Shown here: one piece after another, positions 1 to 64,000 of the stretch
Numbering within the stretch: the stretch's first letter is position 1
Layout: the number at the start of each line of letters is the position of its first letter
Source: a virus
Length of the DNA: 64,000 nucleotides
Strand: one strand, 5' to 3'
Virus record (IMG/VR): IMGVR_UViG_3300045988_025287
Location: 32,001-96,000 of that record
Made by a program: the position numbers and the translations under genes
The notes under the pieces: generated by a model
Databases searched by the model: none
Told to the model about the DNA's origin: nothing
Seen by the model: the letters and a program-made list of their open reading frames with translations, nothing else

Positions 1-492
1 ATCTGTCAAATACTATTTATTTGATGCATATATGAAGGTTTTAGAGTATGGTATTAGATAGAAATTACGACATGCCATAGAACCGCCTTTGTATGAGAAA
101 CCCTTACGTCTAGACTTAAGTAAGCATAAGTGTTTGCCCTATTCTTGAGCCTCCTATACTGCATTAAAATAGTAATAATCATAATCCCAGAAGTCAGGAA
201 ATGTCACCTCATTAACACGCTTTACTTTAGTCTTTCCAAACTCATCTGTAGTAATATGATTGACTATACGGGATATAGGACAATAGTTTAAATAAAAATA
301 GTTATACCCACTAATGAAATCCCCATCATCAGCTGTATAACCATCTACACATCTTTTACTTTCCTCATCCCAGAACTTAAAATATTCTGAAGTACCTTCT
401 GGATATACGCAATAAGAACCAGTAGCTATAAACTATAGTGCTGGCCCTCTAAATTTATTACTATTTACTATCTTCTTATTGAAGTCTACCAT
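1..492 (-). CDS. Terminase large subunit-like protein, N-terminal 164 codons (gene continues past window start)
   Basis: ATG at 490-492. Frame stays open to nt 1, interrupted only by TAG (433, 154, 139, 13), with no TAA/TGA. GKHLCLLKSRRKGFSYKGG resembles the P-loop region of phage TerL. Sits at the head of the minus-strand late operon. Confidence 0.5.
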
Positions 493-500
493 TCTTGTTC

Positions 501-659
501 TTACTATTTGATGAGATTATTTAAAGCTTCTTTTATAGTTTTTCCTGTTTGTTTCTCTAATTCTCCCAACGCCATATTCCACATTTCCAGATTAATTGAA
601 TACTCATCAAGTTCGTTCTGCATAAAAAAAGTTACATTCTTACCTCTAAGTTTATCCAT
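501..659 (-). CDS. Small protein (51 aa) ending in tandem TAG-TAA
   Basis: ATG at 657-659, TAG at 504-506 followed directly by TAA at 501-503. Lies 8 nt upstream of the TerL-like start. Below the ORF-track length cutoff. Confidence 0.45.
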
Positions 660-1264
660 ATTAGTACGCTTTATATTTAAAAGGGGCGCGTTTCACAACG
701 AACCCCTTCCATTCAAATGATATTTATATGTTTTTTAACAGAAATTGGGGAGATTTCTGTAGCTGTAACCTAGTTTCTTGAGCTAGGGATTTATACGCCG
801 TATATTTAGTACTCCCCACCTGGGCTAACGTTTACCCCAGACTACCTGTTCACGATAACTACCTATCCAACAAGTTTCCTTCTGCTATTATAGTTTCAAA
901 GGACTGGTATTTTAAATTAGTAGTCCCTGTAGGTATCGATCCCACTCCTCCCGGGTTCATGCTACTCTTACTTTTACATAAGCCTTCTCAGTGAGAAGTT
1001 GTAGTCTGGACTATTTCATGACCATATTCTACTAGAACTTAGGCCTCTCCCGTATAGTCTCTACGCCATTTATCAGCAGATGCTGAATTTAGTAAGCCAT
1101 CGCCAAAGTAATATCGCTATTACGAGGTTTCTGTTTGTTAGAGAGATTTTTCAATACATATTTCTACGTAAAGCTCCTACCTAAAAGAGCCGGGCGCGCT
1201 AGCCAGTACGCAAAGGGACAGTGCACGTGGATATTCTTACCCTCCACGTAAGGGTTCTGATGGT
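660..1264 (-). ncRNA. ORF-free G+C-rich island A: structured RNA with group I intron-like core motifs
   Basis: No credible ORF. Minus-strand reading gives GUAGAGACUAUAC (plus 1052-1064) and AAAUAGUCCAG (1006-1016), resembling the group I R/S elements. A second pair lies at 917-929 and 837-848. 7-bp helix 1225-1231/1243-1249. GCGA-capped hairpin 1108-1123. Weak hairpin plus U-run at 681-708. Confidence 0.35.
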
Positions 1265-1402
1265 TTAGAACCAAGATTTAATTCTTTGCCATAATGACTT
1301 CTTTACAGGTTTGTTCAAATATTCAGAAGCTTCTTCAATCTGTCTAAATACTTCTTCTGTATCCTTAGTCAAGTCTATAGTAATCGTAAATTTCTTATTC
1401 AT
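1265..1402 (-). CDS. Small protein (45 aa)
   Basis: ATG at 1400-1402, TAA at 1265-1267. The stop codon lies inside a hairpin (1253-1258/1267-1272) at the edge of island A. Confidence 0.4.
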   Translation of the reverse strand: MNKKFTITIDLTKDTEEVFRQIEEASEYLNKPVKKSLWQRIKSWF

Positions 1403-1459
1403 AATATTTTCATTTATACACTATAACGTGTTGTTAATATTTAGTTATATTTTAATGTA

Positions 1460-1990
1460 TTATTTCGCCAACTCATATGGATTTACTTTAGCGTCTCCTT
1501 TAACTTTACCTATAGCTAATTCTTCAGCTTTAACCATTGTTTCTAGTGAATCAATACTCTTAAGTACTCCACCAACGGAAGTCATGCCAGCTAACAAGTC
1601 CTTAATCTTCTTTTCATCTAAAGTATCGTCTAATGACTCTTTATAGTACTTACTCACACTATCTAACTTTAGACGCATATTGTTTAACATTTGTAGAGCT
1701 CTAGTATTAAGTAAGGTTTTATATTCATCTTCACAAATCAATTCTTCTGCCGTCAATTTGTAATTCTCATCATCGAATATTTCCTTTTTCAGTTTAAGTT
1801 CTCTACTGTCTTCATCCATACTTTGTACATAAGGGCTATCCCATTTATTCATAAGTACAATGTAACTTATTACTTTAGTAGCATGCTCCTTATCAGGTTT
1901 ATCTGCATCCCACACTCTTCTAAAGCATGGGATGCCTATAGCATCTGGGTGTATTTTTACTTTACCTCCAATAAGATCAAATAGTTTCAT
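1460..1990 (-). CDS. Hypothetical protein (176 aa)
   Basis: Intact ORF in the track. Its start overlaps the stop of the upstream gene (ATGA-type coupling). Confidence 0.7.
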   Translation of the reverse strand: MKLFDLIGGKVKIHPDAIGIPCFRRVWDADKPDKEHATKVISYIVLMNKWDSPYVQSMDEDSRELKLKKEIFDDENYKLTAEELICEDEYKTLLNTRALQMLNNMRLKLDSVSKYYKESLDDTLDEKKIKDLLAGMTSVGGVLKSIDSLETMVKAEELAIGKVKGDAKVNPYELAK

Positions 1991-2291
1991 TCGTAAGAAC
2001 TTGTTTATTATCTTCTTTACTCCATCTTATAAGATCGTCTTTAGCAAAAGCATCAGAACAGACTATCGGCTTTAGATTCCACTTACTACTTACACTATCA
2101 TATTTACTTAATATAAGTACAATGTCTCCTAGTTTATAGTCTATTACTTCTTCTTCTGTTATTATTTGACCATCCTACTATGCTATATATATAGTTCTAC
2201 ATTCAAAGTTATCAGATACATTTTTAATGCTATTAGTATCTACTTTATATAAAATAGCATTACCGTATTGATCTATCAATAATTTATCCAT
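1977..2291 (-). CDS. Hypothetical protein (104 aa) with tandem in-frame TAG-TAG
   Basis: ATG at 2289-2291, one nt after the TAA of the upstream gene. TAG-TAG at 2175-2180. TGA at 1977-1979 overlaps the next start. Missed by the standard-code track. Confidence 0.6.
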
Positions 2292-2292
2292 A

Positions 2293-2667
2293 TTAACAAC
2301 CACACTGTACAGGTTCACAAGCACAATCACATTCAATATCACAAGAAGTAGATTTCTTTTTTTCTTCTTGCCCCTTTTCTAGCAATCTGTTATAGTGATT
2401 CTTTACTTCATCATTTTCAATAAAGATGTACTCTGCATCACTTTCTTTATCTATAGGATACAATTTTATTACCATAGTGCCTTTAGTAACACTCCTTCTC
2501 TCTTTAGAACCATCTTTCTTTGTATAGATCCACTCTCCATCTTCAGGAATATACCACGTATAGTCTACATAAAAATGATTTAGTAAGCTAACATTTTCTA
2601 CTTCTTTATCGTAACTAATAACCGTACCTCTATCTACTGAACAAATATACTTAATCATAATAATCAA
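2293..2667 (-). CDS. Hypothetical protein with Cys-rich C-terminal tail
   Basis: Intact ORF. Ends in ...SCDIECDCACEPVQCGC (7 Cys in the last 18 residues). Confidence 0.7.
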   Translation of the reverse strand: MIIMIKYICSVDRGTVISYDKEVENVSLLNHFYVDYTWYIPEDGEWIYTKKDGSKERRSVTKGTMVIKLYPIDKESDAEYIFIENDEVKNHYNRLLEKGQEEKKKSTSCDIECDCACEPVQCGC

Positions 2668-2718
2668 TCAATTAAATAACCTAAATAATATTCTTTCTAT
2701 AATCTCGCTATAATTTCC

Positions 2719-3099
2719 TTAGCACGCCCCATCGGTACATTCGGATTCACATAATCTGGTTTTATTTGATAATTCTGTATTATCTACTAAAACTTCTCTA
2801 TCTCCTCCTGTATGCTCTACTTTTTTATATTCTTCATACTTCTTAAATAGCATATCACACATTGCATTTACCTGATCGACTCTACTAGGTTCTGCATTAC
2901 TCTTCCCATTATCTACTATAGTAGTAGTAATACTGTCAATTACATCATTTGTGAAATCTTCATAAGTAATTACGCCTTCATTAATTAATTCATCTACTTT
3001 GTTATATAGGCGCTTCATTTCCTTACTAAATGAACCATAGAGTGGTTTATTGTTTTCCACTTCTAATTTCCACATCATTTTACTTTCTTCAATTGTCAT
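2719..3099 (-). CDS. Hypothetical protein with Cys-containing C-terminal tail
   Basis: Intact ORF. Ends in ...RLCESECTDGAC. Confidence 0.7.
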   Translation of the reverse strand: MTIEESKMMWKLEVENNKPLYGSFSKEMKRLYNKVDELINEGVITYEDFTNDVIDSITTTIVDNGKSNAEPSRVDQVNAMCDMLFKKYEEYKKVEHTGGDREVLVDNTELSNKTRLCESECTDGAC

Positions 3100-3526
3100 A
3101 TTCTTTGTTTTTTAACTCATTACAGATAGTATTACTTATATTTCCTGCAGCCCATCCTACTAAGTAGGCATACGCTTCATTGCCGTCTTTAAAGTCTTGC
3201 GTATATAAACCTAATTGTTCACAAAAGTAATCTGCAACATGTACTGCCTCATGAGGAATCATATCTGGAGTAATATCTTCTGTACTAGTAACAGCTATCA
3301 CTATCACACCGTATTTATTATCACTCTTACGTATTACTTTACAAGTAACCATTCCTCCATCATATTTATCTATTTCTTGTAATAACTTGTTGTATTCACT
3401 TCCATCATTATTACCGTATACATCAAGAAATATAAAATATTTATCTAAATCCTCAATATTAGTACTTACAAATAATAGTCTAGGGTATATCTCAGGACTA
3501 TAAACATCATACGGTTTCTTTTTCAT
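3089..3526 (-). CDS. Hypothetical protein with HExxH motif (possible Zn-metallopeptidase fold)
   Basis: Intact ORF. HEAVH motif in ...MIPHEAVHVADYF.... Confidence 0.5.
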   Translation of the reverse strand: MKKKPYDVYSPEIYPRLLFVSTNIEDLDKYFIFLDVYGNNDGSEYNKLLQEIDKYDGGMVTCKVIRKSDNKYGVIVIAVTSTEDITPDMIPHEAVHVADYFCEQLGLYTQDFKDGNEAYAYLVGWAAGNISNTICNELKNKEYDN

Positions 3527-3701
3527 ATCTTTTCTTTAATTTGAATTTACCTAAGTAAGAGAATCTAACTGGTTTAGGATCTAAGTTAGAGATGATACTA
3601 TTAGTAAACCTAAATGGGCTGTTACATATTACTTCTATGATAGGGTATGGTATGTTATACTTGTTACTTAATTTAGTATATATACTCACTTGATTCCTCA
3701 T
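3507..3701 (-). CDS. Hypothetical protein (64 aa)
   Basis: Intact ORF, overlaps both neighbours in operon fashion. Confidence 0.5.
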   Translation of the reverse strand: MRNQVSIYTKLSNKYNIPYPIIEVICNSPFRFTNSIISNLDPKPVRFSYLGKFKLKKRYEKETV

Positions 3702-4056
3702 TTAAATCTATCTTTTTGTAATACTTACATTCTTCTAAAGTAGAATAATCATTAAATGTATTAGGTCTTACTATATTGATTATAGCCTTGATATCTTCCC
3801 AATTTCTATCATTTACACAATTATCATAAACAGATTGTAGTTTGTGTATCTCCTGTTTACTATATTTACGTATAGGAGCATATGCAACAAAATTATATCT
3901 ATCTATTGTAAGTAACTCTATACTAGTAGGAATAATCTCAAACTTATTATATGGTAAGTCTCTCTTCTTTAACTTATTCCACAACTTAGTAAATATGTTA
4001 TATTCCTTCCAACATAATATAGTGCCAGGTCTTACTATTGTTGTTTTAATCTTCAT
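3673..4056 (-). CDS. Hypothetical protein (127 aa)
   Basis: Intact ORF with overlapping start and stop in the same-strand gene chain. Confidence 0.65.
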   Translation of the reverse strand: MKIKTTIVRPGTILCWKEYNIFTKLWNKLKKRDLPYNKFEIIPTSIELLTIDRYNFVAYAPIRKYSKQEIHKLQSVYDNCVNDRNWEDIKAIINIVRPNTFNDYSTLEECKYYKKIDLNEESSEYIY

Positions 4057-4423
4057 CTTTATTTACTCTTAATATTATAGTAATTTGTACTCTATCGCCG
4101 ATTATTTCAGGTATAAGCGCCTTATTTACTACAACTTCATCTTCAATCTTACCTTTAATTAATATACCTTGATTCTTAAACTTAGTTATATATCTACTGA
4201 GATTATCAGGAGTAATACCTAATACTTTTCTAATATACTTCCTATTTTCAGTAGATATTACATTCTTACTTATGTTAGGGAGCTTAGGAGTGTTAATATC
4301 TATTGCTATGAACGTAGCCAGTAACTCTAGCTCCCTATCAGTAAGATCAAGTATACCATTAAGGCTCTTTAAGAATTCTGTATTTAAATCGGCTTTGCTT
4401 ACGCTTTTTACCAATTTATTCAT
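4046..4423 (-). CDS. Hypothetical protein, possible winged-helix DNA-binding protein
   Basis: Intact ORF. The LSRYITKFKNQGILIKG segment resembles a recognition helix plus wing. Weak call. Confidence 0.5.
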   Translation of the reverse strand: MNKLVKSVSKADLNTEFLKSLNGILDLTDRELELLATFIAIDINTPKLPNISKNVISTENRKYIRKVLGITPDNLSRYITKFKNQGILIKGKIEDEVVVNKALIPEIIGDRVQITIILRVNKDED

Positions 4424-4793
4424 TTGTTAACGTATCCTTAATTTTATTTAAAACCTTATTTAAGTTATAATATACTGTCTCAGCTTCTAACTTAACACAA
4501 GGCTGTATTTCGCCTTTATTTGCTTTTTCATTAGTCTCTTTTAAGTTACTTTCGTATTTCTTAAGTAAGTCATCAATGAGCTCTAAAGTAGCATCTACGT
4601 TATACTTACTTTCATCATCAACACTTAAAAGGTAACCTTCTTCACATAAGTAATCTGCAGTATCATAATCTAAAGACATCATTCTAGTGTAATTATCTTC
4701 AGCAATGTTAAATGATACTAAACCTGTTTCATCTTCTGCTAATACATCACCTTTCTTAGCAGAACCAAATTCCTTAATTACTTTGTAGCTCAT
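4416..4793 (-). CDS. Hypothetical acidic protein (125 aa)
   Basis: Intact ORF, first gene after the terminator and motif region at 4855-4913. Confidence 0.7.
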   Translation of the reverse strand: MSYKVIKEFGSAKKGDVLAEDETGLVSFNIAEDNYTRMMSLDYDTADYLCEEGYLLSVDDESKYNVDATLELIDDLLKKYESNLKETNEKANKGEIQPCVKLEAETVYYNLNKVLNKIKDTLTNE

Positions 4794-4854
4794 AATATTT
4801 ATTTTAAATGTTTATGTATCTATAAACGGTAGAATAAATAAATGTTAAAATCTG

Positions 4855-4870
4855 TTAACATTTATTAACA
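4855..4870 (-). promoter_or_regulatory. Conserved intergenic motif TTAACATTTATTAACA (copy 1)
   Basis: 16/16 identical to 6162-6177. Lies 62-77 nt upstream of the minus-strand gene start at 4793. Confidence 0.45.
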
Positions 4871-4883
4871 CTTATTATATAGA

Positions 4884-4913
4884 TAATAAAAAACCCTGAC
4901 TAACGCCAGGGTT
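4884..4913 (-). terminator. Rho-independent terminator (minus strand)
   Basis: 7-bp stem AACCCTG/CAGGGTT (4892-4898/4907-4913). On the minus strand it is followed by a U-run (plus-strand AATAAAAA at 4884-4891). Just downstream of gene 4939..5298. Confidence 0.6.
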
Positions 4914-4938
4914 CATTCTAACAATGAGTTAAGCAAAT

Positions 4939-5298
4939 TTAAATTGTATTTGATATAGCAATTATATCATATGGTTTGACTAATTGACTATCCTTAAACA
5001 AATCAAAGTCCTTAGCAAACTTTTTATTATAAACAATAGTATCTCCTACTTTATATTCACATTCTGTTAAGCATGTAGGAACTTTCAGTACTACACCTGT
5101 TGAATACTCAGACTCTACCTCCTTAGTTTCAGTTTGCGTATCATACTTATTGAAACCATCTTCATCAACTTCACCTGTAGGAATCTGCTCTGTAATCTCT
5201 TTAGTAACCATGACAGGTGCTAGAGGTTTAACCAACACATCCTTCAACATAGTATACTTAATTCCATTTACTACTGTTTCTAGTACTTTATCTTCCAT
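4939..5298 (-). CDS. Hypothetical protein (119 aa)
   Basis: Intact ORF. Confidence 0.7.
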   Translation of the reverse strand: MEDKVLETVVNGIKYTMLKDVLVKPLAPVMVTKEITEQIPTGEVDEDGFNKYDTQTETKEVESEYSTGVVLKVPTCLTECEYKVGDTIVYNKKFAKDFDLFKDSQLVKPYDIIAISNTI

Positions 5299-5329
5299 AA
5301 TATTCTATATTTAATACTCAAATAACGTA

Positions 5330-5539
5330 TTATTTCTTATTTTGTTTCTCTAATATTAATATATTTCCGCCATTAGAACAACAATAACGTCTAGCCAAAG
5401 TAGGGCAGTTTCTATTTAAGAAATAACAGCCATCACAACTACCTATTGGATTAGACTCTATTATAAACTATTTGTTGTCTATTGTTACTGGTATTCTATC
5501 TCTTACTATCTTTGCTAATTCCTAATCATTTAATGTCAT
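5330..5539 (-). CDS. Small Cys-rich protein (69 aa) with two in-frame TAG
   Basis: ATG at 5537-5539 overlaps the end of the upstream gene. TAG at 5522 and 5468, TAA at 5330-5332. SCDGCYFLNRNCPTLARRYCCSNG is paralogous to the CQGCDLYNYYCPSRITSLCTQG segment of 5837..6028. Confidence 0.55.
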
Positions 5540-5840
5540 AGTTTTTTCCTTTTCCGTGTTTATCTAAGTAAAGCATAGCTATTGCATTCCAAGCTACTTG
5601 ACTTAGGTGATGACAACCAGTTTCATTATCAACTTCATTGCCCTTCTCATATTCAAGTAAGTGCCTTAACATAGCTGCTTTATAACGTTGGTAGCCATTC
5701 TCTAAGTTCTGCCAATTATTATCACCATATTTAATAGAACCTGCTGTATATACTTTAACAATATCTTCAATCTCTTCTAATGGTAGCAAGTCCCAACGTA
5801 GCTTACCATCTTGGTAATCATTCTTCTTTCCTTCTTTCAT
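5526..5840 (-). CDS. DUF5664-like protein (dATP/dGTP pyrophosphohydrolase-type domain)
   Basis: Intact ORF. KLRWDLLP...YGDNNW...AA.RHL pattern recalled from the phage DUF5664 family. From memory, not searched. Confidence 0.45.
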   Translation of the reverse strand: MKEGKKNDYQDGKLRWDLLPLEEIEDIVKVYTAGSIKYGDNNWQNLENGYQRYKAAMLRHLLEYEKGNEVDNETGCHHLSQVAWNAIAMLYLDKHGKGKNYDIK

Positions 5841-6028
5841 TGTTTATCTCTCTTAAGTATAAATCCTTGAGTACATAATGAAGTAATCCTAGAAGGGCAA
5901 TAATAATTATATAAATCACATCCTTGACACATACCCTTTACTTCATTCTCTACTAAAGTATAAGGTTTATTACCAAAATAAACTCTTTTACCTAAGTAAG
6001 CTACTTCTCTAACTTGTTTGTGTTTCAT
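5837..6028 (-). CDS. Small Cys-rich protein (63 aa)
   Basis: Intact ORF. CxxC...CP...C pattern shared with 5330..5539. Confidence 0.6.
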   Translation of the reverse strand: MKHKQVREVAYLGKRVYFGNKPYTLVENEVKGMCQGCDLYNYYCPSRITSLCTQGFILKRDKQ

Positions 6029-6161
6029 AGTAATTATATTTGTGATTATCTAAAGTAGGAGTAATTAATATTATATCACTTTACTTAACTAGATACTGTT
6101 ATTACTTTACCCCTCTTACTCCCCATATAACGTCTAATATGATGTATTAGTTACTATTTCT

Positions 6162-6177
6162 TTAACATTTATTAACA
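6162..6177 (-). promoter_or_regulatory. Conserved intergenic motif TTAACATTTATTAACA (copy 2)
   Basis: Identical 16-mer to 4855-4870. Upstream of the minus-strand gene start at 6028. A degenerate copy lies at about 6217. Confidence 0.45.
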
Positions 6178-6187
6178 TTATTTATAG

Positions 6188-6907
6188 TTATTTAACGCTA
6201 TTAAGTTCAATGTTTTTAACATTCATTAATGATTTTAACTCATCAGCTAACTTCTTAGCATCTGGATGAGCTGCACCACTACCCCCATCATTTAATTTCC
6301 ATTTCCATATAAACCCTTTATCTGTTTTTCTGTATCCATTGCAACATTCGCTTATATGCCGTGCCCCAGTTATACGCTGAGCTTCATTTAGACCGAAATA
6401 TTCAGATATAAAATTACCATGTTTATCAAACTATAACACAGGTTTACTTCGCTTCATCTTAGAAGATTTTGTTCTATGTTTCCCTTTATTTTTGCTAACG
6501 CGCTTTTCTATTGTTTCTTTTGTTTGTTTTAAACCCATGTGTGATAATTTCATACGTTCAATTTGTTCAGGCGTAAAATTAATGCCAGAAACCCCCTCAC
6601 CACCGTCAGTGATGTTGTATGATTTGTGTTCCTTTTTGTATAGTTTTATATATAGTTTTTCATATTCACAAGCCTATTTTTTAGTCAATCCTGCATGTAA
6701 TATTTCATGTATTATATTATTCCACCCGTATTTTAGTATCGCTGGGGCAAACGCGGGATGTTTCCAATTACCATTTTTCAATTTTATAACATAATTGCAT
6801 CCATCCTAACCCCAGCGTTTAATCGGATTCTATCTAGTTATACCTATATAACATTTTCCACTCGGAGACGTATGTTTATACACGCAATACTAATTATTTT
6901 TCGTCAT
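6188..6907 (-). CDS. GIY-YIG homing endonuclease (239 aa) with five in-frame TAG
   Basis: ATG at 6905-6907 overlaps the thyX 3' end. TAG at 6890, 6830, 6806, 6674 and 6431, TAA at 6188-6190. Motifs: YCVYKHTSPSGKCYIGIT, ...KRW..., NUMOD3-like TPEQIERMKLSHMGLKQTKETIEKR, and an IENR1-like C-terminus ISECCNGYRKTDKGFIWKW. Confidence 0.8.
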
Positions 6908-7760
6908 ATAATAACTCTTTTAGTTTTAACGATAACCGTTGAGCGTCTGGATGCGCGTTTTTGCTTGTCCGTAATGACAAGAAATGTTCCCAGTCACTTT
7001 CAAAGCCTGTCATTACTAATTCTGTCTTAGTTGCATTAGGTAGTACTTGTCTAGCTTGTTGCGGTTTCCAACCTCTATTTATAAGCATAAAATAGTAATA
7101 TTCAGCATTTTTTATAGACTGTAGGAAGCAGTTAGCAGGGTCACTTAGATTATCTACTTCAGGATAAAGTAGTTTAAGTTCGGATACATCACACCAATCA
7201 TTATCCCAATTTGAGTATTTTCCTTCAGGTAAGTCTAACCAACTAGGTATAATATAAGTAATATCATTTCCAAACTTATCCTTACTATAATCACAATACC
7301 TAGTACTCTCCTGTGCAAAGCTAAATACTCTATGTCTAACAAATTCATGACTTACTCCTCTATCACATATGAATTTGACTGTAATACGCTTCTCGTGGGA
7401 AGGTGTAGGATCACATTGATATTTTAAATCATCAAGCCATTTATTTTCTACTAGTACTCGATAATTTGTAGTTATATAAGCCCTACCGTTAATACCATCT
7501 ACACTTATCTTTTTTACTCTAGAATAAGGATTTATTTCGTATTTTCTTACTTCTGGAGAAGTGGCTGTTATAGTTAAATATACAGTGCCGTGCTCTAACA
7601 TAGCTCCATGACCAAGCTTAATCATACGATCTACAAACTCTTTAGCGCTATTCTCTGTTATCTTATCTTCAGACTTATAGCAAGTTCTACCTGCTAACTC
7701 TATCATCTTATAAGGGTCTTTCTCCTCAATAATCTGTACACTGGATTCTATTAATTTCAT
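6894..7760 (-). CDS. thyX: Flavin-dependent thymidylate synthase ThyX
   Basis: Intact 288-aa ORF. RHRVFSFAQESTRY matches the ThyX signature RHRxxSxxxxSxR. Confidence 0.9.
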   Translation of the reverse strand: MKLIESSVQIIEEKDPYKMIELAGRTCYKSEDKITENSAKEFVDRMIKLGHGAMLEHGTVYLTITATSPEVRKYEINPYSRVKKISVDGINGRAYITTNYRVLVENKWLDDLKYQCDPTPSHEKRITVKFICDRGVSHEFVRHRVFSFAQESTRYCDYSKDKFGNDITYIIPSWLDLPEGKYSNWDNDWCDVSELKLLYPEVDNLSDPANCFLQSIKNAEYYYFMLINRGWKPQQARQVLPNATKTELVMTGFESDWEHFLSLRTSKNAHPDAQRLSLKLKELLYDEK

Positions 7761-7761
7761 A

Positions 7762-7980
7762 TTAGTTTAAAATTTCTATGGATATTATTTTTACTTGACT
7801 CATGTACACATGTCCTTCGTATTCTTGTAGTCCTTGTTGTACCATATAGTACTGATCGTCTACTTTTACTATTTTAGACCATCCATCATCTGCAGGACCT
7901 ATATACGTAGATCTATTATACATTTCTGCAGATTTATCAAATGGAATAGTATTACCTATTATTTCGTATTCTATATTCAT
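7762..7980 (-). CDS. Hypothetical protein (72 aa)
   Basis: Intact ORF, 1-nt spacers to both neighbours. Confidence 0.7.
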   Translation of the reverse strand: MNIEYEIIGNTIPFDKSAEMYNRSTYIGPADDGWSKIVKVDDQYYMVQQGLQEYEGHVYMSQVKIISIEILN

Positions 7981-7981
7981 A

Positions 7982-8425
7982 CTATTTCTTTTTAGTAGTT
8001 TTTCTTATATATGTAATAAATCTTATATGTGGGACTCCTAGTTTAGATAGCTTCTTATATGTAACATAAACTGAAGATGTACAGTTTAACAAGTTATATG
8101 AATACTTAAACATATTAACCATGCATACTGTTATTTGTTTATTTTCTGATAGTCTAGTAATAGATAAGTGACGCTGTTTAAATCTAAACATGAAGTGGTA
8201 AGTACTATGAATTATATTTTCTACTTGTTTTGTATTAGTATTATATACCCAGTAGTGAACTCCATTCCAGTTATATTGACTAGCTATTAATATATACGTA
8301 ACACCTTTAGTACGCACTTTTAATACTAAAAACTTAGTATTATCAATCTGTATTTCTTGTTGCCTATTTAGATTATCTATCATAGGCTCAACATGTTCTA
8401 TATAATAATCTATGCTATGTTTCAT
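7982..8425 (-). CDS. Hypothetical protein (147 aa), first gene of the minus-strand block
   Basis: Intact ORF adjacent to the divergent intergenic region. Confidence 0.7.
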   Translation of the reverse strand: MKHSIDYYIEHVEPMIDNLNRQQEIQIDNTKFLVLKVRTKGVTYILIASQYNWNGVHYWVYNTNTKQVENIIHSTYHFMFRFKQRHLSITRLSENKQITVCMVNMFKYSYNLLNCTSSVYVTYKKLSKLGVPHIRFITYIRKTTKKK

Positions 8426-8617
8426 ATTATCTATAACGCAAATATTAAGAATAATTACAGATATTTAACATAAATTAAACATATTTTAAAAATAAAATAT
8501 AAAAAATTTTATAAAAATTTTTTGAGAGAGGTGGTGCGTGTGTGTGAAGTACTACTCCAATTCATCCCCGGCTGTTATTAATCGCGGGAACACCCCCGCC
8601 AATAAAATCAAAGTATT
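8426..8617. promoter_or_regulatory. Divergent intergenic region (strand switch)
   Basis: Very AT-rich stretch 8426-8520 that includes a TTTAACATAAATTAAACA motif at 8464-8481. Followed by a G+C-rich patch GGTGGTGCGTGTGTGTG...CCCCGG...CGCGGGAACACCCCCGCC. Gene orientation diverges here. Confidence 0.4.
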
Positions 8618-8716
8618 ATGAGTTTATCAGATTGTATTTTTATTCCCACAGATGAAGATGAGGAATATGTTGATGCATTAGCTGATGCATTGGAGTATTA
8701 TAGGAGCTATGAGTAA
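8618..8716 (+). CDS. Small acidic protein (32 aa)
   Basis: ATG at 8618, TAA at 8714-8716. Below the track cutoff, hand translated. Confidence 0.35.
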   Translation: MSLSDCIFIPTDEDEEYVDALADALEYYRSYE

Positions 8717-8778
8717 TCATAGCTCTCCTACTCAATTCATTCACAACTGTAATACCATGCACATTAAATATATCAAGA

Positions 8779-8922
8779 TATGAAGTACAGAATTGATGCT
8801 TATTACAAAAGTGGTGCTGTTAAGCAAGGCACAAAGTTATTAGACAATATTGATGAGGCTATTAAGCTTGCATATGCTGTTGCTAAACATTACAAGTGTT
8901 ATACAAGAATAGCCAGAGTTTA
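8779..8922 (+). CDS. Small protein (47 aa)
   Basis: ATG at 8779, TAA at 8920-8922. Followed by the hairpin GCCAGA...TCTGGC. Confidence 0.45.
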
Positions 8923-9004
8923 ATCTGGCTATCTCTTAGTAAACAGTTACAATTCATACTCATCTTAATAGAATTGCATTATTAACCATTTAAATATTTA
9001 ACTT

Positions 9005-9235
9005 ATGTTAACTAAAGTTAAAGAGGTGAGTAAAAGACTCATCACAGGTGGCTTACTTTGTATAGCCATCGGAGTTGTTCAGGGATTTGCTGTACAGATG
9101 TTAGGCTTATCCTCAATGTTCCCTAATCATGTTCAGCTATTTGGTATGCTACTAATGGTAGGTATCACTAGCATATTAATAGGTGCTATTATGCTATTGT
9201 TTATATGGCTAATAAACATGGTTAACAAACTCTAA
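9005..9235 (+). CDS. Small membrane protein (two predicted TM helices)
   Basis: Intact ORF, hydrophobic throughout. Confidence 0.7.
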   Translation: MLTKVKEVSKRLITGGLLCIAIGVVQGFAVQMLGLSSMFPNHVQLFGMLLMVGITSILIGAIMLLFIWLINMVNKL

Positions 9236-9253
9236 GCCACTCTAAATGGTTAT

Positions 9254-9284
9254 AGCGGGGAGTCGTGCACTCCCTGCTTTTATT
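9254..9284 (+). terminator. Rho-independent terminator
   Basis: 9-bp stem AGCGGGGAG/CTCCCTGCT (one G-U pair), 7-nt loop, then TTTATT. Confidence 0.7.
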
Positions 9285-9320
9285 CAGTATCCGGTATTCA
9301 GTATCTGGTATTGAGTACTT
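9281..9320 (+). repeat. 14-bp tandem repeat TATTCAGTATC(C/T)GG, about 2.8 copies
   Basis: Copies at 9281-9294, 9295-9308 and a partial copy at 9309-9320, immediately after the terminator. Confidence 0.8.
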
Positions 9321-9541
9321 ACACCGGCTGCGCACGAACCCCATTCAGCTGCGTCTGCCAAGAATCGGAGGAAAACAGAAAAGTTCTTCCCGCAATATCA
9401 TGTGAGCGTTATATAATGATTACGTTTAGATGTGGTAGTGTATAAAAACCACTCCAGTTTGAGCATACTGTAAAAAGCTCATCATTACTTCACCAAGTAA
9501 TATATAGCCCTTATAGATTATTCACCAAAAAACATATTATC

Positions 9542-10258
9542 ATGGCAAAGTTTCAATTATTAAATCCAGTATTAAGAGTAGTAGGTCAAAAGTATGATGA
9601 AAAAGGCATACCTGTTGGAGAAATCAACAAAAATGTTCAAAATGCAGGTAACAAATACTTGTATTCCCAATTAATCAATCTTGATTGTCCTTGGGAAGGA
9701 ACACAAACCTACACAAGTTTTCAAAAGCCAGTAGTAGCCATATTTGAGCCACTACTAAGCATACAACATGGAGGCATTGGTCAAACAGACCAAGCCATAC
9801 CTGAGATGTTCCAAACTATTGAAGGTTGCTACGTGTCTTGGAAATCACCACAACCATTTTACAAGAAGCACTTGTCTGCACATCCAGCAAATCCAGCTAA
9901 AGGCACACCAGCTATTATGGCGGGAGACATTGTAAAACAAGGAGGAGTTCCAGTAATATACACAGAATTAGTTGTATTCTGTCAGTATTACTATGACAGT
10001 CGTGGAGAAAAGCAATGGATGAGAGGAAGCACTCCTGAAGAAGTCGGAAGAGCAGCATTCAGTAATTACTGTATTCCAGCTAACGACACTCGTGCATTAG
10101 CAGCAGAACAACCTCAACAGCAGGAAACAGTTGGAGGACAAACTATCAACACAGTTAATCCTAACCAACAACCTCAACAACAAGCTCAGCCTCAACAAGC
10201 TCAACCACAGTTTGTACAAGGCCCAGCTCAACAACAAGGTGCCGCATTTGGCGCGTAA
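9542..10258 (+). CDS. Hypothetical protein with Gln/Pro-rich C-terminal tail
   Basis: Intact 238-aa ORF. C-terminus is QPQQQ...NQQPQQQAQPQQAQPQ.... Confidence 0.8.
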   Translation: MAKFQLLNPVLRVVGQKYDEKGIPVGEINKNVQNAGNKYLYSQLINLDCPWEGTQTYTSFQKPVVAIFEPLLSIQHGGIGQTDQAIPEMFQTIEGCYVSWKSPQPFYKKHLSAHPANPAKGTPAIMAGDIVKQGGVPVIYTELVVFCQYYYDSRGEKQWMRGSTPEEVGRAAFSNYCIPANDTRALAAEQPQQQETVGGQTINTVNPNQQPQQQAQPQQAQPQFVQGPAQQQGAAFGA

Positions 10259-10267
10259 CCACTAATT

Positions 10268-10308
10268 AGAACAAGAGAATAGCATAGCAAAAATAATGCG
10301 CTTGTTCT
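10268..10308 (+). repeat. Conserved hairpin element, copy 1 (AGAACAAG-AGAATAG..TAATGCG-CTTGTTCT)
   Basis: 8-bp stem 10268-10275/10301-10308. The loop starts AGAATAGCATAGCA and ends TAATGCG. Homologous to 11177-11270, with compensatory stem changes. Confidence 0.7.
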
Positions 10309-10532
10309 ATAAATAAAAAAACTCAATAACTTCGGAGTAGCGTAAGCTACGGAGTTGTGTAACAATCCCAAGACATTGAGGGCACCAGTTTCTTATTCAT
10401 TTTACTAAACATAATTGTAATCTAAACTACTATAGGGATACTCCTTGGGAGGATAATTATATGACAGAGGAAGTAGTAGAATAAGTTTTAGGTGTAAAAT
10501 GCAATTTAATCATTAACTAAATAAATAATCAT

Positions 10533-10616
10533 ATGGACAGAGATACAAGATTAGGTATGTTATCAGTAATAATCACAATGATAGTATTATATCTATCTAT
10601 ATGGTTATTTAACTAA
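10533..10616 (+). CDS. Small hydrophobic peptide (27 aa)
   Basis: ATG at 10533, TAA at 10614-10616. Its upstream context CATTAACTAAATAAATAATCAT resembles the one before gene 11310. Confidence 0.35.
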   Translation: MDRDTRLGMLSVIITMIVLYLSIWLFN

Positions 10617-11176
10617 GATATACAGATTTATTCGCAAAGTAATTATTCTATGAAATGCAAATTATCCTCATATGTTGTGAAACATAGTTTAACCACGTTA
10701 AAGTATAATAATATAAGTTAGGTATGCCCTTATAAAGACTTAGGTAGCGCTAAGGACTATATTATTATACTTCTCTTCTTAATGCAACTACATCTCTCGT
10801 AAGCAATAACCGTGACAAGTCGGGGAGAGAACACATTTGAGTTTATGTGTCAAGAATGCAGAGTCAAGAATACTATATGAAACCTACTGGAGATAGGTAA
10901 TGCACAACCGTCAAGAGTGTAAGGAAGTATAGTATAATCCACGTGGTAGATGCAGTTGTAGGTTCCAACTGGTGCACATCTTTTAGAGACAGTAACCAAG
11001 CTCGAAGTAAGCAGAGCGAAGACAATTAGCTATACCTCGATAGGCTTAATGAGGTGCTTAACAGTCTGACACTAACTGAACAATAAGTGTCTGTTCATCC
11101 TCAAAGAGGAAAATGTTGAACTCTACAGACATGTAGACAGCTCCATTAACTCTAGCTGTAACAAAGAGTTATTAAT
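10617..11176 (+). ncRNA. ORF-free G+C-rich island D
   Basis: About 560 nt with no ORF in the track, visibly G+C-richer than coding DNA. Bracketed by the two homologous hairpins. Confidence 0.3.
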
Positions 11177-11270
11177 AGAGTAAGAGAATAGAAACGTGTA
11201 TATCTACGTAGTTCATAGCATAGCTTATAGTCGTATAACACAACATCGATTATATTAATGCGCTTACTCT
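11177..11270 (+). repeat. Conserved hairpin element, copy 2 (AGAGTAAG-AGAATAG..TAATGCG-CTTACTCT)
   Basis: 8-bp stem 11177-11184/11263-11270, followed by ATTATTTTTATT (terminator-like). Stem differs from copy 1 at two base pairs, both compensated. Confidence 0.7.
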
Positions 11271-11309
11271 ATTATTTTTATTGCATTAACTAACAAATAA
11301 ATCAATTAT

Positions 11310-11540
11310 ATGGAAACAAAAGTAATATTAGCTACATTTTACGTAATATTAGGCATATATAGTATGATAGTTTATTTAAGATACGGCTATAAAAAATATG
11401 AGGTGCTAACAGTAGCAGACATATTAGTATCTCTATTGATTATAGTTGGATGGCCGCTTCCATTACTAATGTTATTAGTCCATCATTTTCTACTTTTTAT
11501 ATGTAAACTTGAGGAAATTGTAATACTAAGAAAGAAATAA
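11310..11540 (+). CDS. Small membrane protein
   Basis: Intact ORF, two hydrophobic segments. Confidence 0.7.
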   Translation: METKVILATFYVILGIYSMIVYLRYGYKKYEVLTVADILVSLLIIVGWPLPLLMLLVHHFLLFICKLEEIVILRKK

Positions 11541-11560
11541 TTAATAAATAATATCAAATT

Positions 11561-11989
11561 ATGAAGAAAATAACTTGTATTCAGAATTATGTAATAGATA
11601 AGCTTATTGAAGACAAGAAATTGTCTACAAATAGTCTATTAGATGCAGTTTCTAAAGTATGTTCAAAGGAACAGTTTGATAATATACTGTCTATTCTTAT
11701 AGAAACACCTATTCCTTGTACAAATATGCCTGAATTAGAAAGCAAAACAAACTTAGTAAGAATGAGTATGTTTATATCTGAAGAAGCTGGCAATGAAACT
11801 AAATTGAGGATAATAAAAATACTAATGAACCAATTTGGTCTTGGTCTTAAACAAACTAAAGAATATGTAAATAGTTGTATAGGAAAATATAATATATTAC
11901 CTAAAGCTGTTATGCAAGCAGAAATAGATGAAGTTACAGAAAAATTAGAACCTTACAATGTAATTGTATCTACAGCAGGGTTTTATTAA
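11561..11989 (+). CDS. Protein with ribosomal L7/L12 C-terminal-domain-like region
   Basis: KLRIIKILMNQFGLGLKQTKEYVNS...AEIDEVTEKLEPYNVIV parallels E. coli L7/L12 [25 protein letters not shown]...AEALKKALEEAGAEVEV (recalled, not aligned by software). Confidence 0.55.
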   Translation: MKKITCIQNYVIDKLIEDKKLSTNSLLDAVSKVCSKEQFDNILSILIETPIPCTNMPELESKTNLVRMSMFISEEAGNETKLRIIKILMNQFGLGLKQTKEYVNSCIGKYNILPKAVMQAEIDEVTEKLEPYNVIVSTAGFY

Positions 11990-12493
11990 TAAGTTAATGC
12001 AGTAAATATTACTGCATCTTTAAGGTGAGAATCCTTAACAATCCTGTGGGGCTTATATCTCGTGTTTATAGTAGTGGTGTCACGAGTATTAGTGCAGACG
12101 TTAAAATCAGGAACAACTATATTAGACGGCAATATTACCTTCTTCCAGTCGCAAATGTCATATAGTTTAATATAGCCAAGTTCGTTCGTCCTTAGATTTA
12201 TGGTATTAGCCATTTGTTTATTTAATCATCGTTTCATTCTTAATTGTACAGATTGATTAATTAAGCATAACAGTAAGCGTACTGTTGTCAGTATATTTAT
12301 ATGTGAATATAGATATACTGATTGCACTCATTAAGGTAGCCTTCATGTGGCGAGTGTGTTAAGTAATAGGTCTAAAGAATCTTCCAGTTTGTACCTATGA
12401 AAACTAATACCTTTAACCGCCAGCTCACGCGGTATATAAGACAGGATTGCCGGACCCGCAGGTGTAACGAGATAAATACCTGCATTTTTTATT
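11990..12493 (+). ncRNA. ORF-free G+C-rich island E
   Basis: Starts with an 8-bp hairpin ATGCAGTA/TACTGCAT. Contains GTGCAGACGTTAAAATCA (12092-12109), shared with island F. Ends in the terminator at 12458-12493. The only ORF (minus strand, 11986..12213) is doubtful. Confidence 0.35.
12458..12493 (+). terminator. Rho-independent terminator
   Basis: Stem GCAGGT/ACCTGC (12458-12463/12478-12483), 14-nt loop, then ATTTTTTATT. Confidence 0.65.
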
Positions 12494-12531
12494 AACCTTA
12501 ATAATTATCAAGTTGTAAACTTTAATTTAAT

Positions 12532-12614
12532 GCCCAGATGGCGAAATAGGTAGACGCTAAGGTCTTAAACACCTTTGACCATTGGTCGTGCGGGTTCGAC
12601 TCCCGCTCTGGGTA
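12532..12614 (+). tRNA. tRNA-Leu (anticodon UAA), class II
   Basis: Cloverleaf by hand. Acceptor GCCCAGA/TCTGGGT, anticodon stem AAGGT/ACCTT with loop CTTAAAC, variable arm GACC-ATT-GGTC, T arm GCGGG-TTCGACT-CCCGC. Confidence 0.9.
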
Positions 12615-12643
12615 CAATTAGTAATTAACATTAAAATCTATTT

Positions 12644-12949
12644 ATGATAAAAGTAATTAAATATTATGAACTAAATCGAATTAGTAGAATATTAGTAATA
12701 GCAATAATAACATATATTGTTGGTATTCTAATTAAAAGAGAATACGAAGAGTCCAAAACTGTATATAATTTTGTAGATTTACAAATGAAGTACAAGAATT
12801 ATATATTAGTCAATAAAGAGAGAAGTATTACTAATGATGAAGAATATAAGTTCACATTACGTAATCCTATTACAAACCAAAATAGTACTGTATATGTAAA
12901 GTACTATCTATATCATCACGTATATTTTGTTGGAGATACTATAAAGTAA
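12644..12949 (+). CDS. Hypothetical protein with N-terminal TM segment
   Basis: Intact ORF. Confidence 0.7.
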   Translation: MIKVIKYYELNRISRILVIAIITYIVGILIKREYEESKTVYNFVDLQMKYKNYILVNKERSITNDEEYKFTLRNPITNQNSTVYVKYYLYHHVYFVGDTIK

Positions 12950-12968
12950 CATTTTAATCAATAAAAGT

Positions 12969-13337
12969 ATGAAAAGAGAAGAAATTAAATCTTACAAAGA
13001 CGCTTGTAGAGTAATAGGTAGAAAACCTAGAACTTATAAAGATAAGCATTTGAATCTGTATGAACAGCTTAGTGCAATTATAGCTGCTCTGAATTTCATT
13101 AGTAATGATAATAAACCTTGGACACCTAAGTTCGATTATTATTACATCTATTCTTGGTTATACAGAAAAGATGGATATAATAAATCTGCGGGTTTGTTCT
13201 ATTTGGCTTCTTACGCTGGGTTGGGCGCTTCCGGTGCTCTTGTCGGGACTTCTCTGAAAATAAAAGAGAGAGAAGATGGAAATTACATAATAGAAAACTT
13301 TAAAGAACTACTCCAAGATTGGTTTTGGGGAGATTAA
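12969..13337 (+). CDS. Hypothetical protein (122 aa)
   Basis: Intact ORF. Confidence 0.7.
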   Translation: MKREEIKSYKDACRVIGRKPRTYKDKHLNLYEQLSAIIAALNFISNDNKPWTPKFDYYYIYSWLYRKDGYNKSAGLFYLASYAGLGASGALVGTSLKIKEREDGNYIIENFKELLQDWFWGD

Positions 13338-13362
13338 TTACTAATTTTAAAACATTATCAAA

Positions 13363-13821
13363 ATGGAAAATGAAATGATGGCGAGACCCGAACCGCCAAG
13401 AAGAACTGTTTGGGTAATAGTAGCAATCATTGCCTTAATAGGCATGTTTGGAGCAATGATTTACGCAGAGCGTGAAAACATTGCCAATTTCTTAAATGGT
13501 GTGAACCAAGAAGAAATACAAGAAGATCCTCAAGTTATCATTGAGGAACCTGTAACAACAATACAGGATATTCTCGACATGAGAGAGCAAATGAGAGAAG
13601 ATAGAAGAGTTGATAGTGTATTTTTAGCTATGCCAAAGGTAGTATTAATTGATATTTTGATGCAGCATGGTACGTCATTGTCTATAAAAGACATAATTTA
13701 CATATATGAATCAAACACATCAACGTACAACACAGTATTATCTGGGGCAAGAGCTCAAAAATATCTTGATGACTCTATACAAACTCATGTTATATCAACT
13801 GTTGTAAACGACTCTATTTAA
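13363..13821 (+). CDS. Hypothetical protein with one TM segment
   Basis: Intact ORF. Confidence 0.7.
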   Translation: MENEMMARPEPPRRTVWVIVAIIALIGMFGAMIYAERENIANFLNGVNQEEIQEDPQVIIEEPVTTIQDILDMREQMREDRRVDSVFLAMPKVVLIDILMQHGTSLSIKDIIYIYESNTSTYNTVLSGARAQKYLDDSIQTHVISTVVNDSI

Positions 13822-14211
13822 GACTAGACCTTCTTTTTAGTTAATATTAGAGTCTAGTATACTCAGTCTGTGAAGATAGAGTATACGTCCTCAGAAAATG
13901 ACAAACATGTGGGGCGGGAGTAAATAAGTAAAACTAAGCAGTAGTATTATATATCAGTAAGGATACTACGCCGAATCTGATTGTTTTGTTTATTTATAGT
14001 CGTGCGGACGTTAAAATCATGTACTCCAATAAGATTTAGTTTGACAGCTATTTCTGCTTACGAGTTAAAACTATAGTGAGAGTCATAGTAAGTAACGATT
14101 GTAGTCGTTTATCTTTGTCTTATAACAAATGCTATAAACTAAGTTGGCACTAACTTAATTAAATCCTGAGTGCCCAGGCGTCATTATTAACAATTTAAAT
14201 TTTTTAGAAAC
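13822..14211. ncRNA. ORF-free G+C-rich island F
   Basis: Starts with a 7-bp helix ACTAGAC/GTCTAGT. Contains GTGCGGACGTTAAAATCA (14002-14019), 17/18 identical to island E. Confidence 0.35.
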
Positions 14212-14442
14212 ATGAAAAAGATTGGAGATTTTTTATTTGTAGAGCAATGCTTTACAGATACTGAAGAAACAAAAACTGCGGTAGTCAATATTAATTATAT
14301 TGACAGCATAACTCAGAGCTGCAATGACAAACTTGGAGACATTGTAGTCATAGAGACAGATAATACAAGAATTATCTGTAAAGATCCAGAGAATTTCTTT
14401 ACTGAGTTTGAGAATCTAATTTCAGATGAAGAAGAATGGTAG
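14212..14442 (+). CDS. Hypothetical acidic protein (76 aa)
   Basis: Intact ORF. Ends in TAG (14440) with an in-frame TAA three codons later (14452). Confidence 0.6.
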   Translation: MKKIGDFLFVEQCFTDTEETKTAVVNINYIDSITQSCNDKLGDIVVIETDNTRIICKDPENFFTEFENLISDEEEW

Positions 14443-14699
14443 TCAATAAAGTAAAAGAGGGCCGTAAATTAACTGAAATAAAGTTCAGTAACGACCACTA
14501 TCTCGCAAATCTATTAGCTACTACTAAAGTACTTGGCATATCGTTAGAACGAGCTAAAAAGCTATGTAGAACAGTACCAGGTAAGAGAGTAGAAGTTAAT
14601 CCACCTATTGAAATTATCAGTAAGTTAAATACTGATAAATTATTTGAAGAATTAGAGGAGTATGAAATAGAAGTATCTATTAGTATTCCCAGTAAATAA
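14436..14699 (+). CDS. Hypothetical protein, second L7/L12-CTD-like candidate
   Basis: KVLGISLERAKKLCRTVPGK...DKLFEELEEYEIEVSI follows the same pattern as the L7/L12 C-terminal domain. Weaker than 11561..11989. Confidence 0.5.
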   Translation: MVVNKVKEGRKLTEIKFSNDHYLANLLATTKVLGISLERAKKLCRTVPGKRVEVNPPIEIISKLNTDKLFEELEEYEIEVSISIPSK

Positions 14700-14716
14700 C
14701 TTATCAAAAGTAAAAC

Positions 14717-15184
14717 ATGAAAGCAATTGTTATTTCATTTGAAGGAGCTATAAAAGACGATAATATCTTTGCATCATTATTAGCTTCTTTTGTAGAGAAA
14801 CATGTAAACACTGAATCTGTAAATATCCATATTTTATCAGATATAGATGTAACAAATGCGCTAATAGCTAAGTGCTTAATTCCATCTGCTATAACAGTAG
14901 ACAGACCATCTAATCCGCAAATACCAGTAGTAGAAGATTTCTGTAAGAAGATTGTTTCATCTATTGGTTCACCCGCACTTAAAACACGAGAATTGTTAAA
15001 CTCAGAACTATGCAAGTTCTTAGTACAACAAAATCGTGAAGTTATTAGTGTTCCAGTAAGTATTATTGCTAAAGTAAATACTACTTCTGCGTATTACGAA
15101 CATCGCAAGGTACTAAAGGAATACGGTTTATCTGCATTACCTGAGTTATTACGCGATATTAACCCTCTATTTAAATTTTACTAG
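14717..15184 (+). CDS. Hypothetical protein (155 aa)
   Basis: Intact ORF in the co-directional block. Ends in TAG (15182) with a backup TAA at 15200. The antisense ORF 14704..15015 was rejected. Confidence 0.65.
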   Translation: MKAIVISFEGAIKDDNIFASLLASFVEKHVNTESVNIHILSDIDVTNALIAKCLIPSAITVDRPSNPQIPVVEDFCKKIVSSIGSPALKTRELLNSELCKFLVQQNREVISVPVSIIAKVNTTSAYYEHRKVLKEYGLSALPELLRDINPLFKFY

Positions 15185-15185
15185 T

Positions 15186-15284
15186 ATGGCAAAGAAGAAT
15201 AATGAAGAGCCTCCAAAGGAATTTAAAAAGAAGCCAAAACATAAAAAGATGGAGCCCTATAATCGTAAGAAAGCATGGAAATAG
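15186..15284 (+). CDS. Small Lys-rich peptide (32 aa)
   Basis: Hand translated: MAKKNNEEPPKEFKKKPKHKKMEPYNRKKAWK. Ends in TAG. Confidence 0.35.
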   Translation: MAKKNNEEPPKEFKKKPKHKKMEPYNRKKAWK

Positions 15285-15421
15285 ATAATAATTGTCCTAC
15301 ACTTGATAATCATATCAACTGTAGTGAATGTACTCATGAGTGTAAACTCAGAATGCAACCAAAGAATAGTAAAGAAGTAGAGGTTCCGCCAGAGCCTCTA
15401 CTTAATACTATATATTACTAA
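15275..15421 (+). CDS. Small Cys-containing protein (48 aa)
   Basis: Hand translated. CPTLDNHINCSECTHEC cluster. TAA at 15419-15421. Confidence 0.4.
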   Translation: MEIDNNCPTLDNHINCSECTHECKLRMQPKNSKEVEVPPEPLLNTIYY

Positions 15422-15460
15422 TTTAAATTGTTAGTAAAATGGTGGATTCAGTCAACCCAA

Positions 15461-15610
15461 AGAACTGTTTAAGACTAGAACCCTAATGGAAATTGTCAAT
15501 CAAGAGTACAATGGACTATACAACGGTCAACCACATTATATGTAGGTCAGGAGAAGGCAGGGAGTCTCCTGTTGAATAAGAAGTACAAATAGACAGGAAC
15601 AGTTCTTTTT
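15461..15610 (+). ncRNA. Structured element G, closed by a 9-bp long-range helix plus U-run
   Basis: AGAACTGTT (15461-15469) pairs with AACAGTTCT (15598-15606), followed by TTTTT. Internal 7-bp hairpin CAGGAGA/TCTCCTG (15548-15554/15565-15571). Confidence 0.4.
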
Positions 15611-15663
15611 AATTATTACTTAAATTTACTAAAAGATATGAGTAAAACAAAAAACAAATTAAA

Positions 15664-15891
15664 ATGTCATATTATATGACCAATATAATTATTACTCCTA
15701 CTTTATATGAGGAGAAAAGATTAGAAGCTATATCATACTTTAGCAGATGTAGTAGAGAAGCAGCACTAAGAATCCACAAAAAGAACAAATATAAAGATAT
15801 TAAATTGAAGCTAAACACTATAGCAGTAGCTATAATCGAGGCTAAAAAGAGATATTTTGATGATTGTTCTTTTATTAAGATTATATTATAG
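15664..15891 (+). CDS. Hypothetical protein (75 aa)
   Basis: Intact ORF. TAG stop with a TAA one codon later. Confidence 0.55.
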   Translation: MSYYMTNIIITPTLYEEKRLEAISYFSRCSREAALRIHKKNKYKDIKLKLNTIAVAIIEAKKRYFDDCSFIKIIL

Positions 15892-15935
15892 TGTTAAATA
15901 AATTTTATTGTTAAATCAATTAAACTGTATTCAAA

Positions 15936-16403
15936 ATGGCAGAAGTAAAGAAAATGAACATCCTTATAGAGGATGTAAATGGAGAAAACATCCAGGATGT
16001 AATCGCTAATTCAAGTAAGGTAACTGAAGAAATTGCAGAAGAAGCAGCAAAGAAAATTGCTGAACGACGCAAAGAAAAGTTAACGAAAGATTTAGTAGCT
16101 GTTGTTCAGAAGAGCGAATATACGGTATCCTCAGCGGTACTACAAGTTCGTCGTTCTAACAGAACAAACCAACGTATTAAACAGTACCTAAAAGATCTTG
16201 CTACACTGAAAGAAGAGATTGTAAGTGGAAAGAAACCTGTATCTGCATGGAAAGAGGAAGCTTATAATCTAAAGAAACAGTACGACAAGGATCTTATTGA
16301 GATTGGAAAGGATATCGACAAGTCCTTAAATGAACTTAACGAACTCTTTCCAGACTCTTGGCAGTGGAGATACGATGATTTAGTTCCTAATACTAATAGA
16401 TAA
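15936..16403 (+). CDS. Hypothetical coiled-coil-like protein (155 aa)
   Basis: Intact ORF, charged heptad-like composition. Confidence 0.75.
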   Translation: MAEVKKMNILIEDVNGENIQDVIANSSKVTEEIAEEAAKKIAERRKEKLTKDLVAVVQKSEYTVSSAVLQVRRSNRTNQRIKQYLKDLATLKEEIVSGKKPVSAWKEEAYNLKKQYDKDLIEIGKDIDKSLNELNELFPDSWQWRYDDLVPNTNR

Positions 16404-17048
16404 CTAAATCAAAACAAATAAAAGAGGTTCCAAGCTTAGAATCTTTGAATCAATAGCTTAGTATGTGAGTCGGAAATAGTTCTTTTGAACTCTAGGGCCT
16501 GAGGCATACAAGGACCTGAATTAACAGGTCTCATACAGAATTTTAAATCAGTTATGGGGAACTACCGTGAACTACTGATCATAAGTCTGAGATCGCGACA
16601 ATAAGATTGTCCTCTAGAAATAGAGAAACGCTCTAGTCGTGACATCAAGTTTAGACTGAATAATATGAATCTTTGAATCGTTTAAAGTATCTATACTTTA
16701 ACTATTATTCGTGTATTATCAAGATCAGTATAAGAGAACTAACCATTCTCAAGACCATAGGGTATATGACTTTGGTCGGTCATATACCCACAATAGAGTA
16801 GGTATAATACCGAACTGTAAAAAGAATTGACTGTTAGGTCTATTTATGCCTTCAGGTGACCGCGGGGCAGTACCGCGCACATCCACTAAAAAAATATAAT
16901 AAGGGTGTGAAATAGTATTGAACCGTTGAAACAGAATAGAATAGGTCAATAAGCAGATAACTGGCAATACAAGTTATGTAACGGACTATACTGGTATCGC
17001 AGCGTGATAACAGAGTCCAACGGCTAAGCTAATGTCGTAGAAAGCTGG
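16404..17048 (+). ncRNA. ORF-free G+C-rich island H
   Basis: About 645 nt. 13-nt exact direct repeat GAATCTTTGAATC at 16439-16451 and 16667-16679. GC hairpin CGCGG-GGCAGTA-CCGCG near 16862-16880. Ends at a tRNA-like module. Confidence 0.35.
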
Positions 17049-17128
17049 AGTAAGGATAGTACTCAGATGGTAGAGCGGTGAGATAATATCAAAAGCTGGT
17101 ATCGGAGGTTCGAGTCCTCCCCTTACTA
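17049..17128 (+). ncRNA. tRNA-like element without a canonical anticodon arm
   Basis: 7-bp acceptor AGTAAGG/CCTTACT. D-arm-like GTAC-TCAGATGGTA-GAGC. Perfect T arm GGAGG-TTCGAGT-CCTCC. I could not fold the 27 nt between the D and T arms into a 5-bp stem with a 7-nt loop. Confidence 0.5.
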
Positions 17129-17167
17129 CAAATAAAAAATTAAGTTTAATCAATAAATTAATTTGAA

Positions 17168-17446
17168 ATGGGATTAATGAATTTTATTAGACAGAATCTT
17201 CCAGAATCATGGGAGAAAGCTGCAACAGAGATGAGAATGAAGACTGAATTAATAACTCGTCTTCATAATGTAGTACCTCGTGCTTATAAGAATAAGTATC
17301 ACTACAAAGAAGGAATATCTTATATTAGAAGAGTATTCAATACTAAATGTGATATAATACATTTAGTAGATGCTACTGATATAGATATCACTAAATGGAA
17401 TGAATTAAGTAGTAAAATAAAAGAATACGAATATCAATGCGTGTAA
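17168..17446 (+). CDS. Hypothetical protein (92 aa)
   Basis: Intact ORF. Confidence 0.7.
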   Translation: MGLMNFIRQNLPESWEKAATEMRMKTELITRLHNVVPRAYKNKYHYKEGISYIRRVFNTKCDIIHLVDATDIDITKWNELSSKIKEYEYQCV

Positions 17447-17622
17447 GATATTTTGCTTGGTTTGACTCTAAACATGAAAGAACAGAGTTCATTAACTTAC
17501 TCAGATCAGCTAAATCTGATATTGATGCAGTTAATAAAGTGATGCAAAAATATCCAGAGTTAACTTTATCAGAAGTATCTGGAATAGTAAATAACTTTAA
17601 AAAAGAAATTAATCAACCATGA
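17437..17622 (+). CDS. Hypothetical protein (61 aa)
   Basis: Intact ORF. TGA stop overlaps the next ATG (ATGA). Confidence 0.6.
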   Translation: MRVRYFAWFDSKHERTEFINLLRSAKSDIDAVNKVMQKYPELTLSEVSGIVNNFKKEINQP

Positions 17623-18080
17623 GACTCAATCATCCTGGTATCTACAGAATTGTAGGTGAAAACTTTGAGCTTCTTGCCAATATAATTGGAGAAGTTCCTT
17701 GTATGAGAATTACTTCTGCACTATTAGTTAATAACTTAGTACAGAAAGGAGAATTTACTATACTTCCTGAAGACTCTATTGAAATTCAGAGCGTATTAGC
17801 GAATCCCGACAAATTTGTTTTTCTAGAGTATGAATACTCAGAAATATGTTCATTACCATCTTATCGTCAATCGATTCATGGTACAAAAATGCCCGCTATA
17901 ACTGACGAACAGTTAAAGACATTTACTAATAAATACCTTGAAGATATTGGAATATATGGACGAGGTGTAGCCGCAACTAAAGCTTATATATTAGAGACTA
18001 CAGGTTGGTCATTAGCCCAAATTAATGTAGTACTAATGAAAATAGCTAAAAGAGTAAAGCAGCAATATGTTAATTTATAG
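17619..18080 (+). CDS. Hypothetical protein (153 aa)
   Basis: Intact ORF. TAG stop with a backup TAA at 18114. Confidence 0.7.
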   Translation: MRLNHPGIYRIVGENFELLANIIGEVPCMRITSALLVNNLVQKGEFTILPEDSIEIQSVLANPDKFVFLEYEYSEICSLPSYRQSIHGTKMPAITDEQLKTFTNKYLEDIGIYGRGVAATKAYILETTGWSLAQINVVLMKIAKRVKQQYVNL

Positions 18081-18459
18081 TTTGACAAACCATATATATA
18101 CCACTTGGGGAGTTAAATATAGTTCATTTAACTGGCGACCTGAGTGGTATACCTTTTTAAGAATACAAAAAAGGGAATTAAAAGAACTAGAATTTCATGA
18201 ATCTTATAAAGTTCAAACTGTAAAATATTTAATATTTTGGTTTGATAATAGGATAATACAAAAGATAGGAGTCGATAAAGATTTAACTCTAAAGGTTCGT
18301 ATAAGAATATTATGTGGATTAATTAATAATACTCCTACTAGTGTACTTACTAGACCTATGAAAATAGAATTCATGGAATGTATATGGGATACTTATAATA
18401 AATTCTACAAAGATTGGTATGAATATTATTGTAGGAATGTACTAGAATTGCCATTTTAA
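18067..18459 (+). CDS. Hypothetical protein (130 aa)
   Basis: Intact ORF. Confidence 0.65.
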   Translation: MLIYSLTNHIYTTWGVKYSSFNWRPEWYTFLRIQKRELKELEFHESYKVQTVKYLIFWFDNRIIQKIGVDKDLTLKVRIRILCGLINNTPTSVLTRPMKIEFMECIWDTYNKFYKDWYEYYCRNVLELPF

Positions 18460-18507
18460 GTCTATAGAGTCTTGGTTGACTCTATAGGCACACTAAAGCC
18501 CGTAATT

Positions 18508-19068
18508 ATGACAGATGAAGAAAGACAACAGCTTTTAGATCTGATCAAGCAGGCTAAAGAAGGTAAACAATATGCCTTCACACAGCTTTATAATCGTTAT
18601 CACAGAATTATATACAATACTATATATAATATTGTACACAATAAGGATGTAACAGATGATTTAGTATCTGTAACGTTTACTAAAGCTTTCTTTAAGATAG
18701 CTAGTTATATTAATCATATTTCATTTGAAATGTGGTTAAAAACTATCGCTATAAATAGTAGTATTGATTATATACGACGTACTAAAAAAGAGAAGTATGA
18801 TTATGAGTTAGATAATGATAATAACTGTCTACAGGTAAGCAGTTCGGCCGACAGCTCACCAGAAGATGTCTACATCTATCATGAGACGGATAGTAAGTTA
18901 TCTGATGCACTAAACAGACTTCGCTATAAGTATAGGTATATACTTGAACTACGCACAGTTCAGAATCTCTCTTACAAGGAGATTGCTGAACATCTTGAGC
19001 TCTCTGAGTCTCAAGTAAAATCTCGCCTTAATAAAGCGAGAGAGAAATTAAAACAATTGTTAAACTAA
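18508..19068 (+). CDS. ECF-type sigma-70 family RNA polymerase sigma factor
   Basis: Region-2-like YNRYHRIIYNTIYNIVHNKDVTDDLVSVTFTKAF and region-4 HTH LSYKEIAEHLELSESQVKSRLNKAREKL. The ATG at 18508 is preferred over the TTG at 18472 used by the track. Confidence 0.8.
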   Translation: MTDEERQQLLDLIKQAKEGKQYAFTQLYNRYHRIIYNTIYNIVHNKDVTDDLVSVTFTKAFFKIASYINHISFEMWLKTIAINSSIDYIRRTKKEKYDYELDNDNNCLQVSSSADSSPEDVYIYHETDSKLSDALNRLRYKYRYILELRTVQNLSYKEIAEHLELSESQVKSRLNKAREKLKQLLN

Positions 19069-19084
19069 AAAACATTTACTAATT

Positions 19085-19456
19085 ATGACACCAGCAATTA
19101 TTGGGCTATTAACTGTAGCATTTATCCTTGCACGGTTATTCCGTAGTACAGGAATGTGGTGGAAACTTGTTTTCGCCATTATGGCTGGTCTATTAGTAGG
19201 TATTTTAAGTAAGGAAGTAGTTAAGTCAGATAATGATAAGACTACTTCTCTTACTAGTTTAGTTAGCACCATGAGTAATGATGATGCTTTAACATGCATG
19301 CAAAGCTTAGTAGCTACAGTGACAGAAGGTACTACCATTCGCCTTACTGGGGTTGCAGGTTACATTGTTAAAGATGAAGAATTATTCGATGCACTAACTA
19401 AAAGTAATACCTTTACTAATGGACGTGACTCACCAGAAATAGAGGATGATAGTTAA
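19085..19456 (+). CDS. Membrane protein directly downstream of the sigma factor (possible anti-sigma partner)
   Basis: Two N-terminal hydrophobic helices, then a soluble domain. 16-nt spacer after the sigma gene. The functional link rests on position only. Confidence 0.6.
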   Translation: MTPAIIGLLTVAFILARLFRSTGMWWKLVFAIMAGLLVGILSKEVVKSDNDKTTSLTSLVSTMSNDDALTCMQSLVATVTEGTTIRLTGVAGYIVKDEELFDALTKSNTFTNGRDSPEIEDDS

Positions 19457-19531
19457 CCTCTTAAACTAATCCATCTTTTTAATTGTACTTAATAATAACT
19501 TTTATTTTAACACTTTAAAACATTATCAAAA

Positions 19532-21046
19532 ATGGCAAAAGAAATGAGTAAGGCTGAAAGAAAGGCAGCCTTGAAAGCAGCAAAAGCAGCAGCAAAAGCT
19601 GAAGCTAAAGTAAACAACACTGAGAACAAGAAAGAGGAAACTAATCCTCAGGTAGATAACAAGCCGAAAGATGCTAAAGTAGAGGATGCAAAGAAAGCTC
19701 CTACTACAGCTAAGGAAACTAAGGTTCAGGCGAAGAAGGATGCCCCTAAAAGTCCGGATAAGCCTAAGAAGAAGGAAGAGAAAATTCCTACAATCATTCC
19801 TGAAGATGCAACAGGTAAGAACAGCCCTGAAAAGAAAGCTGTAGAACGTGCTGCAAACCTTATCACAGGAATTCCTACGGCCGGTATACCTATTGGTTCA
19901 AGAGAATCATCTGTTGATGGTAAGGCTATGTTAGCATTTGTAATGCAACAGCGTTATGCTAACAATGAAGAACTCAAGAAGCAATATCCTGAGTTATATG
20001 CAGACATCAATCGTAGCATTGATGTAGTTACTTTGTTAGCTCTTGTCGATGTACGTCAAGACTTGTTCGACCGTGGTGAACGTGGCGAATTGCAGTTACA
20101 GATAGCTGCAGACCAAGTATTACCGCTGCAAAGTATGGCAGAAATGCTAGGTATTAAACTAGCTCCTGCTAAAGCTCTGCCTGGGAATGATGGGCAAATG
20201 TCTATTAACTTCTCAGAAAGTGAAGTACCTACAGAACTTGCAAACAGCAAGCCAAAAGTAGAAATTCCAGAGCTTGATCCTAACAAGATTACTAATGATG
20301 AGGAATTGAAAACTGCCCTTAATTACCTCATCTCTAAAGAGAAGAATGTGGCAGAAAATATAGTTAACACTGTAGAATGGTATCGTGTATATCGCGGCCT
20401 GAAAGAAACTAATGCAGATAAGAAGCTTGCATTAGACGAAAAGACAGTTACAGATTGGATTAATGAGATATTCTCTATTATCCAACCTACAGCCATCTTA
20501 CGTGGTTTAGGTCGTGCTGTATACTTATATACTTCACAGACAGGTTCACCGTGTATGGCTCACTCTATCATGCATACACATATGTCTAAGGCTGGTTGGA
20601 GTGAAGAACAAGTAGCAGAAGCATTACGTGCTTTAATTGGAGAAAACTTCCGTTATAAACTGAAGGATGATCCTGAAGCAAAGCCTGAAGAAGATAAAGC
20701 AATTAATGCTATTACTGGCTTACTAGGCAATGACTATATTGATAAGTTATTTGCCGACTATACTATTACTACTGATGGTGTAGAAGACAGTAAGAAAGTT
20801 GAACTTGAAGCTGCACGTGAAGTTGCCCGTAAGGTTCTAGGGAGTATTCGTACCAATTACTTTGACAAACAGAAGGAGACTCCTACGCTTGATAAGATGC
20901 GTATGGTAGTAGGTCAGATTATTAATCTGTATCGAAATCCGGCTGATCGTCTTGCAGAGTATTGTCAAGGAGATTTAATCGCTCCAAAGGAAGACGAATA
21001 TCCTAAGAATGAAGAGAAATCTGAAGGGACTGAAAAAAAAAACTAA
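19532..21046 (+). CDS. Hypothetical 504-aa protein with Lys/Ala/Glu-rich N-terminal ~100 residues
   Basis: Intact ORF. The AKAAAKAEAK...KKDAPKSPDKPKKKEEK low-complexity head resembles histone-H1-like basic repeats. Confidence 0.85.
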   Translation: MAKEMSKAERKAALKAAKAAAKAEAKVNNTENKKEETNPQVDNKPKDAKVEDAKKAPTTAKETKVQAKKDAPKSPDKPKKKEEKIPTIIPEDATGKNSPEKKAVERAANLITGIPTAGIPIGSRESSVDGKAMLAFVMQQRYANNEELKKQYPELYADINRSIDVVTLLALVDVRQDLFDRGERGELQLQIAADQVLPLQSMAEMLGIKLAPAKALPGNDGQMSINFSESEVPTELANSKPKVEIPELDPNKITNDEELKTALNYLISKEKNVAENIVNTVEWYRVYRGLKETNADKKLALDEKTVTDWINEIFSIIQPTAILRGLGRAVYLYTSQTGSPCMAHSIMHTHMSKAGWSEEQVAEALRALIGENFRYKLKDDPEAKPEEDKAINAITGLLGNDYIDKLFADYTITTDGVEDSKKVELEAAREVARKVLGSIRTNYFDKQKETPTLDKMRMVVGQIINLYRNPADRLAEYCQGDLIAPKEDEYPKNEEKSEGTEKKN

Positions 21047-21117
21047 ACTGGTTTAAAAAGTTTCTTTTAAAAATTCATATCTTAGAAGAATAACCATTCT
21101 AATAAATATCATATCAA

Positions 21118-21519
21118 ATGAATAATAGAATGTTAACTGTAGTTGGAATGTTTGTTGTCAGTGTATTCATTGGTAGGCAAATGTTTGCAACTACAGAAGT
21201 TATACAGGCACAGCCTGTTATACCCTCTATAGTGGAGTTACCTAACTTCCCTAAAGTAATAAAAGAGGAGAAAAAGTCTGTAGATGAGATAAATGTCGAA
21301 GTCGACTTATCTACATTAGAAGTATCTGTGAAAGGAACAACAGACGCAAAAGTGAATGTAAAAACTACTGGTGAACCAAAGCCAGTAGTTAAGTGGAAAA
21401 CTAAAGTAATAGAGAAGACGAATTCAACAGGATATCCGAAAGTAAAAGCTATAAGTAAGGTATCTGATGACGAATCACCGGCAACTCCATTAACAATAGT
21501 AGATAAATATGAACAATAA
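21118..21519 (+). CDS. Hypothetical protein with N-terminal TM/signal-like segment
   Basis: Intact ORF. Confidence 0.7.
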   Translation: MNNRMLTVVGMFVVSVFIGRQMFATTEVIQAQPVIPSIVELPNFPKVIKEEKKSVDEINVEVDLSTLEVSVKGTTDAKVNVKTTGEPKPVVKWKTKVIEKTNSTGYPKVKAISKVSDDESPATPLTIVDKYEQ

Positions 21520-21931
21520 AATTATACTTCAACAGATGATACGTCTATCACGTATCATTAAGGACTCAAGAGAAGCAAGAGCTAAATTGAATTCTATTCA
21601 AGCTCAAACTGAATACTTTATAGTAGAAGGTAATCAGTCTACTTTTATTAGAGACCAAGCTAACAGTAGTATAACTAATTGTTTATATGTAGAACAGTAC
21701 TTACGTTCGTCTGTAAGTAATGCTTGTAAATGTTTGGATGGTTTTGATGCTTCAAAAATGGAACCAATAGACTACATCAGTAGTAGTGATGTAAAAAATA
21801 AGTTTGTCGACATATGTCTAGGTAAGAAAGTAGTAGCTTCTATTAATCTTACCACTGGTGAAATAATAAGCATCAATACACCAAAACAAGGATTAACGGC
21901 TAAAGATGACAGCCCTACGGTAAAAAGTTAG
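21509..21931 (+). CDS. Hypothetical protein (140 aa)
   Basis: Intact ORF. Ends TAG-TGA-TAA-TAA (21929-21940). Confidence 0.7.
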   Translation: MNNKIILQQMIRLSRIIKDSREARAKLNSIQAQTEYFIVEGNQSTFIRDQANSSITNCLYVEQYLRSSVSNACKCLDGFDASKMEPIDYISSSDVKNKFVDICLGKKVVASINLTTGEIISINTPKQGLTAKDDSPTVKS

Positions 21932-24037
21932 TGATAATAACCGTATAATAAATACTATAATTATATCACAGTTCGAGAGGAGTAAAACTATAGCGTAAAT
22001 CACTCCGAGGAAGTCATGCGGTAAGGTATATAATAATACTGGTCGCACCTGTCAGGGAGTTTGGAATCATTTCTCCATAGCCCGAAAAGTTACATGATCC
22101 GAGAATATGTTAGCAGCTAAAACTGTGAGATTACTCAAAAGGTAGGATGTTAGCTTATGTAATTGAAAACTACATAAGAGGGGATAAGCGTGTACAATCC
22201 TCATTAGGAAGTGAGAACCGTTTGGAGACTTCTAAAGACGCAGTACTAAAGAGAAGACACACTGAGTGCTAAACAGTACAAAGGGAACGAAATCCCTATA
22301 TCCGTATTAGTTTATCAAAAGCAGAATCAAAAAGGGATATAAACACGATGACGAAACAGGGACAATACGGTTCCTGACTTATTCCTTTGGAAAGAATAAG
22401 TAAAGCCGAGAGGCAAAGGTTAGTTTCACCTTAAGAAGCAGCCAGCTCGTGGAAAAAAAGAGATTGCAGATAACGCATTACCGGTCTCCAAAATCGGTTA
22501 ACAAAAGCGCTACTGTGCGTCCAGAAAGGGAAACAGGCTAACTCTAGTGTTCAGTATACATCAGCTGTGATGCAATATGCAATTGTGGATATTGGAACTT
22601 ATACTTATGAAGGGAGTAAACTACTAATACTAATGTAAGGATAACCGTGTTATGGTACATACTTATACAAAGTAAGGATATGAAAGCTGGAAACGCAATG
22701 ATCCAAGAATTAAACGTGCAAACGTTAAAGCTTGACTGATTAACGTGGAGCAGGAGCCAATCCTGTACATTATCGTAAATAGTGTGCTGTAAAAGAACTT
22801 ACGTATAAGGGATGAGGTATATGAGATTGATACCATCTTTCAAGTCTAAGGTGACTCATGAGTTTTGTCGTGTAGATGAGTATAATGTATGAGAAATGAC
22901 GAGACTAAAATATAATAGTCTAAAATGCGAGTATGAGGGCGCTATAACCCTGAACTTAGAAGCGGACACCTTTAGCAAGTGTTATTACGTGGTAATAAAT
23001 AAGATTAGGAGATGCAGAGAAAACTCCTTGTAAAAAACGGCAGAGCTTAAGCATTTCAAGATATGTAAATGCCTTTGATTTATTATGCTAGTTCACACCA
23101 GAATTTTGGATAATAAACATCGTTATGGATTAAGGAAGTAAATAGAGTTATTAAAGATGCTTTAGAGTTAGAATCCTAAAACCAGTTTAGTAATAATTAT
23201 AGTATATGATGATATACTTAATGAATCAATTTTACTTACGCTGAGTAGAGTCAGCTATGACAAAATGAACTCTAATTATTTAACTTTTTAATTAATTGGG
23301 AAGTCCAATGATAGTACAGAGATTTCAAACTACTATTGTAAAGTAGGAGTTAAGGAGTACGAGTCACCCCGACTGCCAACCGACATTGCTGACTGTTAAG
23401 ACACTCGTAAAGTACAATGCGCAACATTGTATGTGAGAGAACGCTGAGTCGTTAGTTACCTGTGTTGTTTCTTACACTGTCTCTGTAAGGGCAATAGTAC
23501 ACTTATGATGAAAGTATTCCATAAGCAAACAAGGAGACGATGATAGGTGGAAATCCTAATGTTCGTGCAGTATAAACAAACAAATCCTGGAAATGGTATA
23601 GATGGGTCATGCTATAAGCAATGAGTCTATGATTTTAGTAATGTTAGATTAAACAACCGTAATTCTAGCGAATTTCGATAATATCCGGACATACTCAGTA
23701 GGTTCTAAGGAACTGATGATAAAGTGGCTTATATCGCATCTAATCGCGTTATACGCTTACGGTGAGGGGTGCGTTAAGCATCGAAGGAATTGAATCTTAA
23801 CCGTCGAAACGGGACGTTAAAACAAAAAATATCAGAAATTATCAGAAGTAACTCACAGAGTATTTCTCATAAATTTTCAATTTATTATTTTTATGCTTAG
23901 TAGATTATGTGATTGAGTTCACCTATTCCAATTTTGAATAGCTATTAAATAATCGAACGGTGGAGAGACTTTAACAATTTTTTGTATAACTATGTTCGTA
24001 TTGGTATATCAAGTACGGACTCAAAAAGGAACATTTT
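21932..24037. ncRNA. ORF-free G+C-rich island I (2.1 kb), probably two or more structured RNAs
   Basis: No ORF of 60 codons or more in any frame. An AT-rich spacer at about 23160-23300 splits it into parts of roughly 1.1 kb and 0.55 kb. Hairpin GCATTT/AAATGC plus T-rich tail at 23051-23084. The GGGACGTTAAAA motif at 23811-23824 is shared with islands E and F. Confidence 0.4.
23830..23847 (+). promoter_or_regulatory. TATCAGAA direct repeats (2 copies, 10-nt phase)
   Basis: TATCAGAAATTATCAGAA is identical to 31970-31987. About 190 nt upstream of gene 24038. Confidence 0.5.
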
Positions 24038-24664
24038 ATGGAAAATAATATTAATGGAGCTAACACTCCGGGTTTAGCAGCTCAAATTTTAGCTCGCTAT
24101 CGGCAAACAGCCCAGAAGTTTGGGCCTTTCTTTGGACAGCAGATATTTACAATCGTAGCACAGACTCCTGACCTTAAGTGGAAAGAAGATGTAGCTACAG
24201 GTAAGAATACTTTCCGTCAGGAAGTAAAAGCTTATATTCTCAAGGCTATTGATGTTGAGTCAGTTAGTTTACTTGAGAAGGATGTTGATGGACGTCCGAA
24301 AATCATCTTGAATGAAAAGAAGAATGATCCATCATTAGTTTTTGAGCTTGCTGATCCTGAATTTACTAAAGCAACCCGGCAGAATGTAATTGAATGTATT
24401 GAACGGTTGAGTAAACCAGGCTCTAAGCCTATGTTCTTTACAGCTGAAGAACTTCCTATGTTGAATGACTTAACTAAGTTATCCAACCAGAGTGTGTTGA
24501 ACTTCTATGAAGAAATGACACGTAAGTGTATGCAGTTAGCTGAAACTGTCCGTGGTTATATGGATATGAATCAGCGTATGCAGGTTGAGTATTTACGGCA
24601 GTGCGGTTTAGATAATCAGGAAACTGAAATTCACGTAACTGCTACAATTACTGAAGAAAAATAG
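24038..24664 (+). CDS. Hypothetical protein (208 aa), ends in TAG-TAG
   Basis: Intact ORF. The next ORF is in the same frame, 4 codons later. Confidence 0.75.
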   Translation: MENNINGANTPGLAAQILARYRQTAQKFGPFFGQQIFTIVAQTPDLKWKEDVATGKNTFRQEVKAYILKAIDVESVSLLEKDVDGRPKIILNEKKNDPSLVFELADPEFTKATRQNVIECIERLSKPGSKPMFFTAEELPMLNDLTKLSNQSVLNFYEEMTRKCMQLAETVRGYMDMNQRMQVEYLRQCGLDNQETEIHVTATITEEK

Positions 24665-24673
24665 TAGAAGCTT

Positions 24674-25237
24674 ATGAACGGCAGACTTTCTTCATTACGT
24701 GTAGAACTTCTGCGAATTCTAATATGTTCTGAGCCAGCCATATTGTCTAAAATTCAGATTTGGAATGGAGGACGTACAGAAACGCCTAAAAAAGTAAGTA
24801 TTAGAGAAGATGGACGGGTCTTCCTATTTTACGGAAGTGGGCCATTATGGTGGCAAAGATTATTTAATACTTATGAATCGGTAAGTATTATAGATGCTTC
24901 TATTAGTATAGCAGATGCAATCACTGGGTCGAATTCGACTCGAAATGAATTTGCTTTTAACGAGATTACTAAGAGTATAATCGACGAAGCAAAGAAACGT
25001 AAGGATTTCGATTGTATTGTTGATATTTTGTTTGATTGTATGAGGAATTGTTCAGATGGGGAACTACATTCCAAATGGATTAATCAAGAGAATATCAAAA
25101 AATATGCAAGAGAAAATGGTATAACCAATGTTGAAGACATTAACCTTGAAGGGCTTAATGGAATAGTTGGAATTAAGACTGGTGGACGGGTTATTCCTAT
25201 AGTACTCGGCCAGTTAAGAAAATTTAGAAAATATTGA
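24674..25237 (+). CDS. Hypothetical protein (187 aa), or C-terminal half of a 399-aa readthrough product
   Basis: Same frame as 24038..24664, separated only by TAG TAG AAG CTT. Confidence 0.7.
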   Translation: MNGRLSSLRVELLRILICSEPAILSKIQIWNGGRTETPKKVSIREDGRVFLFYGSGPLWWQRLFNTYESVSIIDASISIADAITGSNSTRNEFAFNEITKSIIDEAKKRKDFDCIVDILFDCMRNCSDGELHSKWINQENIKKYARENGITNVEDINLEGLNGIVGIKTGGRVIPIVLGQLRKFRKY

Positions 25238-25268
25238 TTTGGATATTATCTTAAAACAACATAATTTC

Positions 25269-25319
25269 ATAGTACTGAACTGGGTACTATTTATAGTAAT
25301 TACTGCTGAATTGGGCAGT
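25269..25319 (+). other. Two similar stem-loops with loop TGAA(C/T)TGG just upstream of tRNA-Arg
   Basis: ATAGTAC-TGAACTGG-GTACTAT (25269-25290) and ACTGC-TGAATTGG-GCAGT (25302-25319). Confidence 0.5.
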
Positions 25320-25330
25320 TATTACTACAC

Positions 25331-25404
25331 AGTTCCTTAGCTCAACTGAATAGAGCAACACACTTCTAATGTGTAGGTTATGGGTTTGAATCCCATAGGA
25401 ACTA
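25331..25404 (+). tRNA. tRNA-Arg (anticodon UCU)
   Basis: Acceptor AGTTCCT/AGGAACT, D stem GCTC/GAGC, anticodon stem ACACA/TGTGT with loop CTTCTAA, T arm ATGGG-TTTGAAT-CCCAT. Confidence 0.9.
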
Positions 25405-25459
25405 CTACTGGTAGATGTAGTTTGGTCGAGTATTTAACATTTAAAAAACATTAATCAAT

Positions 25460-25987
25460 ATGAAATCAATTACATCAATATATTTGCTCGGAGATAAGAA
25501 TAAAGGTAAAATCGGTCGTATTAAGGAAATTTCTAATGAAATTACTTTCTATTGGAATAAGATTAAAGAAGAAAATGTTATTCCGAAAGAAGCTAAACGT
25601 AATTATGACTTAAAAGCATTACTTCAGAAGATTGAAGCTCTATCTGAAGAACGTATATTATTAAAACTGTATATGCAGTGTATTAATATGGGTTATAAGA
25701 AGTTTACAGAATTACCAAAGGATAATAATTATCTTAATATCTTTACTTTATGTGAAAAGACTGAACAGCTGTTTCATTTAAGTAAGATCAAGACTCTTGA
25801 TCCGAAGCTTAAGCGTTCTAAAGGAAAGAAGAACTTAGATAAAACTGAAGAACTTACTTCAGCTTATATTGCAGGTCTAAAAAATAAATTACAATTAGAA
25901 ATTAACAAAATTAATAAAGATATTACAGATTTTAATGAGAAGGCAGAGCTTAACATTGAAGCTCCAGCTTTATCATTAGCTGCATAA
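25460..25987 (+). CDS. Hypothetical protein (175 aa)
   Basis: Intact ORF. Confidence 0.75.
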   Translation: MKSITSIYLLGDKNKGKIGRIKEISNEITFYWNKIKEENVIPKEAKRNYDLKALLQKIEALSEERILLKLYMQCINMGYKKFTELPKDNNYLNIFTLCEKTEQLFHLSKIKTLDPKLKRSKGKKNLDKTEELTSAYIAGLKNKLQLEINKINKDITDFNEKAELNIEAPALSLAA

Positions 25988-25992
25988 ATAAT

Positions 25993-26019
25993 GTTTAAAG
26001 GGGGAATCCCCCTTTAAAC
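25993..26019. terminator. Perfect 12-bp palindromic hairpin with 3-nt loop
   Basis: GTTTAAAGGGGG-AAT-CCCCCTTTAAAC immediately after the stop of 25460..25987. No clear U-run, so its terminator function is uncertain. Confidence 0.4.
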
Positions 26020-26048
26020 TAGTATTAACAATTTAATTATCAAAAATT

Positions 26049-26840
26049 ATGAAAAAGATATTAGCAAAGAAAAATAATAGAACCGGTATAAAGAACCATA
26101 GAAGTAACAAGAATAAGTTTCGTAGAAGCTATAAGGCTTATCAAATAATGACGGTAAGCAAGAAACCGGGACCATCTGGAGTCATTAAATATGACGAGAA
26201 TGGGAAAGTAATAGGATTTGTAAAGTGGGCAGGAAATAAGAAGCAATCTGAATATACCACTAAAGTAGCAAAAGACGCTATGAATGAAAACAAATCTATA
26301 AAACAATCTAAAAAAGAATTAATCAAGAATATTCTTATGAAAGCAGGATATGATCCTACAATACGATATACCCGTAAAGAGAAGAAACATTTTACGCGTA
26401 TAGTTAAGAACAATATGTTCACTAAACCTAAAGCTATTACGTTAACAACTGAACAAATCAAAGAGAAGATAAAAGCAGATAAACTTGCAAGAAAATCTAT
26501 GCAGGCTAAATTTGATGAGTCAGTACGTAGTAATCCTTTAACTCCTAAGAAAGGTAAACAGACAGCTCCTAGTGCTGCAGAGTTGTCTATTAAAGAAAAG
26601 CCTAATAAAAGAAATTTCCAATATGCTATACAAAGAAGATGCTCTGATAACGATATGAAAGTATACGATTTTGCTACTGGAAACTTTGAAGCATCTACCA
26701 GAGATGAAGCAAAGAATAAAGCTGCTAAATTAGCTAAAAAGTACAAGAAAGATACATCATTTACAGGAGTAACAGTAAAGGATATTGAAGGAGATAACAG
26801 TATAACTTATTATAGTCGTAATAAGTTATTAGCAGCATAA
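26049..26840 (+). CDS. Very basic Lys-rich protein (263 aa)
   Basis: Intact ORF. The antisense ORFs on the minus strand were rejected. Confidence 0.8.
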   Translation: MKKILAKKNNRTGIKNHRSNKNKFRRSYKAYQIMTVSKKPGPSGVIKYDENGKVIGFVKWAGNKKQSEYTTKVAKDAMNENKSIKQSKKELIKNILMKAGYDPTIRYTRKEKKHFTRIVKNNMFTKPKAITLTTEQIKEKIKADKLARKSMQAKFDESVRSNPLTPKKGKQTAPSAAELSIKEKPNKRNFQYAIQRRCSDNDMKVYDFATGNFEASTRDEAKNKAAKLAKKYKKDTSFTGVTVKDIEGDNSITYYSRNKLLAA

Positions 26841-26880
26841 AAAACTAATAATATTTCTGTTTCCATGTTTTAAACTGGTT

Positions 26881-26951
26881 TCTCATGTAGCTCAGTGGTA
26901 GAGCCGCTACTATGTAGTGTGAACGCGTTGGTTCGAGTCCAACCATGAGAT
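26881..26951 (+). ncRNA. tRNA-like element with aberrant anticodon arm (loop contains CUA)
   Basis: Good acceptor TCTCATG/CATGAGA, D arm GCTC-AGTGGTA-GAGC and T arm GTTGG-TTCGAGT-CCAAC. The anticodon region CGCTA-CTATG-TAGTG gives a 5-nt loop, or a 7-nt loop ACUAUGU with C at position 33. Confidence 0.5.
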
Positions 26952-26973
26952 CTAACTTTTAAATACTTATAAT

Positions 26974-28953
26974 ATGATTATACGAGGAAAGATAGTCTAC
27001 GTATATGATATTGAGGTATTTCAAAATATCTTTCATTGTTCGGTAAAAAATACAGAAACAAACGACATCTATAAGTTTGAGATATCAGAGAGGAAAAATC
27101 AACTAAGAGAATTAGTTAAATTCTTTAAACAGGTAGATAAATATATTACTTGGGGAGATTATTATACTACAAATATTAATATTCCAGCAAATATTATATT
27201 CTGTGGTTATAATAACTTGCATTATGATAATCCTATAATCAATTATATAATTGAATATGAAGATAAATTAATGCAATATAATATACCTACTATATGTAGT
27301 TCTATATTTAACCTAAGTAAAACTATAACTACTTCGAGTGAAGATAATATAGATGCATGGAAGCATTGGAAGTATCAGATATGGTTTGATACTTTTGATA
27401 TTCTTACTATGTTATATTCTAATAAACTTAGAGTAGGTTTAAAGGAAATTCAAGTAACAATGCAATATCCTAATGTACAGGAATTTGTATGTGATTGGAC
27501 TAAACCTCTTCCTTTAGAAGATTTTGACTCTATGATAGATTATAATATTAATGATATTGAATCTACTTCAGAATTATTAAATAGATGTAAGAAAGACATT
27601 GATTTACGAATCGCTATTGAAGATGAGTATGGAGTAAGAGTACTTAGTAAAGATGGCGTAAATATTGGAATAAAGATTTTAACTCAGAAATATCTAGAAA
27701 AGACAGGTTTAACTTGGCAGGATATTAAAGATTTAAGATCTCCAATGAGTGTAATACCATTGAAAGATGTAATATTACCATTTATTAAATATGATAGCCC
27801 TATTCTGCAAAGAGTATTAGATGATATGAAAAATCAGATAGTATCTCCAGGTAGAAAAGGATATGAGAATAAGTTTGTATTTAATAATTTACGCTATTCT
27901 GTAGGAGTAGGAGGTATTCATTCTGTGAATAGTCCTGAAATCATTATTCCTAGAGATGATGAAATGCTTATAGATATAGATGTAGCTTCTCTATACCCAA
28001 GTATGCTTATAGAATATGAATTCTATCCTAAACATTTAGGTAAAGAATTCCTAGAAGTATATAAGCAAATTAAAGATGAGCGAATTGAAGCTAAACACAA
28101 CGGCGATAAAGTAAAAAATGAAACTTTAAAGTTAGCTTTAAATGGTTTATCAGGTAACTTACAGAATGAACATAATTTCTGTTATGCCCCCGAAGCTGCT
28201 ATGAAAATTAGAATCAACGGACAGTTACTATTACTTATGTTAGCTGAAAAATTAACTCAAATTGGATGCCGAATCGTCCAAGCAAATACTGATGGTTTAT
28301 TCGTCTTACTAAAGAAAGATATATATTCTAAAGTAAACAGTATTTGTAGAGAATGGGAACAGCTTACTAAACTTACTTTAGAAGAAGATCGTTTTAAAGC
28401 AATGTATCAATATGCTATTAATGATTATTTTGCTATTACTGAAGATAACAAAGTAAAAGAGAAAGGAATGTTTATTACTACTGTAAAATTAGGTAAAGGA
28501 TTAACTCCAAAGATTATACCTAAAGCAGTAATAAGTTTCTTTAAAGATGGAATATCAGTTGAAGATACAATTAAGAATTGTACAGATATAAGAGATTTTC
28601 TAATGTCTGAGAAAACTGGTAAACAATGGCATGTTGAATATATGAACGAGGAGCAACAAAGAACTAATCGTTTCTACGCATCTACTAATGGTGGATACTT
28701 GTGGAAATGGAAAGATACTGGTCATAAAGAAGGTGAAATTATAACATATACTGAGCCATACGTAGGAGAACGTAAATATAAGGCTTCTGCAAGACAGTAT
28801 CAGAATATGCTTACTGCATCTGGTGTTACTCTTCTAAATAAATTTGATAATAAACCAATTGAAGAAAGAAAGATTAATTATAGGTATTATATTATGGAAG
28901 CCTATAAGATAATCAGAGATTTAAAACCGTTACAATTGAGCCTATGGGATTAA
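26974..28953 (+). CDS. Family B DNA polymerase
   Basis: Exo I DIEVF, Exo II NNLHYDNPII, Exo III YNINDIES. Pol motif A DVASLYPS, motif B KLALNGLSGN, motif C QANTDGLFV. Confidence 0.9.
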   Translation: MIIRGKIVYVYDIEVFQNIFHCSVKNTETNDIYKFEISERKNQLRELVKFFKQVDKYITWGDYYTTNINIPANIIFCGYNNLHYDNPIINYIIEYEDKLMQYNIPTICSSIFNLSKTITTSSEDNIDAWKHWKYQIWFDTFDILTMLYSNKLRVGLKEIQVTMQYPNVQEFVCDWTKPLPLEDFDSMIDYNINDIESTSELLNRCKKDIDLRIAIEDEYGVRVLSKDGVNIGIKILTQKYLEKTGLTWQDIKDLRSPMSVIPLKDVILPFIKYDSPILQRVLDDMKNQIVSPGRKGYENKFVFNNLRYSVGVGGIHSVNSPEIIIPRDDEMLIDIDVASLYPSMLIEYEFYPKHLGKEFLEVYKQIKDERIEAKHNGDKVKNETLKLALNGLSGNLQNEHNFCYAPEAAMKIRINGQLLLLMLAEKLTQIGCRIVQANTDGLFVLLKKDIYSKVNSICREWEQLTKLTLEEDRFKAMYQYAINDYFAITEDNKVKEKGMFITTVKLGKGLTPKIIPKAVISFFKDGISVEDTIKNCTDIRDFLMSEKTGKQWHVEYMNEEQQRTNRFYASTNGGYLWKWKDTGHKEGEIITYTEPYVGERKYKASARQYQNMLTASGVTLLNKFDNKPIEERKINYRYYIMEAYKIIRDLKPLQLSLWD

Positions 28954-28961
28954 CAGAGGCT

Positions 28962-28980
28962 TATCAGATATATTTCAGAT
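28962..28980 (+). promoter_or_regulatory. T(A/T)TCAGAT repeats, 10-nt phase
   Basis: TATCAGATATATTTCAGAT, 31-49 nt upstream of gene 29011. Related to the TATCAGAA repeats. Confidence 0.4.
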
Positions 28981-29010
28981 AAACCATAAGCTTATATAAT
29001 ATATAAGACT

Positions 29011-29580
29011 ATGATTTTAGAAATAGACACTTCTATCTTAGATAGAATACCAAAACTATCTATTAATCAATTAGTATTCCTAACACTTGTATTGAATGAT
29101 ATCAAAACAATCAATCAAGACATTCAGAGACTTCTCAGCCTAGTTAATGAAGAAGAAATACAAGAGTTAGAGACTCAAGGTTTAATCTCTATCCAGTATG
29201 ATAGAGATACTCAAGTCATAAGTAAAACAGAGAAACTAGAAGAACTTCTTAAAGAAGATAAAGCTATGTTTGATATGTTCTATGACCAATTTCCAGTTTA
29301 TGTTATGAGACCTGATGGAACTAAAGGATTTCTCAGAGCTAATGTAAACAAATGTAGGAAAGAATATAACCACATTGTAGGCAAATCTAAAGCAATGCAT
29401 GAACATATCATGAATTGTTTAAAATACGAAATAGATGAGCGTATGCGTACAGGTAAAATAGGTTATATGAAAACTATGTGGAAATGGCTCACTCAACGTG
29501 AGTGGGAAACTATTGAGGAACAAATGAAAGTAGAAACTCCTAACCAAAATTACTATAATTATGGAGAATATATCTACTAA
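29011..29580 (+). CDS. Hypothetical protein, possible replication initiation/organizer protein
   Basis: Intact ORF directly upstream of, and overlapping, the helicase gene. The function is positional inference only. Confidence 0.6.
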   Translation: MILEIDTSILDRIPKLSINQLVFLTLVLNDIKTINQDIQRLLSLVNEEEIQELETQGLISIQYDRDTQVISKTEKLEELLKEDKAMFDMFYDQFPVYVMRPDGTKGFLRANVNKCRKEYNHIVGKSKAMHEHIMNCLKYEIDERMRTGKIGYMKTMWKWLTQREWETIEEQMKVETPNQNYYNYGEYIY

Positions 29581-30347
29581 AACACTAACATTTAGACATA
29601 TATCCTCTGCTACTAACGAAGCAGTAGAATATATTCGTAAGAGAAAGAATCATGAGATTGTTTCTTTACGTACTAGATGGAGTAAGTTTAATAAATCCTG
29701 TATGGGAGGCATTGAACCTAATACTATATATACTATTGTAGGTATATCTGGTAGCGGTAAGAGTTCATTTGTAAATACGCTTGAAAGTGATTTAATAGAC
29801 TTAAATTCTAATCAGGATGTAGTAGTACTTAATTTTTCATTTGAAATGTTAAGTTCTAGACAAGTAGGTAGAAAATTGAGCAGTAAGTTAAGGCAAACTA
29901 CTGCTCAGCTATATAGTTCTAGTAGTGATTTAGACAATACACTATTAGAAGAAGTAGAACAAACCTCTCAACAGATAAAATCATATCCGATATATTATGT
30001 AGATACACCGGGTACTGTTGCAGATATAGCATCTACCATTGATTACTTTTATGAGAATAAAGCTAAAGGCAAGAAATTTGTGATTATACTTGATCATACT
30101 TTACTTGTTGAAGGGCAAAATCGTGAAAGTGCACTACAAGTGATTTCCGATTTACAGAAACTGTTTATTAGAGTAAAGAAGTTTCCTGATACTACAATAA
30201 TACAGTTATCACAGATGAATCGTAATATCGAAAATCCTGAAAGAATTAATAATCCATCTATGCATTATCCAATGCGTAGCGATATATCTTCTGCTGATAC
30301 TATCTTTCATGCATCAGATTACGTTATATGTATTCATAGGCCAGAAT
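29561..30347 (+). CDS. DnaB-like replicative helicase, exon 1
   Basis: Walker A GISGSGKSS, Walker B VIILDH, SQMNR. The ORF stops at IHRPE-TAA, exactly where a group I P1 helix places a U-G splice site (U at 30347). Confidence 0.8.
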
Positions 30348-31188
30348 AAATAAAGCTGTTCTGGATAAATCCCGTTAAACGGTGAAAACCCGATGGGGCA
30401 ACGCCGTACCAAGTTTATATAGAAATATATAAATAGTGTCTAACGACTAGTAGTGAAACTACCGCTATTAAAGCTATGTTAATAATTCTACCACGAAAGC
30501 GGGAAATATAAACTTATATATTTATTATACGTTCCATATATAGTAATAATTAAATATTCTTATATGGAACTATTAATAGACGGAAAGAAAATAAATATTA
30601 GAGATAAAAATAGAATAAAAGAAGAAAATAATACTATTCTATTCAGATGTACTATATGTGGTAAATATCTACCTATTAGTGAGTTTGAACTTCGATGGAA
30701 TAATAGTAAAACTGAAAAAAATAATGTAAGATCACAATGTAAACATTGTCGTACAGAGGAAAGTAGGCTATACCACTATTATAGAAGAAGGAAATATACT
30801 GAACAAGTAGTAAAAGAAAAAATGTTACATTATGATAAACTAAAACATGATTTAGAATATCATAATAAAATAGTATTATATAGATATGCTAAGAACCATT
30901 CAAAACGATGTAATATTGAATTTAATATTACTCCTAATGATATAATAATTCCTAAAGAATGTCCAATTCTTAAGCATGAGTTTATTTTAAATGATAAACA
31001 ATATACTTATTCTATTGATCGAATTGACAATAGTAAAGGATATATACCTGGAAATATTGCTGTTATTTCAAGATTAGCAAATATAATGAAAAATTGTGCT
31101 AACTTTGAACAATTAATATTATTTTCTGAAAATATAAAAGATTATATTAAGAAATAGTCTAAACTACACGTATAAGATGAAGGTGTAG
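30348..31188 (+). mobile_element. Group I intron (IA-like) carrying an HNH homing endonuclease ORF in P8
   Basis: Hand model. P1 30341-30347/30358-30364. P3 30371-30375/30499-30503. J3/4 UAA. P4 30379-30384/30402-30407, with A-rich J4/5 and J5/4. P5 CCC-GAUG-GGG. P6 8 bp with a GAAA loop (30414-30433). P7 GACUA 30445-30449 / UAGUC 31155-31159. P9 31164-31169/31183-31188. The 3' end is uncertain (31188 or 31202). Confidence 0.65.
30564..31157 (+). CDS. HNH homing endonuclease (intron-encoded)
   Basis: Intact 197-aa ORF. Cys clusters CTICGK...CKHC. IDRIDNSKGYIPGNIAVISRLAN is HNH-like. Its TAG stop coincides with the P7 3' strand. Confidence 0.85.
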   Translation: MELLIDGKKINIRDKNRIKEENNTILFRCTICGKYLPISEFELRWNNSKTEKNNVRSQCKHCRTEESRLYHYYRRRKYTEQVVKEKMLHYDKLKHDLEYHNKIVLYRYAKNHSKRCNIEFNITPNDIIIPKECPILKHEFILNDKQYTYSIDRIDNSKGYIPGNIAVISRLANIMKNCANFEQLILFSENIKDYIKK

Positions 31189-31418
31189 AGTGCAAGATAA
31201 AGAGCTTGCAGAGAATACAAATTGTGCTCAATATACAGAGTTATGGACCAAATCGTCTACCAGTAAGAGATAAAGTTTATTTGCATATTCTAAAGAATAG
31301 AGATGCAGGTGAATGTTCTATACTTGAGTTTGATAATGACCTTAAATACAATAACTTAATTGAGACTATACGAGAAGATGAACCAGTAAGGAAGATTTCG
31401 TTTAGTAATAACAATTAA
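31189..31418 (+). CDS. DnaB-like replicative helicase, exon 2 (start approximate)
   Basis: Carries VYLHILKNRDAGE, matching the DnaB C-terminal KNRxG motif. Frame is open from 31176. Joining U30347 to A31189 keeps the frame but creates a UAG codon at the junction. Confidence 0.55.
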
Positions 31419-31432
31419 AAAGGCTGAAAATT

Positions 31433-31948
31433 ATGAAATCATATACATTTACATTACCGAAAAATACTAAGAGTGCAAAAACATATAAAGAGTCTTTAAT
31501 GGAACGAGTAATTAATGCTTATCCTTGGATGACTGTAGAAAGTAAGAGTGATTATCCTTCTTGTAGCTATGGCATTGAATATGCAGGTGCAGGTGATATC
31601 ATTACTTTAGGTTTAAGTAAGACTCATAATATTGGATGGTTACCGAAGGAATGTGCTAATTGTCCGTTTAAGTGTTGGGGAGATAATGTAATTAATTTCG
31701 ATTTAGAAACAGAATTCTTCAAGGCAATTAACGCACTTGATATTTATGCAAAGGAACATTGTCCGTTTGATGTTGACTATGACTTTAAAGATGAGTTTGG
31801 TACTCCGGTTAAAATCTTTGATAACTTCGTACAGATTGGTTATGAAGTAATTCCTATTGCATTTGGTTCTTTGAACTATTTGAAACCGAAGACAAAGAAA
31901 ACTATTATTGATATCACGATTAATATTAAGAAACGTGGTTTGTTTTAA
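31433..31948 (+). CDS. Hypothetical protein (171 aa)
   Basis: Intact ORF. Confidence 0.75.
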   Translation: MKSYTFTLPKNTKSAKTYKESLMERVINAYPWMTVESKSDYPSCSYGIEYAGAGDIITLGLSKTHNIGWLPKECANCPFKCWGDNVINFDLETEFFKAINALDIYAKEHCPFDVDYDFKDEFGTPVKIFDNFVQIGYEVIPIAFGSLNYLKPKTKKTIIDITINIKKRGLF

Positions 31949-31969
31949 TTAAAATATCTTATTCCATTT

Positions 31970-31998
31970 TATCAGAAATTATCAGAACTTTATCAGAG
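31970..31998 (+). promoter_or_regulatory. TATCAGA(A/G) direct repeats (3 copies, 10-11-nt phase)
   Basis: Copies start at 31970, 31980 and 31991. They lie 25-53 nt upstream of gene 32023. The first 18 nt are identical to 23830-23847. Confidence 0.55.
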
Positions 31999-32022
31999 GA
32001 ATACAAAAAAATAAAAGCTTTT

Positions 32023-32763
32023 ATGATTGTATTACCAAAAGAAAAAGTAAAAGCTAAAGTAGAAAATCCTAGATTTTTAATAATTTTTGGTCGTCCTAAA
32101 TCAGGAAAAACTACTTTAGCAGCGGCTCTAGATAATAACCTTATTATTGACTTAGAAGGTGGTTCAGAGTTTTTAGAGGCATTAGCAATTCAAGCTAGAT
32201 CAGTAAATGAACTAGGAGATATAGCGAATGCCATTAGAGAAGAAATTAAAATATCAGGTAGTAAGCCATATAAGTATATTACTATAGATAATGCTACACG
32301 TCTTGAAGAAATGTGCATGAGTTTCGCAATTCAACTTTACAAAAATACTCAAATGGGAAAGCGTTATGAAGGTACAGACTTAAGAACCTTACCAAATGGG
32401 GCAGGTTATTTATACATAAGACAAGCTGTAAGAAAAGTTATTGATATGTTCCGTGGTTTATGCGACAATTTTATCCTTATTGGTCATACTAAGGATAAAT
32501 TAATTAACAAAAACGGACAAGAATTATCAGAGATGTCTCTTGATTTAGTGGGTGCATTAGCAAATATTATATGTGGCGAAGCAGATGCTGTTGGCTATGT
32601 ATATAGAAAGAAGAATGAGACACATATCTCATTTGAAGGCGGAGATAATTCTGTTATTGAAGCTAGAGCGCCTCATTTAAGAGGGAAGAATATAGTAATA
32701 GCAGAAAGCGATGAAAACAATAACATTACTGCTTATTGGAATAAAGTTTATTTACCTGAATAA
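32023..32763 (+). CDS. RecA-fold ATPase (AAA_24 / Sak4-like recombination protein)
   Basis: Walker A GRPKSGKTT, later ILIGH. Size and position (next to the SSB-like gene) are typical of phage Sak4-type ATPases. Family assignment is from memory. Confidence 0.6.
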   Translation: MIVLPKEKVKAKVENPRFLIIFGRPKSGKTTLAAALDNNLIIDLEGGSEFLEALAIQARSVNELGDIANAIREEIKISGSKPYKYITIDNATRLEEMCMSFAIQLYKNTQMGKRYEGTDLRTLPNGAGYLYIRQAVRKVIDMFRGLCDNFILIGHTKDKLINKNGQELSEMSLDLVGALANIICGEADAVGYVYRKKNETHISFEGGDNSVIEARAPHLRGKNIVIAESDENNNITAYWNKVYLPE

Positions 32764-32779
32764 TTAAAAATAAGATATT

Positions 32780-33409
32780 ATGATATTTAGTACAGAATTA
32801 GCAAATGAAGTAAAGTTGTCAGATAATAGTAATAACACTAAATACTTAGAAGCAGGTATTCATGACAACGTTAAGTTTGTATCCGCAAAATTTGCAGAGT
32901 CTCCTACAGGGAAGAAGTTCATTGAATTTACTTTTGAAAAAGATGGTAAGAGTCTTGTTCATACAGAATGGGAACCAGCTGTTCGCGAAGGTGATACTGA
33001 AGAACAGAATCAGAGTAAAGCTACTAACCAGGTAACTCGTATTATGCGTATACTTAAGTGTTTCTATCCTAAGAATGTATTAGCATTCAGTGGTAGTTCT
33101 TATAAAGAATTTGCCAATTGGGTAGTAACAATGCTTAATAGTGCTAATAAAGATATTTTACTTAAAGTAAAAATAGTTTATAATGATAAGGGTTATACTA
33201 CACTTCCTAGTTATGTTAAGTTTGCCTCTATTGAGCCTATGAATATTCCTATGGGTTTCTATGAAGAAGGTAAGAATGAAAGCATGATTAGAGAAATTAC
33301 AGGTATTGATCAGTTTACTAAGCCGATTGTTGCAGATAAGGAAGATAAGGAGGTTAATCCTCTTACTACTACTGTAAGTGATCAGCCTAGTGATGATCTA
33401 CCTTTCTAA
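32780..33409 (+). CDS. Single-stranded DNA-binding protein-like
   Basis: Acidic C-terminal tail ...DQPSDDLPF resembles the SSB C-terminal DDDIPF tip. Located in the replication gene neighbourhood. Confidence 0.5.
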   Translation: MIFSTELANEVKLSDNSNNTKYLEAGIHDNVKFVSAKFAESPTGKKFIEFTFEKDGKSLVHTEWEPAVREGDTEEQNQSKATNQVTRIMRILKCFYPKNVLAFSGSSYKEFANWVVTMLNSANKDILLKVKIVYNDKGYTTLPSYVKFASIEPMNIPMGFYEEGKNESMIREITGIDQFTKPIVADKEDKEVNPLTTTVSDQPSDDLPF

Positions 33410-33632
33410 TTTTGTAGATAATCCTATAAGCAGCCTACGCTAGGCATAATATAGCGATACGTGAGTAGCATGCCGCTATGTGAGATAAGAAGCAATCGAC
33501 GGTAATACGCCGAATGTAAGGTGTGACGGAGGTATCAAAATTCATAGAATAGGGATAGCATGCACTCACGTTTTTATGATAGTAATGGTTAATTAAGGTT
33601 CGATTCCTTGGCTATCACTAAAAATATATCAT
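33410..33632 (+). ncRNA. ORF-free G+C-rich island M with a tRNA-like 3' module
   Basis: 14-bp imperfect inverted repeat ACGTGAGTAGCATGC (33459-33473) / GCATGCACTCACGT (33558-33571). The 3' end carries AAGG-TTCGATT-CCTT plus an acceptor-like GATAGC.../GGCTATC (33554-33617), but only about 34 nt sit where the D and anticodon arms should be. Confidence 0.35.
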
Positions 33633-34604
33633 ATGGTTTACGATACAACAAAGATAAAAGATAATGTGAGTATTACTTTAGATTGGATATTATCTAAAGT
33701 AACTGAGTATGATATATATGCAGCGTACATTGGTAATTTTAAAGTAGGTATGATATATAATTCACCATTAAGAAAGGATAAGACACCTTCTTTTGGATGT
33801 TATTATAGTAAAAAAACTAAACAGTTAATGTTTAAAGACCATGGTACTGGAGAATGTGGTAATGTAATTAAATTTGTATCACTATTCACAGGACTAACTA
33901 ACTATTCAGATATACTTAATGATATAGTTAATAAACTTAAAATTACTAATGATACGAAACTCGTTAGCTCTAAGCAATATATACCGTCAACAGAGACAGT
34001 AATTGGTATTGTAAGACAAGACTTTACTCTAACAGATATCAATTACTGGTCTCAGTTTAATATTTCTACTACTACTCTAAAGAAATTTGGAGTAAGTAGT
34101 ATAAAATATTATCTATGTAACGGAGTTGTAAAGGGTATTTACAAGGATAGTAATCCTATGTATGCTTATAAGGTCTATAACAATTTTAAGATATATAGAC
34201 CTTTAGCAGATAAATATACAAAGTGGCGTAATAACCTGACTGAGAACGACATTCAGGGGTTTAAACAGTTACCTAAAACTGGAGATATACTCATTATTAC
34301 AAAGAGTATGAAAGACGTCATGTGTTTATATGAGATGGGTATTCCAGCAATAAGCCCATCATCAGAGTCTACATTTATCCCACAGAAATGTTTAGATATT
34401 CTCAAGAAGAGATTTAAGCATATTATTATAATATATGATCGTGATAAAGCTGGATTTCAAAATGTACGAAAAATTATGAGTAAATATAAATTAGACTTTC
34501 TGTTTATTCATAAGAAATTTAAATCTAAAGATATTTCAGATGCTGTTAAAAATAATTCATTCTTAGAAGTAAAAAACTGGATAAATAATGAACTAAATAA
34601 ATAA
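33633..34604 (+). CDS. DNA primase (TOPRIM type)
   Basis: IIIIYDRDKAG (TOPRIM DxD), an upstream acidic motif region, and an N-terminal Cys/His cluster CYYS...HGTGECG. Confidence 0.7.
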   Translation: MVYDTTKIKDNVSITLDWILSKVTEYDIYAAYIGNFKVGMIYNSPLRKDKTPSFGCYYSKKTKQLMFKDHGTGECGNVIKFVSLFTGLTNYSDILNDIVNKLKITNDTKLVSSKQYIPSTETVIGIVRQDFTLTDINYWSQFNISTTTLKKFGVSSIKYYLCNGVVKGIYKDSNPMYAYKVYNNFKIYRPLADKYTKWRNNLTENDIQGFKQLPKTGDILIITKSMKDVMCLYEMGIPAISPSSESTFIPQKCLDILKKRFKHIIIIYDRDKAGFQNVRKIMSKYKLDFLFIHKKFKSKDISDAVKNNSFLEVKNWINNELNK

Positions 34605-34640
34605 ATTTACGTTATCTGGTATATATAGATTCAATGTTTT

Positions 34641-35204
34641 ATGAGAAAAGATATAAATGGATATAAATATTATTATATAACTGATACCGGTGAAATTTAT
34701 TCAAAGAATAGACAAGTAGAAATACTAAATCCGAACACAAAACAATTAATGACTTTTACTAAAAAAGGAAGAAAACTAGCAAAAAAGATTAATAATTCTG
34801 GATATTATGAGGTATGTTTATTTGAAAATAACACTAAGAAATATTATTTGGTACATAGATTAGTTGCACAAACATTCATACCAAATCCTAATAATTTACC
34901 ACAAGTAAATCATAAGGATGAAGATAAATTAAATAATTCAATAGATAATTTAGAATGGTGTACTAGTACGTATAACCATTCTTATGGAACTGGTAATATT
35001 AGAAGAAAAGTTAATCAAAAAGCAAAAGCAGTAGTACAATATACTACTAATAACTCATATATTAATTCTTTTTTTAGCATAAAAGAAGCAGAAAGAGTTA
35101 CAGGAATTAAGTCTTATAATATATCTGCAGTTTGTAAGAATAAGAGAAAAACAGCAGGTGGCTATATTTGGAGTTATGAAAAATTAGATAAACAAGAAAG
35201 TTAA
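34641..35204 (+). CDS. HNH homing endonuclease (free-standing)
   Basis: VNHKDEDKLNNSIDNLEW...N..H motif. C-terminal ...KTAGGYIWSYE is typical of phage HNH/IENR-type endonucleases. Confidence 0.85.
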   Translation: MRKDINGYKYYYITDTGEIYSKNRQVEILNPNTKQLMTFTKKGRKLAKKINNSGYYEVCLFENNTKKYYLVHRLVAQTFIPNPNNLPQVNHKDEDKLNNSIDNLEWCTSTYNHSYGTGNIRRKVNQKAKAVVQYTTNNSYINSFFSIKEAERVTGIKSYNISAVCKNKRKTAGGYIWSYEKLDKQES

Positions 35205-35553
35205 AAATGCTACTAAAGTAGAATTAGACGGAATCTGTTTTCGATCTAAACTTGAAGCATATACGTATAGTAAATTAAAAGAAGCAAATATTAAAGTCTA
35301 TTATGAAAATAAACGCTATACATTATTACCTAAATTCGAATTTCACGGTAAAAAAATAAGAGCAATTACATATTTGCCTGATTTTATAGGAAAAGAATTT
35401 GTAATTGAGTGTAAAGGTTACAGAACAGATACATGGCCTTTACGTGAGAAACTATTTAATTACTATCTATATAATTTTGAACCTAATATGAGCTTTTATA
35501 TAGTTCACAATCAGAAGGAGGTAGATGAGTTAATAAAAAAACTAAAGAAATGA
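35176..35553 (+). CDS. DUF1064-type small PD-(D/E)xK nuclease (125 aa) with TAG as codon 4
   Basis: Absent from the ORF track. ATG at 35176, TAG at 35185-35187, TGA at 35551-35553. VELDGICFRSKLEAYTYSKL...YLPDFIGKEFVIECKGYRTDTWPLREKLF fits the DUF1064 pattern (recalled). Confidence 0.65.
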
Positions 35554-35601
35554 TACTATTTTATAGTATAATTATATATAAATTAACTAAAACTTTATAC
35601 C

Positions 35602-36264
35602 ATGAAAATCTGCGCAATAAGTGATGTACATGGTCATTTAATTAATATACCAGAATGTGACGTATTATGCATAGCAGGAGATATAGTAAATCTACTTGCT
35701 CAGAGAAGTAACGAAGAATCAGATAAATTCTGGTCTATTACTTTTGTCAATTGGGTAGACAAATTACCGTGTAAAAAGGTAATTGTAGTTCCAGGAAATC
35801 ATGATATTTATATAGAAAATCTTATTAATGATATTGTAAAGGATTTGAGTTGGCAAGATTTTAAGACTAAGATATCAACTTTAACTAATGATAAAGTAGT
35901 ATTTCTTGTTGATGAGTTATATGAATATGAAGGAATAACCTTTTATGGAACTCCTTGGATAGCTCCTATACATTGGCAAACGTGGGCATTTGAAGATATT
36001 CAGAATGAATACGATGAGTATATATGCCCATATGAAAAGATACAAAACTGTGATATACTTATTACTCATGAAAATCCTAATTATAATGAAAAGCTTGAAC
36101 ATTACTGTTTTGGTAAGTATAAGCATCATTTTTTTGGGCATTGGCATGATGGTGTATCATATGGTCATTTAAATCAATATAATTGTAGTATATTAACTGA
36201 TAGTTATCTTGAAAGAGAAAGACCTAAAATAGTAACTATAGAATTAAGTAAGAATGATTATTGA
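35602..36264 (+). CDS. Calcineurin-like metallophosphoesterase
   Basis: Motifs ISDVHGH, AGDIV, PGNHD, plus later His residues. Confidence 0.8.
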   Translation: MKICAISDVHGHLINIPECDVLCIAGDIVNLLAQRSNEESDKFWSITFVNWVDKLPCKKVIVVPGNHDIYIENLINDIVKDLSWQDFKTKISTLTNDKVVFLVDELYEYEGITFYGTPWIAPIHWQTWAFEDIQNEYDEYICPYEKIQNCDILITHENPNYNEKLEHYCFGKYKHHFFGHWHDGVSYGHLNQYNCSILTDSYLERERPKIVTIELSKNDY

Positions 36265-37234
36265 TTGTGAATATTATTCTGATAACACACGTATTTCCAA
36301 TTCTGCTATTGGTTGGTTCTTGAAGAAAGGACCACGTTTCTATCGAGATATGATAGATGGAAAGGAAGAAGGATTAAAACTTCCTCAGCTCGAAAGGGGT
36401 ACTATGATTCATGAATATATACTTCAACCAGAGGATTTCTGGAATGATTATATAATTCTTGATTATGAAGTGCCTAAAGTAAAACAACAAAAAGATTTCT
36501 GTGAGACTTATGCTAATTCATTAGAACTCATAGAAGACGATAAAAAGATTGCTGCATACAAATCTGCATACAGTAATTCAAAAAGCTCTGAAACCGTCTT
36601 AAAAGAAGCTACAGAGCTATGTAATCGTTATGCTGATTATATTAAAGCATTACAAAGTAAAAAAGATAATCGTAAAGTAATATCTTTTGCTGATTTAAAT
36701 ATGCTTAAAAATATTAAGAATAATATTGATAATCATAAGAAGGCAAAAGAGTTATTAGAAGATATTCCTGGAGTAGAATCTCATAATGAGTTTCATATTA
36801 ACTGGGAATTACCTGTTGATGATTGGGTTGCGCCTTGTAAGTCTTTACTTGATAGATGTATATTCGATCATATAAATAAGAAGATTACTTTAATCGACTT
36901 AAAAACAACTAGTGATGTCTATAATTTTAAACATTCTGTAGAAGAGTTTGATTATTATAGACAGATAACTTATTACTTGCTTGCAATTAGTTGGTACATG
37001 AAAGATCAAGGAATTGATATTTCAGATTATGATTGTGAAGCATATATTATTGCTATTCAAACGAATGGTAATAATGAAGTGAGAGTATTTAACATGTTTA
37101 ATGAATTAGAGTTAGATAGTCGTAAGGACCTTATTGTCAAAACTTTAACAGAACTATCATATCATTATCAGACAGGTAATTGGGACCATACTCGTAAATA
37201 TTACGAAGAAGATGGTACTGAAGAACTTGAATGA
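36254..37234 (+). CDS. PD-(D/E)xK (RecB/Cas4-like) exonuclease
   Basis: ...LLDRCIFD...ITLIDLKTTSD...YYRQITYY pattern of the PDDEXK_1 family. Adjacent to replication and recombination genes. Confidence 0.6.
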   Translation: MIIDCEYYSDNTRISNSAIGWFLKKGPRFYRDMIDGKEEGLKLPQLERGTMIHEYILQPEDFWNDYIILDYEVPKVKQQKDFCETYANSLELIEDDKKIAAYKSAYSNSKSSETVLKEATELCNRYADYIKALQSKKDNRKVISFADLNMLKNIKNNIDNHKKAKELLEDIPGVESHNEFHINWELPVDDWVAPCKSLLDRCIFDHINKKITLIDLKTTSDVYNFKHSVEEFDYYRQITYYLLAISWYMKDQGIDISDYDCEAYIIAIQTNGNNEVRVFNMFNELELDSRKDLIVKTLTELSYHYQTGNWDHTRKYYEEDGTEELE

Positions 37235-37712
37235 TGTAAGTATTTATATAGTTCCATTATGTGATGATAATATTACGTGGAGAGATTTAACTGTAGAAAG
37301 TGGATTTATAAATGCTTTTACATCTGATAAAAATAGACCTTTTCTAGAAGATAAGGTCTTTCTTGTTTATGATAGTAGTGTAAACACTATTGAGTCTCTT
37401 GAAACACACTGTAAATTATCCAGGTTAGACTCTTACTATAATAAACGGTATATAACTATTAACAAAAGACATTATACTGTTTATTGTCTGAGTAATCCTA
37501 AGTATAATAAAGATATTAAACGTCTTCGTAATAATGGTAAACCTTCTACTCTAGATGCCATGCTAGAGATTAATAGATTTTGGCAAGGTATAAAAGTGCC
37601 AGAATTAGAAAGAAGGTTATTCTATAGCTGGTATAGATTTGGTGACTCTATAGAAGCAGAATTACCAGAAGAAGACTACTATAGTTATGAAGATATTGGT
37701 GAGTCTTTATAA
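37212..37712 (+). CDS. Hypothetical protein (166 aa), last plus-strand gene
   Basis: Intact ORF ending at the convergent terminator. Confidence 0.7.
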   Translation: MVLKNLNDVSIYIVPLCDDNITWRDLTVESGFINAFTSDKNRPFLEDKVFLVYDSSVNTIESLETHCKLSRLDSYYNKRYITINKRHYTVYCLSNPKYNKDIKRLRNNGKPSTLDAMLEINRFWQGIKVPELERRLFYSWYRFGDSIEAELPEEDYYSYEDIGESL

Positions 37713-37713
37713 C

Positions 37714-37756
37714 TAAAAAGCCTACTGATTTAATAGTCAGTAGGCTTATCTTTTTA
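37714..37756. terminator. Bidirectional rho-independent terminator at the convergence point
   Basis: 10-bp stem AGCCTACTGA/TCAGTAGGCT (37719-37728/37737-37746), flanked by AAAAA on the left and TATCTTTTTATT on the right. Confidence 0.8.
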
Positions 37757-37795
37757 TTAGTGCATTTAAACTAATTGAGAATTGATATAGAAACT

Positions 37796-40700
37796 TTAGA
37801 AGTTCATTAATTGATTCTGTAGGTAATTACGTTTTGATTTAGGATCTTGAGCTTCTACAATACTCTTAAACGGCGTTACTTTGATAATATTCTTAAGTAT
37901 TACAGGCATACCTTTATATACTCCTCTATCTATTATAGTAAATGGAGTTCTATCTCCAATATATGAAGCAGGATTAATCAAGTTTATGAAACTACTAATA
38001 TTATCAAACCAATTGAAAGCTGCTGTTGGAGATTTAATTAAAGCCATAAATTCAAAAGGATTATACATAGTACGGAATTCAAATGCTGAACGCATAGCTA
38101 AATAAGTTATTGACTATGTTAACCAAGTATCATAATCATCATCACCATCAACTACACTAGCTATAACGAGAGCTACTGCTGTAGATGCAGTAATAAGGAC
38201 TAATTCATTTAATACTCTTCTAACAGCATATTGTTCATACTCTTGCATATTATTATAATCAGCTAATAACTATTTAATAGCAAAATGTCTATTAGCTATA
38301 ATATTCTTCAAGAATCTACCTGTAGATCTATAGTAACCTTCCTCTATAGTTTGTAAATCTAAATTATACTGTTTAGGTTTGAATCTATCGTGTAATGCAG
38401 AAATCATAAAGTTACGATGTAATACTAAGTATGAAGCCATCGCATTGGCATGTACAGCAGCTTTATCAACTTCTCGGATAGTACCATCTATTCGTCTACT
38501 TATAATTTCAATTCTATTACGTACATCATTTAATAGTCTATCTGTAATTAAAGATTTATATTTATCATCTACTACTACATCTCCATTTGGAAGTTCTATG
38601 TACGCATCATATAACGTAGTAGTAAGCTATTTAAATTCTACTGCTCCTTTCTTTCTATCATTAGAGTAGAATTTATCTATATACTATTGCTTTGACATAA
38701 AACCTTCATTATCAACTAGACGATAATTATGATAGATACTTAATAAAGTATGACTTTTAACAGTGTAATCAGACTACGTATATCCAGCAAACCAAAAATT
38801 TTGATTAATAGAACGTAATACCTAACTCTAGTCTAATCTATCAAATAACTCTTTGTTATCTTTTACTACCTAATTAAGCATAAGTAAATAAGGTAATCTA
38901 CCTTTAGGATTAGGATTACCTATGTTCTACATCATGTTAGGTAGTTCTCTAGCAAATTCAGATCTAGCAAAGTTTAAATCTTCTAAATCAAAATACCTAC
39001 CCATCTTAGCTTCTAAAGTAGTATAAGTAGCATCAGTAAAGAAAGAAGTACCTATAGACCATAAGTTACCAGATAGGTTTACTTTAGTAACAAATCCTCT
39101 AACAATATCTAAGGCTTTACCAAAGTTAATATCATAACCTAATACGTTACCCTCAATAGGAGTTTTATTTCTACCATACATCAATCTATCTACTAACAAC
39201 TATGACTATTTATATACATTAGTAGATCCAGGTCCTTTTAATTCTTTAGAGGTTCTTATAGATAACTATTTTAGTAAATTGAGCATTAATTCTACTTCAT
39301 CTTGTTTAGCTGACATATTTTTATAATTAGCAGCCATATTGTAGAACTGTACTACAGCAGATACAGCATCCGTAGATATACTATTTGTATCTTCTAAAGG
39401 AGTAATAAACCTAGTAGGTATTACTTTAATAGGATCTCCATTAGGCATAGTAGAAAACTCTTTAACGAAATCTAAATCATCTTCTTTTGTTATAGCAAAA
39501 TCTTCTACAGCATATTTTAACTTATTTAATATTCCATCTTTACGATTCAATACCTACATAAACCTAGCTTCTATTTGTGGCATCATATTTTCATTACTAT
39601 TAGTGAGGAATGATATAAAACTCATAGCCTCATTCATTATATTAGTAATTTCATCATATAATTCCTTTACTTCAGGTTTATTCATTACTTCGTTATAAGC
39701 TTTACTATTATCATAATATTTCTTGTTAGGCTAAATAGCAGGTCCATTTTCATCAAATTCAGGATTGTACCACTCTGAAGATTCTAGTATTTTAGAATAT
39801 TTACTAGATGGTACTATCTCTGTATACTACTGAGCAAATTCAGGTAGTGGTCTAAGCTCTGTATAATATGAAGCTGGATGCATAAATCCTCTTACATCTT
39901 CATAATGATTATTATTAAACCATTCATTATATGCTTGGACGCCTGCATTTCTAGCCTATTCCATATCATGATAATACTATTCTGTATTTACTATTTCTGC
40001 AAAATTTGAGAATTTATCAGCTCCTTCTGTTTTTTGAGTAGCAGTATATGCATTTGCTATATCTTGATCTAACTATAATAAGCTTCTTTTCTCATCATCG
40101 CTTAATGAATTAATGTCAATCTTATTGGTATGAGGATCCTTATATAAATTTTGTAATTGTCTTCTCCTATTACGCAGTTTCTAATAAGTACTTTCGGGAT
40201 CTTTGTTAGCAGAATCAGATTCTAGGTTAGCTATTCTGTCATAGAAATCTTGAGTATACCTAGTTACAGTATTTCTTTGTTTCCATAACTATACTTCAGC
40301 GGTTTCACCTCCATATCTTTCTATTACTTTAGCTAAATCCTTTTCATACTTATCCTTATCAATATCATATTTAATATGTTTATTTACTTCTTCATGAAAA
40401 GCAGTTAATTCATCTGCTATTACTCTATCTATTCCAGTTTTTTCACTACCGTCTATATTAAATATATTAGATAGTAATCTTTTTTGTTTACGTAAAGATT
40501 CTAGCTATTTGTATTCTGCTTCTGTAAGTAGGTTTTCATACTATATACCGTTAATAGTCATAGATTGTGTAATACCATCTATCATACTTTGGATCTCTCT
40601 TTCAGCATCTCTAGTCTTCATAGACAGCATCTTATTTCTAAGAATATAATATTCAGCTTTGTATCTCCTTTGAGCTCTATCTGCATACCACTTAGTTAGT

Positions 40701-42472
40701 TCATCAAACCACTTCTTTTGTATATCTTCATTTTGCGGTAACACATACATGTTATTATTGTCTTTAGATATACCTAATTTTTCAGCTAATTTATCCATGA
40801 ACTATCTCTGGTCACGCTTTAATTGACCATTATTCAGTGGGGATACCTTATTACCAGAGTATGTACCATCGTCTAATTTTTCATATAATAGCTTCTATAC
40901 ATCATTACCGTATTTTTCTTTGGCTACACTTACTAATTTAACTAATTTAATACCAACTTCCATAGTTTCTCTATCTGTGGCATTTTTAGCATCATTAAGC
41001 AATTTGGCTATAATCTATTGCACAGCATTATTACTATTACTAGACATACCGAACCAATCCATGAACAAACTAGAATCATGTTTAGGATCATCTAGCCAGT
41101 TAATAGTATCTTGTATCATATTCTGTGGCATACCTAATTCTGTAAGATACTATTGTAATGCACTATAACCTTTAGATTTAAGTACATTTATAAACTTATT
41201 ATTAACATTGTCTATTTGTTGTGATAAGGTAGTAGCTAATTCTTTTATATAACTATAATCAGGTTTATCTTTGAGTATATCAGTAGTATCAAACAGATAC
41301 ATTATATCATCCATAAGAGGCTTATAGAAGCCAATATAATCATTAGATAACTATCTAATCTGTTTAGCACTAATATTCTTTGTAGGTTTACTTAAGAATT
41401 TAATACTATCGTTTATAGATTCATCAATATGCTATAAGAATTGATATATACCTTCCTCTGTTTCAGAATTAGCCAGTTGCTATATTGTAGTCTATAGTTG
41501 ATTCCACACTTTAGGATTCTTAACGGTGTATCTCTTAATAGAATTTAATCTGTCTTTTAAACCTTTCTATATCTTTTCATATAACTTAGTTACTTCGTTA
41601 ATTACTCTCATATCCTCTTGAGGTATTGGAGTAAAGTCTTCTGGATTATAAGTTACAGTTGACAATAATAACAATTCAGACATCAAAGGCTCACCATTTT
41701 TATCTATAGTTTTTATTGAAAGATTATTATTGAGATAATCTTCTAAATACTCACCTTCTTTCAATACATACATTGGAATACCTCGAACATTACTGATAGT
41801 ATCATCTATACTCTATTTCCACAATCTACTTTCATGTTCTTTTCCACCTCTACTGATATTCCTTTTAATAAAATCTTCAGTTGACAAATTTATGATTTTA
41901 GTAAAATCTTGAGGAAATAATTTTAATAAGGTGTGAGGAGAAGCAAATAGTACTTTATTCTATTTTTTTGCTTCTTCTTTAACTCTATTCCATTCATCTG
42001 TTATGAATTTTATATAATCTGGATGTTTTTCAGGATATATTAGATATTCGTTTCTTGCAATTTTGTATTCAGGTGTTCCTTTCTTAGTATTAGAATGCTA
42101 TTCTATCCATTTATCTCTTTTTGAATTAAATTCTACATCCCAGTCTATAAATTTATCTTTGAACTTACCTTTTTCAAAAGAATATGTTTTACCTATTGCA
42201 GGATGGCCGAATATAACATCTGTAGATTTAATCTAATTATTATACCAGTTTCTAAAACTGTTAGAATATATTACAGCTTTAGCTTTAATAGCAGCGTCTC
42301 TATCATTATTATATTGTTTAAGTAAATCCTAAAATAGTATAGAAGGCTCCCCATTTGGAGCCTTATCTATACCATGACCATTATTCAAATCCCAGACAGT
42401 ATATGCAACTTCTGGTACAACTCTTTCTAGTTCCTTCCATTCTGGAAGATTTTTATTTGGACATTTATACAT
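37796..42472 (-). CDS. Large virion-associated protein (1558 codons), 36 in-frame TAG
   Basis: ATG at 42470-42472 (TAA upstream in frame at 42491), TAA at 37796-37798. A codon-by-codon hand scan of the frame found only TAG interruptions. Last gene of the late operon. Function unknown; likely a cargo/ejection protein by position after the RNAP-like gene. Confidence 0.7.
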
Positions 42473-42483
42473 ATTATCTGGAA

Positions 42484-45400
42484 TTATAAATTACATATGA
42501 ATTTTCTTAACGCTTCTTCAAGTTTATCTTGAGTATTAACATTATCTCTTGCCATCTACTGTGCAAATTCATTTAAATAGGTCTGTCTTTCATCAGCTGT
42601 TAAATCATCTAACGTATCTAATACTTCAGATATTCTTTTATTACCTTGGTCATACAAGGCCATTAAATCTACACCAGTAAGTTCCTTTACCGTAGATTTT
42701 ATGTTATCTACAGTTTCATCCTCTCTGAATGTATTTTCATATACATCGTTTTCAGTATCATTCTCATCTGCTTCTTCAAGTACAACACCTTCAACACTAT
42801 CGTCAGTATCGTCTTGTTCGTACTCAAATATTCTATCCTGCTCAGCTATAGCGTAATTCATACCAGAATATGATGGTAATTCTCCAATGTGATGCATATA
42901 CGCTTTATCTTGCTCAAAGTAAGTTCTTTCTACTTCATCAGTCATATCAGATAATGCATCAAGATTATTCAAAGCTTCAAAATAATCCCATTCATTTTCC
43001 TTATTGAATTCAAATTGAGTTGATAAACCGTATTCTACGATAGTATGACCTTTATAGCTGTATCCTTTTTTGGATATCAAACCATATATAGGAGTATATA
43101 AAATTCTACCAGTAAGTTTACCTTTCCATGTTCTTTCTGGTTTATCAATATAACCTATTAATCTATATACATGCCAATTAGCAGGTTCAAAACCTAAACT
43201 GTCTTTTATCTTAACATAAGGAGGGAATATTGGATATTTTATATCATCTACTGTTACCCAGTTTAATGGTTTAATAACAGCAGCCTACATATCAGTTCTC
43301 TATCCAAATATAATATTTGGCATAACTGCATCTTTATTAAGGCTTACAGATCTTAATGGAGCTTGATATTTACCACCATACATGTCTACAGGTCTTACAA
43401 GCTTATCATTCTACCAATTATTCAAGAATAAATCCTCAATGTCATTATAAGATTTATCTGCATTATTAACCATCTGATCTAATTTACCTTGAATGAATTG
43501 AGTATAACCTATATTAATCCTTTCGCTATTAGGTAGGTACTGAAAGAACGCATTCATTACTGTATTATCTCCAGATGTGTAGAAAGAGTATACGGCTAAA
43601 TCTCTGAACAATCTCTTAACTGAAGGTTCGGGATCATCTAATAACTATCTCCAATAGTTGATAAGATTATTTGCTTGTGCCTAATCTGCATTTAACTATT
43701 CTGATCTATCAATAAAGTCTAATCCTTCCTTATTAATATTAGGTATTAAGTAGTTAACGAAATCATTAGCTATAGTACCATCATTATTTAGTAAGTGACT
43801 TAATCTAGGATTACCCTTTAGTACTTCCTACTTAAATCTATACAGTCTATTAGGTATAGAATTACGTCCTTGGAACATAGTATTTAAGTCTATATTGTTA
43901 TCCTTAACATATTGATTAAAGAATTGACTCTTTATCTAAGCTTCCATACCATTTATTACAGCGCTAAGTAATTTAGAATCAGCATTAGCGGCTCTACCTA
44001 CTAATGATAAAGCTATATGTTTTTGATTAGCAAATTGATCAGTATTACGTAGTAATAAGTTTCTAAATATAGATGAACCCAAAGGTATACTATTTTCTGT
44101 TTTTGTACGAATGAATGTTTCATTAAAGAATCTAGTAACCTCACCTTTAGCGAATTTACTATTTTCTTCCATGTCTAACATACCTTTATAATATATATCT
44201 TGCTCAGCAAAAGTTTTACCAGTCTTCTTAGTATCAATCTTTGAGAATTTAACAAGATTAGCTAAATCGTCTGCATAAGGTTTAAGAGCTAACCAAGCGT
44301 GGTATATTCTTACTTGTTCTTCATTAAAGTTTTTAGAATCTTCTGGATTAATCTTTAATAACTATCTTGTTCTTGATGTTACTTCTCCTTTATCGTCAAT
44401 ATAAGTTCTAAATAGATCTTGATATTCTGAAGCTTTAGTTTTATTTTTTCTGTTTATATATTCGTACTTTCTACGTAACTTTTTAGTAGGATCATATTTA
44501 TCTAATACTTTTTCAATAGCTTCTTTTTCAAGTTGGGAAGGAGTCTTAGTTCTATCAATACCGTACTTACCTTTAGTCTTAAGTACTTCATTAGCCATCT
44601 CTACTAAGATAGGTTGTCTAACAAAATAGAATGTTTGAGCGCCTTTACCCGTACGTAATAAGAATGACACCATATTATATGTCCAAGCATTAACATTAAG
44701 CTTAACAATGTAAGGATCTTTAGCTATATCTACGAACGCATTAATCATAGCAGATAACCAGTCTAATATGCGACCTCCTTTAGGATTACCTATTGTAGGA
44801 TAGTCATATATTCGTCCAACATCTTCTATCTATAAAGTTCCTGTAAATTCATTGCTCTACATTTTAATACCTACTAACTAAGTAAGGATATGATGAGCGT
44901 TATTCAACGCAAAAGGACCAATACCAGCTTTACCGCCAGTATATTCCGCCTTTCTATCTTCTTGGTATCTAGGAGTATATACTTCAAATGGTTCTGGATG
45001 ATATGAACTAGTGCCTTCAATATCTTTAAGTATTCCCTTAACTGTATCAGTAGCATCATCAATAGAACCTTTTAACATAGCTGAATTATCCTTAGTAAGA
45101 AGAACTTTGATATACATTTTAATAATGTCATTCTTATAAGCACTGGCTACATCTTCTCTAGTTAATGCACCGCCGTGAGTTATAATTCCCCCGTTTTTGT
45201 TAAAGGAATATCGAGCTACATATAGTTTATCAATATCGAAGTCAGAACCTGTAAGCTTAGTAAATCCTTCAGGAAGCATAATAGTATCACCCATAATCTC
45301 AGGGAATACATCTACGAATCTTAGTGCGGATATTGATGCAATAGACTGTGTAGGAATACGATAACCAATTCCGGTAGCATCTGCCCTCTATCCTATGATA

Positions 45401-48400
45401 TTATGATCTAATAACCATTTTCTAGCTTGTTTAAATGTCATCTTACTGTAGTTAGGTATCATATGTTTAAATAGATTTATACTTACTACAGAGTCCATAG
45501 AACCATCCTTATCATTAATCATGAGTAATGGTTTTCCATCATTGATCATATCTTCTGTAATAACATTCTAGCTAGTAGCTTCGAGTCCAAATGCAGATCT
45601 TTGAATGAAAGCTCCACCAGGCATATGAACATCAATAACTAGTTTATTAATCATAGATATAAATCTACTTTCTAACCATTTATTATCAGATAAAGCAGAC
45701 AAAGGTATTACAAATGCATTATTCTTAGTTTTAAGACCAGATAATACATTATCATTAGCGTCAGATTCTCTAGCGTCACGCTCTAACATATTACCTAACG
45801 CTGTAACATTTATATTACCGTCTACAAACAATTCATCTACTATATCCTATCTACCCATATTAGATAAAGTATTCAATGCTCCCATTACTGTATCATTGAT
45901 TTCTCTACCTGTTACTTGAGAACCGTCTGGACCATATAAATCATCCTTACGTAAATTAGATAAGTTTACTTTTAAGAACTATGTACCAGCCATCTGTTCC
46001 GGATGAGTATGAGGATTAGTCTCTAACTGCTGTCTGATATATTTAAACTTCTACCTATATGTTACGAGTTTACTCAAATCAGTAATAGTATTACCCTATC
46101 CGCTTTCTGCCCAGTCTACTATAGAAGCGGATAATACAGTCTAACCGTCTTTAAGTTCTATTTCACTATCTTTAGCCTTTCTATAGTATGCAGTAGGAGA
46201 TTCTGAACCAGCTTTAACTGCAGAATCAAACATAGCCATATCAATAGGATCATTAGGATCTACCATTCTGTCATATAAAGCTTTAATATCTCCAGTAGCT
46301 ACAGATTTAAATAACGGGAATAAAGCCATCTTATTAAAGTAAGGTATACCTAATCCATTTCTAAATCTGGTACCGAATGCTATATACTTCATAGCATTTA
46401 ATATAACTTTATTAGCTTCTGCATATAACTTAGGATCAGATTCCCATTTATCTGCAGTATCAGGATCAGTCAATACTTCAAATGCTCGTTTAATGTCAGC
46501 ATTCCATACACCACGCATTCTAAGTAAATCTCTAGTCATATTAGGACTTATATATACAGCTGCATCAGCCACATTAACTCCTTTCTTATAACCAGCTACA
46601 GCTACTTTAGCTGCTTGTTTAGCAATTTTAGTTTCTTCAGGGTAGGTATTTTCTATATCACGTATGCTAAGATCTTTTACCTCATTCCAAGCTTCTTCTC
46701 CTAACATTTCCTATATAGTTTCTTTTATATTTGCCCTATAGAACAAACCTTCATACTCATGGTATTGTTTATCCATGATTTCGTGATCTTTAAGCTCTGT
46801 AACTACATATTCATCACGCATTGGATCATTAAAGAAGTCTAATCTATTATTCAAACCAGTTGATGTCAAAGAACCTAAACGTTTGATTTTGTCAATAGAT
46901 ACGTCTGTTATACCCTCTCTATCATACTTTACTTTGTAATACGCAGGTGAACCACTAAATAGCTTTTCTACTTCTTGAATAGATATTATACTATTCATCA
47001 CATAGTCAGATATCATATCAAATACTGCATATGCTTCCGCATTAGCACTATCCACACTCTAATATCTAGCTGATCTTTCTGTTACTACATTATCATCAAG
47101 TAATACATTACGTATACTCCATATATTACCTTGATCATTCATAGTAATTAAACCAAGATCTCTAGCATATTCTAATTCTTTCTTTACTCTACGATTAATT
47201 ACTCCAGCTAAGAAAGCCTTTTGTGTTTCTGGAGAAGTATTAAAGAAATAGTCTTTAGCTAATTGTAAACACTCTTTAGCTGATTTGGTAGGATCATTAA
47301 AGTTAACAAAACCTTTATTAGTATATATACCGGTCAAGAATAAGAATCTAGCTCCATTGCCTTCCAAAGTTACAGTGTGCTTAACTCCATCTTTATCTTT
47401 ATAATCATATTTATTAGGAGTATGGAAGTTTTTAATACGTCTAGATGGTTCGATCCAATCATTATTTATAGTACCATCATCGTTATAATGTAACCCAGTC
47501 TCTGGATTATAATGATTAGGATCATCATCTATCTATCTTAAGCACAACTCTATTTGGTTTAGTTCATCGTAACAATAACCTAATAGATAGTCCATAACTT
47601 GTTCGCCATACTGAACAAAAGTTTGACCATTATTATTATTGAATCTAATAGGTTCGTGTGGTAATGTTATTCCTTTAATGAAATGATATGTTTTCTTATC
47701 TGCTACTGTAGGGAATATTATTCTATTATTAAATACAGCTGTCATTTTAGCTATATAGTCCTCTCTATCAGTAATACCGTGGTAATCTCTACCCTTATCT
47801 CCAGTAGTAGTATCCTTAAAGTTAATAAGGGTTTCCATTGATAGATTTCTATTACCTCCTCTAACTGCCTGCAATATAATAGAATGTTCATTATAAACTA
47901 CAGATTCTAATTCCTAGAATACAGTAGGATCTGATACTATCTCATTAAGTCTATCTTTAGCAAAATTATTCTGTGATACCATATAATAAGAATTACCATC
48001 AGGACCATAGCTACTCAAACTATTATCTGTAGCATGTGTAAATGCATAATAATTAGCTAACTCTTTAACGTAACCTATATTATTCCATACCTATGTAGGA
48101 TCAACAGTTACTTCATTCACTTTAATTTCTTTAATAGTACTATCATTATTTATAGCATTTTTAATTGCTTCAAGTACACTTACTATTTTCGGAATGCCAC
48201 CGAAATTAACAGTTGAACTGGAGAACTCGCTGATAAGAGTAAATGCATCTGATTTAGGATTACCATATCTACCAGATAATAACATTTTGTCTATGGTAGG
48301 TACATCAATACCGATACCTATTACATTAAACATGTTAACTAAATACTTCTTAAGCATTTTCTAGTTAGATGTTTCGTGCAAATCAATATTTCTATCTCCT

Positions 48401-51400
48401 ATCTTAAGTATACCTTTATTGTTTCTAAAGGCAGTTATAACACTATTAAAATTCTTAATTACAGTATCAAGAGCTTTTTTAGATCCTTCTTCGGCTATTA
48501 TTACGCCTTCTTTATCGTATTTAAATAATCCAGCATTAGTAAATAATGCTTGAGACCATACTTTAGGGTAAGTAGCTGCCTTAACATCGACAGTGTTGTC
48601 TACGAGTTCATGCTTAATAAAACCAGTCTCTGGATCTTTACTTATCTTAGCAGTTACATAATTGTTTATATCACAGGTAACCACTGTCTCTATTTTGGTA
48701 AGCATAGCTTCAGCATCAGCAGCCTTAACTAAATCTTCTTTCTGATTAGAATCTTTAATCAGTCTGTTAAGTTTAAATAATAAAGCAGAATGAAAAGCAC
48801 TACCATTTTGAGCATAAGTAGCTACTTTATCAACTATATTAGCTATAGTACGACACCCGGACAAATCTTTAAGTATATTGTCCCATGCAGTTTTAGCATC
48901 AACAAAATTAGCAAAATGAGTAATAGGATCTATCTTCATAGACATGGAGCCGTCTGGGCTAATTTCATATAGAGGTATAGTTTGGAAGAAGAACTTAACC
49001 TCTGCAGGAGCATTATCCTTAATGGATATATTCATACCTTCTACTGTATGCTATCCTATATTAACTCTTTCCGCTCCCTCTTCTATATCACTTATAGTTT
49101 CATCCTCATTACGATCTATAGCTCTAATACCTAGTTGTTTTAATCTAGTAGCTATAGTTGGCATAAATACAGTCTCATATTTCTCAAGAATCTCATCCAT
49201 TACAGGAGAAGGATAAGTTCTAGCTTGCGCTTCTATAATAAGCTTAAGCCTTTCAAATTGTTGATTATCCTCAGACAATGCTGAATATTCAATATTAGGC
49301 ACTGCAGTTTGTCCATTTACTCTAAAGAATGCATATGTGAGAGACTTGATTATATTATCAAATTGATTGTATTGAGTAATTGTTTTTAACTCATAACCAG
49401 CTACTTCTAGATTAGGACCAGATGTACCATATATTTGTCTAAATCTATTTACATTCTCTTCGTTAGGCTTAATTCCATAGAACTTTCCCCTATTAATATC
49501 AGAATATATCTTAGCTAATGCATATTGACCAGTTCTAGCCCACAGCTTAATAAAATCTAAAATCCTTCTAAACCAATTCTTAGTATCAAAAGCATAGCTT
49601 CCAGCTTCATTTAACATAAAGTCTCTAAATTGATCTGCTAAAGCCTCTTCTATTTGAGAATCCGTCATTTGAGGATTCTTTTTTCTCATTCTATTATATA
49701 TTCTTTCTCTTCTTTTATTATCTATCAAGAGTAAAGAAACTCTATGCCATGCTTCATGATACTCTGTACCTACAGGGGCAAAATTACTAATTAATACAGA
49801 ATCTTCTATTACTCTACCTACTACAGCTGTACCAGCTTCTGTAACATCTATTATAGTAGGAATAATCTGAGGAGATGTTCCAAAAGTAGAACTTAACCAT
49901 TCTTTGGCTTGTTCTGGATCTATTCTTTCATTTACCCATAGAGTATTGTCTTCCTATACTTCTACCTCCATATTAGGGCCTCGTTTCTTCCCATCTAATA
50001 TAGCAAATATATCTGCCATATTCACAGAAGTCTACTTACCACTTTCATCTGGTAGAGTAAATACTTTAGTTTTAATAGGATCTTCGTATTCTTTCTCTAC
50101 CTTTTGTTGAGCTTGCTACTGTATCTTTTCAGCAGCTTTATCTGCTAACATTACATCATCAACATATATATTAGAATCCCATAACTCATCAGCTATATCA
50201 GTAAGTAATATACCTTGTTTGATATACCATCCTAAAGTACTCATACCGTTAGGATGTTTACTGTCGATAGTTTTACGACCATTACTTCCTGGAATTATAC
50301 CAAATTCACTCTAATCTAACTCTATTAAACCAGGGATAATAGTAAGCTTATCTATGTTGCTATTCTTTAAGAACGCAGCAACTGACTTAAATCTAGGATC
50401 TGTTACCTGTGATTGTAAATCTCCTCCTAAGTAATAAGTATTAAGTGCTTGTTCATCTATATTCCAATGGAAATTAGACATTATATAATTTTTAGCTTGT
50501 TGTCTAATATCCGGTTGACTAACTAAGTCACTTATACTATAGCTAGTATTACCTATTACTAAGTTGCCATTATCATTTACAAAAAATTGTTTTCTTTGTT
50601 TGGCTTGAATCTGTTGGGGAGTAAATCTGGTATCATTAGGATTTACAGCAGTATGAGGACCAAAGTTTACTATAAAATCTAATATATCAATAGGTCTAAT
50701 ATTAGTCTTAACTCCTTTAGCATCAGTATAGAATTGATCGTTACTAGTAACTAAATCTAATATCAGATCCGCTATTTGAGGTTTATCTGCAAATGTCTAA
50801 TAGTTCAATTTAACTAGCTTAGTATCGTATTCTCCATCTAATCTAGGAACTTTTAATACCCACATGGGTTGACCAAGACTACCACCTTTTACAGATAATA
50901 TAGTGTTTCTTAATCTTATTACTTCATTGTTTATAGGACCAGTAGTTATACCTATCTACGTATTATCTGGGGTTATCTCAAATGGATCTTTTATAGTTAA
51001 CCATGCTGAATCTAGTAAGCTTCTATTCTTAGGGCTGTTATCTGGATTTTTTTCATTTCTAAATCTTCCAGTAGTAGCTCTAAGAGCTGTAGGAACTACC
51101 TCAAGGTTTGGATTCTTTTTAGTTTGTTCATACAGTTCTATAATCTTATTTCTCAATCTGACCAGATTATCTACAATCTTAGTCTATTTTTCAAACGGTA
51201 GCCTATTAAACGGGCTATATCTACCTCTAAGACCACCTTCAACAGTTTTAATAGCTCCGGCGTATTTTTTACCTTTGTAATCAAATATAGCATAAATAGC
51301 AGGTTCTACTTTTCCGTCTTTATTAGTATAATCGTGTACTTCAAAGTGAACCCCGTTGTTCATTACTTCAGGTATAAAGTCAGGTTTACTACTTACTAAC

Positions 51401-54400
51401 GATAAATCATCATCATTAAGGTAGTCTTCCATTCCTTGATATCTCTTAGATATTCTAATGTAATTACCATTAGCATCTCTAGAACCTTCACTTAATCTGT
51501 AATTAATTTCATGAGAATATGGGTCTTCATCTTTATCATATGTTAATTCCTATGTATTTACAGTAGTGGGCTATTCTACTGGTATCTATTCCTGCTGAGG
51601 CTGCTGTGACTGTTGCAAACTACTAGCTGCTTCTGCTCCTAGCCAATCACCCATTATACTAGCTAATGTTGGTAATTCTGCTTGAGTTGGCTGTTCTTGT
51701 GTAGGTGTAGCAGGTACTTCTGGAATAGCATCTGCACTCTTAGTAGGAGTATCGTCATTCTGCTTTACTACTTTCTATCTTTCTTCTGATTTTATTTCCT
51801 CTAACTTTTCTGCAGCCTATTGCTCCTCCTATCTAGCTTGCTTCATTTCTTCAAGTCTAGCAGGAGCCTAATCTTTTATACGTTGCGCTATTTTACTGTG
51901 ACTCTAAATAATAAACTTTGACAATTCTACTTGAGAGTTAAGAGTGTCTGCTAGTCTATTAGCTCTACTAGAATTACCATTAGTATACAGCTCTTCTTCT
52001 AACTACATTCTAGTATCTCTCATATCTTCCCATAGATTCTTTAATCCGTCTTCAGAATTCTCCATAAACTTAGATGCGCTATACTCCTGATAATTCTACC
52101 TATTTGGATATAGGTAAGAATAAATATCTTTCATAGCTTGACCTGCATTAGCATACGATTTACCAGCTTTGTATTTAGCACTAGGTACAAGAACAACATC
52201 TCCTTTAGAGTTCCTTTCTTGTTCAAAGTATTTATTACGTATTGCACTAGCGTTCTATCTTGCCTCTGTTATATCTTCTGGTTCAGTTGCTACATCTTCA
52301 GCAGTATACTACGCTTTACTTTCTGCAGCAATGGTAGGTTCAGGATTGGTAACTTCAGGTGTTGTTGTAACCTCTACAGGTTCTGGAGTTATTTCTTCAC
52401 TATCTATTACTTCATCCTCTTGCTTCTTTCCAGAGTATAAATCATCCAACTCCTATACAAAAGTATCTTCCTGATCTTCCACATCTAGCCACTTATTGAT
52501 TTTTGCTATAGCACCTTTAGGACTATTCATAGCATCTCTCTCAGCTTTAGCTCTTTCAAAATCAAGATTTGCTATAATTTCTTTTTCTTGTAAGTCCTTA
52601 AGAGTCTGATGAAGGTTAGGAACATTTAATTGTTCCTCTGTGATACCTAAGTCTTCTGTTTCTTTACGCAGCTATTGATAAACATCATCTATCTGTTGTT
52701 TATCTTTATTTAACAAATGTTTAAATTTGATAACATCAGACTTAGAAGTACGTATGCCCGTATTTTTCTCTAATTCAGACAGCTTGTTACCATTACTGGT
52801 ATAATCAGTTATGAGTTGATCATATAACTCAGTCTGTGATTTTAATCTGATTAAATTACGAATAGCTACTTCTTGATCAGGGGTTACATCAGGCTTAATA
52901 GAAGATATATACTGGGATATTTCAGGACTATACATTAACTAGTCTACCTCTGATGTTATATTAGCTCTATTATTAGCAGCTTCAGTAAGTAACGCTTCGT
53001 GGTGTTCTTTTAATGCTACAAATACATCATACTCTTCTGTTCTAGGATCTATTCCTGCTTTCATTGCTTGACTCATAGTGACAGGAGAAGTATACATATT
53101 TCTAATGAGTTCTGCCCTCTTTCTCTCGTTCTATATATCCTGTATATCTAATCCTTCTGTTCTAGATACTATATTTTCAGCTTCATCAAAAGAACTCATA
53201 AGGTTATCATATTTACCAGTTCTAATGAAACTACTATACATGGCATTCTTTCTAACTCTATCTTTAGCATCCATCTATTCTGCATACAAAGCAGATACAA
53301 ATTGGTCAGTAGGTAATTGATTATTTATTTGTATTGCTGCAGATGGAGCACCGTATACAGTAGTCATTAAACCTCCCAACAATGCACCGCCTTTAAAGTT
53401 TTCCATGAATTCCTAATCATTTGAATACACAGGATCCCACGGAGTAATAGCTGCAAATACAGCACGAGCTCCAGTACCAATGTTACGTATAAAACTCTTT
53501 ACTAGATTTGGATCAGCATCAAAATTATTGTCTATATATCTCTATCCCTTAATGTACTGAACACCTTCTTCAGCTCCTTCTAGTATACCATATACTAATA
53601 TACGACCACCTAAATCAGTAATGGCTCTACGTTTAGTTCTCATAGGTAATCTACCTACATTATCTAAGCCAAAAGAAGTTATATCGTCTATTCTATTAGA
53701 TAATTGCTCTTGCAATCCCTTCTTTAGTTTAGTACCTTTATCAGCTAAAGTCTTTAAACCTTTTACTTTTTTAGCCATAGAACCTATAGGTACTACTTCT
53801 ATTGCTTGTTGGGCTATATCACTAATCGATAAAGCCATGTTATCTATATATAGAGATCTCAAACCTTCTCTATTATCTAGCATAGCTTTATTAAACTTTC
53901 TATTATTTATTTTGATATCTCCAGAAAGTATACGGTCATATACATACTCATCATCATTAATTTGATCTGCGCTATAACCCTATTGAGCCATCTTAATCTT
54001 AGCATCAGCTAATACACTTTCGTCTACACCTAATTTCTTAGCTGTATTCTTTACTGACTGCTTGTAGTTCTAGAATACTTCAGCTTTAGACTCTCGATCT
54101 CTACTGTATAAATTAGATCCTATAGATATTAACGCAGCAACTCCTGCCACTAATGGATTACCAGCACTGGCAGCATAATAAGCAGATATAGTACCTAACA
54201 AAGAAGAACCGACAGAAGCAGCACTAGATCCTGCTAAACCCGGTAATTTGAATAACCAAGTGTCTATGTCAGAATAATCCATACCAGGCTTTTCTTTGTT
54301 CTTTCTATAATATTCTGAGGTTAACTTTTCATCAAATCTCTTAACTTTATCAGATTGTATTTCGGCATCTCTGAGAGAAATTATCCTCTTATTATAGATA

Positions 54401-54972
54401 TTATCATCTTTCATACTACCGTCAAGTCGAGTAATGGGATTGATTTCTTTATCTATTTCTATTAACGCGTTATCTAGATTGCCTTGTTTAAGACTACCTG
54501 TAATATAACTATTAAGATAGTTATTGTTAAATTTACCAGATATAGCAGTATCGTATGCAGATTTATTATTAACTTGCATTAATGATGCTTCCTACAGCTA
54601 TTGTTTTAATTGTTCATTAGTAGGATCCTAGCTTAACTATCTAGACAATTCTATTACTGCTCTACTAGAGTTTATATAATCTTTTAGGCTGATTAAGGTA
54701 TTATAATCCTAATCAGCCATCACATACTCTCCTAACTTAGCATCTCTTTCAGTTTGCGCTTTTGTTAAATTCCAATCATAGAATGCGTTAGAAGCCCAAT
54801 CTGTGAAACCATAATTGTCAAGTGCTTCTTCGTAATTAGCATCTGGATTAGCCATACGATGCATATACTCCTCAGTATTAATCTGAGGAGCTATCATAGC
54901 ATCATACATTGCTGTTCTTTGTCTAATACTATCTATTAATGATGTATCATATACTTTCTTTTTCTTTGCCAT
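42484..54972 (-). CDS. Giant protein (4162 codons) containing a virion RNA polymerase-like DFDID motif, about 60 in-frame TAG
   Basis: ATG at 54970-54972, TAA at 42484-42486. The hand scan of all 208 sequence lines in this frame found no TAA/TGA. GSDFDIDK at 45229-45243 resembles the catalytic DxDxD loop of crAss-like/N4-type virion RNAPs. Gly/Ala-rich hydrophobic segments near the N-terminus. Confidence 0.7.
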
Positions 54973-54974
54973 AT

Positions 54975-56948
54975 TTATCTGCCTAATAATTGTTGTGCTG
55001 ACGTCTGGTATTCATCTTTAGCTTGAGAAGATCCTCCAATACCACTAGAAGATCCTCCTTGCCATCTTTGATTTACTCTTTGCCAATACTCTGATGATGT
55101 ATATGAGTTAGGTAATGTTCTATAAGCATCTACTTCATAATATTCAACGCCATCTTGTCCTACTACTTCAGTTACTTTAGAAGCTCCAAATTGTTGCTTA
55201 AGAGCGCCTTTAGTAGTCTATCTGCCAAATGGCATAGAATAACTAGAAGCCATTTCACTAAACAACACAGGATAATTTACCCACATACCTGTTCCTAATG
55301 ATTCTTCAATTCTTTCTTTAGGTATTCTAAGTTTGCCGGATAAAGCCATACTTCCAGGCCCTGTCTTTACTACTTTATTATTTGGTATAAATTGAACTCC
55401 ACTTAATTGACCACTTTCTACTAACTCTCTAAACGGAAAACTAGTATCTCTTCCTATACCGGCATCTCTACGAGCTTTTCTACCAGGTCCTTCATTACCA
55501 GCAATCATACTAAATACTGTTTCCGGTAATAAGAATCCTTCTGTAGTATTAAATTGATATCCCTAATGTTTAATACCGTCACTATCTTGTATTTCTGTAG
55601 ATAATGCTCCAACACCCGTTAATAAGTCGTCTTTATCGAGTAATCCTACTGGCGCACTTACTTTATTAAGCGCAGCATTTACTCCTTTTAGATAAGATTT
55701 GGTACTAAATTCTTTACTATCCTAACTAGTTAACGGGGAGAAACCAGCTACTCTTTGGAATTCATCTCTTACTACATGCTTACTAGCTAAACTAACCATT
55801 TGATTCTATAACTGTTGAGCTCTATTACTAGCTGCTACTGCTGTTACATAGTCTTCATCGTTTCCAGTTTGTCTGTATCTAGTGCTGTATTCATTAGCTG
55901 CCTACACCATAGAACCATATTCATTCTGCATTCTATCTATATTGCGTAGACCTTTACGTGCATCGTCTGCAATTTTACTGTTAGGATACTTAGTGATCAA
56001 ACTAGATATATAGTCTCTATAACTATTAAACTTATTACCTATACCAGACATAGTGTTTCTAGTAATACTATCATTTAAAAAATCTAATCTAGTAGGATTA
56101 GGTCTTATTACTTCTTCATTACTTCCCCTGTTACTTTGTTTAGCCATAGCTAACCAATATGGGTCTACAGTATCTTGATTCACAATTCTATCTCTCTGTG
56201 AGTCAGCTATCATTCCTACGAATCTCTATCTAGCTAATTCAGCATCCCCTCCAGAAGCATCTAATGCTTCTCTATAATACTGTTGACCCTAAGGCGTACT
56301 AATTAAATCATTAAACTTAGCATCTGCAATATCGTACAATGTATCATAAGTAATGCCTACTCTATTGTATTTGACTCCATCTTTCCATACAGACCCTATT
56401 GAACTAGGTTTAAGATTACTAAAGTAAGGATTAGCTAGTTCATCTGCAGTCATATAACGTAATGGGGTAATTTGATCAAATACTCTTTTACTACCTAAAG
56501 TATCATAATTAGGTATATTTGCAGAATCCCAGCTTCGTTTATATCTTCCTTCTGCTTCCATTTTAGCTCTCATCTCAAGACCTGCCCTAAGATTATCAGC
56601 ACTTTCTTTGAGTAAACTTAAAGATCCGTAATCAGTATTACTAATTATAGATTGTAAATTAGCACGAAAACCTGCATCTTTTAAGGCATCTGGATTAGAA
56701 ACTATTTGATTAATAGCATCTTGTACATCTTGACGATTAATAGTTAAATTGTAGTAATTCTATGTGTCTATTGCAGATGGTGATCTAAATTCTCCAAACT
56801 TTTGTAACTAAGTATTAAACTATTGTGCAGCCTCATCTACAGCTTGCTTCTACGCTGCCCCTATTCTATATAATTCACCAAAGTTAATAGGTACATATGT
56901 ATTTAATATAGGAGCTTCCGCTGCTCTATCATATCTATTAGCCTACAT
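54975..56948 (-). CDS. Late protein (657 codons), 12 in-frame TAG including codon 2
   Basis: ATG at 56946-56948 with TAG at 56943. TAA at 54975-54977. Overlaps the upstream gene by 11 nt. Frame scanned by hand. Confidence 0.65.
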
Positions 56949-58779
56949 TGTTACCTCCTTTTCTTAACCATTTATTAAACTGTCTAATAGTATCTGCTGT
57001 ATAACCAGATTGCAAAAATGGAGCATACATAGCTAACATTGCATTATCTCTAGCTTCCTGATTACGCATTAACTCTCTATTCTGAGCCCATTGACTTAAC
57101 TGACTTAAACCAGTCCTAAGTATATTTCTAGCAGTAGCTCTATTCTGAGCATTAGCTTCATTAGCCATATTCGTAGCATTAACCCATTGCTGTCCTAAAC
57201 TATTCATAGTATTAGCATAATCACCTAAGTACTGATTGTTAACATTACTTTCTTGAGATCTTAAACTAGCTATAGCTCTGTCAGTATTAACAGCTGACTG
57301 TAATCTATAAGCTAAATTAGCTCCAGTACTAGTATTAATCTGACTAGCATTATAATTACTAGTAGCTCTATTACGGTTTAAATCTTCAATAGCAGGACTA
57401 ATATCATATCTACGTCTACGCATCGTATTACTAATACTAGTAGCATAAGGATTATATACTGCATCAACTGTTTCAGGTCTACTAGTAAATAGATTAGACA
57501 TAACAGGAGTTAAAGAAGCTATCCCTGACAATGCGCTTCCTACTTTATCAAATAATTTATTACGTCTGTCTGCTCTAGTTTCTCTATAACTAATATCATT
57601 AGGTGTAGCACTAGGAGACTCTACAGTATCATAGTCTGTATCATACACAGATTCTACTGTTGGAGCGTCATACCAAGTAAACGGTAATTCTGGTTTACCT
57701 TCATCAATTAATCCTGCACTTGTAGAAGGAGTAGTTCTGCGTCTCTTAACTGAAGTACTACTAACACTTGTAGGAGTTGTAGTTGATGCAGTTTGAGTAT
57801 TATTAGGGTTAACAGGTATATGATACCACTGATTATTACCAGTTCCCCACTGTACTCCAGCCCCCCATTTACGATTAGGGTTATAGATAGCATCTACTAT
57901 TCTATCTCCTAAACCAGGTTTAATCTCATCACCTAAAGCAGCTGCTTGTATCTACTTAGTCTTAGGTTTAATACCTTTACTTTGTTTAACAGATTCCTGC
58001 ATAGCAAATAACTAATCATGAATCATATTATTATTCATTTCATTTAATTTTGCTGCATTCTCTGCAAATCTGTCATTATACTTACTTTTCTTTTTTGCCA
58101 TCATTTTCTCACCAAGTTGTGCAAATGTTTCTTTTCTACCAGGTACTTTAAGCTTATCACTTAATACTCTACTGCCTTCAGGTAAACTAACTAAATTACT
58201 ATCAGTAGGATTATTATTCTCTGGTACTTTACTTATACTTCCATCTGGAGTCTATATTAATTCACCATCATCTACGTAAGCTAAAGAGGAAGACACTCCT
58301 CCATTAGCCATAGTATCTGTATTCATCCCTATCATATCTTCATATGCTTCACTTTGTAGGTAATTAGTACCTTGTACAGCAGCTCTATTACTATAAGCAT
58401 TCTTCTTAATTGCTGCTCTCTTTCTACGTAATCTTCTATTACCGAATGCTCCAATTAGACCACTACCAAGACTACCTTCATCATAATCTGTGAACGAAGT
58501 CATTTCAGCTTCTTCACCAGATCTGCCTATTAGCCCTATACCAGCTCCTACTGCAGCACCAATTGGACCAGCAACTTGGAAACCAGTAGCTGCACCACTG
58601 GCTATGTCACTTACAGATTGTGCAGCAGCTTGCCCTCCTGTAGTAGCGTTAGATTTCTAAAAAGGAGTAGTTAAAGTATTTAATATATCAGGAGCACTTT
58701 CAAGCATGTTATTCCCAATTTCTTTGAATTGAGTTCCAAATGCATATGCTGGTACTTTTGTTTTCTTTTTACTTTTCAT
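56938..58779 (-). CDS. Late protein (613 codons) with Gly/Ala-rich hydrophobic N-terminal region, 4 in-frame TAG
   Basis: ATG at 58777-58779, TAA at 56938-56940. MKSKKKTKVPAYAFG... then GAATGFQVAGPIGAAVGAGIGLIG. Possible ejection/internal protein. Confidence 0.65.
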
Positions 58780-58780
58780 A

Positions 58781-61700
58781 TTAAATTAATGAATTTCTGT
58801 ATGTTGTTGTAATCTATGGTATTTCAAAAGTATGATCTATATCAGAATCTAACTCATAATCGCATATCATATACTTACCTCTTAACCTAGCAGGTAACGA
58901 TAACGCATCTTCATTCTTATCTGCTCTAGGTACTGGGAATCTAAATGTATCTTCTCTATAATCAGTTATTATATGTTGTTCAGGAGTAATAACATTACCT
59001 TCTTCATCAAGTTCTTCTTTAGTATGTTCTCTAACTGATTCTTGATGTTTAGTACTGAATTTCATATAATCTATGATATCGTCCTTAATAGACTCTTGAT
59101 TACCATCTCTAAACTCTCCTTGTAATCTAACATTATCAAATACTTTAGTATAAGGAGCATTCTTATTAATAACTATTTCTAATTTAGCTTTTCTATCTAA
59201 AGGAGTTAACCCTATTACTCCAGTATCATGTATAGTATGCAATTCATTGTCTTTTATTGCTACTACTCTATCAGAAATAGGTAACGACCATTTAGGATTA
59301 AATGTATAGAAAGATGTAAATCTACCTAACTACTCATTAAATATTAATGGTTTGTTTAATATATTAAACCACACCTCATTATACTTCTTATCAAATAAAG
59401 ACATAGCTTTAGCCCTATCTTCTTTAATGTTTTTATTAAAGTAAGATTGTACCTGCTTTTCTTTAGATAACTAACTTACTTGACCTGTATAAGAACATAT
59501 TTCGTTCTTATCATAATCGTACCAATAAAGCACATTATCTGAATTAATTATACTCTTATCATTCTTAATAGACGAACCATTAGTAGTAGTTACATAGTCG
59601 AATCTACTTAATATACCACCAGTACCTAATACTAACTGATTTACATTATCATCAGTAATAAGTGACCTTTCATTGACAGAAGCTACTCCTACTCCAGTAT
59701 CTTGGAAATAGAATAGTCTATCTTTGAATACTTTTAGATTGGTTATGTCTCCCCACTGATTATCTACATCTAAGTAATCAGCTACTTTGAATTTAGACCA
59801 CTAATCTATTACTTCATTATTAGTCTTAGCCTATGAAGTTAATATTCTATTAGTATATCTTACATCTTTATCGGCATACATAGAATTAGGTACATACAAT
59901 TTACCAGTATTCTATGCAGAATAAACAGAATTATATACAAAGTAAGGAAGATCTTGTACATGTATGTCCTACATCTAAGTAGGCTCTAACTGCAACCAAG
60001 AATCTGCAAAATTTGAACTAGTTACTGTTCTATGAATCTGATCTCCGTGGAATAAATTCATATTAATAGAACTTTCAAATGGTATATAAGCTCCTATATA
60101 ATTCTTCATTCCGTCCCATTCTTTAGCGTCAGGTAATTGGAATAGCATAGTATTAGGATAATCTAATAAGCTTAGATAAGTATCTCCTCCAAATACATAC
60201 TTGCTGTCGTGCGCTGCTATACTTATGTATACAGAATTCTGTCTAGATGAGAATGTGTTACCACCATATATAGAATTACCATCACGTTTAACATTAAATA
60301 CAGGAATAGCATTAGTAGAATCAAAAGGATGAAGTTCTGGATATTTACTAGTAGGTACGCTATTAAATCCAGAGAATACATTCTATAATTCTGGTACATG
60401 GGCTATAATACACGGACCAGCTGGACCTTGTAATGATTGATTATCATTATGAATAAAGTCAGACATAGAGTAGTTAGTATAAGTTCTATTACCAACATTT
60501 ATTCTTTTAGCTACTACATCTGGAGCTCCATACATATTATAATCTATATTGGGTGGGTATTTAGCATCTTCAATATACGATGTAGATTGAGATTGTCCAA
60601 ATGTTGGAACGAAATATTTAGCTATTGATGCTCCACGGTATACCTTATTACCTCTACTATCTTGATAAGGGAAACCTACAGCAAGTACGTTAAGCCCCCA
60701 TCTCTAGCCATAACCTACATATGGCACAGTATCTTGCTGCAATACTCTACCATCTATCTGAGTAACGTAATCCGCCGCAGCAAATATACTACGACTTACA
60801 CTATTACCAATAGTATTACCATTTACATAGTTATCTTTAAAATCATCAAACTTGCTATCATTTACTTTACCACCTACAAATGGAGAATAGTATGAGCCTA
60901 TACCATCTAAGTATACACTTCCTTCAAACAGTTTAGTTGCATCATCCCCTTGTACACATATTTCTGGAGATACTAAACGTATATAATCATTTACTCTCAT
61001 AGTAAGAGAGAAATTACCAATATCTTCCGCTGTACCTGTTGATATTGCTAATTGTTCACCAATCAAACTACAGAAGAAAGGAGTAGGTCTCATCTCCAAA
61101 CTACTATCTAATTCAGATCCCTATCCTACATATTTATCCTGCTCTTGAATTCTATACTCATATACGTAACTACCTACTGTTTGCATAACTACAGTCCTAT
61201 CACGTTCAGTTCTATCACAACGAACTATCTCGTAACTCACTGCACCTACAGGCATCTTCTTTACTTTGAATTCTACACCTAGAGCATTACCTATAAGAGT
61301 ATTGTTTTCATATCTAAACGGAGGCATTTGTGAAGCATGAGGCATTCTAATATCACCTATCCAGAGTACAGGAGAAGCTACAGATTTATCATTATAGAAT
61401 ATTATACCAAATCTATATATCTCATCTCTTTGGTAACCTCTATAATTAGCAGCTATATATGGATCAGCATAATTGGGTATATATGGATTATTCTTCTATT
61501 CTTCAGTAGGCTGTACTATTTCAGGCATTTTATTATCGCCCCTGTTTATATACCTAGTATTATTCCTAACAGTAGGTACATCCATACTACAGGATTGATT
61601 CAATCTAAACTTATCTTGTTTACTACTTAGATTTATATCTGTAGTTACAAAGGAATACTCTATATTAATACCATAACCGCCTAATTCACCATCCTTGTTG

Positions 61701-62953
61701 TATATATATGTATTCTAAGAATTAGATGCATCCTTAGTATACTTTACATTGTTGAAAGGATTTATACAATCATGCGTAATAGGAATACGTTTAATAGCTT
61801 CATCATCTGTTATAGACAGACGAATGTTATTACTATCTAAACTAGATAATAGCTACACACTCCCTTCTGAATTAGCTCTGTAAGCTCTAGCATCATAGTC
61901 ATTACCATCTTCATCTTCTGGTATCCAAGTATTCTCTGTTACATTAGCTGCAAATAATCTATTTTGCATTTTAGCAAGAGTCTACGCTATAAACTGATAA
62001 CCAGTCATAGCATTGAATTCATCTACAGATATATCACTTAAAGTAGCTCCATAATCTACATACTGTATACTTGTTTGACCATCGGGTATATCTATCTCAT
62101 CTACTATACTAATAGTAGGGGTAGAATTATTCTGTTCATAGAATATACGAATTACTCTTAACTTATTAAAGTCCTAAAGTGATAATTCAGTAGATAGCAT
62201 TACTGATTTATTTGATGCTTTATTTAGACCAGTACCTTTATATTCAGAACTACCTTGGTTAGTTACACTATTTGTTAAGTGAATTAACTCACTCATTGGA
62301 GAAGTAACAGTTTCAGTGCCATGCACATTAAATAATTGATAACAATATGTTACCATTCCAGCTTTAAGATTACCTTCAGATAACCAACGGAATTTAAACG
62401 GCAATAAACTTACTACTGGAGTTATTTCTAATGAACCAGGGTTGATTATATTTCCATTCTCATCTATAAGATTAGAATTGTCTATATAATCATTACTCAT
62501 TATATTAACAATCTTGATAGGGCTATTTCCATCAGTGAAGTATATTTTTATATTAGTATCTGATTCATAGTTACCTACAATACTTAGTGTAGGATTTTTA
62601 GATAAATCTTCACACAATCCTAGAGCTCCTTTACATACTAATTTAATTTGAGGCATATTACTATCAAACCCCATTAATCTGTATATCTTATTAATGTTAT
62701 CGGATGTTTTAGTTATTACTACTGCAATGTCATTTATAGTAGTAGTACCTATTATAGTCTCATCTTTAGGTATAATAGTATCGTATCTTCTAGGGTTCTC
62801 TATACTTTGTAATACTCCTGTAGTTCCTCCATCGTTGGTGACAACACGGACATCCTCAGCATACCTGTACTGAGTATCCGGTATCAAATTTACATCCTGG
62901 TCCATATTAAGACCTTGTGTAAATGTATTAACTTGTGCAGTATTACTTATCAT
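58781..62953 (-). CDS. Large tail/virion structural protein (1390 codons), 16 in-frame TAG
   Basis: Start MISNTAQVNTFTQGLNMD at 62951-62953 (alternative ATG at 63016). TAA at 58781-58783. Frame scanned by hand: TAG only. Confidence 0.65.
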
Positions 62954-63671
62954 ATTGTCCCTCCTTAATTTTAACTCTTCTCCAAGTAAACCCTCCAGCG
63001 TGTTTATGTCGTGCATTTTTTCTTAAGCAATCACTGATGCTCTAACGAGAAACGCCTGTTGCTCTACTTGCTTCTCTTATAGAGTCATATTGAGCTATTA
63101 TTGTATTGCCATCATAATCGAGTTGTACTACCGGTCTTTTATTTTTTATCTCATATTCTTTTATGTGGTATTCATCCACTCTATTAGCTTTAGTATAGGA
63201 CCATTGAAATCCGCAACATGATTTCTTTCTTCCATCACAACAGGCTCTTATATTATCAGGCAAAGCTTTAAGCTCTCTAGAAGCCTATCTAACACTATCG
63301 TATTCTCTTACATAGTTACCCTATTTATCATAGCAATAAATCTTTCTACCATCTACCTCACAACAATTATAGTATCCATATTCATGTATATATTTAGATT
63401 CAAGATATTTGATAGTACTAATATTATCCGCGCACTCTTCTACTATTATAAAATTAAAATTTTCGCACCCGATTTCATCAAAATCTTGCTGTAATTTTTT
63501 ATTAATTCCTTTACCGTTGTGTAGACTTCTATAATGGGCTTCGTAACGAGCTCTTATATTAGTAGAGGATCCTATGTACATTCTACCGTTCAAGTTATTC
63601 TTTATAGCGTATATTCCACAAGTATAACGTGGAATAAGTTTACTATTTGCTTTTATAAACTTTGTTTCCAT
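62943..63671 (-). CDS. GIY-YIG homing endonuclease (242 aa) with three in-frame TAG
   Basis: GIYAIKNNLNGRMYIGSSTNIRARYEAH. Two IENR1-like repeats: GNYVREYDSVR-TAG-ASREL and GNTIIAQYDSIREASRATGVSR-TAG-SISDCLRKNARHKHAGGFTWRRV. TAG at 63321, 63285 and 63042. TAA at 62943. The ATG overlaps the upstream TAA (TAATG). Confidence 0.85.
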
Positions 63672-64000
63672 TATGGTCTATTCTAATTATAAATATCTTG
63701 TCGTTCTCCTACTGTACTATAAAAAGTATCATGGGCATCTATTTCCGGGTATAATTTTAACCAAGAGTTCTACACCGAGGCCAAATCATCTACGGTAGGC
63801 ATCATAGCTTCAGCATATGCTTGCTTACGATAGAAGTTATAAGAGTTGCGTATATCATAATAATCTCCCTGACTTATTTGACCTTTTAACTTTTTAGGAT
63901 ACATTAATTTCATAGTAACATACCAGTATATAGCTTCCTTATAAGACTCTAAATCTGGTATCATTGGCATACTATCTTCATCTGTATATATAGCATAATA
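63671..64000 (-). CDS. 3' end of a late structural gene (5' part outside the window)
   Basis: Frame is open from nt 64000 down to the TAA at 63671-63673, with TAG at 63770 and 63683. Confidence 0.6.

Follow-up and report, generated by a model that had tools for sequence, protein, structure and literature searches.

How does a gut crAss-like phage make its DnaB-like helicase when the gene is broken by an apparent stop codon? In the window analysed here, a stretch of 64,000 nucleotides of viral DNA, the DnaB_C helicase ORF (29561-30349) ends at TAA 30347-30349, directly after ...VICIHRPE. An earlier note on this DNA attributed the break to a group I intron within 30341-31208 and proposed that the in-frame splice creates a UAG at the junction, coupling the helicase to UAG decoding. 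Our comparison retains the intron and moves its 3' end. In this phage (Suoliviridae), the helicase gene is very probably interrupted at 30348-31224 by a mobile, phage IA-type group I intron, which extends beyond the reported end. Its predicted end lies 36 bases downstream of the in-frame site chosen in the earlier note, so the junction would be an ordinary UUG leucine codon rather than a UAG stop. We infer splicing and the exact junction from comparison with related genes. The gene is divided as follows.

29561..30347, plus strand: helicase exon 1 (DnaB_C; Pfam PF03796, E=4.8e-20), with 97.6% nucleotide identity to the helicase of crAss-like phage cr53_1
30348..31224, plus strand: predicted group I intron of 877 nt, subgroup-IA-like, without P2; its removal restores a 981-nt gene colinear with that of cr53_1
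31225..31418, plus strand: predicted helicase exon 2, UG-CUC-AAU..., encoding (L)LNIQSYGPNRLPVRDKVYLHILKNRDAGE...; colinear with cr53_1 nt 788-981, with a sole difference at nt 789

The U of the apparent TAA, U30347, is the last base of exon 1, as the earlier note held, and it also opens the junction codon. When 30347 is joined to 31225, the sequence reads GAA-UUG-CUC, in which UUG takes its first U from exon 1 and encodes Leu. The predicted ligated RNA reads ...CCAGAAU followed directly by UGCUCAAU..., or, as DNA, ...CATAGGCCAGAAT followed by TGCTCAATATACAG... The spliced gene is 981 nt long, the same as the uninterrupted helicase of cr53_1, and the two are identical at 955 of 981 nucleotides (97%) and 323 of 326 amino acids. 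The junction peptide HRPELLNIQSYG is the same in both, with HRPE-L-LNIQSYG running across the junction. The DNA of cr52_1, an intron-less relative, reads CCAGAATTGCTCAAT, identical to the ligated junction; the corresponding intron-less site in cr53_1 reads CCAGAGCTACTCAAT. Over the final 350 nt, the differences from cr53_1 are only three synonymous bases, at junction positions -2, -1, and +2, and these bases create the U-G wobble at the 5' splice site and one P10 pair.

Six uninterrupted homologous helicases align without gaps across the junction and set the start of exon 2 at 31225. Therefore, the terminal G of the intron is most likely G31224. The earlier note had suggested aligning uninterrupted homologs to see which residue spans the junction; on this comparative evidence the residue is Leu, an ordinary sense codon at a different site. 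The helicase C-terminus (KNRDAGE) does continue downstream in the frame that the earlier note named, and the full-length helicase does need splicing.

The region around the 3' end contains the following elements.

31164..31188, plus strand: P9 hairpin, CUACAC / GUGUAG; G31188 closes the stem but does not end the intron
31191..31210, plus strand: P9.1 hairpin, UGCAAG / CUUGCA, with G31202 in the loop
31224, plus strand: predicted terminal G (omega-G), with the 3' splice site between 31224 and 31225; the sole G that restores a homolog-colinear ORF

The hairpin ending at G31188 is present as described in the earlier note, and it has three compensatory pairs in the diverged carrier L015 (CUAUCU/AGAUAG) and one in a second, L039. 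P9.1 also shows compensatory changes, with GUAUAAG/CUUAUAC in L015 and CGUAAG/CUUACG in L039. Positions 31189-31224 thus consist of covarying P9.1 plus a short tail, and are kept in ORF-less and diverged introns. A G also terminates the introns of L017, L015, and L039. Two other in-frame candidates inside the P9 stem, G31185 (UUA-Leu) and G31182 (UGU-Cys), were rejected for their place within that stem and because each would add residues absent from every homolog.

On the 5' side, P1 and the core helices are assigned as follows.

30341..30364, plus strand: P1, exon CCAGAAU 30341-30347 with internal guide GUUCUGG 30358-30364; 7/7 paired, with the U30347-G30358 wobble at the 5' splice site
30354..30356, plus strand: guide-side strand of P10, AGC, which may pair weakly (3 bp) with GCU 31226-31228 of exon 2
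30370..30374, plus strand: P3 5' strand UCCCG, pairing with CGGGA 30500-30504 in a partial Rfam alignment
30379..30407, plus strand: P4, ACGGUG 30379-84 / CGCCGU 30402-07, enclosing P5, CCC 30389-91 / GGG 30396-98, from the Rfam alignment
30414..30433, plus strand: P6a hairpin UUUAUAUA-GAAA-UAUAUAAA, 8/8 paired throughout the five lineages and showing compensatory changes
30445..30449, plus strand: P7 5' strand GACUA, a long-range partner of UAGUC 31155-31159, closing the catalytic core; fits the Rfam consensus GACUA...AUAGUC
30450..30497, plus strand: predicted extra helices between P7 and P3', namely P7.1 GUAG-UGAAA-CUAC 30450-62 and P7.2 GCU/AGC, the exact pairing being ambiguous
30500..30511, plus strand: P3 3' strand CGGGA 30500-04, then P8 5' strand AAUAUAA 30505-11, which pairs with UUAUAUU 31142-48
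31142..31159, plus strand: P8 3' strand UUAUAUU 31142-48 and P7 3' strand UAGUC 31155-59

The 5' splice site after U30347, with its 7-bp pairing and terminal wobble, was correctly placed in the earlier note. In the diverged carriers P1 is fully re-targeted yet remains 7/7 paired (ACUCAAU/GUUGAGU in L015; AUUAGGU/GCCUAAU in L039). For P10, L015 has UGUA/UACA in the same register, and L039 has just 2 bp. MAFFT alignments were wrong at P1 in L015 and L039 and at the 3' strand of P9 in L015; the helices were therefore checked strand by strand by script across the lineages. In this check every helix, including the core (P3-P8, with long-range P3 and P7), is fully paired in five lineages. Compensatory changes occur in 14 of the 68 predicted pairs. 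Among the diverged homologous introns they fall in P1, P3, P5, P6a, P8, P9, and P9.1. In particular, a U-A pair of P3 becomes C-G in L015, L039, and L035; a C-G pair of P5 becomes U-A in L015 and L039; and an A-U pair of P8 becomes G-C in L021 and L017 and a different pair in L039. P4 and P7 are invariant and so show no covariation; what backs them is the match to the Rfam consensus. A candidate P2 hairpin, CCGUUAAACGG, was rejected in favor of P3 (UCCCG/CGGGA), which covaries, and P4, which the Rfam alignment places.

The 48-nt segment between P7 and P3' registers in the Rfam alignment as 46 inserted nt, and RNAalifold predicts its hairpins. P7.1 admits two alternative GUAG-CUAC pairings, both compatible with the relatives. 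Additional P7.1/P7.2 helices between P7 and P3' are a criterion of subgroup IA (IA2) (PMC3428280).

Rfam finds no group I match on the whole window at the gathering threshold, nor on 30200-31400 at E<=10, and the absence of a match for this copy is accounted for by the ORF of 594 nt that the P8 loop contains. The 5' half of the intron alone gives a partial RF00028 match (16.1 bits). An ORF-less allele (L021) is matched over its full length at 37.5 bits (E=2.8e-8), below the threshold of 50, and the homologous intron L035 scores 55.4 bits, above that 50-bit gathering threshold. With RF00028 (Intron_gpI) the helicase intron shares the P3-P8 core and the J6/7-P7 consensus, which align, whereas the model misaligns P1/P2 and P9. 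The Rfam group I model thus misses phage introns with large ORFs, and the helicase intron is detectable only via natural ORF-less alleles. The fold of the ORF-less allele has an energy of -67 kcal/mol (z=-4.8), and none of 200 shuffles folds as well. The intron fold is more than chance. In accordance with the earlier note, the fold, the covariation, the homologs, and the RF00028 match of L035 identify the insert in the DnaB-like helicase as a group I intron.

ORF-less alleles with the same boundaries are 257 nt (L021) and 270 nt (L027) long, and the L017 allele keeps the boundaries with a 280-nt deletion in the endonuclease gene. Among nearly identical gut phage genomes, this one intron is seen at every stage of homing: the site unoccupied, the endonuclease gene complete, that gene in decay, and the intron without an ORF. 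In the orthologous helicase of the two diverged phages (L015 and L039), the same intron-endonuclease unit lies 8 nt further downstream, with the guide fully re-targeted, which implies that a group I intron moved ectopically from one site to another in the same gene. The close relative cr53_1 is without the helicase intron; its DNA polymerase gene harbors a different insertion, which also bears an endonuclease. A helicase insertion in cr118_1 gave no match in an Rfam search.

The arithmetic of the earlier note is sound: a cut after G31188 stays in frame and gives GAA-UAG-UGC (GAAT followed by AGTGCAAG), and a cut after G31202 is out of frame. If the intron ended at G31188, the helicase would need both splicing and UAG decoding, which would couple replication to the recoding switch. 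TAG is recoded in the late genes of this phage, where it is read as sense; the minus-strand giant late ORFs contain 36, 60, 12, 4, and 16 in-frame TAGs. The site also keeps the frame, and the hairpin that it ends is real and covaries. We nevertheless regard this ending as extremely improbable. It would add 12 residues (UAG-CKIKSLQRIQIV, i.e. X-CKIKSLQRIQIV after HRPE) that are absent from all seven compared helicases, and it would assign the conserved, covarying P9.1 and its tail to the exon. L015 and L039 regain the frame only with the distal G. ORFs with in-frame TAG occur solely in the late block on the minus strand at 37.8-63.7 kb, the plus-strand replication-block genes have essentially zero in-frame TAG, and no tRNA with a CUA anticodon was found within the window. 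Ligation of 30347 to 31225, on the other hand, reproduces the length and the junction peptide of the intron-less gene. On translation, the spliced helicase has no in-frame TAG and no internal stop; nothing therefore suggests that UAG decoding is required to express it. Nor does G31202 fit as the main 3' site, as it lies in the P9.1 loop and the homologs put exon 2 at 31225. Some group I introns do have cryptic 3' sites, and the guide region pairs over 5 bp with AGCUU after G31202, versus 3 bp with the exon 2 that follows G31224. Minor or cryptic use of G31188 or G31202 beside a main site at G31224, yielding a few aberrant UAG-containing mRNAs, is still very unlikely, given that the one is held in the P9 stem and the other in the P9.1 loop, that neither is exposed as a free G at a 3' end, that the G31202 product is out of frame, and that comparative support is lacking. 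We give as little weight to regulated use of G31188 (in frame) and G31202 (better P10) as alternative 3' sites, through which a minor helicase isoform with a 12-residue insertion might be made late, when UAG is decoded.

A gene that is never spliced would be a disrupted pseudogene, or would yield two polypeptides of 262 aa and about 64-70 aa. Splicing is deduced here by comparison, and a TTG-started 70-aa ORF is present at 31206-31418. Several observations make this highly doubtful. At least 16 IMG/VR phage contigs carry the intron with intact exons in both frames, and in L015 and L039 both exons are coding and stay colinear after in-silico splicing. The compensatory changes maintain the helices, implying selection on the fold, and the ORF-less versions keep the ribozyme core. 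In addition, Yutin et al. 2021 (PMC7886860) count the helicase as a conserved core replication gene of crAss-like phages.

With the intron ending at G31224, splicing would follow the pathway established for group I introns: an external guanosine would attack after U30347, and exon 1, once released, would attack after G31224. The exons would be ligated to ...CCA GAA UUG CUC AAU... (P-E-L-L-N), giving a 326-aa helicase with Leu at the junction, and UAG decoding would play no part in helicase expression. Unspliced RNA would instead give a 262-aa truncated protein ending at UAA. The gene model changes in the same way: annotation pipelines would give a truncated 262-aa helicase and orphan ORFs, and the true product is predicted to be a 326-aa DnaB-like helicase after removal of 30348-31224.

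The P8 loop holds two further features.

30564..31157, plus strand: intron ORF of 197 aa, an HNH/EndoVII-like putative homing endonuclease, wholly in the P8 loop; its stop TAG 31155-57 lies in P7'
30531..30570, plus strand: local hairpin GUUCCAUAUA / UAUAUGGAAC in the P8 loop; its 3' strand holds the endonuclease start AUG 30564-66, and it is conserved in L015 and L039

The ORF matches the profiles of PHROG 3322 (endonuclease, 6.7e-26), 1035 (endonuclease VII, 2.9e-20), and 3118 (HNH, 3.1e-10), and shares a motif with the annotated 'HNH endonuclease' of cr53_1 (E=8e-9). It has no match to Pfam HNH or any other Pfam family, to NCBIfam, or to PDB in sequence and profile searches. The invariant motif is S-[IL]-D-R-I-D-N-x-K-G-Y-x-x-G-N-...-S-R-L-A-N-x-M-K-N, and the cr53_1 relative has IDRVD...CCKMCNIMKN. 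By eye, Arg (DRID) stands where canonical HNH enzymes have His, and Ser/Ala stand in place of the Cys pair of the cr53_1 relative. Owing to these substitutions, the activity of the intron endonuclease is uncertain. In co-infection the enzyme presumably would cut or nick intron-less alleles, such as those of cr52_1 and cr53_1, whereupon the intron would be copied in. The hairpin over the start codon may have a role in limiting endonuclease translation.

Nothing in the present understanding of group I introns and TAG recoding is altered by the helicase intron. Yutin et al. (PMC7886860) report group I self-splicing introns with homing endonucleases in conserved genes of crAss-like phages, the same phage order, and recoding of TAG (to Gln) in the same genomes, mostly in late genes. 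That paper stresses the intron-rich Zeta group, and its available sections contain no mention of the helicase intron described here, which sits in a Suoliviridae genome close to cr53_1.

Like the helicase intron, those of T4 td, nrdB, and nrdD (sunY) are phage IA-type introns in genes of nucleotide or DNA metabolism, and their endonuclease ORFs are optional and loop out from the core. Translation of the ORFs of the T4 introns is restrained by RNA structure. The T4 introns differ in their endonuclease families (GIY-YIG for I-TevI, I-TevII) and ORF locations, and a sequence relation to the helicase intron is undetectable.

The closest known system is the phage DNA polymerase intron, found at exactly the same position in SPO1 and Bastille (PMC3428280). 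The helicase intron differs from it in its host gene, the DnaB-like helicase of a crAss-like phage, in an ORF that lies wholly in the P8 loop, and in an endonuclease without a Pfam HNH match or the usual Cys pair; its self-splicing and endonuclease activity are predicted from sequence. In each case the host gene is an essential replication gene, interrupted within a conserved motif, and both introns have P1-P10 without P2 as well as intron-plus and intron-minus alleles in closely related phages. The helicase intron probably also shares the extra helices between P7 and P3' and an ORF for an HNH-type endonuclease.

The closest genome is that of the crAss-like phage cr53_1 (NC_055889.1; Crassvirales, Suoliviridae, Blohavirus); 74% of an 18-kb query aligns with it at 95% identity. 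Its helicase gene is uninterrupted, 981 nt long, and 97.6% identical to the window exons, whereas the helicase ORF in the window ends in ...VICIHRPE-TAA, with the stop at 30347-49. Global alignment with the cr53_1 helicase breaks at window positions 30345-47 and 31225-27. When 30347 is joined to 31225, the product is exactly 981 nt, identical to cr53_1 at 955/981 nt and 323/326 aa; the junction codon is U|UG (Leu), and the peptide across it is the same in cr53_1 (HRPE-L-LNIQSYGPNRLP). The earlier note had proposed a UAG codon at the junction. This is contradicted by the uninterrupted helicases of cr4_1, cr56_1, cr52_1, Dulem virus 42, and cr131_1, which align gap-free across 30347|31225. In addition, the intron-less cr52_1 DNA equals the ligated window junction base for base (CCAGAATTGCTCAATATACAG). 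Over the final 350 nt of the gene, the window and cr53_1 differ at just three bases, all synonymous, at junction positions -2, -1, and +2 (GAA-UUG in the window, GAG-CUA in cr53_1); the window-specific bases provide the U needed in the U-G wobble and a G for P10. Because the 31225 junction matches the uninterrupted homologs, and a junction at G31188 would add 12 residues (X-CKIKSLQRIQIV) absent from every homolog, sequence comparison places the intron at 30348-31224 (877 nt), ending in the terminal G31224.

The fold is testable because relatives are available in IMG/VR. The intron is 98.5-99.6% identical in 12 IMG/VR contigs. One allele (L017:1330-1920, 591 nt) has lost part of the endonuclease gene (about 280 nt gone), and two (L021:966-1222, 257 nt; L027:867-1136, 270 nt) are naturally ORF-less, with boundaries as in the window intron. 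The helicase genes of these three are otherwise 97-100% identical. A complete homing cycle is visible among near-identical genomes; this is mildly interesting, as are the intron differences from cr53_1 and the shifted insertion point in two diverged homologs, both described below.

The RF00028 model of Rfam (threshold 50 bits) gives 55.4 bits (E=1.9e-12) for a related intron, L035, and 37.5 bits (E=2.8e-8) for the full-length L021 allele. For the window copy, the 5' half alone gives a partial match of 16 bits, and the search with the ORF included gave no match. Folding of the ORF-less allele gives -67 kcal/mol (z=-4.8). The consensus fold predicted by RNAalifold from five sequences contains P1, P3, P4, P5, P6a, P7.1, P7.2, P8, P9, and P9.1, with compensatory changes in 14 of the 68 pairs. 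In L021 and L017, P8 has a compensatory A-U to G-C change. A strand-by-strand check finds all helices fully paired in five lineages. The P1 pairing of CCAGAAU with GUUCUGG, with a U-G wobble at U30347, is present as the earlier note described.

Helices of the window intron (5' strand, 3' strand)
P1: 30341-47, 30358-64
P3: 30370-74, 30500-04
P4: 30379-84, 30402-07
P5: 30389-91, 30396-98
P6a: 30414-21, 30426-33
P7: 30445-49, 31155-59
Extra helices: 30450-97
P8: 30505-11, 31142-48
P9: 31164-69, 31183-88
P9.1: 31191-96, 31205-10
P10: 30354-56, 31226-28 (3 bp, weak)

P2 is absent, and P9.1 is followed by the tail GAGAAUACAAAUUG, whose last base is G31224.

The 3' ends first proposed were G31188 and G31202. 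The frame arithmetic behind them is correct (G31188 is in frame and yields GAA-UAG-UGC; G31202 is out of frame), and the KNRDAGE motif does lie downstream in the frame claimed. The CUACAC/GUGUAG hairpin ending at G31188 is a real P9, yet the intron runs on past it, and use of this junction, with its extra residues, is extremely unlikely. G31202 sits in the P9.1 loop and is rejected as the 3' end; that upstream Gs act as minor cryptic 3' sites is highly improbable. RNA left unspliced would stop at UAA and give a 262-aa fragment. A helicase without splicing, as a split gene or pseudogene, is very unlikely, since the exons are conserved and colinear in at least 16 genomes and the RNA fold is under selection.

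In the preferred reading, splicing to 31225, the established group I pathway would begin with guanosine attack after U30347, and exon 1 would then attack after G31224 to give ...CCA GAA UUG CUC AAU.... Helicase expression is coupled to splicing, as with any intron of an essential gene. The coupling to UAG decoding that had also been suggested does not hold, because the mature ORF is without TAG.

The premise of a TAG-recoded phage holds: the giant minus-strand ORFs need TAG as sense, in line with Yutin et al. 2021 (PMC7886860).

Gene features of the window (32% GC, AT-rich)
About 9.4-37.7 kb, + strand: replication genes, with an AAA_24 ATPase
26974-28953, + strand: DNA-polymerase-like ORF of the replication block, uninterrupted
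29561-30349, + strand: DnaB_C helicase (Pfam E=4.8e-20)
37796-63686 (37.8-63.7 kb), - strand: giant-ORF block, open solely with TAG as sense

The giant ORFs of 1564, 4175, 662, 615, 1413, and 247 codons contain 36, 60, 12, 4, 16, and 4 in-frame TAGs, respectively, and in-frame TAG is nearly absent from the plus-strand replication block. TAG recoding is restricted to late genes, a pattern already known from crAss-like phages. The ARAGORN search of the window gave no tRNA with a CUA anticodon.

The P8 loop contains a 197-aa ORF (30564-31157) with PHROG matches to endonuclease (6.7e-26), endonuclease VII (2.9e-20), and HNH endonuclease (3.1e-10). The motif IDR[IV]D..KGY...N......N[IT]MKN is common to it and to the protein annotated as 'HNH endonuclease' within the DNA polymerase gene of cr53_1 (E=8e-9); it has ISRLA at the position of CCKMC in that relative. 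The product appears to be an HNH-like homing endonuclease, with activity uncertain because Pfam, NCBIfam, and PDB gave zero matches. A conserved local hairpin (30531-40/30561-70) contains its AUG in the 3' strand, and its stop TAG (31155-57) falls in the invariant P7' strand (AUAGUC); the KK-TAG end recurs in two diverged homologs, L015 and L039. If this TAG were decoded late in infection, translation would continue to TAA 31173-75, lengthening the endonuclease by six residues (the decoded TAG plus SKLHV), and would carry ribosomes into P7'/P9.

L015 (74.5% identical) and L039 (66.7% identical across gene and intron together) carry the homologous intron and endonuclease in orthologous helicases (L015:1287-2160; L039 1956-2830, reverse strand; 69% and 56% aa identity). 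Their insertion point is 8 nt downstream of the window site, after ...PE-x-L-N/G in phase 0, and the guide is wholly re-targeted (ACUCAAU/GUUGAGU; AUUAGGU/GCCUAAU). This implies that the intron unit moved within the gene and was not simply inherited by vertical descent. L035:864-1122 (IMGVR_UViG_3300028591_000168) is a homologous ORF-less intron in another gene, 79% identical over the P3-P7 core, with a P1 of only 4 bp. Its exon encodes ...RGQRADWIFLDE, and the intron directly follows the Walker-B-like ...DWIFLDE; from motif alone, the host gene is probably that of the terminase large subunit. For its junction, our best guess is GAAU|UG, a hexamer also present at the window junction.

At L040:1407-2179 (NC_055889.1 80006-80778), the cr53_1 DNA polymerase is divided into two CDSs by an insertion that holds the annotated HNH endonuclease and scores weakly as group I (29.3 bits, E=2.2e-5). 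The window polymerase is intact; therefore, each of these 95%-identical genomes has an intron that the other lacks. At L003:1102-1466 (MT774379.1), the cr118_1 helicase is annotated as two CDSs, with a gap of about 355 nt within Walker A (GISGSG|KSSFVNTLE). The gap is without a long ORF, ends in ...GAUAACAAAAUUG, resembling the tail of the window intron family, and gave no match in an Rfam search; it probably represents one more ORF-less intron, inserted at a third position of the helicase gene.

Elsewhere on the + strand, 10625-17007 holds a structured-RNA cluster with members over the Rfam threshold.

Structured RNAs and tRNAs, + strand
10625-10775: RAGATH-6
10870-11092: RAGATH-7
12016-12112 and 13887-14022: two Hatchet ribozymes
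12532-12615: tRNA-Leu(UAA), interspersed in the cluster
15448-15608: RAGATH-9
16826-17007: permuted tmRNA
26881-26952: tRNA-like gene (Rfam tRNA, 46 bits)

ARAGORN reports the tRNA-like gene as 'His, anticodon atg at position 32', and the cr53_1 annotation has tRNA-His. Its anticodon arm has a 6-bp stem and a 3-nt loop (GCUAC-UAU-GUAGU), compared with the normal 7-nt loop.

The window intron is a group I intron, probably of the phage IA type, that interrupts a replication gene and encodes a putative HNH-like homing endonuclease. This kind is already known, and the surprising element of the earlier note fails the check. The lack of P2 and the extra helices between P7 and P3' resemble Pf-WMP3-type IA2 phage introns, which are without P2 and have helices between P7 and P3' (PMC3428280). 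According to Yutin et al. 2021 (PMC7886860), crAss-like phages decode TAG as Gln, mostly in late genes, and contain group I introns; the window phage agrees in its late-gene recoding, and introns such as this one have already been reported in that order.

What the first reader, a model, noticed from the sequence alone, without database searches (positions are those of the whole stretch)
37796..64000. UAG is a frequent sense codon in every late gene; the fragmented ORF track hides five huge genes
I split the minus strand into codons by hand for each frame. All interruptions between the listed fragments are TAG: 36 in 37796..42472, about 60 in 42484..54972, 12 in 54975..56948, 4 in 56938..58779, 16 in 58781..62953, 3 in the GIY-YIG gene and 2 in the partial gene. 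The frame never shifts. No in-frame TAA or TGA occurs, and each gene ends in TAA next to the following ATG. Local contexts fit Gln: SVR-TAG-ASREL parallels SIREASRATG in the sister repeat, and TAG sits inside QQSQQPQQE-TAG-IPVE. Stop-codon recoding is established for crAss-like and other gut phages (code-15-like). The density here (1.4-2.3 percent of codons) is striking.
Basis: partly seen in the sequence, partly recalled or inferred. Interest (0 to 1): 0.75.

Follow-up and report, generated by a model that had tools for sequence, protein, structure and literature searches.

The report
Amber-recoded crAss-like phage, intron-split suppressor tRNA
In this gut crAss-like phage the late genes read the stop codon UAG as glutamine, which is already known for this phage family, and the tRNA that should decode UAG sits in the same window, unannotated in a related RefSeq genome (cr115_1), because a self-splicing-type intron interrupts its anticodon.

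Summary
All seven minus-strand genes in 37796-64000 are single frames with 36/60/12/4/16/3/2 in-frame TAG and no in-frame TAA or TGA. TerL at 492..1 adds 4 more.

TAG means Gln. In codon alignments with 78 related contigs, TAG alternates with CAA in 50 columns and CAG in 44. The next most frequent codon appears in 10 columns.

This recoding is already known for the clade (Suoliviridae, the 'delta' crAss-like phages). RefSeq relatives cr114_1 and cr115_1 are annotated straight through comparable TAG densities. The early + strand block is code-11 compatible and uses TAG as a real stop, so this is a late-gene switch and not a genome-wide code 15.

At 1220..920 (-), just upstream of TerL, there is a tRNA gene split by a 228-nt group-I-type intron in the anticodon loop. 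Splicing by the group I rule gives anticodon CUA.

Default tRNA scans miss it, and it is unannotated in cr115_1, whose complete genome has no other suppressor. Homologous introns split CUA tRNAs in Lak megaphages and other TAG-recoded contigs. Splicing and charging are inferred, not shown.

The parts
37796..42472 (-). Late gene g1, 1558 aa, 36 in-frame TAG (2.3%), ends in TAA. Giant virion protein of unassigned function.
   Evidence: One search gives the counts. One search gives a weak PHROG hit to phrog_37651 'virion structural protein' (E=1.7e-4 on a 118-aa TAG-free fragment). It is syntenic with cr114_1 gp020 and cr115_1 gp53. No Pfam hit.
42484..54972 (-). Late gene g2, 4162 aa, 60 in-frame TAG (1.4%). 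Giant protein containing the crAss-type virion DNA-dependent RNA polymerase, with the DFDID metal-binding motif at aa 3244.
   Evidence: One search gives the counts. One search matches PDB 6VR4 (phi14:2 gp66 RNAP) at E=4.3e-28 with TGSDFDIDK aligned. locates the motif. One search hits phrog_16227. It shares 73% nt identity with cr114_1 gp021.
54975..56948 (-). Late gene g3, 657 aa, 12 in-frame TAG, the first at codon 2. Function unassigned. A cargo-type role is suggested only by its position between the muzzle and RNAP genes.
   Evidence: No Pfam, PHROG or PDB sequence match. Its TAG columns alternate with CAA/CAG in relatives.
56938..58779 (-). Late gene g4, 613 aa, 4 in-frame TAG (0.65%). 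Function unassigned.
   Evidence: No informative Pfam, PHROG or PDB match. Relatives show TAG/CAG polymorphism.
58781..62953 (-). Late gene g5, 1390 aa, 16 in-frame TAG. Crassvirus tail muzzle protein.
   Evidence: One search finds full-length homologues at 97% identity. One search gives PF25731 crAss_MUZ (E=0) and PF25729. One search gives the codon alignment with 75 relatives.
62943..63671 (-). GIY-YIG/NUMOD1 homing endonuclease, 242 aa, 3 in-frame TAG. It is inserted between the muzzle and tail-tubular genes, is absent at this site in cr115_1 and is present in cr114_1.
63671..64000 (-). C-terminal part of the next late gene, a tail tubular protein by synteny. It has 2 in-frame TAG and runs off the window.
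   Evidence: It has 85% nt identity to the cr115_1 gp48 region.
1..492 (-). Start of the large terminase gene, with 4 in-frame TAG in the 164 codons held in the window. It is the first recoded gene downstream of the suppressor tRNA.
   Evidence: 75% nt identity to cr115_1 TerL.
1186..1220 (-). Exon 1 of tRNA(CUA): acceptor 5' strand, D arm, anticodon stem 5' strand and loop bases C32 U33 C34 U35. It ends in U.
   Evidence: ARAGORN with introns allowed. One search shows the spliced 73-nt RNA folds as a cloverleaf (-27.3 kcal/mol). One search shows ARAGORN calls the spliced sequence tRNA(cta). One search shows acceptor-stem covariation across the intron.
958..1185 (-). A 228-nt group-I-type intron inserted between anticodon bases U35 and A36. 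P1 pairs exon GCUCU with intron GGAGC, giving a U.G wobble at the splice site, and the last intron base is G.
   Evidence: One search gives Rfam Intron_gpI at 21 bits, E=0.009, below the gathering score. One search shows the homologous intron in L138 reaches 56 bits against a gathering score of 50. One search shows compensatory changes in P2, long-range P3 and P9. One search shows the group I rule gives a unique CUCU|AAC solution.
920..957 (-). Exon 2 of tRNA(CUA): A36 A37 C38, anticodon stem 3' strand, variable loop, T arm and acceptor 3' strand.
   Evidence: One search shows the spliced loop CUCUAAC is identical to the loop of the intronless tRNA(CUA) at the syntenic site of cr53_1.
9542..37712 (+). 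Early/replication block that is compatible with the standard code. It has 7 TAG in 6,576 codons. Five of them lie 2-13 codons before the TAA/TGA end of the frame, so they act as real stops.
6188..6907 (-). Free-standing GIY-YIG endonuclease gene with 5 in-frame TAG, lying inside an otherwise TAG-free block of small genes.

Best explanation
The window comes from a Suoliviridae (Uncouvirinae-like) crAss-like phage that uses two reading conventions.

Early and replication genes (+ strand, 9.5-37.7 kb) and most of the small minus-strand genes at 1.4-8.4 kb are written in the standard code. Some of them terminate at UAG.

The late block is written with UAG as a glutamine codon. It comprises TerL, the muzzle protein, two unassigned proteins, the 4162-aa RNAP-containing giant, a 1558-aa virion protein and two homing endonucleases. 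UAG makes up about a third of its Gln codons. These mRNAs therefore cannot be translated to full length until an amber suppressor is available.

The suppressor is phage-encoded. It is a tRNA gene at 1220..920 (-), at the boundary between the standard-code small genes and TerL. Its anticodon loop is interrupted after U35 by a 228-nt group I intron. Self-splicing would join CUCU to AAC and create the anticodon CUA. The mature tRNA would then be charged with Gln by the host and compete with RF1.

Shown here:
- The frames, the Gln meaning by codon substitution, and the partition between the two gene sets.
- The existence, conservation, covariation and unique CUA junction of the split tRNA.
- Its association with TAG-recoded contigs.

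Inferred:
- That the intron actually splices.
- That the tRNA is glutaminylated.
- That the arrangement times late-gene translation.

The confidence value applies to the whole chain. By itself, the TAG = Gln late-gene recoding is about 0.97, and the split tRNA being the functional suppressor is about 0.75.
For: Frames and stops:
- The counts are exact and no in-frame TAA/TGA occurs.
- All complete late genes end in TAA.

Gln identity:
- 113 alignment columns hold TAG.
- The alternates are CAA in 50 columns and CAG in 44. The next most frequent, GAA, is in 10.
- At the window's own TAG columns the cells are TAG 1426, CAG 138 and CAA 114.

Gene identities: crAss_MUZ and RNAP 6VR4.

Clade:
- cr114_1 and cr115_1 are syntenic and annotated through their TAGs.
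- The literature reports TAG to Gln in late genes of the delta group and the late-gene regulation model.

Early genes: TAG falls near the frame ends. Five of 7 lie within the last 13 codons, with P about 3e-5 by my own binomial estimate.

Split tRNA:
- ARAGORN -i finds it and there is a weak Rfam group I hit.
- The spliced RNA forms a cloverleaf and is called tRNA(cta).
- The only junction that leaves a 7-nt loop, a 5' exon ending in U and an intron ending in G is CUCU|AAC.
- The intron guide sequence tracks the exon: GGAG pairs with CUCU in CUA hosts and GAG pairs with CUU in Leu-UAA hosts (alignment).
- 30 of 36 consensus pairs carry compensatory changes, including the acceptor stem across the intron, P2 and long-range P3.
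- The homologous intron in L138 passes Rfam's gathering score.
- The spliced Lak-B1 tRNA aligns end to end, without a gap at the junction, with intronless tRNA(CUA) genes of cr7_1, cr53_1, cr124_1 and cr60_1.
- cr53_1 carries an intronless tRNA(CUA) behind the same leader at the same site upstream of TerL.
- The complete cr115_1 genome has the split tRNA and no other suppressor.
- The locus is 94-99% identical between the window and cr115_1 while the flanks are about 75%.
- Contigs carrying intron-split CUA tRNAs gain long-ORF coverage when TAG is read as sense (0.00 to 0.68, 0.27 to 0.73, 0.52 to 0.87). Contigs whose homologous intron sits in Leu, Arg or Lys tRNAs mostly gain little, 0.00-0.12, except L104, 0.23 to 0.44.
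Against: - There are no expression, splicing, aminoacylation or peptide data.
- The window's intron scores only 21 bits on Rfam Intron_gpI, against a gathering score of 50.
- The tRNA body is unusual. It has a U1.U72 mismatch, U3-A70, an A73 discriminator and A54 in the T loop. It does not carry the G3-C70/G73 Gln-like acceptor features that I recall for E. coli tRNA-Gln. This is a comparison from memory, and the G3-C70 pair is seen here in cr114_1's suppressor. Charging with Gln therefore rests on the codon data alone.
- No intronless allele of this exact tRNA was found that would fix the junction directly.
- The Gln budget does not discriminate: CAA+CAG is 3.3% in late genes against 3.6% in early genes, rising to 4.8% with TAG.
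- The window holds only 64 kb of a roughly 100-kb genome, so a second suppressor in the unseen part of this particular genome is not excluded.
Confidence: 0.75

Rival explanations
1. TAG is Gln in late genes, but the split tRNA gene is a dead relic disrupted by a selfish intron. Suppression would then come from another source: a host tRNA, near-cognate reading by host tRNA-Gln(CUG), or an undetected phage factor acting on RF1.
For: Suppressor tRNAs are detected in only about 40% of TAG-recoded phage genomes, and alternative mechanisms have been proposed. The window's intron is below Rfam's threshold. The tRNA has an atypical acceptor end. Two relatives, L095 and L107, lack a G at the expected last intron position.
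Against: The locus is the most conserved stretch of the region, 94-99% identical against about 75% in the flanks. Stems of both the tRNA and the intron keep pairing through compensatory changes across distant phages. Intron-split CUA tRNAs co-occur with TAG-recoded contigs in at least five different tRNA bodies. The gene occupies the site where relatives carry an intact tRNA(CUA). 137 sense TAGs in essential virion genes need efficient decoding.
Confidence: 0.13
2. The intron is a purposeful gate and not just a passenger. Suppressor maturation, and therefore the switch of genetic code, would be delayed or conditioned by the rate of self-splicing, for example by guanosine/GTP or Mg2+ availability or by a phage or host splicing factor. 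This would add a timer to late-gene translation.
For: The intron appears fixed. There are 8 intron-containing occurrences (not checked for duplicates) and no intronless copy of this tRNA in the collections searched. It has no endonuclease ORF, so it cannot spread by homing on its own. Introns recur specifically in CUA tRNAs of unrelated recoded phages, including Lak. The gene sits exactly at the boundary between the two codes.
Against: The same intron family also sits in Leu(UAA), Arg(UCU), Lys(UUU) and Ile(UAU) tRNAs of phages that show little sign of TAG recoding, as expected for a mobile element that targets U|AA-type anticodon loops. Close relatives (cr114_1, cr53_1) manage with intronless suppressors. 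No kinetic or expression data exist.
Confidence: 0.2
3. The TAGs are artefacts or real stops. On this reading the region would be a set of fragmented pseudogenes, an assembly or sequencing error, or short genuine ORFs.
Against: There are no TAA/TGA in 8,885 codons, against about 9.4 per 100 codons off-frame. The same TAG positions recur in dozens of independent contigs. Full-length homologues exist. RefSeq relatives are annotated the same way.
Confidence: 0.01

Closest known systems
TAG-to-Gln late-gene recoding in 'delta' crAss-like phages (Suoliviridae). RefSeq examples are cr114_1 NC_055897 (Aurodevirus intestinalis) and cr115_1 NC_055898 (Birpovirus hiberniae). Described by Yutin et al. 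2021 (PMC7886860) and Borges et al. (bioRxiv 10.1101/2021.08.26.457843).
   Same: Same gene order (TerL, then muzzle, two mid-size genes, RNAP giant and a 1.5-1.8-kaa protein), same strand layout and similar TAG densities. The early block is TAG-free. A suppressor locus lies upstream of TerL.
   Different: The window is a mosaic relative and not the same genome. The muzzle gene is 94% nt identical to cr115_1, but the RNAP giant is 4162 aa against 4493 aa and aligns only with cr114_1, at 73%. The suppressor here, and in cr115_1 where it is unannotated, is intron-split. cr114_1 has an intronless tRNA(CUA) with a Gln-like acceptor stem (UGGGGCG...).
Group I introns in bacterial tRNA anticodon loops (cyanobacterial/plastid tRNA-Leu(UAA), Azoarcus tRNA-Ile). 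This comparison is from my own knowledge of the IC3 class.
   Same: Small size of about 200-250 nt and no ORF. The insertion is in the anticodon loop after a U that forms the U.G pair of P1, and the terminal base is G. There is a conserved core (GUAGAGACUAUA...CCUAAG...AAAUAGUCC). Members of the same sequence family sit in phage tRNA-Leu(UAA) at the classical U34|A35 site.
   Different: The host is an amber-suppressor tRNA and the insertion lies one base further 3' (U35|A36). The setting is a phage that depends on the tRNA to read its own late genes. Self-splicing has not been tested.
tRNA introns of Lak megaphages (Devoto et al. 2019, PMC6784885).
   Same: These are TAG-recoded phages of Bacteroidota hosts with 'enigmatic' introns in tRNA genes. 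That paper also found that the true excision point is offset by one base from the software prediction.
   Different: The paper lists introns in Tyr(GTA), Phe(GAA), Gly(TCC) and Thr(TGT) tRNAs and lists Sup-CTA tRNAs as intronless. Here Lak-B1, B3, B6 and B9 are found to carry a CUA tRNA split by an intron that is 77% identical to the window's over 187 nt. In the parts of the paper I read, the introns are not classified as group I.
NCBI translation table 15 (TAG = Gln throughout).
   Same: It gives the correct proteins for every late gene.
   Different: It is not genome-wide here. Early genes use TAG as a terminator, so a single table mis-annotates one of the two gene sets.

Membership tests
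TAG-recoded (code-15-like) crAss-like phage | Conserved late genes contain in-frame TAG and no in-frame TAA/TGA | tested here: met
   137 TAG and no TAA/TGA in 8,885 late codons.
TAG-recoded (code-15-like) crAss-like phage | TAG positions correspond to Gln in homologues | tested here: met
   alternates are CAA (50 columns) and CAG (44), against 10 or fewer for any other codon.
TAG-recoded (code-15-like) crAss-like phage | Phage-encoded tRNA with anticodon CUA | tested here: inconclusive
   No contiguous tRNA(CUA) is present. An intron-split gene gives CUA if it is spliced by the group I rule. Splicing has not been demonstrated.
TAG-recoded (code-15-like) crAss-like phage | Recoding confined to late/structural/lysis genes, with early genes compatible with the standard code | tested here: met
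TAG-recoded (code-15-like) crAss-like phage | Peptides spanning TAG positions carry Gln | not testable with these tools
Crassvirales / Suoliviridae | Hallmark proteins: muzzle protein, virion RNAP with the DxDxD motif, TerL | tested here: met
   crAss_MUZ, E=0; 6VR4, E=4e-28; TerL start 71-75% nt identical to cr114_1 and cr115_1.
Crassvirales / Suoliviridae | Synteny and nucleotide similarity with classified members | tested here: met
   Species or genus assignment was not attempted because the genome is mosaic.
Group I intron (tRNA-type, IC3-like) | 5' splice site after a U that pairs with G in P1, and a last intron base of G | tested here: met
   The sequence shows exon GCUCU pairing with intron GGAGC, and the intron ends ...GCAUG. 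The guide sequence covaries with the exon between CUA and UAA hosts.
Group I intron (tRNA-type, IC3-like) | Match to the curated covariance model (Rfam RF00028) at the gathering score | tested here: inconclusive
   The window scores 21.3 bits, E=0.009, below the gathering score of 50. The homologous intron in the CUA tRNA of L138 scores 56 bits, above it.
Group I intron (tRNA-type, IC3-like) | Conserved paired core supported by covariation | tested here: met
   P2 and long-range P3 have compensatory changes in 2-7 of 11 sequences per pair. The P7 strands and their flanks are invariant, so they carry no covariation signal.
Group I intron (tRNA-type, IC3-like) | Guanosine-dependent self-splicing | not testable with these tools
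   Needs an in vitro assay or RNA-seq.
tRNA-Gln | Identity elements for GlnRS (weak 1-72 pair, G2-C71, G3-C70, G73, G10, U35), recalled from E. coli work | tested here: inconclusive
   One search shows U1.U72, G2-C71, G10 and U35 present, but U3-A70 and A73. The identity rules of the Bacteroidota host are not known to me.
NCBI genetic code 15 used genome-wide | TAG never terminates | tested here: not met
   in early genes TAG sits 2-13 codons before the next stop, which indicates genuine termination.

The most novel reading that the evidence does not exclude
The switch of genetic code in this phage lineage, and recurrently in Lak megaphages and other TAG-recoded gut phages, would be gated by a ribozyme. 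The amber-suppressor tRNA exists only after a group I intron cuts itself out of the anticodon, so the rate or conditions of self-splicing would set when late genes become translatable. As a by-product, intron-split suppressors would account for part of the roughly 60% of TAG-recoded phage genomes in which no suppressor tRNA has been found.
Probability: 0.2. Interest if true: 0.85.

Novelty: new variant of a known kind. Interest (0 to 1): 0.5.

Why it matters
The recoding itself is established biology, so the practical lesson is about annotation. Code-11 gene calling shreds this region. Code 15 applied to the whole genome over-extends early genes that stop at TAG.

The intron-split tRNA(CUA) is the useful addition.
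- It fills the 'missing suppressor' gap for a RefSeq crAss-like genome (cr115_1) and for four Lak megaphage genomes.
- It shows that default tRNA scans under-count suppressors.
- It gives a simple recipe to find more: allow introns, then place the junction so that the 5' exon ends in U and the intron ends in G.
- It raises a testable idea, that maturation of the decoder and hence the code switch depends on RNA self-splicing.

Tried and rejected
- Pfam on g1-g4 and the TerL N-terminus gave no hits.
- PHROGs on ten TAG-free fragments gave only two weak 'virion structural protein' hits.
- PDB sequence searches of g3 and g4 gave nothing useful. Their 'cargo' role therefore stays an inference from gene order.
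- The Gln codon budget, early against late, was not discriminating.
- The base following sense TAG shows no bias (chi-square P=0.46).
- The sigma-70 promoter and intrinsic terminator scan around the tRNA found no terminator by its criteria. The hairpin plus UUUU at about 672-705 is therefore only noted.
- A direct BLAST of cr114_1's suppressor against the window found nothing. That result prompted the intron search.
- The anticodon arm pattern CCCGGCTCTAACCCGGG in IMG/VR found only unrelated tRNA bodies.
- An intronless allele of the window's exact tRNA was absent from IMG/VR and from the metagenome contigs.
- ARAGORN's own junction, which gives anticodon CGA (Ser), was rejected. It leaves a 5' exon ending in C and an intron ending in U, and it does not match the intronless homologues.
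- L095 and L107 have a homologous split tRNA in TAG-recoded contigs but no G at the expected intron end. This is unresolved.
- Literature searches found no description of a group I intron in a phage suppressor tRNA in the held library. That library is incomplete.

Full report
**1. Observation**

I split the minus strand of the five stated intervals into codons. Each interval is a multiple of three, begins with ATG and ends with TAA.

| Interval | In-frame TAG | Length (codons, terminal TAA included) |
|---|---|---|
| 37796-42472 | 36 | 1559 |
| 42484-54972 | 60 | 4163 |
| 54975-56948 | 12 | 658 |
| 56938-58779 | 4 | 614 |
| 58781-62953 | 16 | 1391 |

None of them has an internal TAA or TGA. 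A whole-window map using only TAA/TGA as stops confirms 3 TAG in the GIY-YIG gene (62943-63671) and 2 in the partial gene at the right edge.

The terminase gene starting at 492 (-) has 4 TAG in its first 164 codons, and a second GIY-YIG gene at 6188-6907 (-) has 5.

Off-frame, TAA+TGA occur about 9.4 times per 100 codons in these genes. Their absence from 8,885 in-frame codons therefore cannot be chance.

The true range is 0.65-2.31%.

**2. What the genes are**

- Gene 58781-62953 is the crassvirus muzzle protein. Full-length homologues at 97% identity exist, and Pfam gives PF25731 at E=0 plus PF25729.
- The 4162-aa protein contains the crAss-type virion RNA polymerase. An internal 760-residue segment (about aa 3075-3830) matches PDB 6VR4 (phi14:2 gp66) at E=4e-28, and the catalytic TGSDFDIDK is aligned.
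- Genes 62943-63671 and 6188-6907 are GIY-YIG/NUMOD homing endonucleases.
- The 1558-aa, 657-aa and 613-aa proteins have no Pfam or PDB sequence match, and only one weak PHROG 'virion structural protein' hit was found, for the 1558-aa protein. Calling the two mid-size proteins 'cargo' would rest on gene order alone.

**3. Where it comes from**

The nearest annotated records are Suoliviridae crAss-like phages from human faeces.
- cr114_1, cr113_1 and cr109_1 share about 73% nt identity over the RNAP gene.
- cr115_1 is 94% identical over the muzzle gene, 94-99% over the tRNA locus, and about 70-78% elsewhere. Its RNAP gene has a different length, 4493 aa.

The genome is therefore a mosaic relative of Aurodevirus and Birpovirus (Uncouvirinae).

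In cr114_1 the syntenic CDSs are annotated at full length through 38, 69, 9, 5 and 31 TAGs. Both the phenomenon and its density are already on record for this clade.

The literature says the same:
- Delta-group crAss-like phages reassign TAG to Gln, mostly in late genes (PMC7886860).
- Recoding has been proposed to regulate late and lysis genes (bioRxiv 10.1101/2021.08.26.457843).

**4. Which amino acid**

I fetched 78 related IMG/VR loci around the muzzle gene. I aligned four genes codon by codon, keeping TAG as a separate symbol.

- 113 columns contain TAG in at least one genome.
- The alternative codons are CAA in 50 columns and CAG in 44. GAA is next, with 10.
- At the window's own TAG positions the cells read TAG 1426, CAG 138 and CAA 114. 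Two hypervariable columns read AGT/AGA, and every other codon appears 3 times or fewer.

CAA is two mutations away from TAG. Its frequency therefore shows synonymy and not just mutational proximity. TAG means Gln.

The conservation of TAG across independent assemblies also rules out assembly error.

**5. It is not a uniform code 15**

The + strand block (9542-37712, replication genes) has only 7 TAG in 6,576 codons. Five of them lie 2-13 codons before the TAA/TGA that closes the frame.

By my own binomial estimate the chance of that placement is about 3e-5. In early genes TAG therefore terminates. Late genes all end in TAA.

Within the late block, TAG is 32% of all Gln codons (137 of 428).

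**6. The decoder**

Default ARAGORN and Rfam scans find only tRNA-Leu(UAA), tRNA-Arg(UCU) and an odd 'His(AUG)' tRNA.

In cr114_1 a tRNA(CUA) lies between the last small standard-code gene and TerL. The syntenic interval in the window (1460..492, minus strand) has no plain tRNA and no similarity to that gene.

Two results then pointed to a split gene. A permissive Rfam scan gave a weak group I intron hit at 1195..992 (21 bits, E=0.009). ARAGORN with introns allowed found a tRNA at 1220..920 with a 228-nt insert in the anticodon loop.

ARAGORN placed the junction so as to give anticodon CGA. That placement makes the 5' exon end in C and the intron end in U. Shifting it by one base does three things:
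- The exon ends in U, which pairs as U.G with the intron's GGAGC (a canonical P1).
- The intron ends in G.
- The loop becomes C-U-C-U-A-A-C, giving anticodon CUA.

This is the only junction that satisfies all three constraints. The spliced 73-mer folds as a cloverleaf, and ARAGORN calls it tRNA(cta).

**7. Independent support for the split tRNA**

(a) Conservation. No intronless allele was found.

(b) No other suppressor. The complete cr115_1 genome contains no other suppressor tRNA.

(c) A wider intron family. A 16-nt core motif of the intron retrieves 58 viral loci. Applying the same junction rule gives:
- CUCU|AAA (CUA) in at least five different tRNA bodies, namely the window family, Lak megaphages, L109/L110, L114, and L131/L138.
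- CUU|AAAA (Leu-UAA, the classical bacterial site) in six loci.
- Single cases of UCU, UUU and UAU.

(d) Guide sequence. It follows the exon: GGAG with CUCU and GAG with CUU.

(e) Covariation. RNAalifold on 11 pre-tRNAs finds 30 of 36 pairs with compensatory changes. These include the acceptor stem formed across the intron, P2, the long-range P3, P9 and the T arm.

(f) Rfam threshold. The intron in the CUA tRNA of L138 passes Rfam's curated threshold, 56 against 50 bits.

(g) Intronless homologues. The spliced Lak-B1 tRNA aligns end to end at 81-85% identity, with no gap at the junction, with intronless tRNA(CUA) genes annotated tRNA-Gln in cr7_1, cr53_1, cr124_1 and cr60_1. cr53_1 has its intronless gene behind a leader that is 100% identical to the window's over 37 nt in BLAST, at the same site upstream of TerL and with the same loop CUCUAAC.

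(h) Association with recoding. Contigs with intron-split CUA tRNAs gain a lot of long-ORF coverage when TAG is read as sense. Contigs with the intron in Leu, Arg or Lys tRNAs mostly gain little, with L104 the exception.

**8. Relation to what is published**

- Devoto et al. reported 'enigmatic' introns in Lak tRNAs (Tyr, Phe, Gly, Thr) and listed intronless Sup-CTA tRNAs. They also noted a one-base offset of the true excision point.
- Yutin et al. made the same remark for crAss-like phages.
- I found no paper in the held library that describes a group I intron in a phage suppressor tRNA. That library is incomplete, so this is absence of evidence only.

**9. Mechanism and confidence**

Shown:
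- The reading frames and the Gln meaning of TAG.
- The partition between early and late genes.
- The presence, conservation and structure signals of the split tRNA(CUA).

Inferred:
- The intron self-splices.
- The mature tRNA is glutaminylated by the host enzyme.
- Late mRNAs stay untranslatable until the mature tRNA accumulates.

Whether the intron adds regulation or is a passenger mobile element is open. It also occupies ordinary tRNAs in phage contigs that show little sign of recoding, and close relatives have intronless suppressors. Both facts favour the passenger view. Its apparent fixation, its lack of a homing endonuclease and its recurrence in CUA tRNAs keep the gating idea alive, at about 0.2.

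**10. Verdict**

As stated, it is already-known biology in a new mosaic genome.

This is why I rate the whole as a new variant of a known kind, with moderate interest.

Noticed in passing
window 10625-15608 (+): A cluster of curated ribozyme/ncRNA families in the early region, all above Rfam gathering scores: RAGATH-6 (10625-10775), RAGATH-7 (10870-11092), two Hatchet ribozymes (12016-12112, 13887-14022) and RAGATH-9 (15448-15608). L109, another contig with an intron-split CUA tRNA, carries a RAGATH-1 hammerhead.
   Followed up: no
window 16826-17007 (+): Rfam 'tmRNA_permuted' hit at 56 bits against a gathering score of 47. ARAGORN did not call it in the window. The relatives cr114_1 and cr115_1 have annotated tmRNA genes with tag peptides ending ...RIAA. 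A phage tmRNA in a phage that plays with stop codons may be worth a look.
   Followed up: no
window 26881-26952 (+): A tRNA scoring 46 bits on Rfam that ARAGORN calls His(AUG). Its anticodon is at position 32 and its anticodon stem has only 3 good pairs. Its true identity is unclear.
   Followed up: partly
window 672-919 (-): About 250 nt between the tRNA 3' end and TerL. The region is G+C-richer than its surroundings and is 94% identical to cr115_1 while the flanks are about 75%. It has a weak BTnc060-like hit (E=0.15) and ends in a GC hairpin followed by UUUU. That hairpin is also 95% conserved in cr114_1, which has a tRNA-Met in this interval. The terminator scan did not flag it.
   Followed up: partly
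window 1221-1265 (-); L146 2455-2497: A roughly 40-50-nt leader immediately upstream of the suppressor tRNA (AACCATCAGAACCCTTACGTGGAGGGTAAGAATATCCACGTG). It is 100% identical over 37 nt in BLAST and reads identically over about 42 nt in cr53_1, which belongs to a different subfamily (Loutivirinae). There it precedes an intronless tRNA(CUA). It contains overlapping inverted repeats and may be a promoter or a processing signal.
   Followed up: partly
window 15182, 18078, 21929, 31155 (+) and about 7982 (-); tandems at 24662-24667 (+) and 2175-2180 (-): Every TAG that appears to act as a stop in early or small genes is followed by T. This includes two in-frame TAG-TAG tandems, which may be reinforced stops. 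Only 32 of the 137 sense TAGs are followed by T, and none is tandem. The sample is small.
   Followed up: partly
window 6188-6907 (-) and 62943-63671 (-): Both homing-endonuclease genes use sense TAG (5 and 3), including the one embedded among TAG-free small genes. This matches the published idea that recoding delays endonuclease production.
   Followed up: partly
window 42484-54972 compared with cr115_1 (L090 21021-34502): Strong mosaicism. The muzzle gene and the tRNA locus are 94-99% identical to cr115_1. The RNAP giant and the next gene, in contrast, differ in length (4162 against 4493 aa, 1558 against 1845 aa) and align better to cr114_1.
   Followed up: partly
L010 892-1626 (Lak-C1); L093, L124; L096, L101 and similar loci: Longer inserts of 600-780 nt from the same intron family sit in other phage tRNAs. 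One is a type-II tRNA in Lak-C1 whose insert holds two intron-like cores. ARAGORN's calls for these ('Stop tta', 'Leu gag') are unreliable.
   Followed up: no
L095 715-999 and L107 (regions extracted): Homologous split tRNAs in clearly TAG-recoded contigs have exon 1 ending in CUCU. The base before the expected exon 2 is A or C instead of G, so the 3' splice site is unclear.
   Followed up: no

Follow-up and report, generated by a model that had tools for sequence, protein, structure and literature searches.

The giant open reading frame at positions 42484..54972 of the minus strand very probably represents a single late gene of a phage of the Suoliviridae (the crAss 'delta' group), a family of crAss-like phages from the human gut, and encodes a virion RNA polymerase (RNAP) polyprotein of ~472 kDa. 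The window in which it lies, the whole stretch of DNA that we analyzed, is 64,000 nucleotides long. The protein would be composed of four parts: an N-terminal part of ~1,600 residues of fast-evolving and mostly helical cargo/ejection-type sequence, which occupies the place of phi14:2 gp67 and crAss001 gp47 and includes two conserved hydrophobic segments rich in Gly and Ala; a conserved, metalloprotease-like HExxH...E module; a two-barrel RNAP of ~2,200 residues of the phi14:2 gp66 type; and an acidic tail.

Reading frame and TAG recoding

The 12.5-kb gene is confirmed as real, one frame in which TAG is read as glutamine. Translation of window:42484-54972(-) yields 4,163 codons from the ATG at 54972 to the terminal TAA at 42484-42486, with 60 in-frame TAG codons and no internal TAA or TGA, just as the preliminary description had claimed for a frame kept continuous by TAG read-through. 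With TAG read as Gln, the product has 4,162 aa, 472.5 kDa and a pI of 5.2. The remaining two frames of the same strand contain 200 and 589 TAA and TGA codons over the same 12.5 kb; base composition leads one to expect ~264, and the probability of encountering none is consequently ~1e-115. The stop of the upstream gene lies 2 nt before the ATG. Long ORFs of the minus-strand block (37.8-63.7 kb) appear solely under TAG read-through, and the plus-strand block (9.4-37.7 kb) uses the standard code.

Relatives corroborate the read-through. Their single annotated CDSs for the same gene hold 69-70 in-frame TAGs, and the residue that most commonly faces the TAGs of the giant gene is Gln. Opposite the 60 window TAGs, cr114_1 shows Gln 17 times (against a Gln background of 3.2%) and TAG 7 times. 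PMC10136315 cites metaproteomic support for the reading of TAG as Gln by Suoliviridae.

Were the TAGs true stops, the region would instead be a pseudogene in decay, a series of ~60 short ORFs, or a set of genes that start internally. With TAG taken as a stop, as in the standard code, no unbroken piece of the frame is indeed longer than 300 codons, and standard gene callers break up the gene, as illustrated by the 741-aa database fragment P0001, which covers 8% of the query with full identity. However, amino-acid conservation of 58-60% continues unbroken across every TAG position, non-recoded relatives with the same layout have uninterrupted proteins of 4,000-6,500 aa, and the window encodes a cognate tRNA(CUA). 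Together with the integrity of the frame and the proteomic support, these observations effectively refute the TAGs as stops and make such an explanation extremely improbable. The internal split by homologues that the preliminary description had contemplated was not encountered either; relatives annotate one single CDS instead.

The decoder for the 60 TAGs is an amber-suppressor tRNA(CUA) at 920..1220 (-) whose gene is interrupted by a group I intron of 228 nt; on the minus strand, exons 1 and 2 lie at 1220-1186 and 957-920, respectively, and the intron between them at 1185-958. ARAGORN in intron mode placed the 228-nt intron at position 35 of the tRNA, and in-silico splicing produced a 73-nt cloverleaf with anticodon CTA. 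The Rfam Intron_gpI match at 992-1195(-) has an E-value of 0.0028 and falls under the gathering score. The syntenic site in cr53_1 holds an intact tRNA(CTA). Note that a group I intron splitting tRNA(CUA) is also found in cr115_1 and in Lak megaphage B1; the intron-split suppressor tRNA is a side finding that may be worth more than the giant gene itself.

Domains of the polyprotein

The RNAP module spans aa 1850-4039 (42856..49425, minus strand). Its GSDFDIDK sequence had been read at the outset as an RNAP catalytic loop, and this reading stands: DFDID aligns with the catalytic motif of phi14:2 gp66 and the module is collinear with that protein. The coordinates initially given, 45229-45243 (-), delimit DFDID only, the full GSDFDIDK occupying 45226-45249 (-). 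A phmmer search against PDB 6VR4 (phi14:2 gp66) matched the C-terminal ~2,200 residues (E=1.5e-38) and placed GSDFDIDK over the catalytic motif, BLASTP aligned the module to gp66 438-1659 (E=1e-43), and its profile HMM spans gp66 86-1812 and crAss001 gp50 1032-2399. The alignment to phi14:2 gp66 and crAss001 proteins that the preliminary description had proposed thus reveals collinear homology of residues ~1850-4040 with both gp66 and gp50. The Connector, bridge helix and trigger loop of gp66 named in 10.1101/2020.03.07.982082 all lie within gp66 86-1812, and the polymerase activity of gp66 was shown in vitro. The assignment by homology of aa ~1850-4040 as a putative two-barrel virion RNAP of the gp66 type holds. 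The acidic C-terminal tail (aa 4040-4162; 42487..42855, minus strand) extends past the end of the gp50 alignment; residues 4001-4100 include 30 Asp and Glu.

Just upstream of the RNAP lies an HExxH...E (gluzincin-like) module, aa 1608-1832 (49477..50151, minus strand), with HEAWH at 49744-49758 (-) and a conserved Glu1776 at 49645-49647 (-). The H, E, H and downstream E are each 96% conserved in 156 homologous domains. The module matches the C-terminus of crAss001 gp47 (E=4e-39), hhalign pairing it with gp47 2025-2291 at 98.5% probability, and it matches the 'zincin' end of p-crAssphage gp45 at 51% probability (E=1.5e-4), with the HExxH, the Glu helix and the next helix in register. Its sequence had no hit in Pfam or PDB, a Foldseek search against PDB gave no match, and two AlphaFold models differ in the part that precedes the HExxH helix. 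Sequence comparison suggests a conserved HExxH...E metalloprotease-like module with a putative zincin fold.

The N-terminal ~1,600 residues carry the Gly/Ala-rich stretches that had been noted early on, the quoted one being at aa 243-287, and these segments are indeed conserved in relatives. The first (54112..54246, minus strand; motif LFKLPGLxGSS...) is Gly/Ala/Ser-rich and moderately hydrophobic. It contains the top Kyte-Doolittle window of the protein (1.47, under the firm transmembrane threshold), its position is kept in cr114, cr109, cr118, cr56 and cr53, and crAss001 gp47, phi14:2 gp67 and p-crAssphage gp45 have comparable hydrophobic segments near their N-termini. It is possibly a membrane-interacting or glycine-zipper-like element. 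The second is a Gly-rich hydrophobic segment (aa 525-548; 53329..53400, minus strand; NFKGGALLGGLMT...) kept in six Suoliviridae giant proteins. A low-complexity region follows (aa 850-1149; 51526..52425, minus strand), defined by composition, identity and TAG density, in which a charged helical stretch separates an acidic linker rich in Pro and Thr from one rich in Gln and Pro. Identity to relatives drops here to 33-38%, the lowest of the protein, and TAG is at its densest, with 4-5 per 100 codons over aa 906-1149. Residues 1150-1607 (50152..51525, minus strand) form a conserved block of unassigned fold with 53-57% identity to cr114 and cr109; no match was found in Pfam, PHROG or PDB, and hhalign revealed no link to gp47, gp67 or gp45. 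Because hhalign detected no homology of the first ~1,600 residues to gp67, gp47 and gp45 outside the HExxH region, their equivalence to these proteins is positional only. The residues that truly lack a domain assignment number about 1,600, and not the ~3000 of the preliminary description.

The polyprotein may be cut near the HExxH module, a prospect that we regard as evenly balanced. Alternatively, and with a likelihood slightly short of even, it would never be cleaved and would act as one ejected polypeptide of ~470 kDa, like the ~3,500-residue N4-type virion RNAP, with the HExxH module acting instead on host proteins, on the host envelope or peptidoglycan, or to remove the cleft-blocking domain of the polymerase. 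The module is C-terminal in the separate proteins gp47 of crAss001 and gp45 of p-crAssphage, and its conserved role therefore cannot lie just in cutting a fusion junction; Drobysheva et al. suggest that it may activate the RNAP or digest peptidoglycan, and giant virion RNAPs that stay uncleaved are present in Schitoviridae. However, a gene boundary falls directly after the module in p-crAssphage (gp45/gp44) and directly before it in database representatives P0015 and P0017 (HExxH at ~260-300, DFDxD at ~1,700), lineage-varying boundaries that suggest a natural domain break, and Drobysheva et al. expect fused forms to be cleaved. The N-terminal ~1,600 residues could be fused polymerase accessory domains instead of an ejection or membrane module, serving promoter recognition, DNA melting or as a capsid-packing scaffold. 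We hold this to be rather doubtful. The annotations of crAss001 gp47 ('putative RNA-polymerase subunit') and p-crAssphage gp45 ('RNAP associated protein') agree with it, prediction yields no firm transmembrane helix, and Bayfield et al. name gp45 and gp46, and not gp47, as the channel-forming proteins. Against it, the Gly/Ala-rich hydrophobic segments are position-conserved across very divergent giants and present in gp47 and gp67 as well, and a search for DNA- or RNA-binding domains detected none.

Transcription unit and expression

The upstream cargo-type gene (54975..56948, minus strand; 657 aa from the first ATG, 12 TAG) occupies the position of cargo protein gp46 in crAss001. The next gene downstream (37796..42472, minus strand) encodes the 1,558 residues originally reported, from an ATG at 42472 and with 36 in-frame TAG. 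It is 60% identical to cr114_1 gp020, and BLASTP matches to crAss001 gp49 (E=6e-27) and phi14:2 gp65 (E=4e-14) identify it as a predicted RNAP-associated protein of the gp49/gp65 type. A bidirectional terminator-like hairpin (37718..37747; 13-bp stem, T-runs after it on both strands) lies at the convergence of the late (-) and early/middle (+) blocks and likely ends the transcription unit that holds the giant gene, inside which a search for terminator-like sites found none above chance.

The giant gene would be translated only after the phage's own tRNA(CUA) decodes TAG as glutamine, and because it needs this decoding its translation would be restricted to the late phase. If it behaves like its phi14:2 and crAss001 counterparts, the polyprotein would be packed in the capsid with the 657-aa and 1,558-aa proteins and would enter the Bacteroidota host by ejection, before the DNA or together with it, and the polymerase would there transcribe early genes.

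The giant protein is ~60% identical to that of cr114_1, the nearest published, versus 33% to that of cr53_1, and the upstream 657-aa protein follows suit (59% to cr114_1 gp022 versus 32% to cr53_1 gp58), whereas the rest of the genome is ~95% identical to cr53_1 at the DNA level. A three-gene cargo/RNAP cassette, upstream gene included, has been exchanged in a genome that otherwise resembles cr53_1, a second side finding whose value may exceed that of the giant gene.

Comparison with relatives and known systems

The giant gene adds a divergent copy to a Suoliviridae architecture already published and does not constitute a new kind of gene. Five Suoliviridae genomes (RefSeq/GenBank records) hold a single TAG-containing CDS: cr114_1 (KNV55_gp021, 4,272 aa), cr109_1 (KNV50_gp53, 4,328 aa), cr56_1 (KNV48_gp39, 4,461 aa), cr53_1 (KNV47_gp57, 4,645 aa) and cr118_1 (QOR58373, 4,946 aa). 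Each has dozens of in-frame TAGs, matching neighbors on both sides (a gene of ~1,400-1,700 aa follows) and HEA[WF]H ~1,500 aa upstream of DFDID, and is collinear without large gaps, with 58-60% identity in cr114_1 and cr109_1. The window protein is the shortest (4,162 aa). The records label these CDSs 'hypothetical', 'DprA-like', 'DNA helicase' or 'nuclear pore complex protein-like', and RNAP in none. Among the best 150 database cluster representatives, 84 of the 116 with at least 3,000 aa have the HExxH-then-DFDxD layout, and Drobysheva et al. already described fused polyproteins of this kind. The novelty implied for the fusion is consequently not supported.

Judged against the gene partition of phi14:2 (gp67, gp66, gp65) and crAss001 (gp47; gp50, gp49), the fusion itself is upheld, but it joins two proteins and not several: a gp67/gp47-type protein and the RNAP, the gp65/gp49-type protein being the separate next gene. 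Gene order matches phi14:2 g071-g065. The gp66 protein shares the DFDID loop with Ile at the fourth position, collinearity over gp66 86-1812, and a late gene adjoining gp65- and gp67-type genes. However, it is free-standing (2,180 aa) whereas the window RNAP makes up the C-terminal half of a larger protein (4,162 aa), identity to the module is about 23%, the code of phi14:2 is standard, and its sole HExxH (HEIMH) lies in gp65, downstream of the RNAP, with no detectable relation to that of the window.

In crAss001, window aa 1608-1832 correspond to gp47 2025-2291 (holding HEAFH), aa 2766-4039 to gp50 1032-2399, and the 1,558-aa gene to gp49, all three proteins having been found in virions by mass spectrometry (Bayfield et al. 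2023, PMC10172136). They are nevertheless three genes, gp47 on the strand opposite gp50-gp49, and the N-terminal ~2,000 aa of gp47 have no detectable similarity to the N-terminal 1,600 aa of the window protein. The p-crAssphage (Carjivirus communis) has the same three-part block, an HExxH module directly before the RNAP and a giant fused gene, with gp45 annotated as 'RNAP associated protein fused to zincin protease' and gp44 (4,070 aa) as 'RNAP catalytic subunit fused to unknown RNAP subunit'. There, under a standard code, the split comes after the zincin and the RNAP is fused to the downstream subunit, whereas the TAG-recoded giant gene joins the zincin protein to the RNAP and leaves the downstream subunit as a gene of its own. 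Finally, the N4-like (Schitoviridae) vRNAP of ~3,500 aa and the tape-measure-fused RNAP of Thermus phage P23-45 resemble the window protein in working principle, being very large, virion-packed, ejected for early-gene transcription and sometimes fused to virion functions; the N4 vRNAP is a T7-like single-subunit and not a two-barrel enzyme, and that of P23-45 does have two barrels but is joined to a tape measure protein.

The giant frame and its TAG codons

The single continuous frame proposed in the preliminary description, from an ATG at 54972 to a TAA at 42484 on the minus strand, was borne out: it holds 4,162 sense codons when TAG is read through, with 60 TAGs in frame and no TAA or TGA on the way. 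The other two same-strand frames of the identical 12.5 kb carry 200 and 589 TAA and TGA codons, and since their base composition predicts about 264 for a random frame, the open frame cannot be due to chance. The stop codon of the upstream gene lies 2 nt ahead of the ATG, and the downstream gene, which starts with an ATG at 42472, 11 nt past the TAA of the giant gene, encodes the 1,558 residues that had been described. Terminator-like signals above chance were not found within the giant gene. Two other readings, a pseudogene and a set of split genes, were considered and rejected; the giant protein is collinear with its orthologues in the Suoliviridae genomes cr114_1 and cr109_1 at 58-60% identity with small gaps only, and these orthologues are single CDSs with 69 and 70 in-frame TAGs, respectively.

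Past the 1,558-aa gene, a strong bidirectional terminator-like hairpin (37718-37747), with a 13-bp stem and T-runs on both strands, marks the exact point at which the late block of genes and the early/middle one converge. A scan for sigma-70 promoters, a model that is wrong for Bacteroidota, returned fewer sites than were found in shuffles.

All minus-strand genes at 37.8-63.7 kb need TAG readthrough (4-60 TAGs apiece), and TAG is lacking in nearly every plus-strand gene at 9.4-37.7 kb and in the small genes on the minus strand at 1.4-8.5 kb. The cr114_1 residues that face the 60 TAGs of the giant gene are Gln in 17 cases and TAG in 7 (together 24 of the 60), against a Gln background of 3.2%; TAG makes up 60 of the 194 Gln-equivalent codons of the gene. 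The restriction of TAG to late genes, the aligned Gln residues and a phage tRNA(CUA) together indicate, at the level of sequence, late-gene recoding under genetic code 15 (TAG to Gln). Such recoding has been published, with metaproteomic support, for the late genes of delta-group crAss-like phages, the Suoliviridae (PMC7886860; PMC10136315; 10.1101/2021.08.26.457843). TAG density reaches 4-5 per 100 codons in a weakly conserved linker, charged and rich in Gln and Pro, at residues 906-1149 (51526-52257) vs about 1.2 in the polymerase module, and five TAGs fall within the first 127 codons.

A split suppressor tRNA

The tRNA(CUA), an amber suppressor, lies at 920-1220 on the minus strand. Its flanks are conserved with those of the closely related Blohavirus genome cr53_1, where the tRNA(CTA) at this site, upstream of the terminase gene, is intact; in the window the tRNA is interrupted by an insert of 228 nt, which we read as a group I intron. 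Exon 1 (1220-1186) ends in ...CCCGG CUCU and exon 2 (957-920) starts with AAC CCGGG, the insert falls between anticodon positions 35 and 36, and splicing in silico restores a cloverleaf of canonical form, 73 nt long and with CUA as its anticodon. The insert opens with a P1 helix in which the 5' splice site is marked by a U.G pair, and its last nucleotide is a G; its match to the Rfam Intron_gpI model is weak (21 bits, E=0.0028). The same locus, 99.4% identical and unannotated, is present in cr115_1 (NC_055898.1, about 30513-30867; L012 635-935), and a homologous intron of 245 nt occupies the same position of the CUA-tRNA in Lak megaphage B1 (MK250020.1, about 412033-412350; L011 367-684). Lak-B1 is a TAG-recoded megaphage of Prevotella.

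The split tRNA(CUA) of the window was missed by default ARAGORN and by the Rfam tRNA model, and ARAGORN without its intron mode found none of the three split tRNAs (window, cr115_1 and Lak megaphage B1). Devoto et al. noted 'enigmatic' tRNA introns in Lak phages, and Yutin et al. and Borges et al. reported that suppressors often go undetected in recoded phages; split tRNA(CUA) genes may explain part of these 'missing' suppressors. An intron-split suppressor is relevant to the manner and timing of the code change in recoded phages. A tRNA-like gene at 26881-26951 on the plus strand was rejected as the suppressor since its anticodon arm is aberrant, the real tRNA(CUA) being that at 920-1220. The Rfam tRNA model scores it at 46 bits with a shortened anticodon arm, and ARAGORN calls it His(atg) with an oddly placed anticodon.

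The early/middle block also holds a plus-strand cluster of structured RNAs (10625-10775, 10870-11092, 12016-12112, 13887-14022, 15448-15608 and 16826-17007), which comprises RAGATH-6, RAGATH-7, a pair of Hatchet ribozymes, RAGATH-9 and a permuted tmRNA, all above Rfam gathering scores.

Modules of the giant protein

The resemblance of GSDFDIDK to the catalytic loop of virion RNA polymerases had been noted from the sequence alone. It now stands as a residue-for-residue alignment with the GSDFDIDK of phi14:2 gp66, in which DFDID corresponds to residues 3244-3248 of the giant protein. The motif itself is present, but the coordinates first attached to it (45229-45243) are those of DFDID, and the octapeptide spans 45226-45249. 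When residues 2250-4162 were compared by phmmer with PDB sequences, gp66 (6VR4) was the sole match (E=1.5e-38), with TGSDFDIDKLYV opposite TGSDFDIDKMYV and with residues 505-606, 812-904, 1123-1388 and 1491-1681 of the chain covered. BLASTP aligned residues 2211-3461 with gp66 438-1659 (E=1e-43) and residues 2797-3617 with crAss001 gp50. A profile of five Suoliviridae giants extended these matches to gp66 86-1812 (about 1850-3638 of the giant protein) and to gp50 1032-2399 (about 2766-4039). The aligned spans include both barrel regions of gp66 and its Connector (1095-1238), bridge helix (1529-1559) and trigger loop (1598-1636), as these were defined for that enzyme, and Ile or Val at position 4 of DFD[I/V]D is a trait of the gp66 family (10.1101/2020.03.07.982082). 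Around DFDID, no more than about 170 residues run without a TAG. As judged from these alignments, the C-terminal half of the giant protein is a virion RNA polymerase of gp66 type. Presence in the virion and Mg-dependent RNA synthesis are known only for phi14:2 gp66 and crAss001 gp50 (PMC10172136; 10.1101/2020.03.07.982082).

Just upstream of the polymerase module is an HEAWH motif (residues 1739-1743). An HExxH is conserved at the corresponding place in each of the five Suoliviridae giants and also in crAss001 gp47 (HEAFH at 2157 of 2,341) and p-crAssphage gp45 (HESLH at 1743 of 1,957), the latter named 'RNAP associated protein fused to zincin protease' in its record. Residues 1608-1832 matched gp47 2025-2291 (hhalign 98.5%; HMM E=4e-39), and hhalign gave 51% for the zincin-annotated region of gp45. 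Residues 1674-1973, which are free of TAG, served as query for an exhaustive search by HMMER that returned 1,006 cluster representatives. Over 156 aligned domains the H, E and H and a Glu some 33-36 residues downstream (E1776) are each 96% conserved, the signature of gluzincins, and both HEAWH and E1776 lie within helices predicted by AlphaFold. We describe the module, from its signature residues H, E, H and E, as a putative gluzincin.

No search confirmed a zincin fold. Pfam gave no match for the HExxH region, PDB sequence searches with residues 1100-2300 and with a profile of the HExxH segment yielded chance matches only, and Foldseek found no PDB match at E<1 for AlphaFold models of 300 and 152 residues. 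The two models of the region (pLDDT 77 and 82) disagree on strands vs helices before the HExxH helix. Matches in BFVD were other crAss giants, with IrrE-like, metallopeptidase and lethal-factor entries appearing only at probability 0.16-0.28. The 156-homologue profile had no HMM match to p-crAssphage gp45 or phi14:2 gp65. Because of this result and of the 4% given by hhalign for the HEIMH region of gp65, the gp65 zincin is not claimed as the same module.

PHROGs assigned no family to the whole giant protein, Pfam searches of three tiles had no match with an E-value under 0.03 (every one fell well short of the cut-offs), and among four N-terminal slices compared by hhalign with gp47, gp49 and gp46 of crAss001, gp67 and gp65 of phi14:2, gp45 of p-crAssphage, and gp68, the HExxH slice alone matched. 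A homologue search with a 1,103-aa query, flooded with candidates that merely shared words with it, recovered only a self-fragment. Overall, the first 1,600 or so residues belong to no family found by PHROGs, Pfam, PDB or hhalign searches, and PHROGs, Pfam and hhalign revealed no homology of the giant protein to characterised ejection proteins. This part has two Gly/Ala-rich, moderately hydrophobic segments of conserved position (residues 243-287 and 525-548; best 19-residue hydrophobicity 1.47, at 267-285), a well-conserved block at residues 1150-1607, and low-complexity acidic/Pro/Thr and Gln/Pro linkers that combine the lowest conservation with the highest TAG content. At the other end of the protein, the last 120 or so residues are strongly acidic.

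Gene fusion and a probable cassette exchange among crAss-like phages

The window matches cr53_1 at the DNA level over 1-34 kb (94-95% identity) and 56.75-62.96 kb (85-92%), and no near-DNA match to it was found across about 37.3-56.75 kb. Taken as 1-37.2 kb and 56.75-63 kb, the flanks of this mosaic have 85-95% DNA identity to cr53_1. Two flanking virion genes encode proteins that are 96% and 86% identical to those of cr53_1, and 45% and 50% identical to those of cr114_1. In the cassette formed by the giant gene and its two neighbors the relation is reversed, with identities to cr53_1 and cr114_1 of 32% and 59% for the 657-aa protein, 33% and 60% for the giant protein, and 28% and 60% for the 1,558-aa protein. 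The contrast between cassette and flanks argues that the three genes were exchanged as a unit with a lineage nearer Aurodevirus, to which cr114_1 belongs and whose subfamily differs from that of cr53_1. A chimeric assembly could conceivably produce the same mosaic pattern. Under exchange, the polymerase and two partner proteins travel together, which fits a physical interaction among the cassette proteins and perhaps also selection that diversifies proteins destined for ejection.

Cassette exchange and the suppressor-tRNA intron are leads worth following, and we tentatively join them in one reading, which we consider rather improbable as a whole. The 60-TAG polyprotein and all late genes would depend on a tRNA(CUA) split in its anticodon loop by a self-splicing group I intron, splicing would contribute to the change from standard code to TAG=Gln, and cr115_1 and Lak megaphage B1 would share this arrangement, which evades standard finders and could account for some 'missing suppressors'; the cassette would be able to move as one unit from one subfamily-level lineage to another.

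By analogy with phi14:2 and crAss001, the giant protein would be produced late and join its partners in the cargo zone of the capsid; it would leave through the tail in a partly unfolded state, the polymerase then refolding to transcribe early genes. In p-crAssphage a gene ends directly behind the HExxH module, and in cluster representatives P0015 and P0017 the gene boundary directly precedes it, so the module flanks a natural break, a position that would suit a maturation protease. We hold the chances of polyprotein processing to be evenly balanced. The module is also kept where there is no fusion, in crAss001 gp47, and must therefore have another role as well; Drobysheva et al. suggested RNAP activation and envelope digestion. 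Given the conservation of its signature residues and its constant location at the split point of other families, processing or activation of the ejected polymerase becomes sharply testable.

The fusion of virion proteins that the preliminary description had suspected is supported by the gene order (1,411, 613, 657, 4,162 and 1,558 aa), which mirrors g071-g070-g069-g068-g067-g066-g065 of phi14:2 except that the counterparts of g067 and g066 are merged here; the 1,558-aa product matches crAss001 gp49 and phi14:2 gp65. The reading is correct yet describes a known hallmark, since annotated CDSs and database giants share the layout. Single CDSs are recorded in RefSeq/GenBank for cr114_1 (4,272 aa), cr109_1 (4,328), cr56_1 (4,461), cr53_1 (4,645) and cr118_1 (4,946), and as in these five genomes the window has HExxH followed by DFDxD in one frame and a separate gp65/gp49-like gene. 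Among the best 150 of the 1,006 representatives, 116 have at least 3,000 residues and 83 at least 4,000, and in 84 HExxH precedes DFDxD by 1,256-1,816 residues (median 1,460; here 1,505). P0015 and P0017 (about 3,000 aa) have HExxH at about 260-300 and DFDxD at about 1,700 and lack the long N-terminal part, a layout which indicates that, depending on lineage, the gene boundary can lie before or behind the HExxH module. A review of Crassvirales mentions RNAP genes of up to about 6,000 aa (PMC10136315).

Orthologous giant genes (L001 14248-27066; L002 12210-25196; L006 8382-23222; L007 6788-20173; L009 12771-26708) bear public names such as 'hypothetical protein', 'DprA-like DNA recombination-mediator protein', 'DNA helicase' or 'exonuclease V', and 'nuclear pore complex protein-like protein'. 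Although DFDID is present in all of them, no record calls the product an RNA polymerase. The genes should be renamed virion RNAP polyproteins.

The three-part block is divided differently in each family of crAss-like phages. It consists of three genes in phi14:2, and of three genes with gp47 on the opposite strand in crAss001; p-crAssphage has gp45, which includes the zincin, followed by gp44, in which the RNAP and the downstream subunit form a protein of 4,070 aa; and in Suoliviridae the gp67/gp47-like part, the zincin and the RNAP share one gene that is followed by the downstream subunit. The giant gene by itself adds little to this picture. It shows that a polyprotein of gp67/gp47-type protein, HExxH module and RNAP is the norm for Suoliviridae, of which it contributes a divergent allele. 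As far as its sequence can tell, the gene is a new and divergent representative of a known, annotated and published class.
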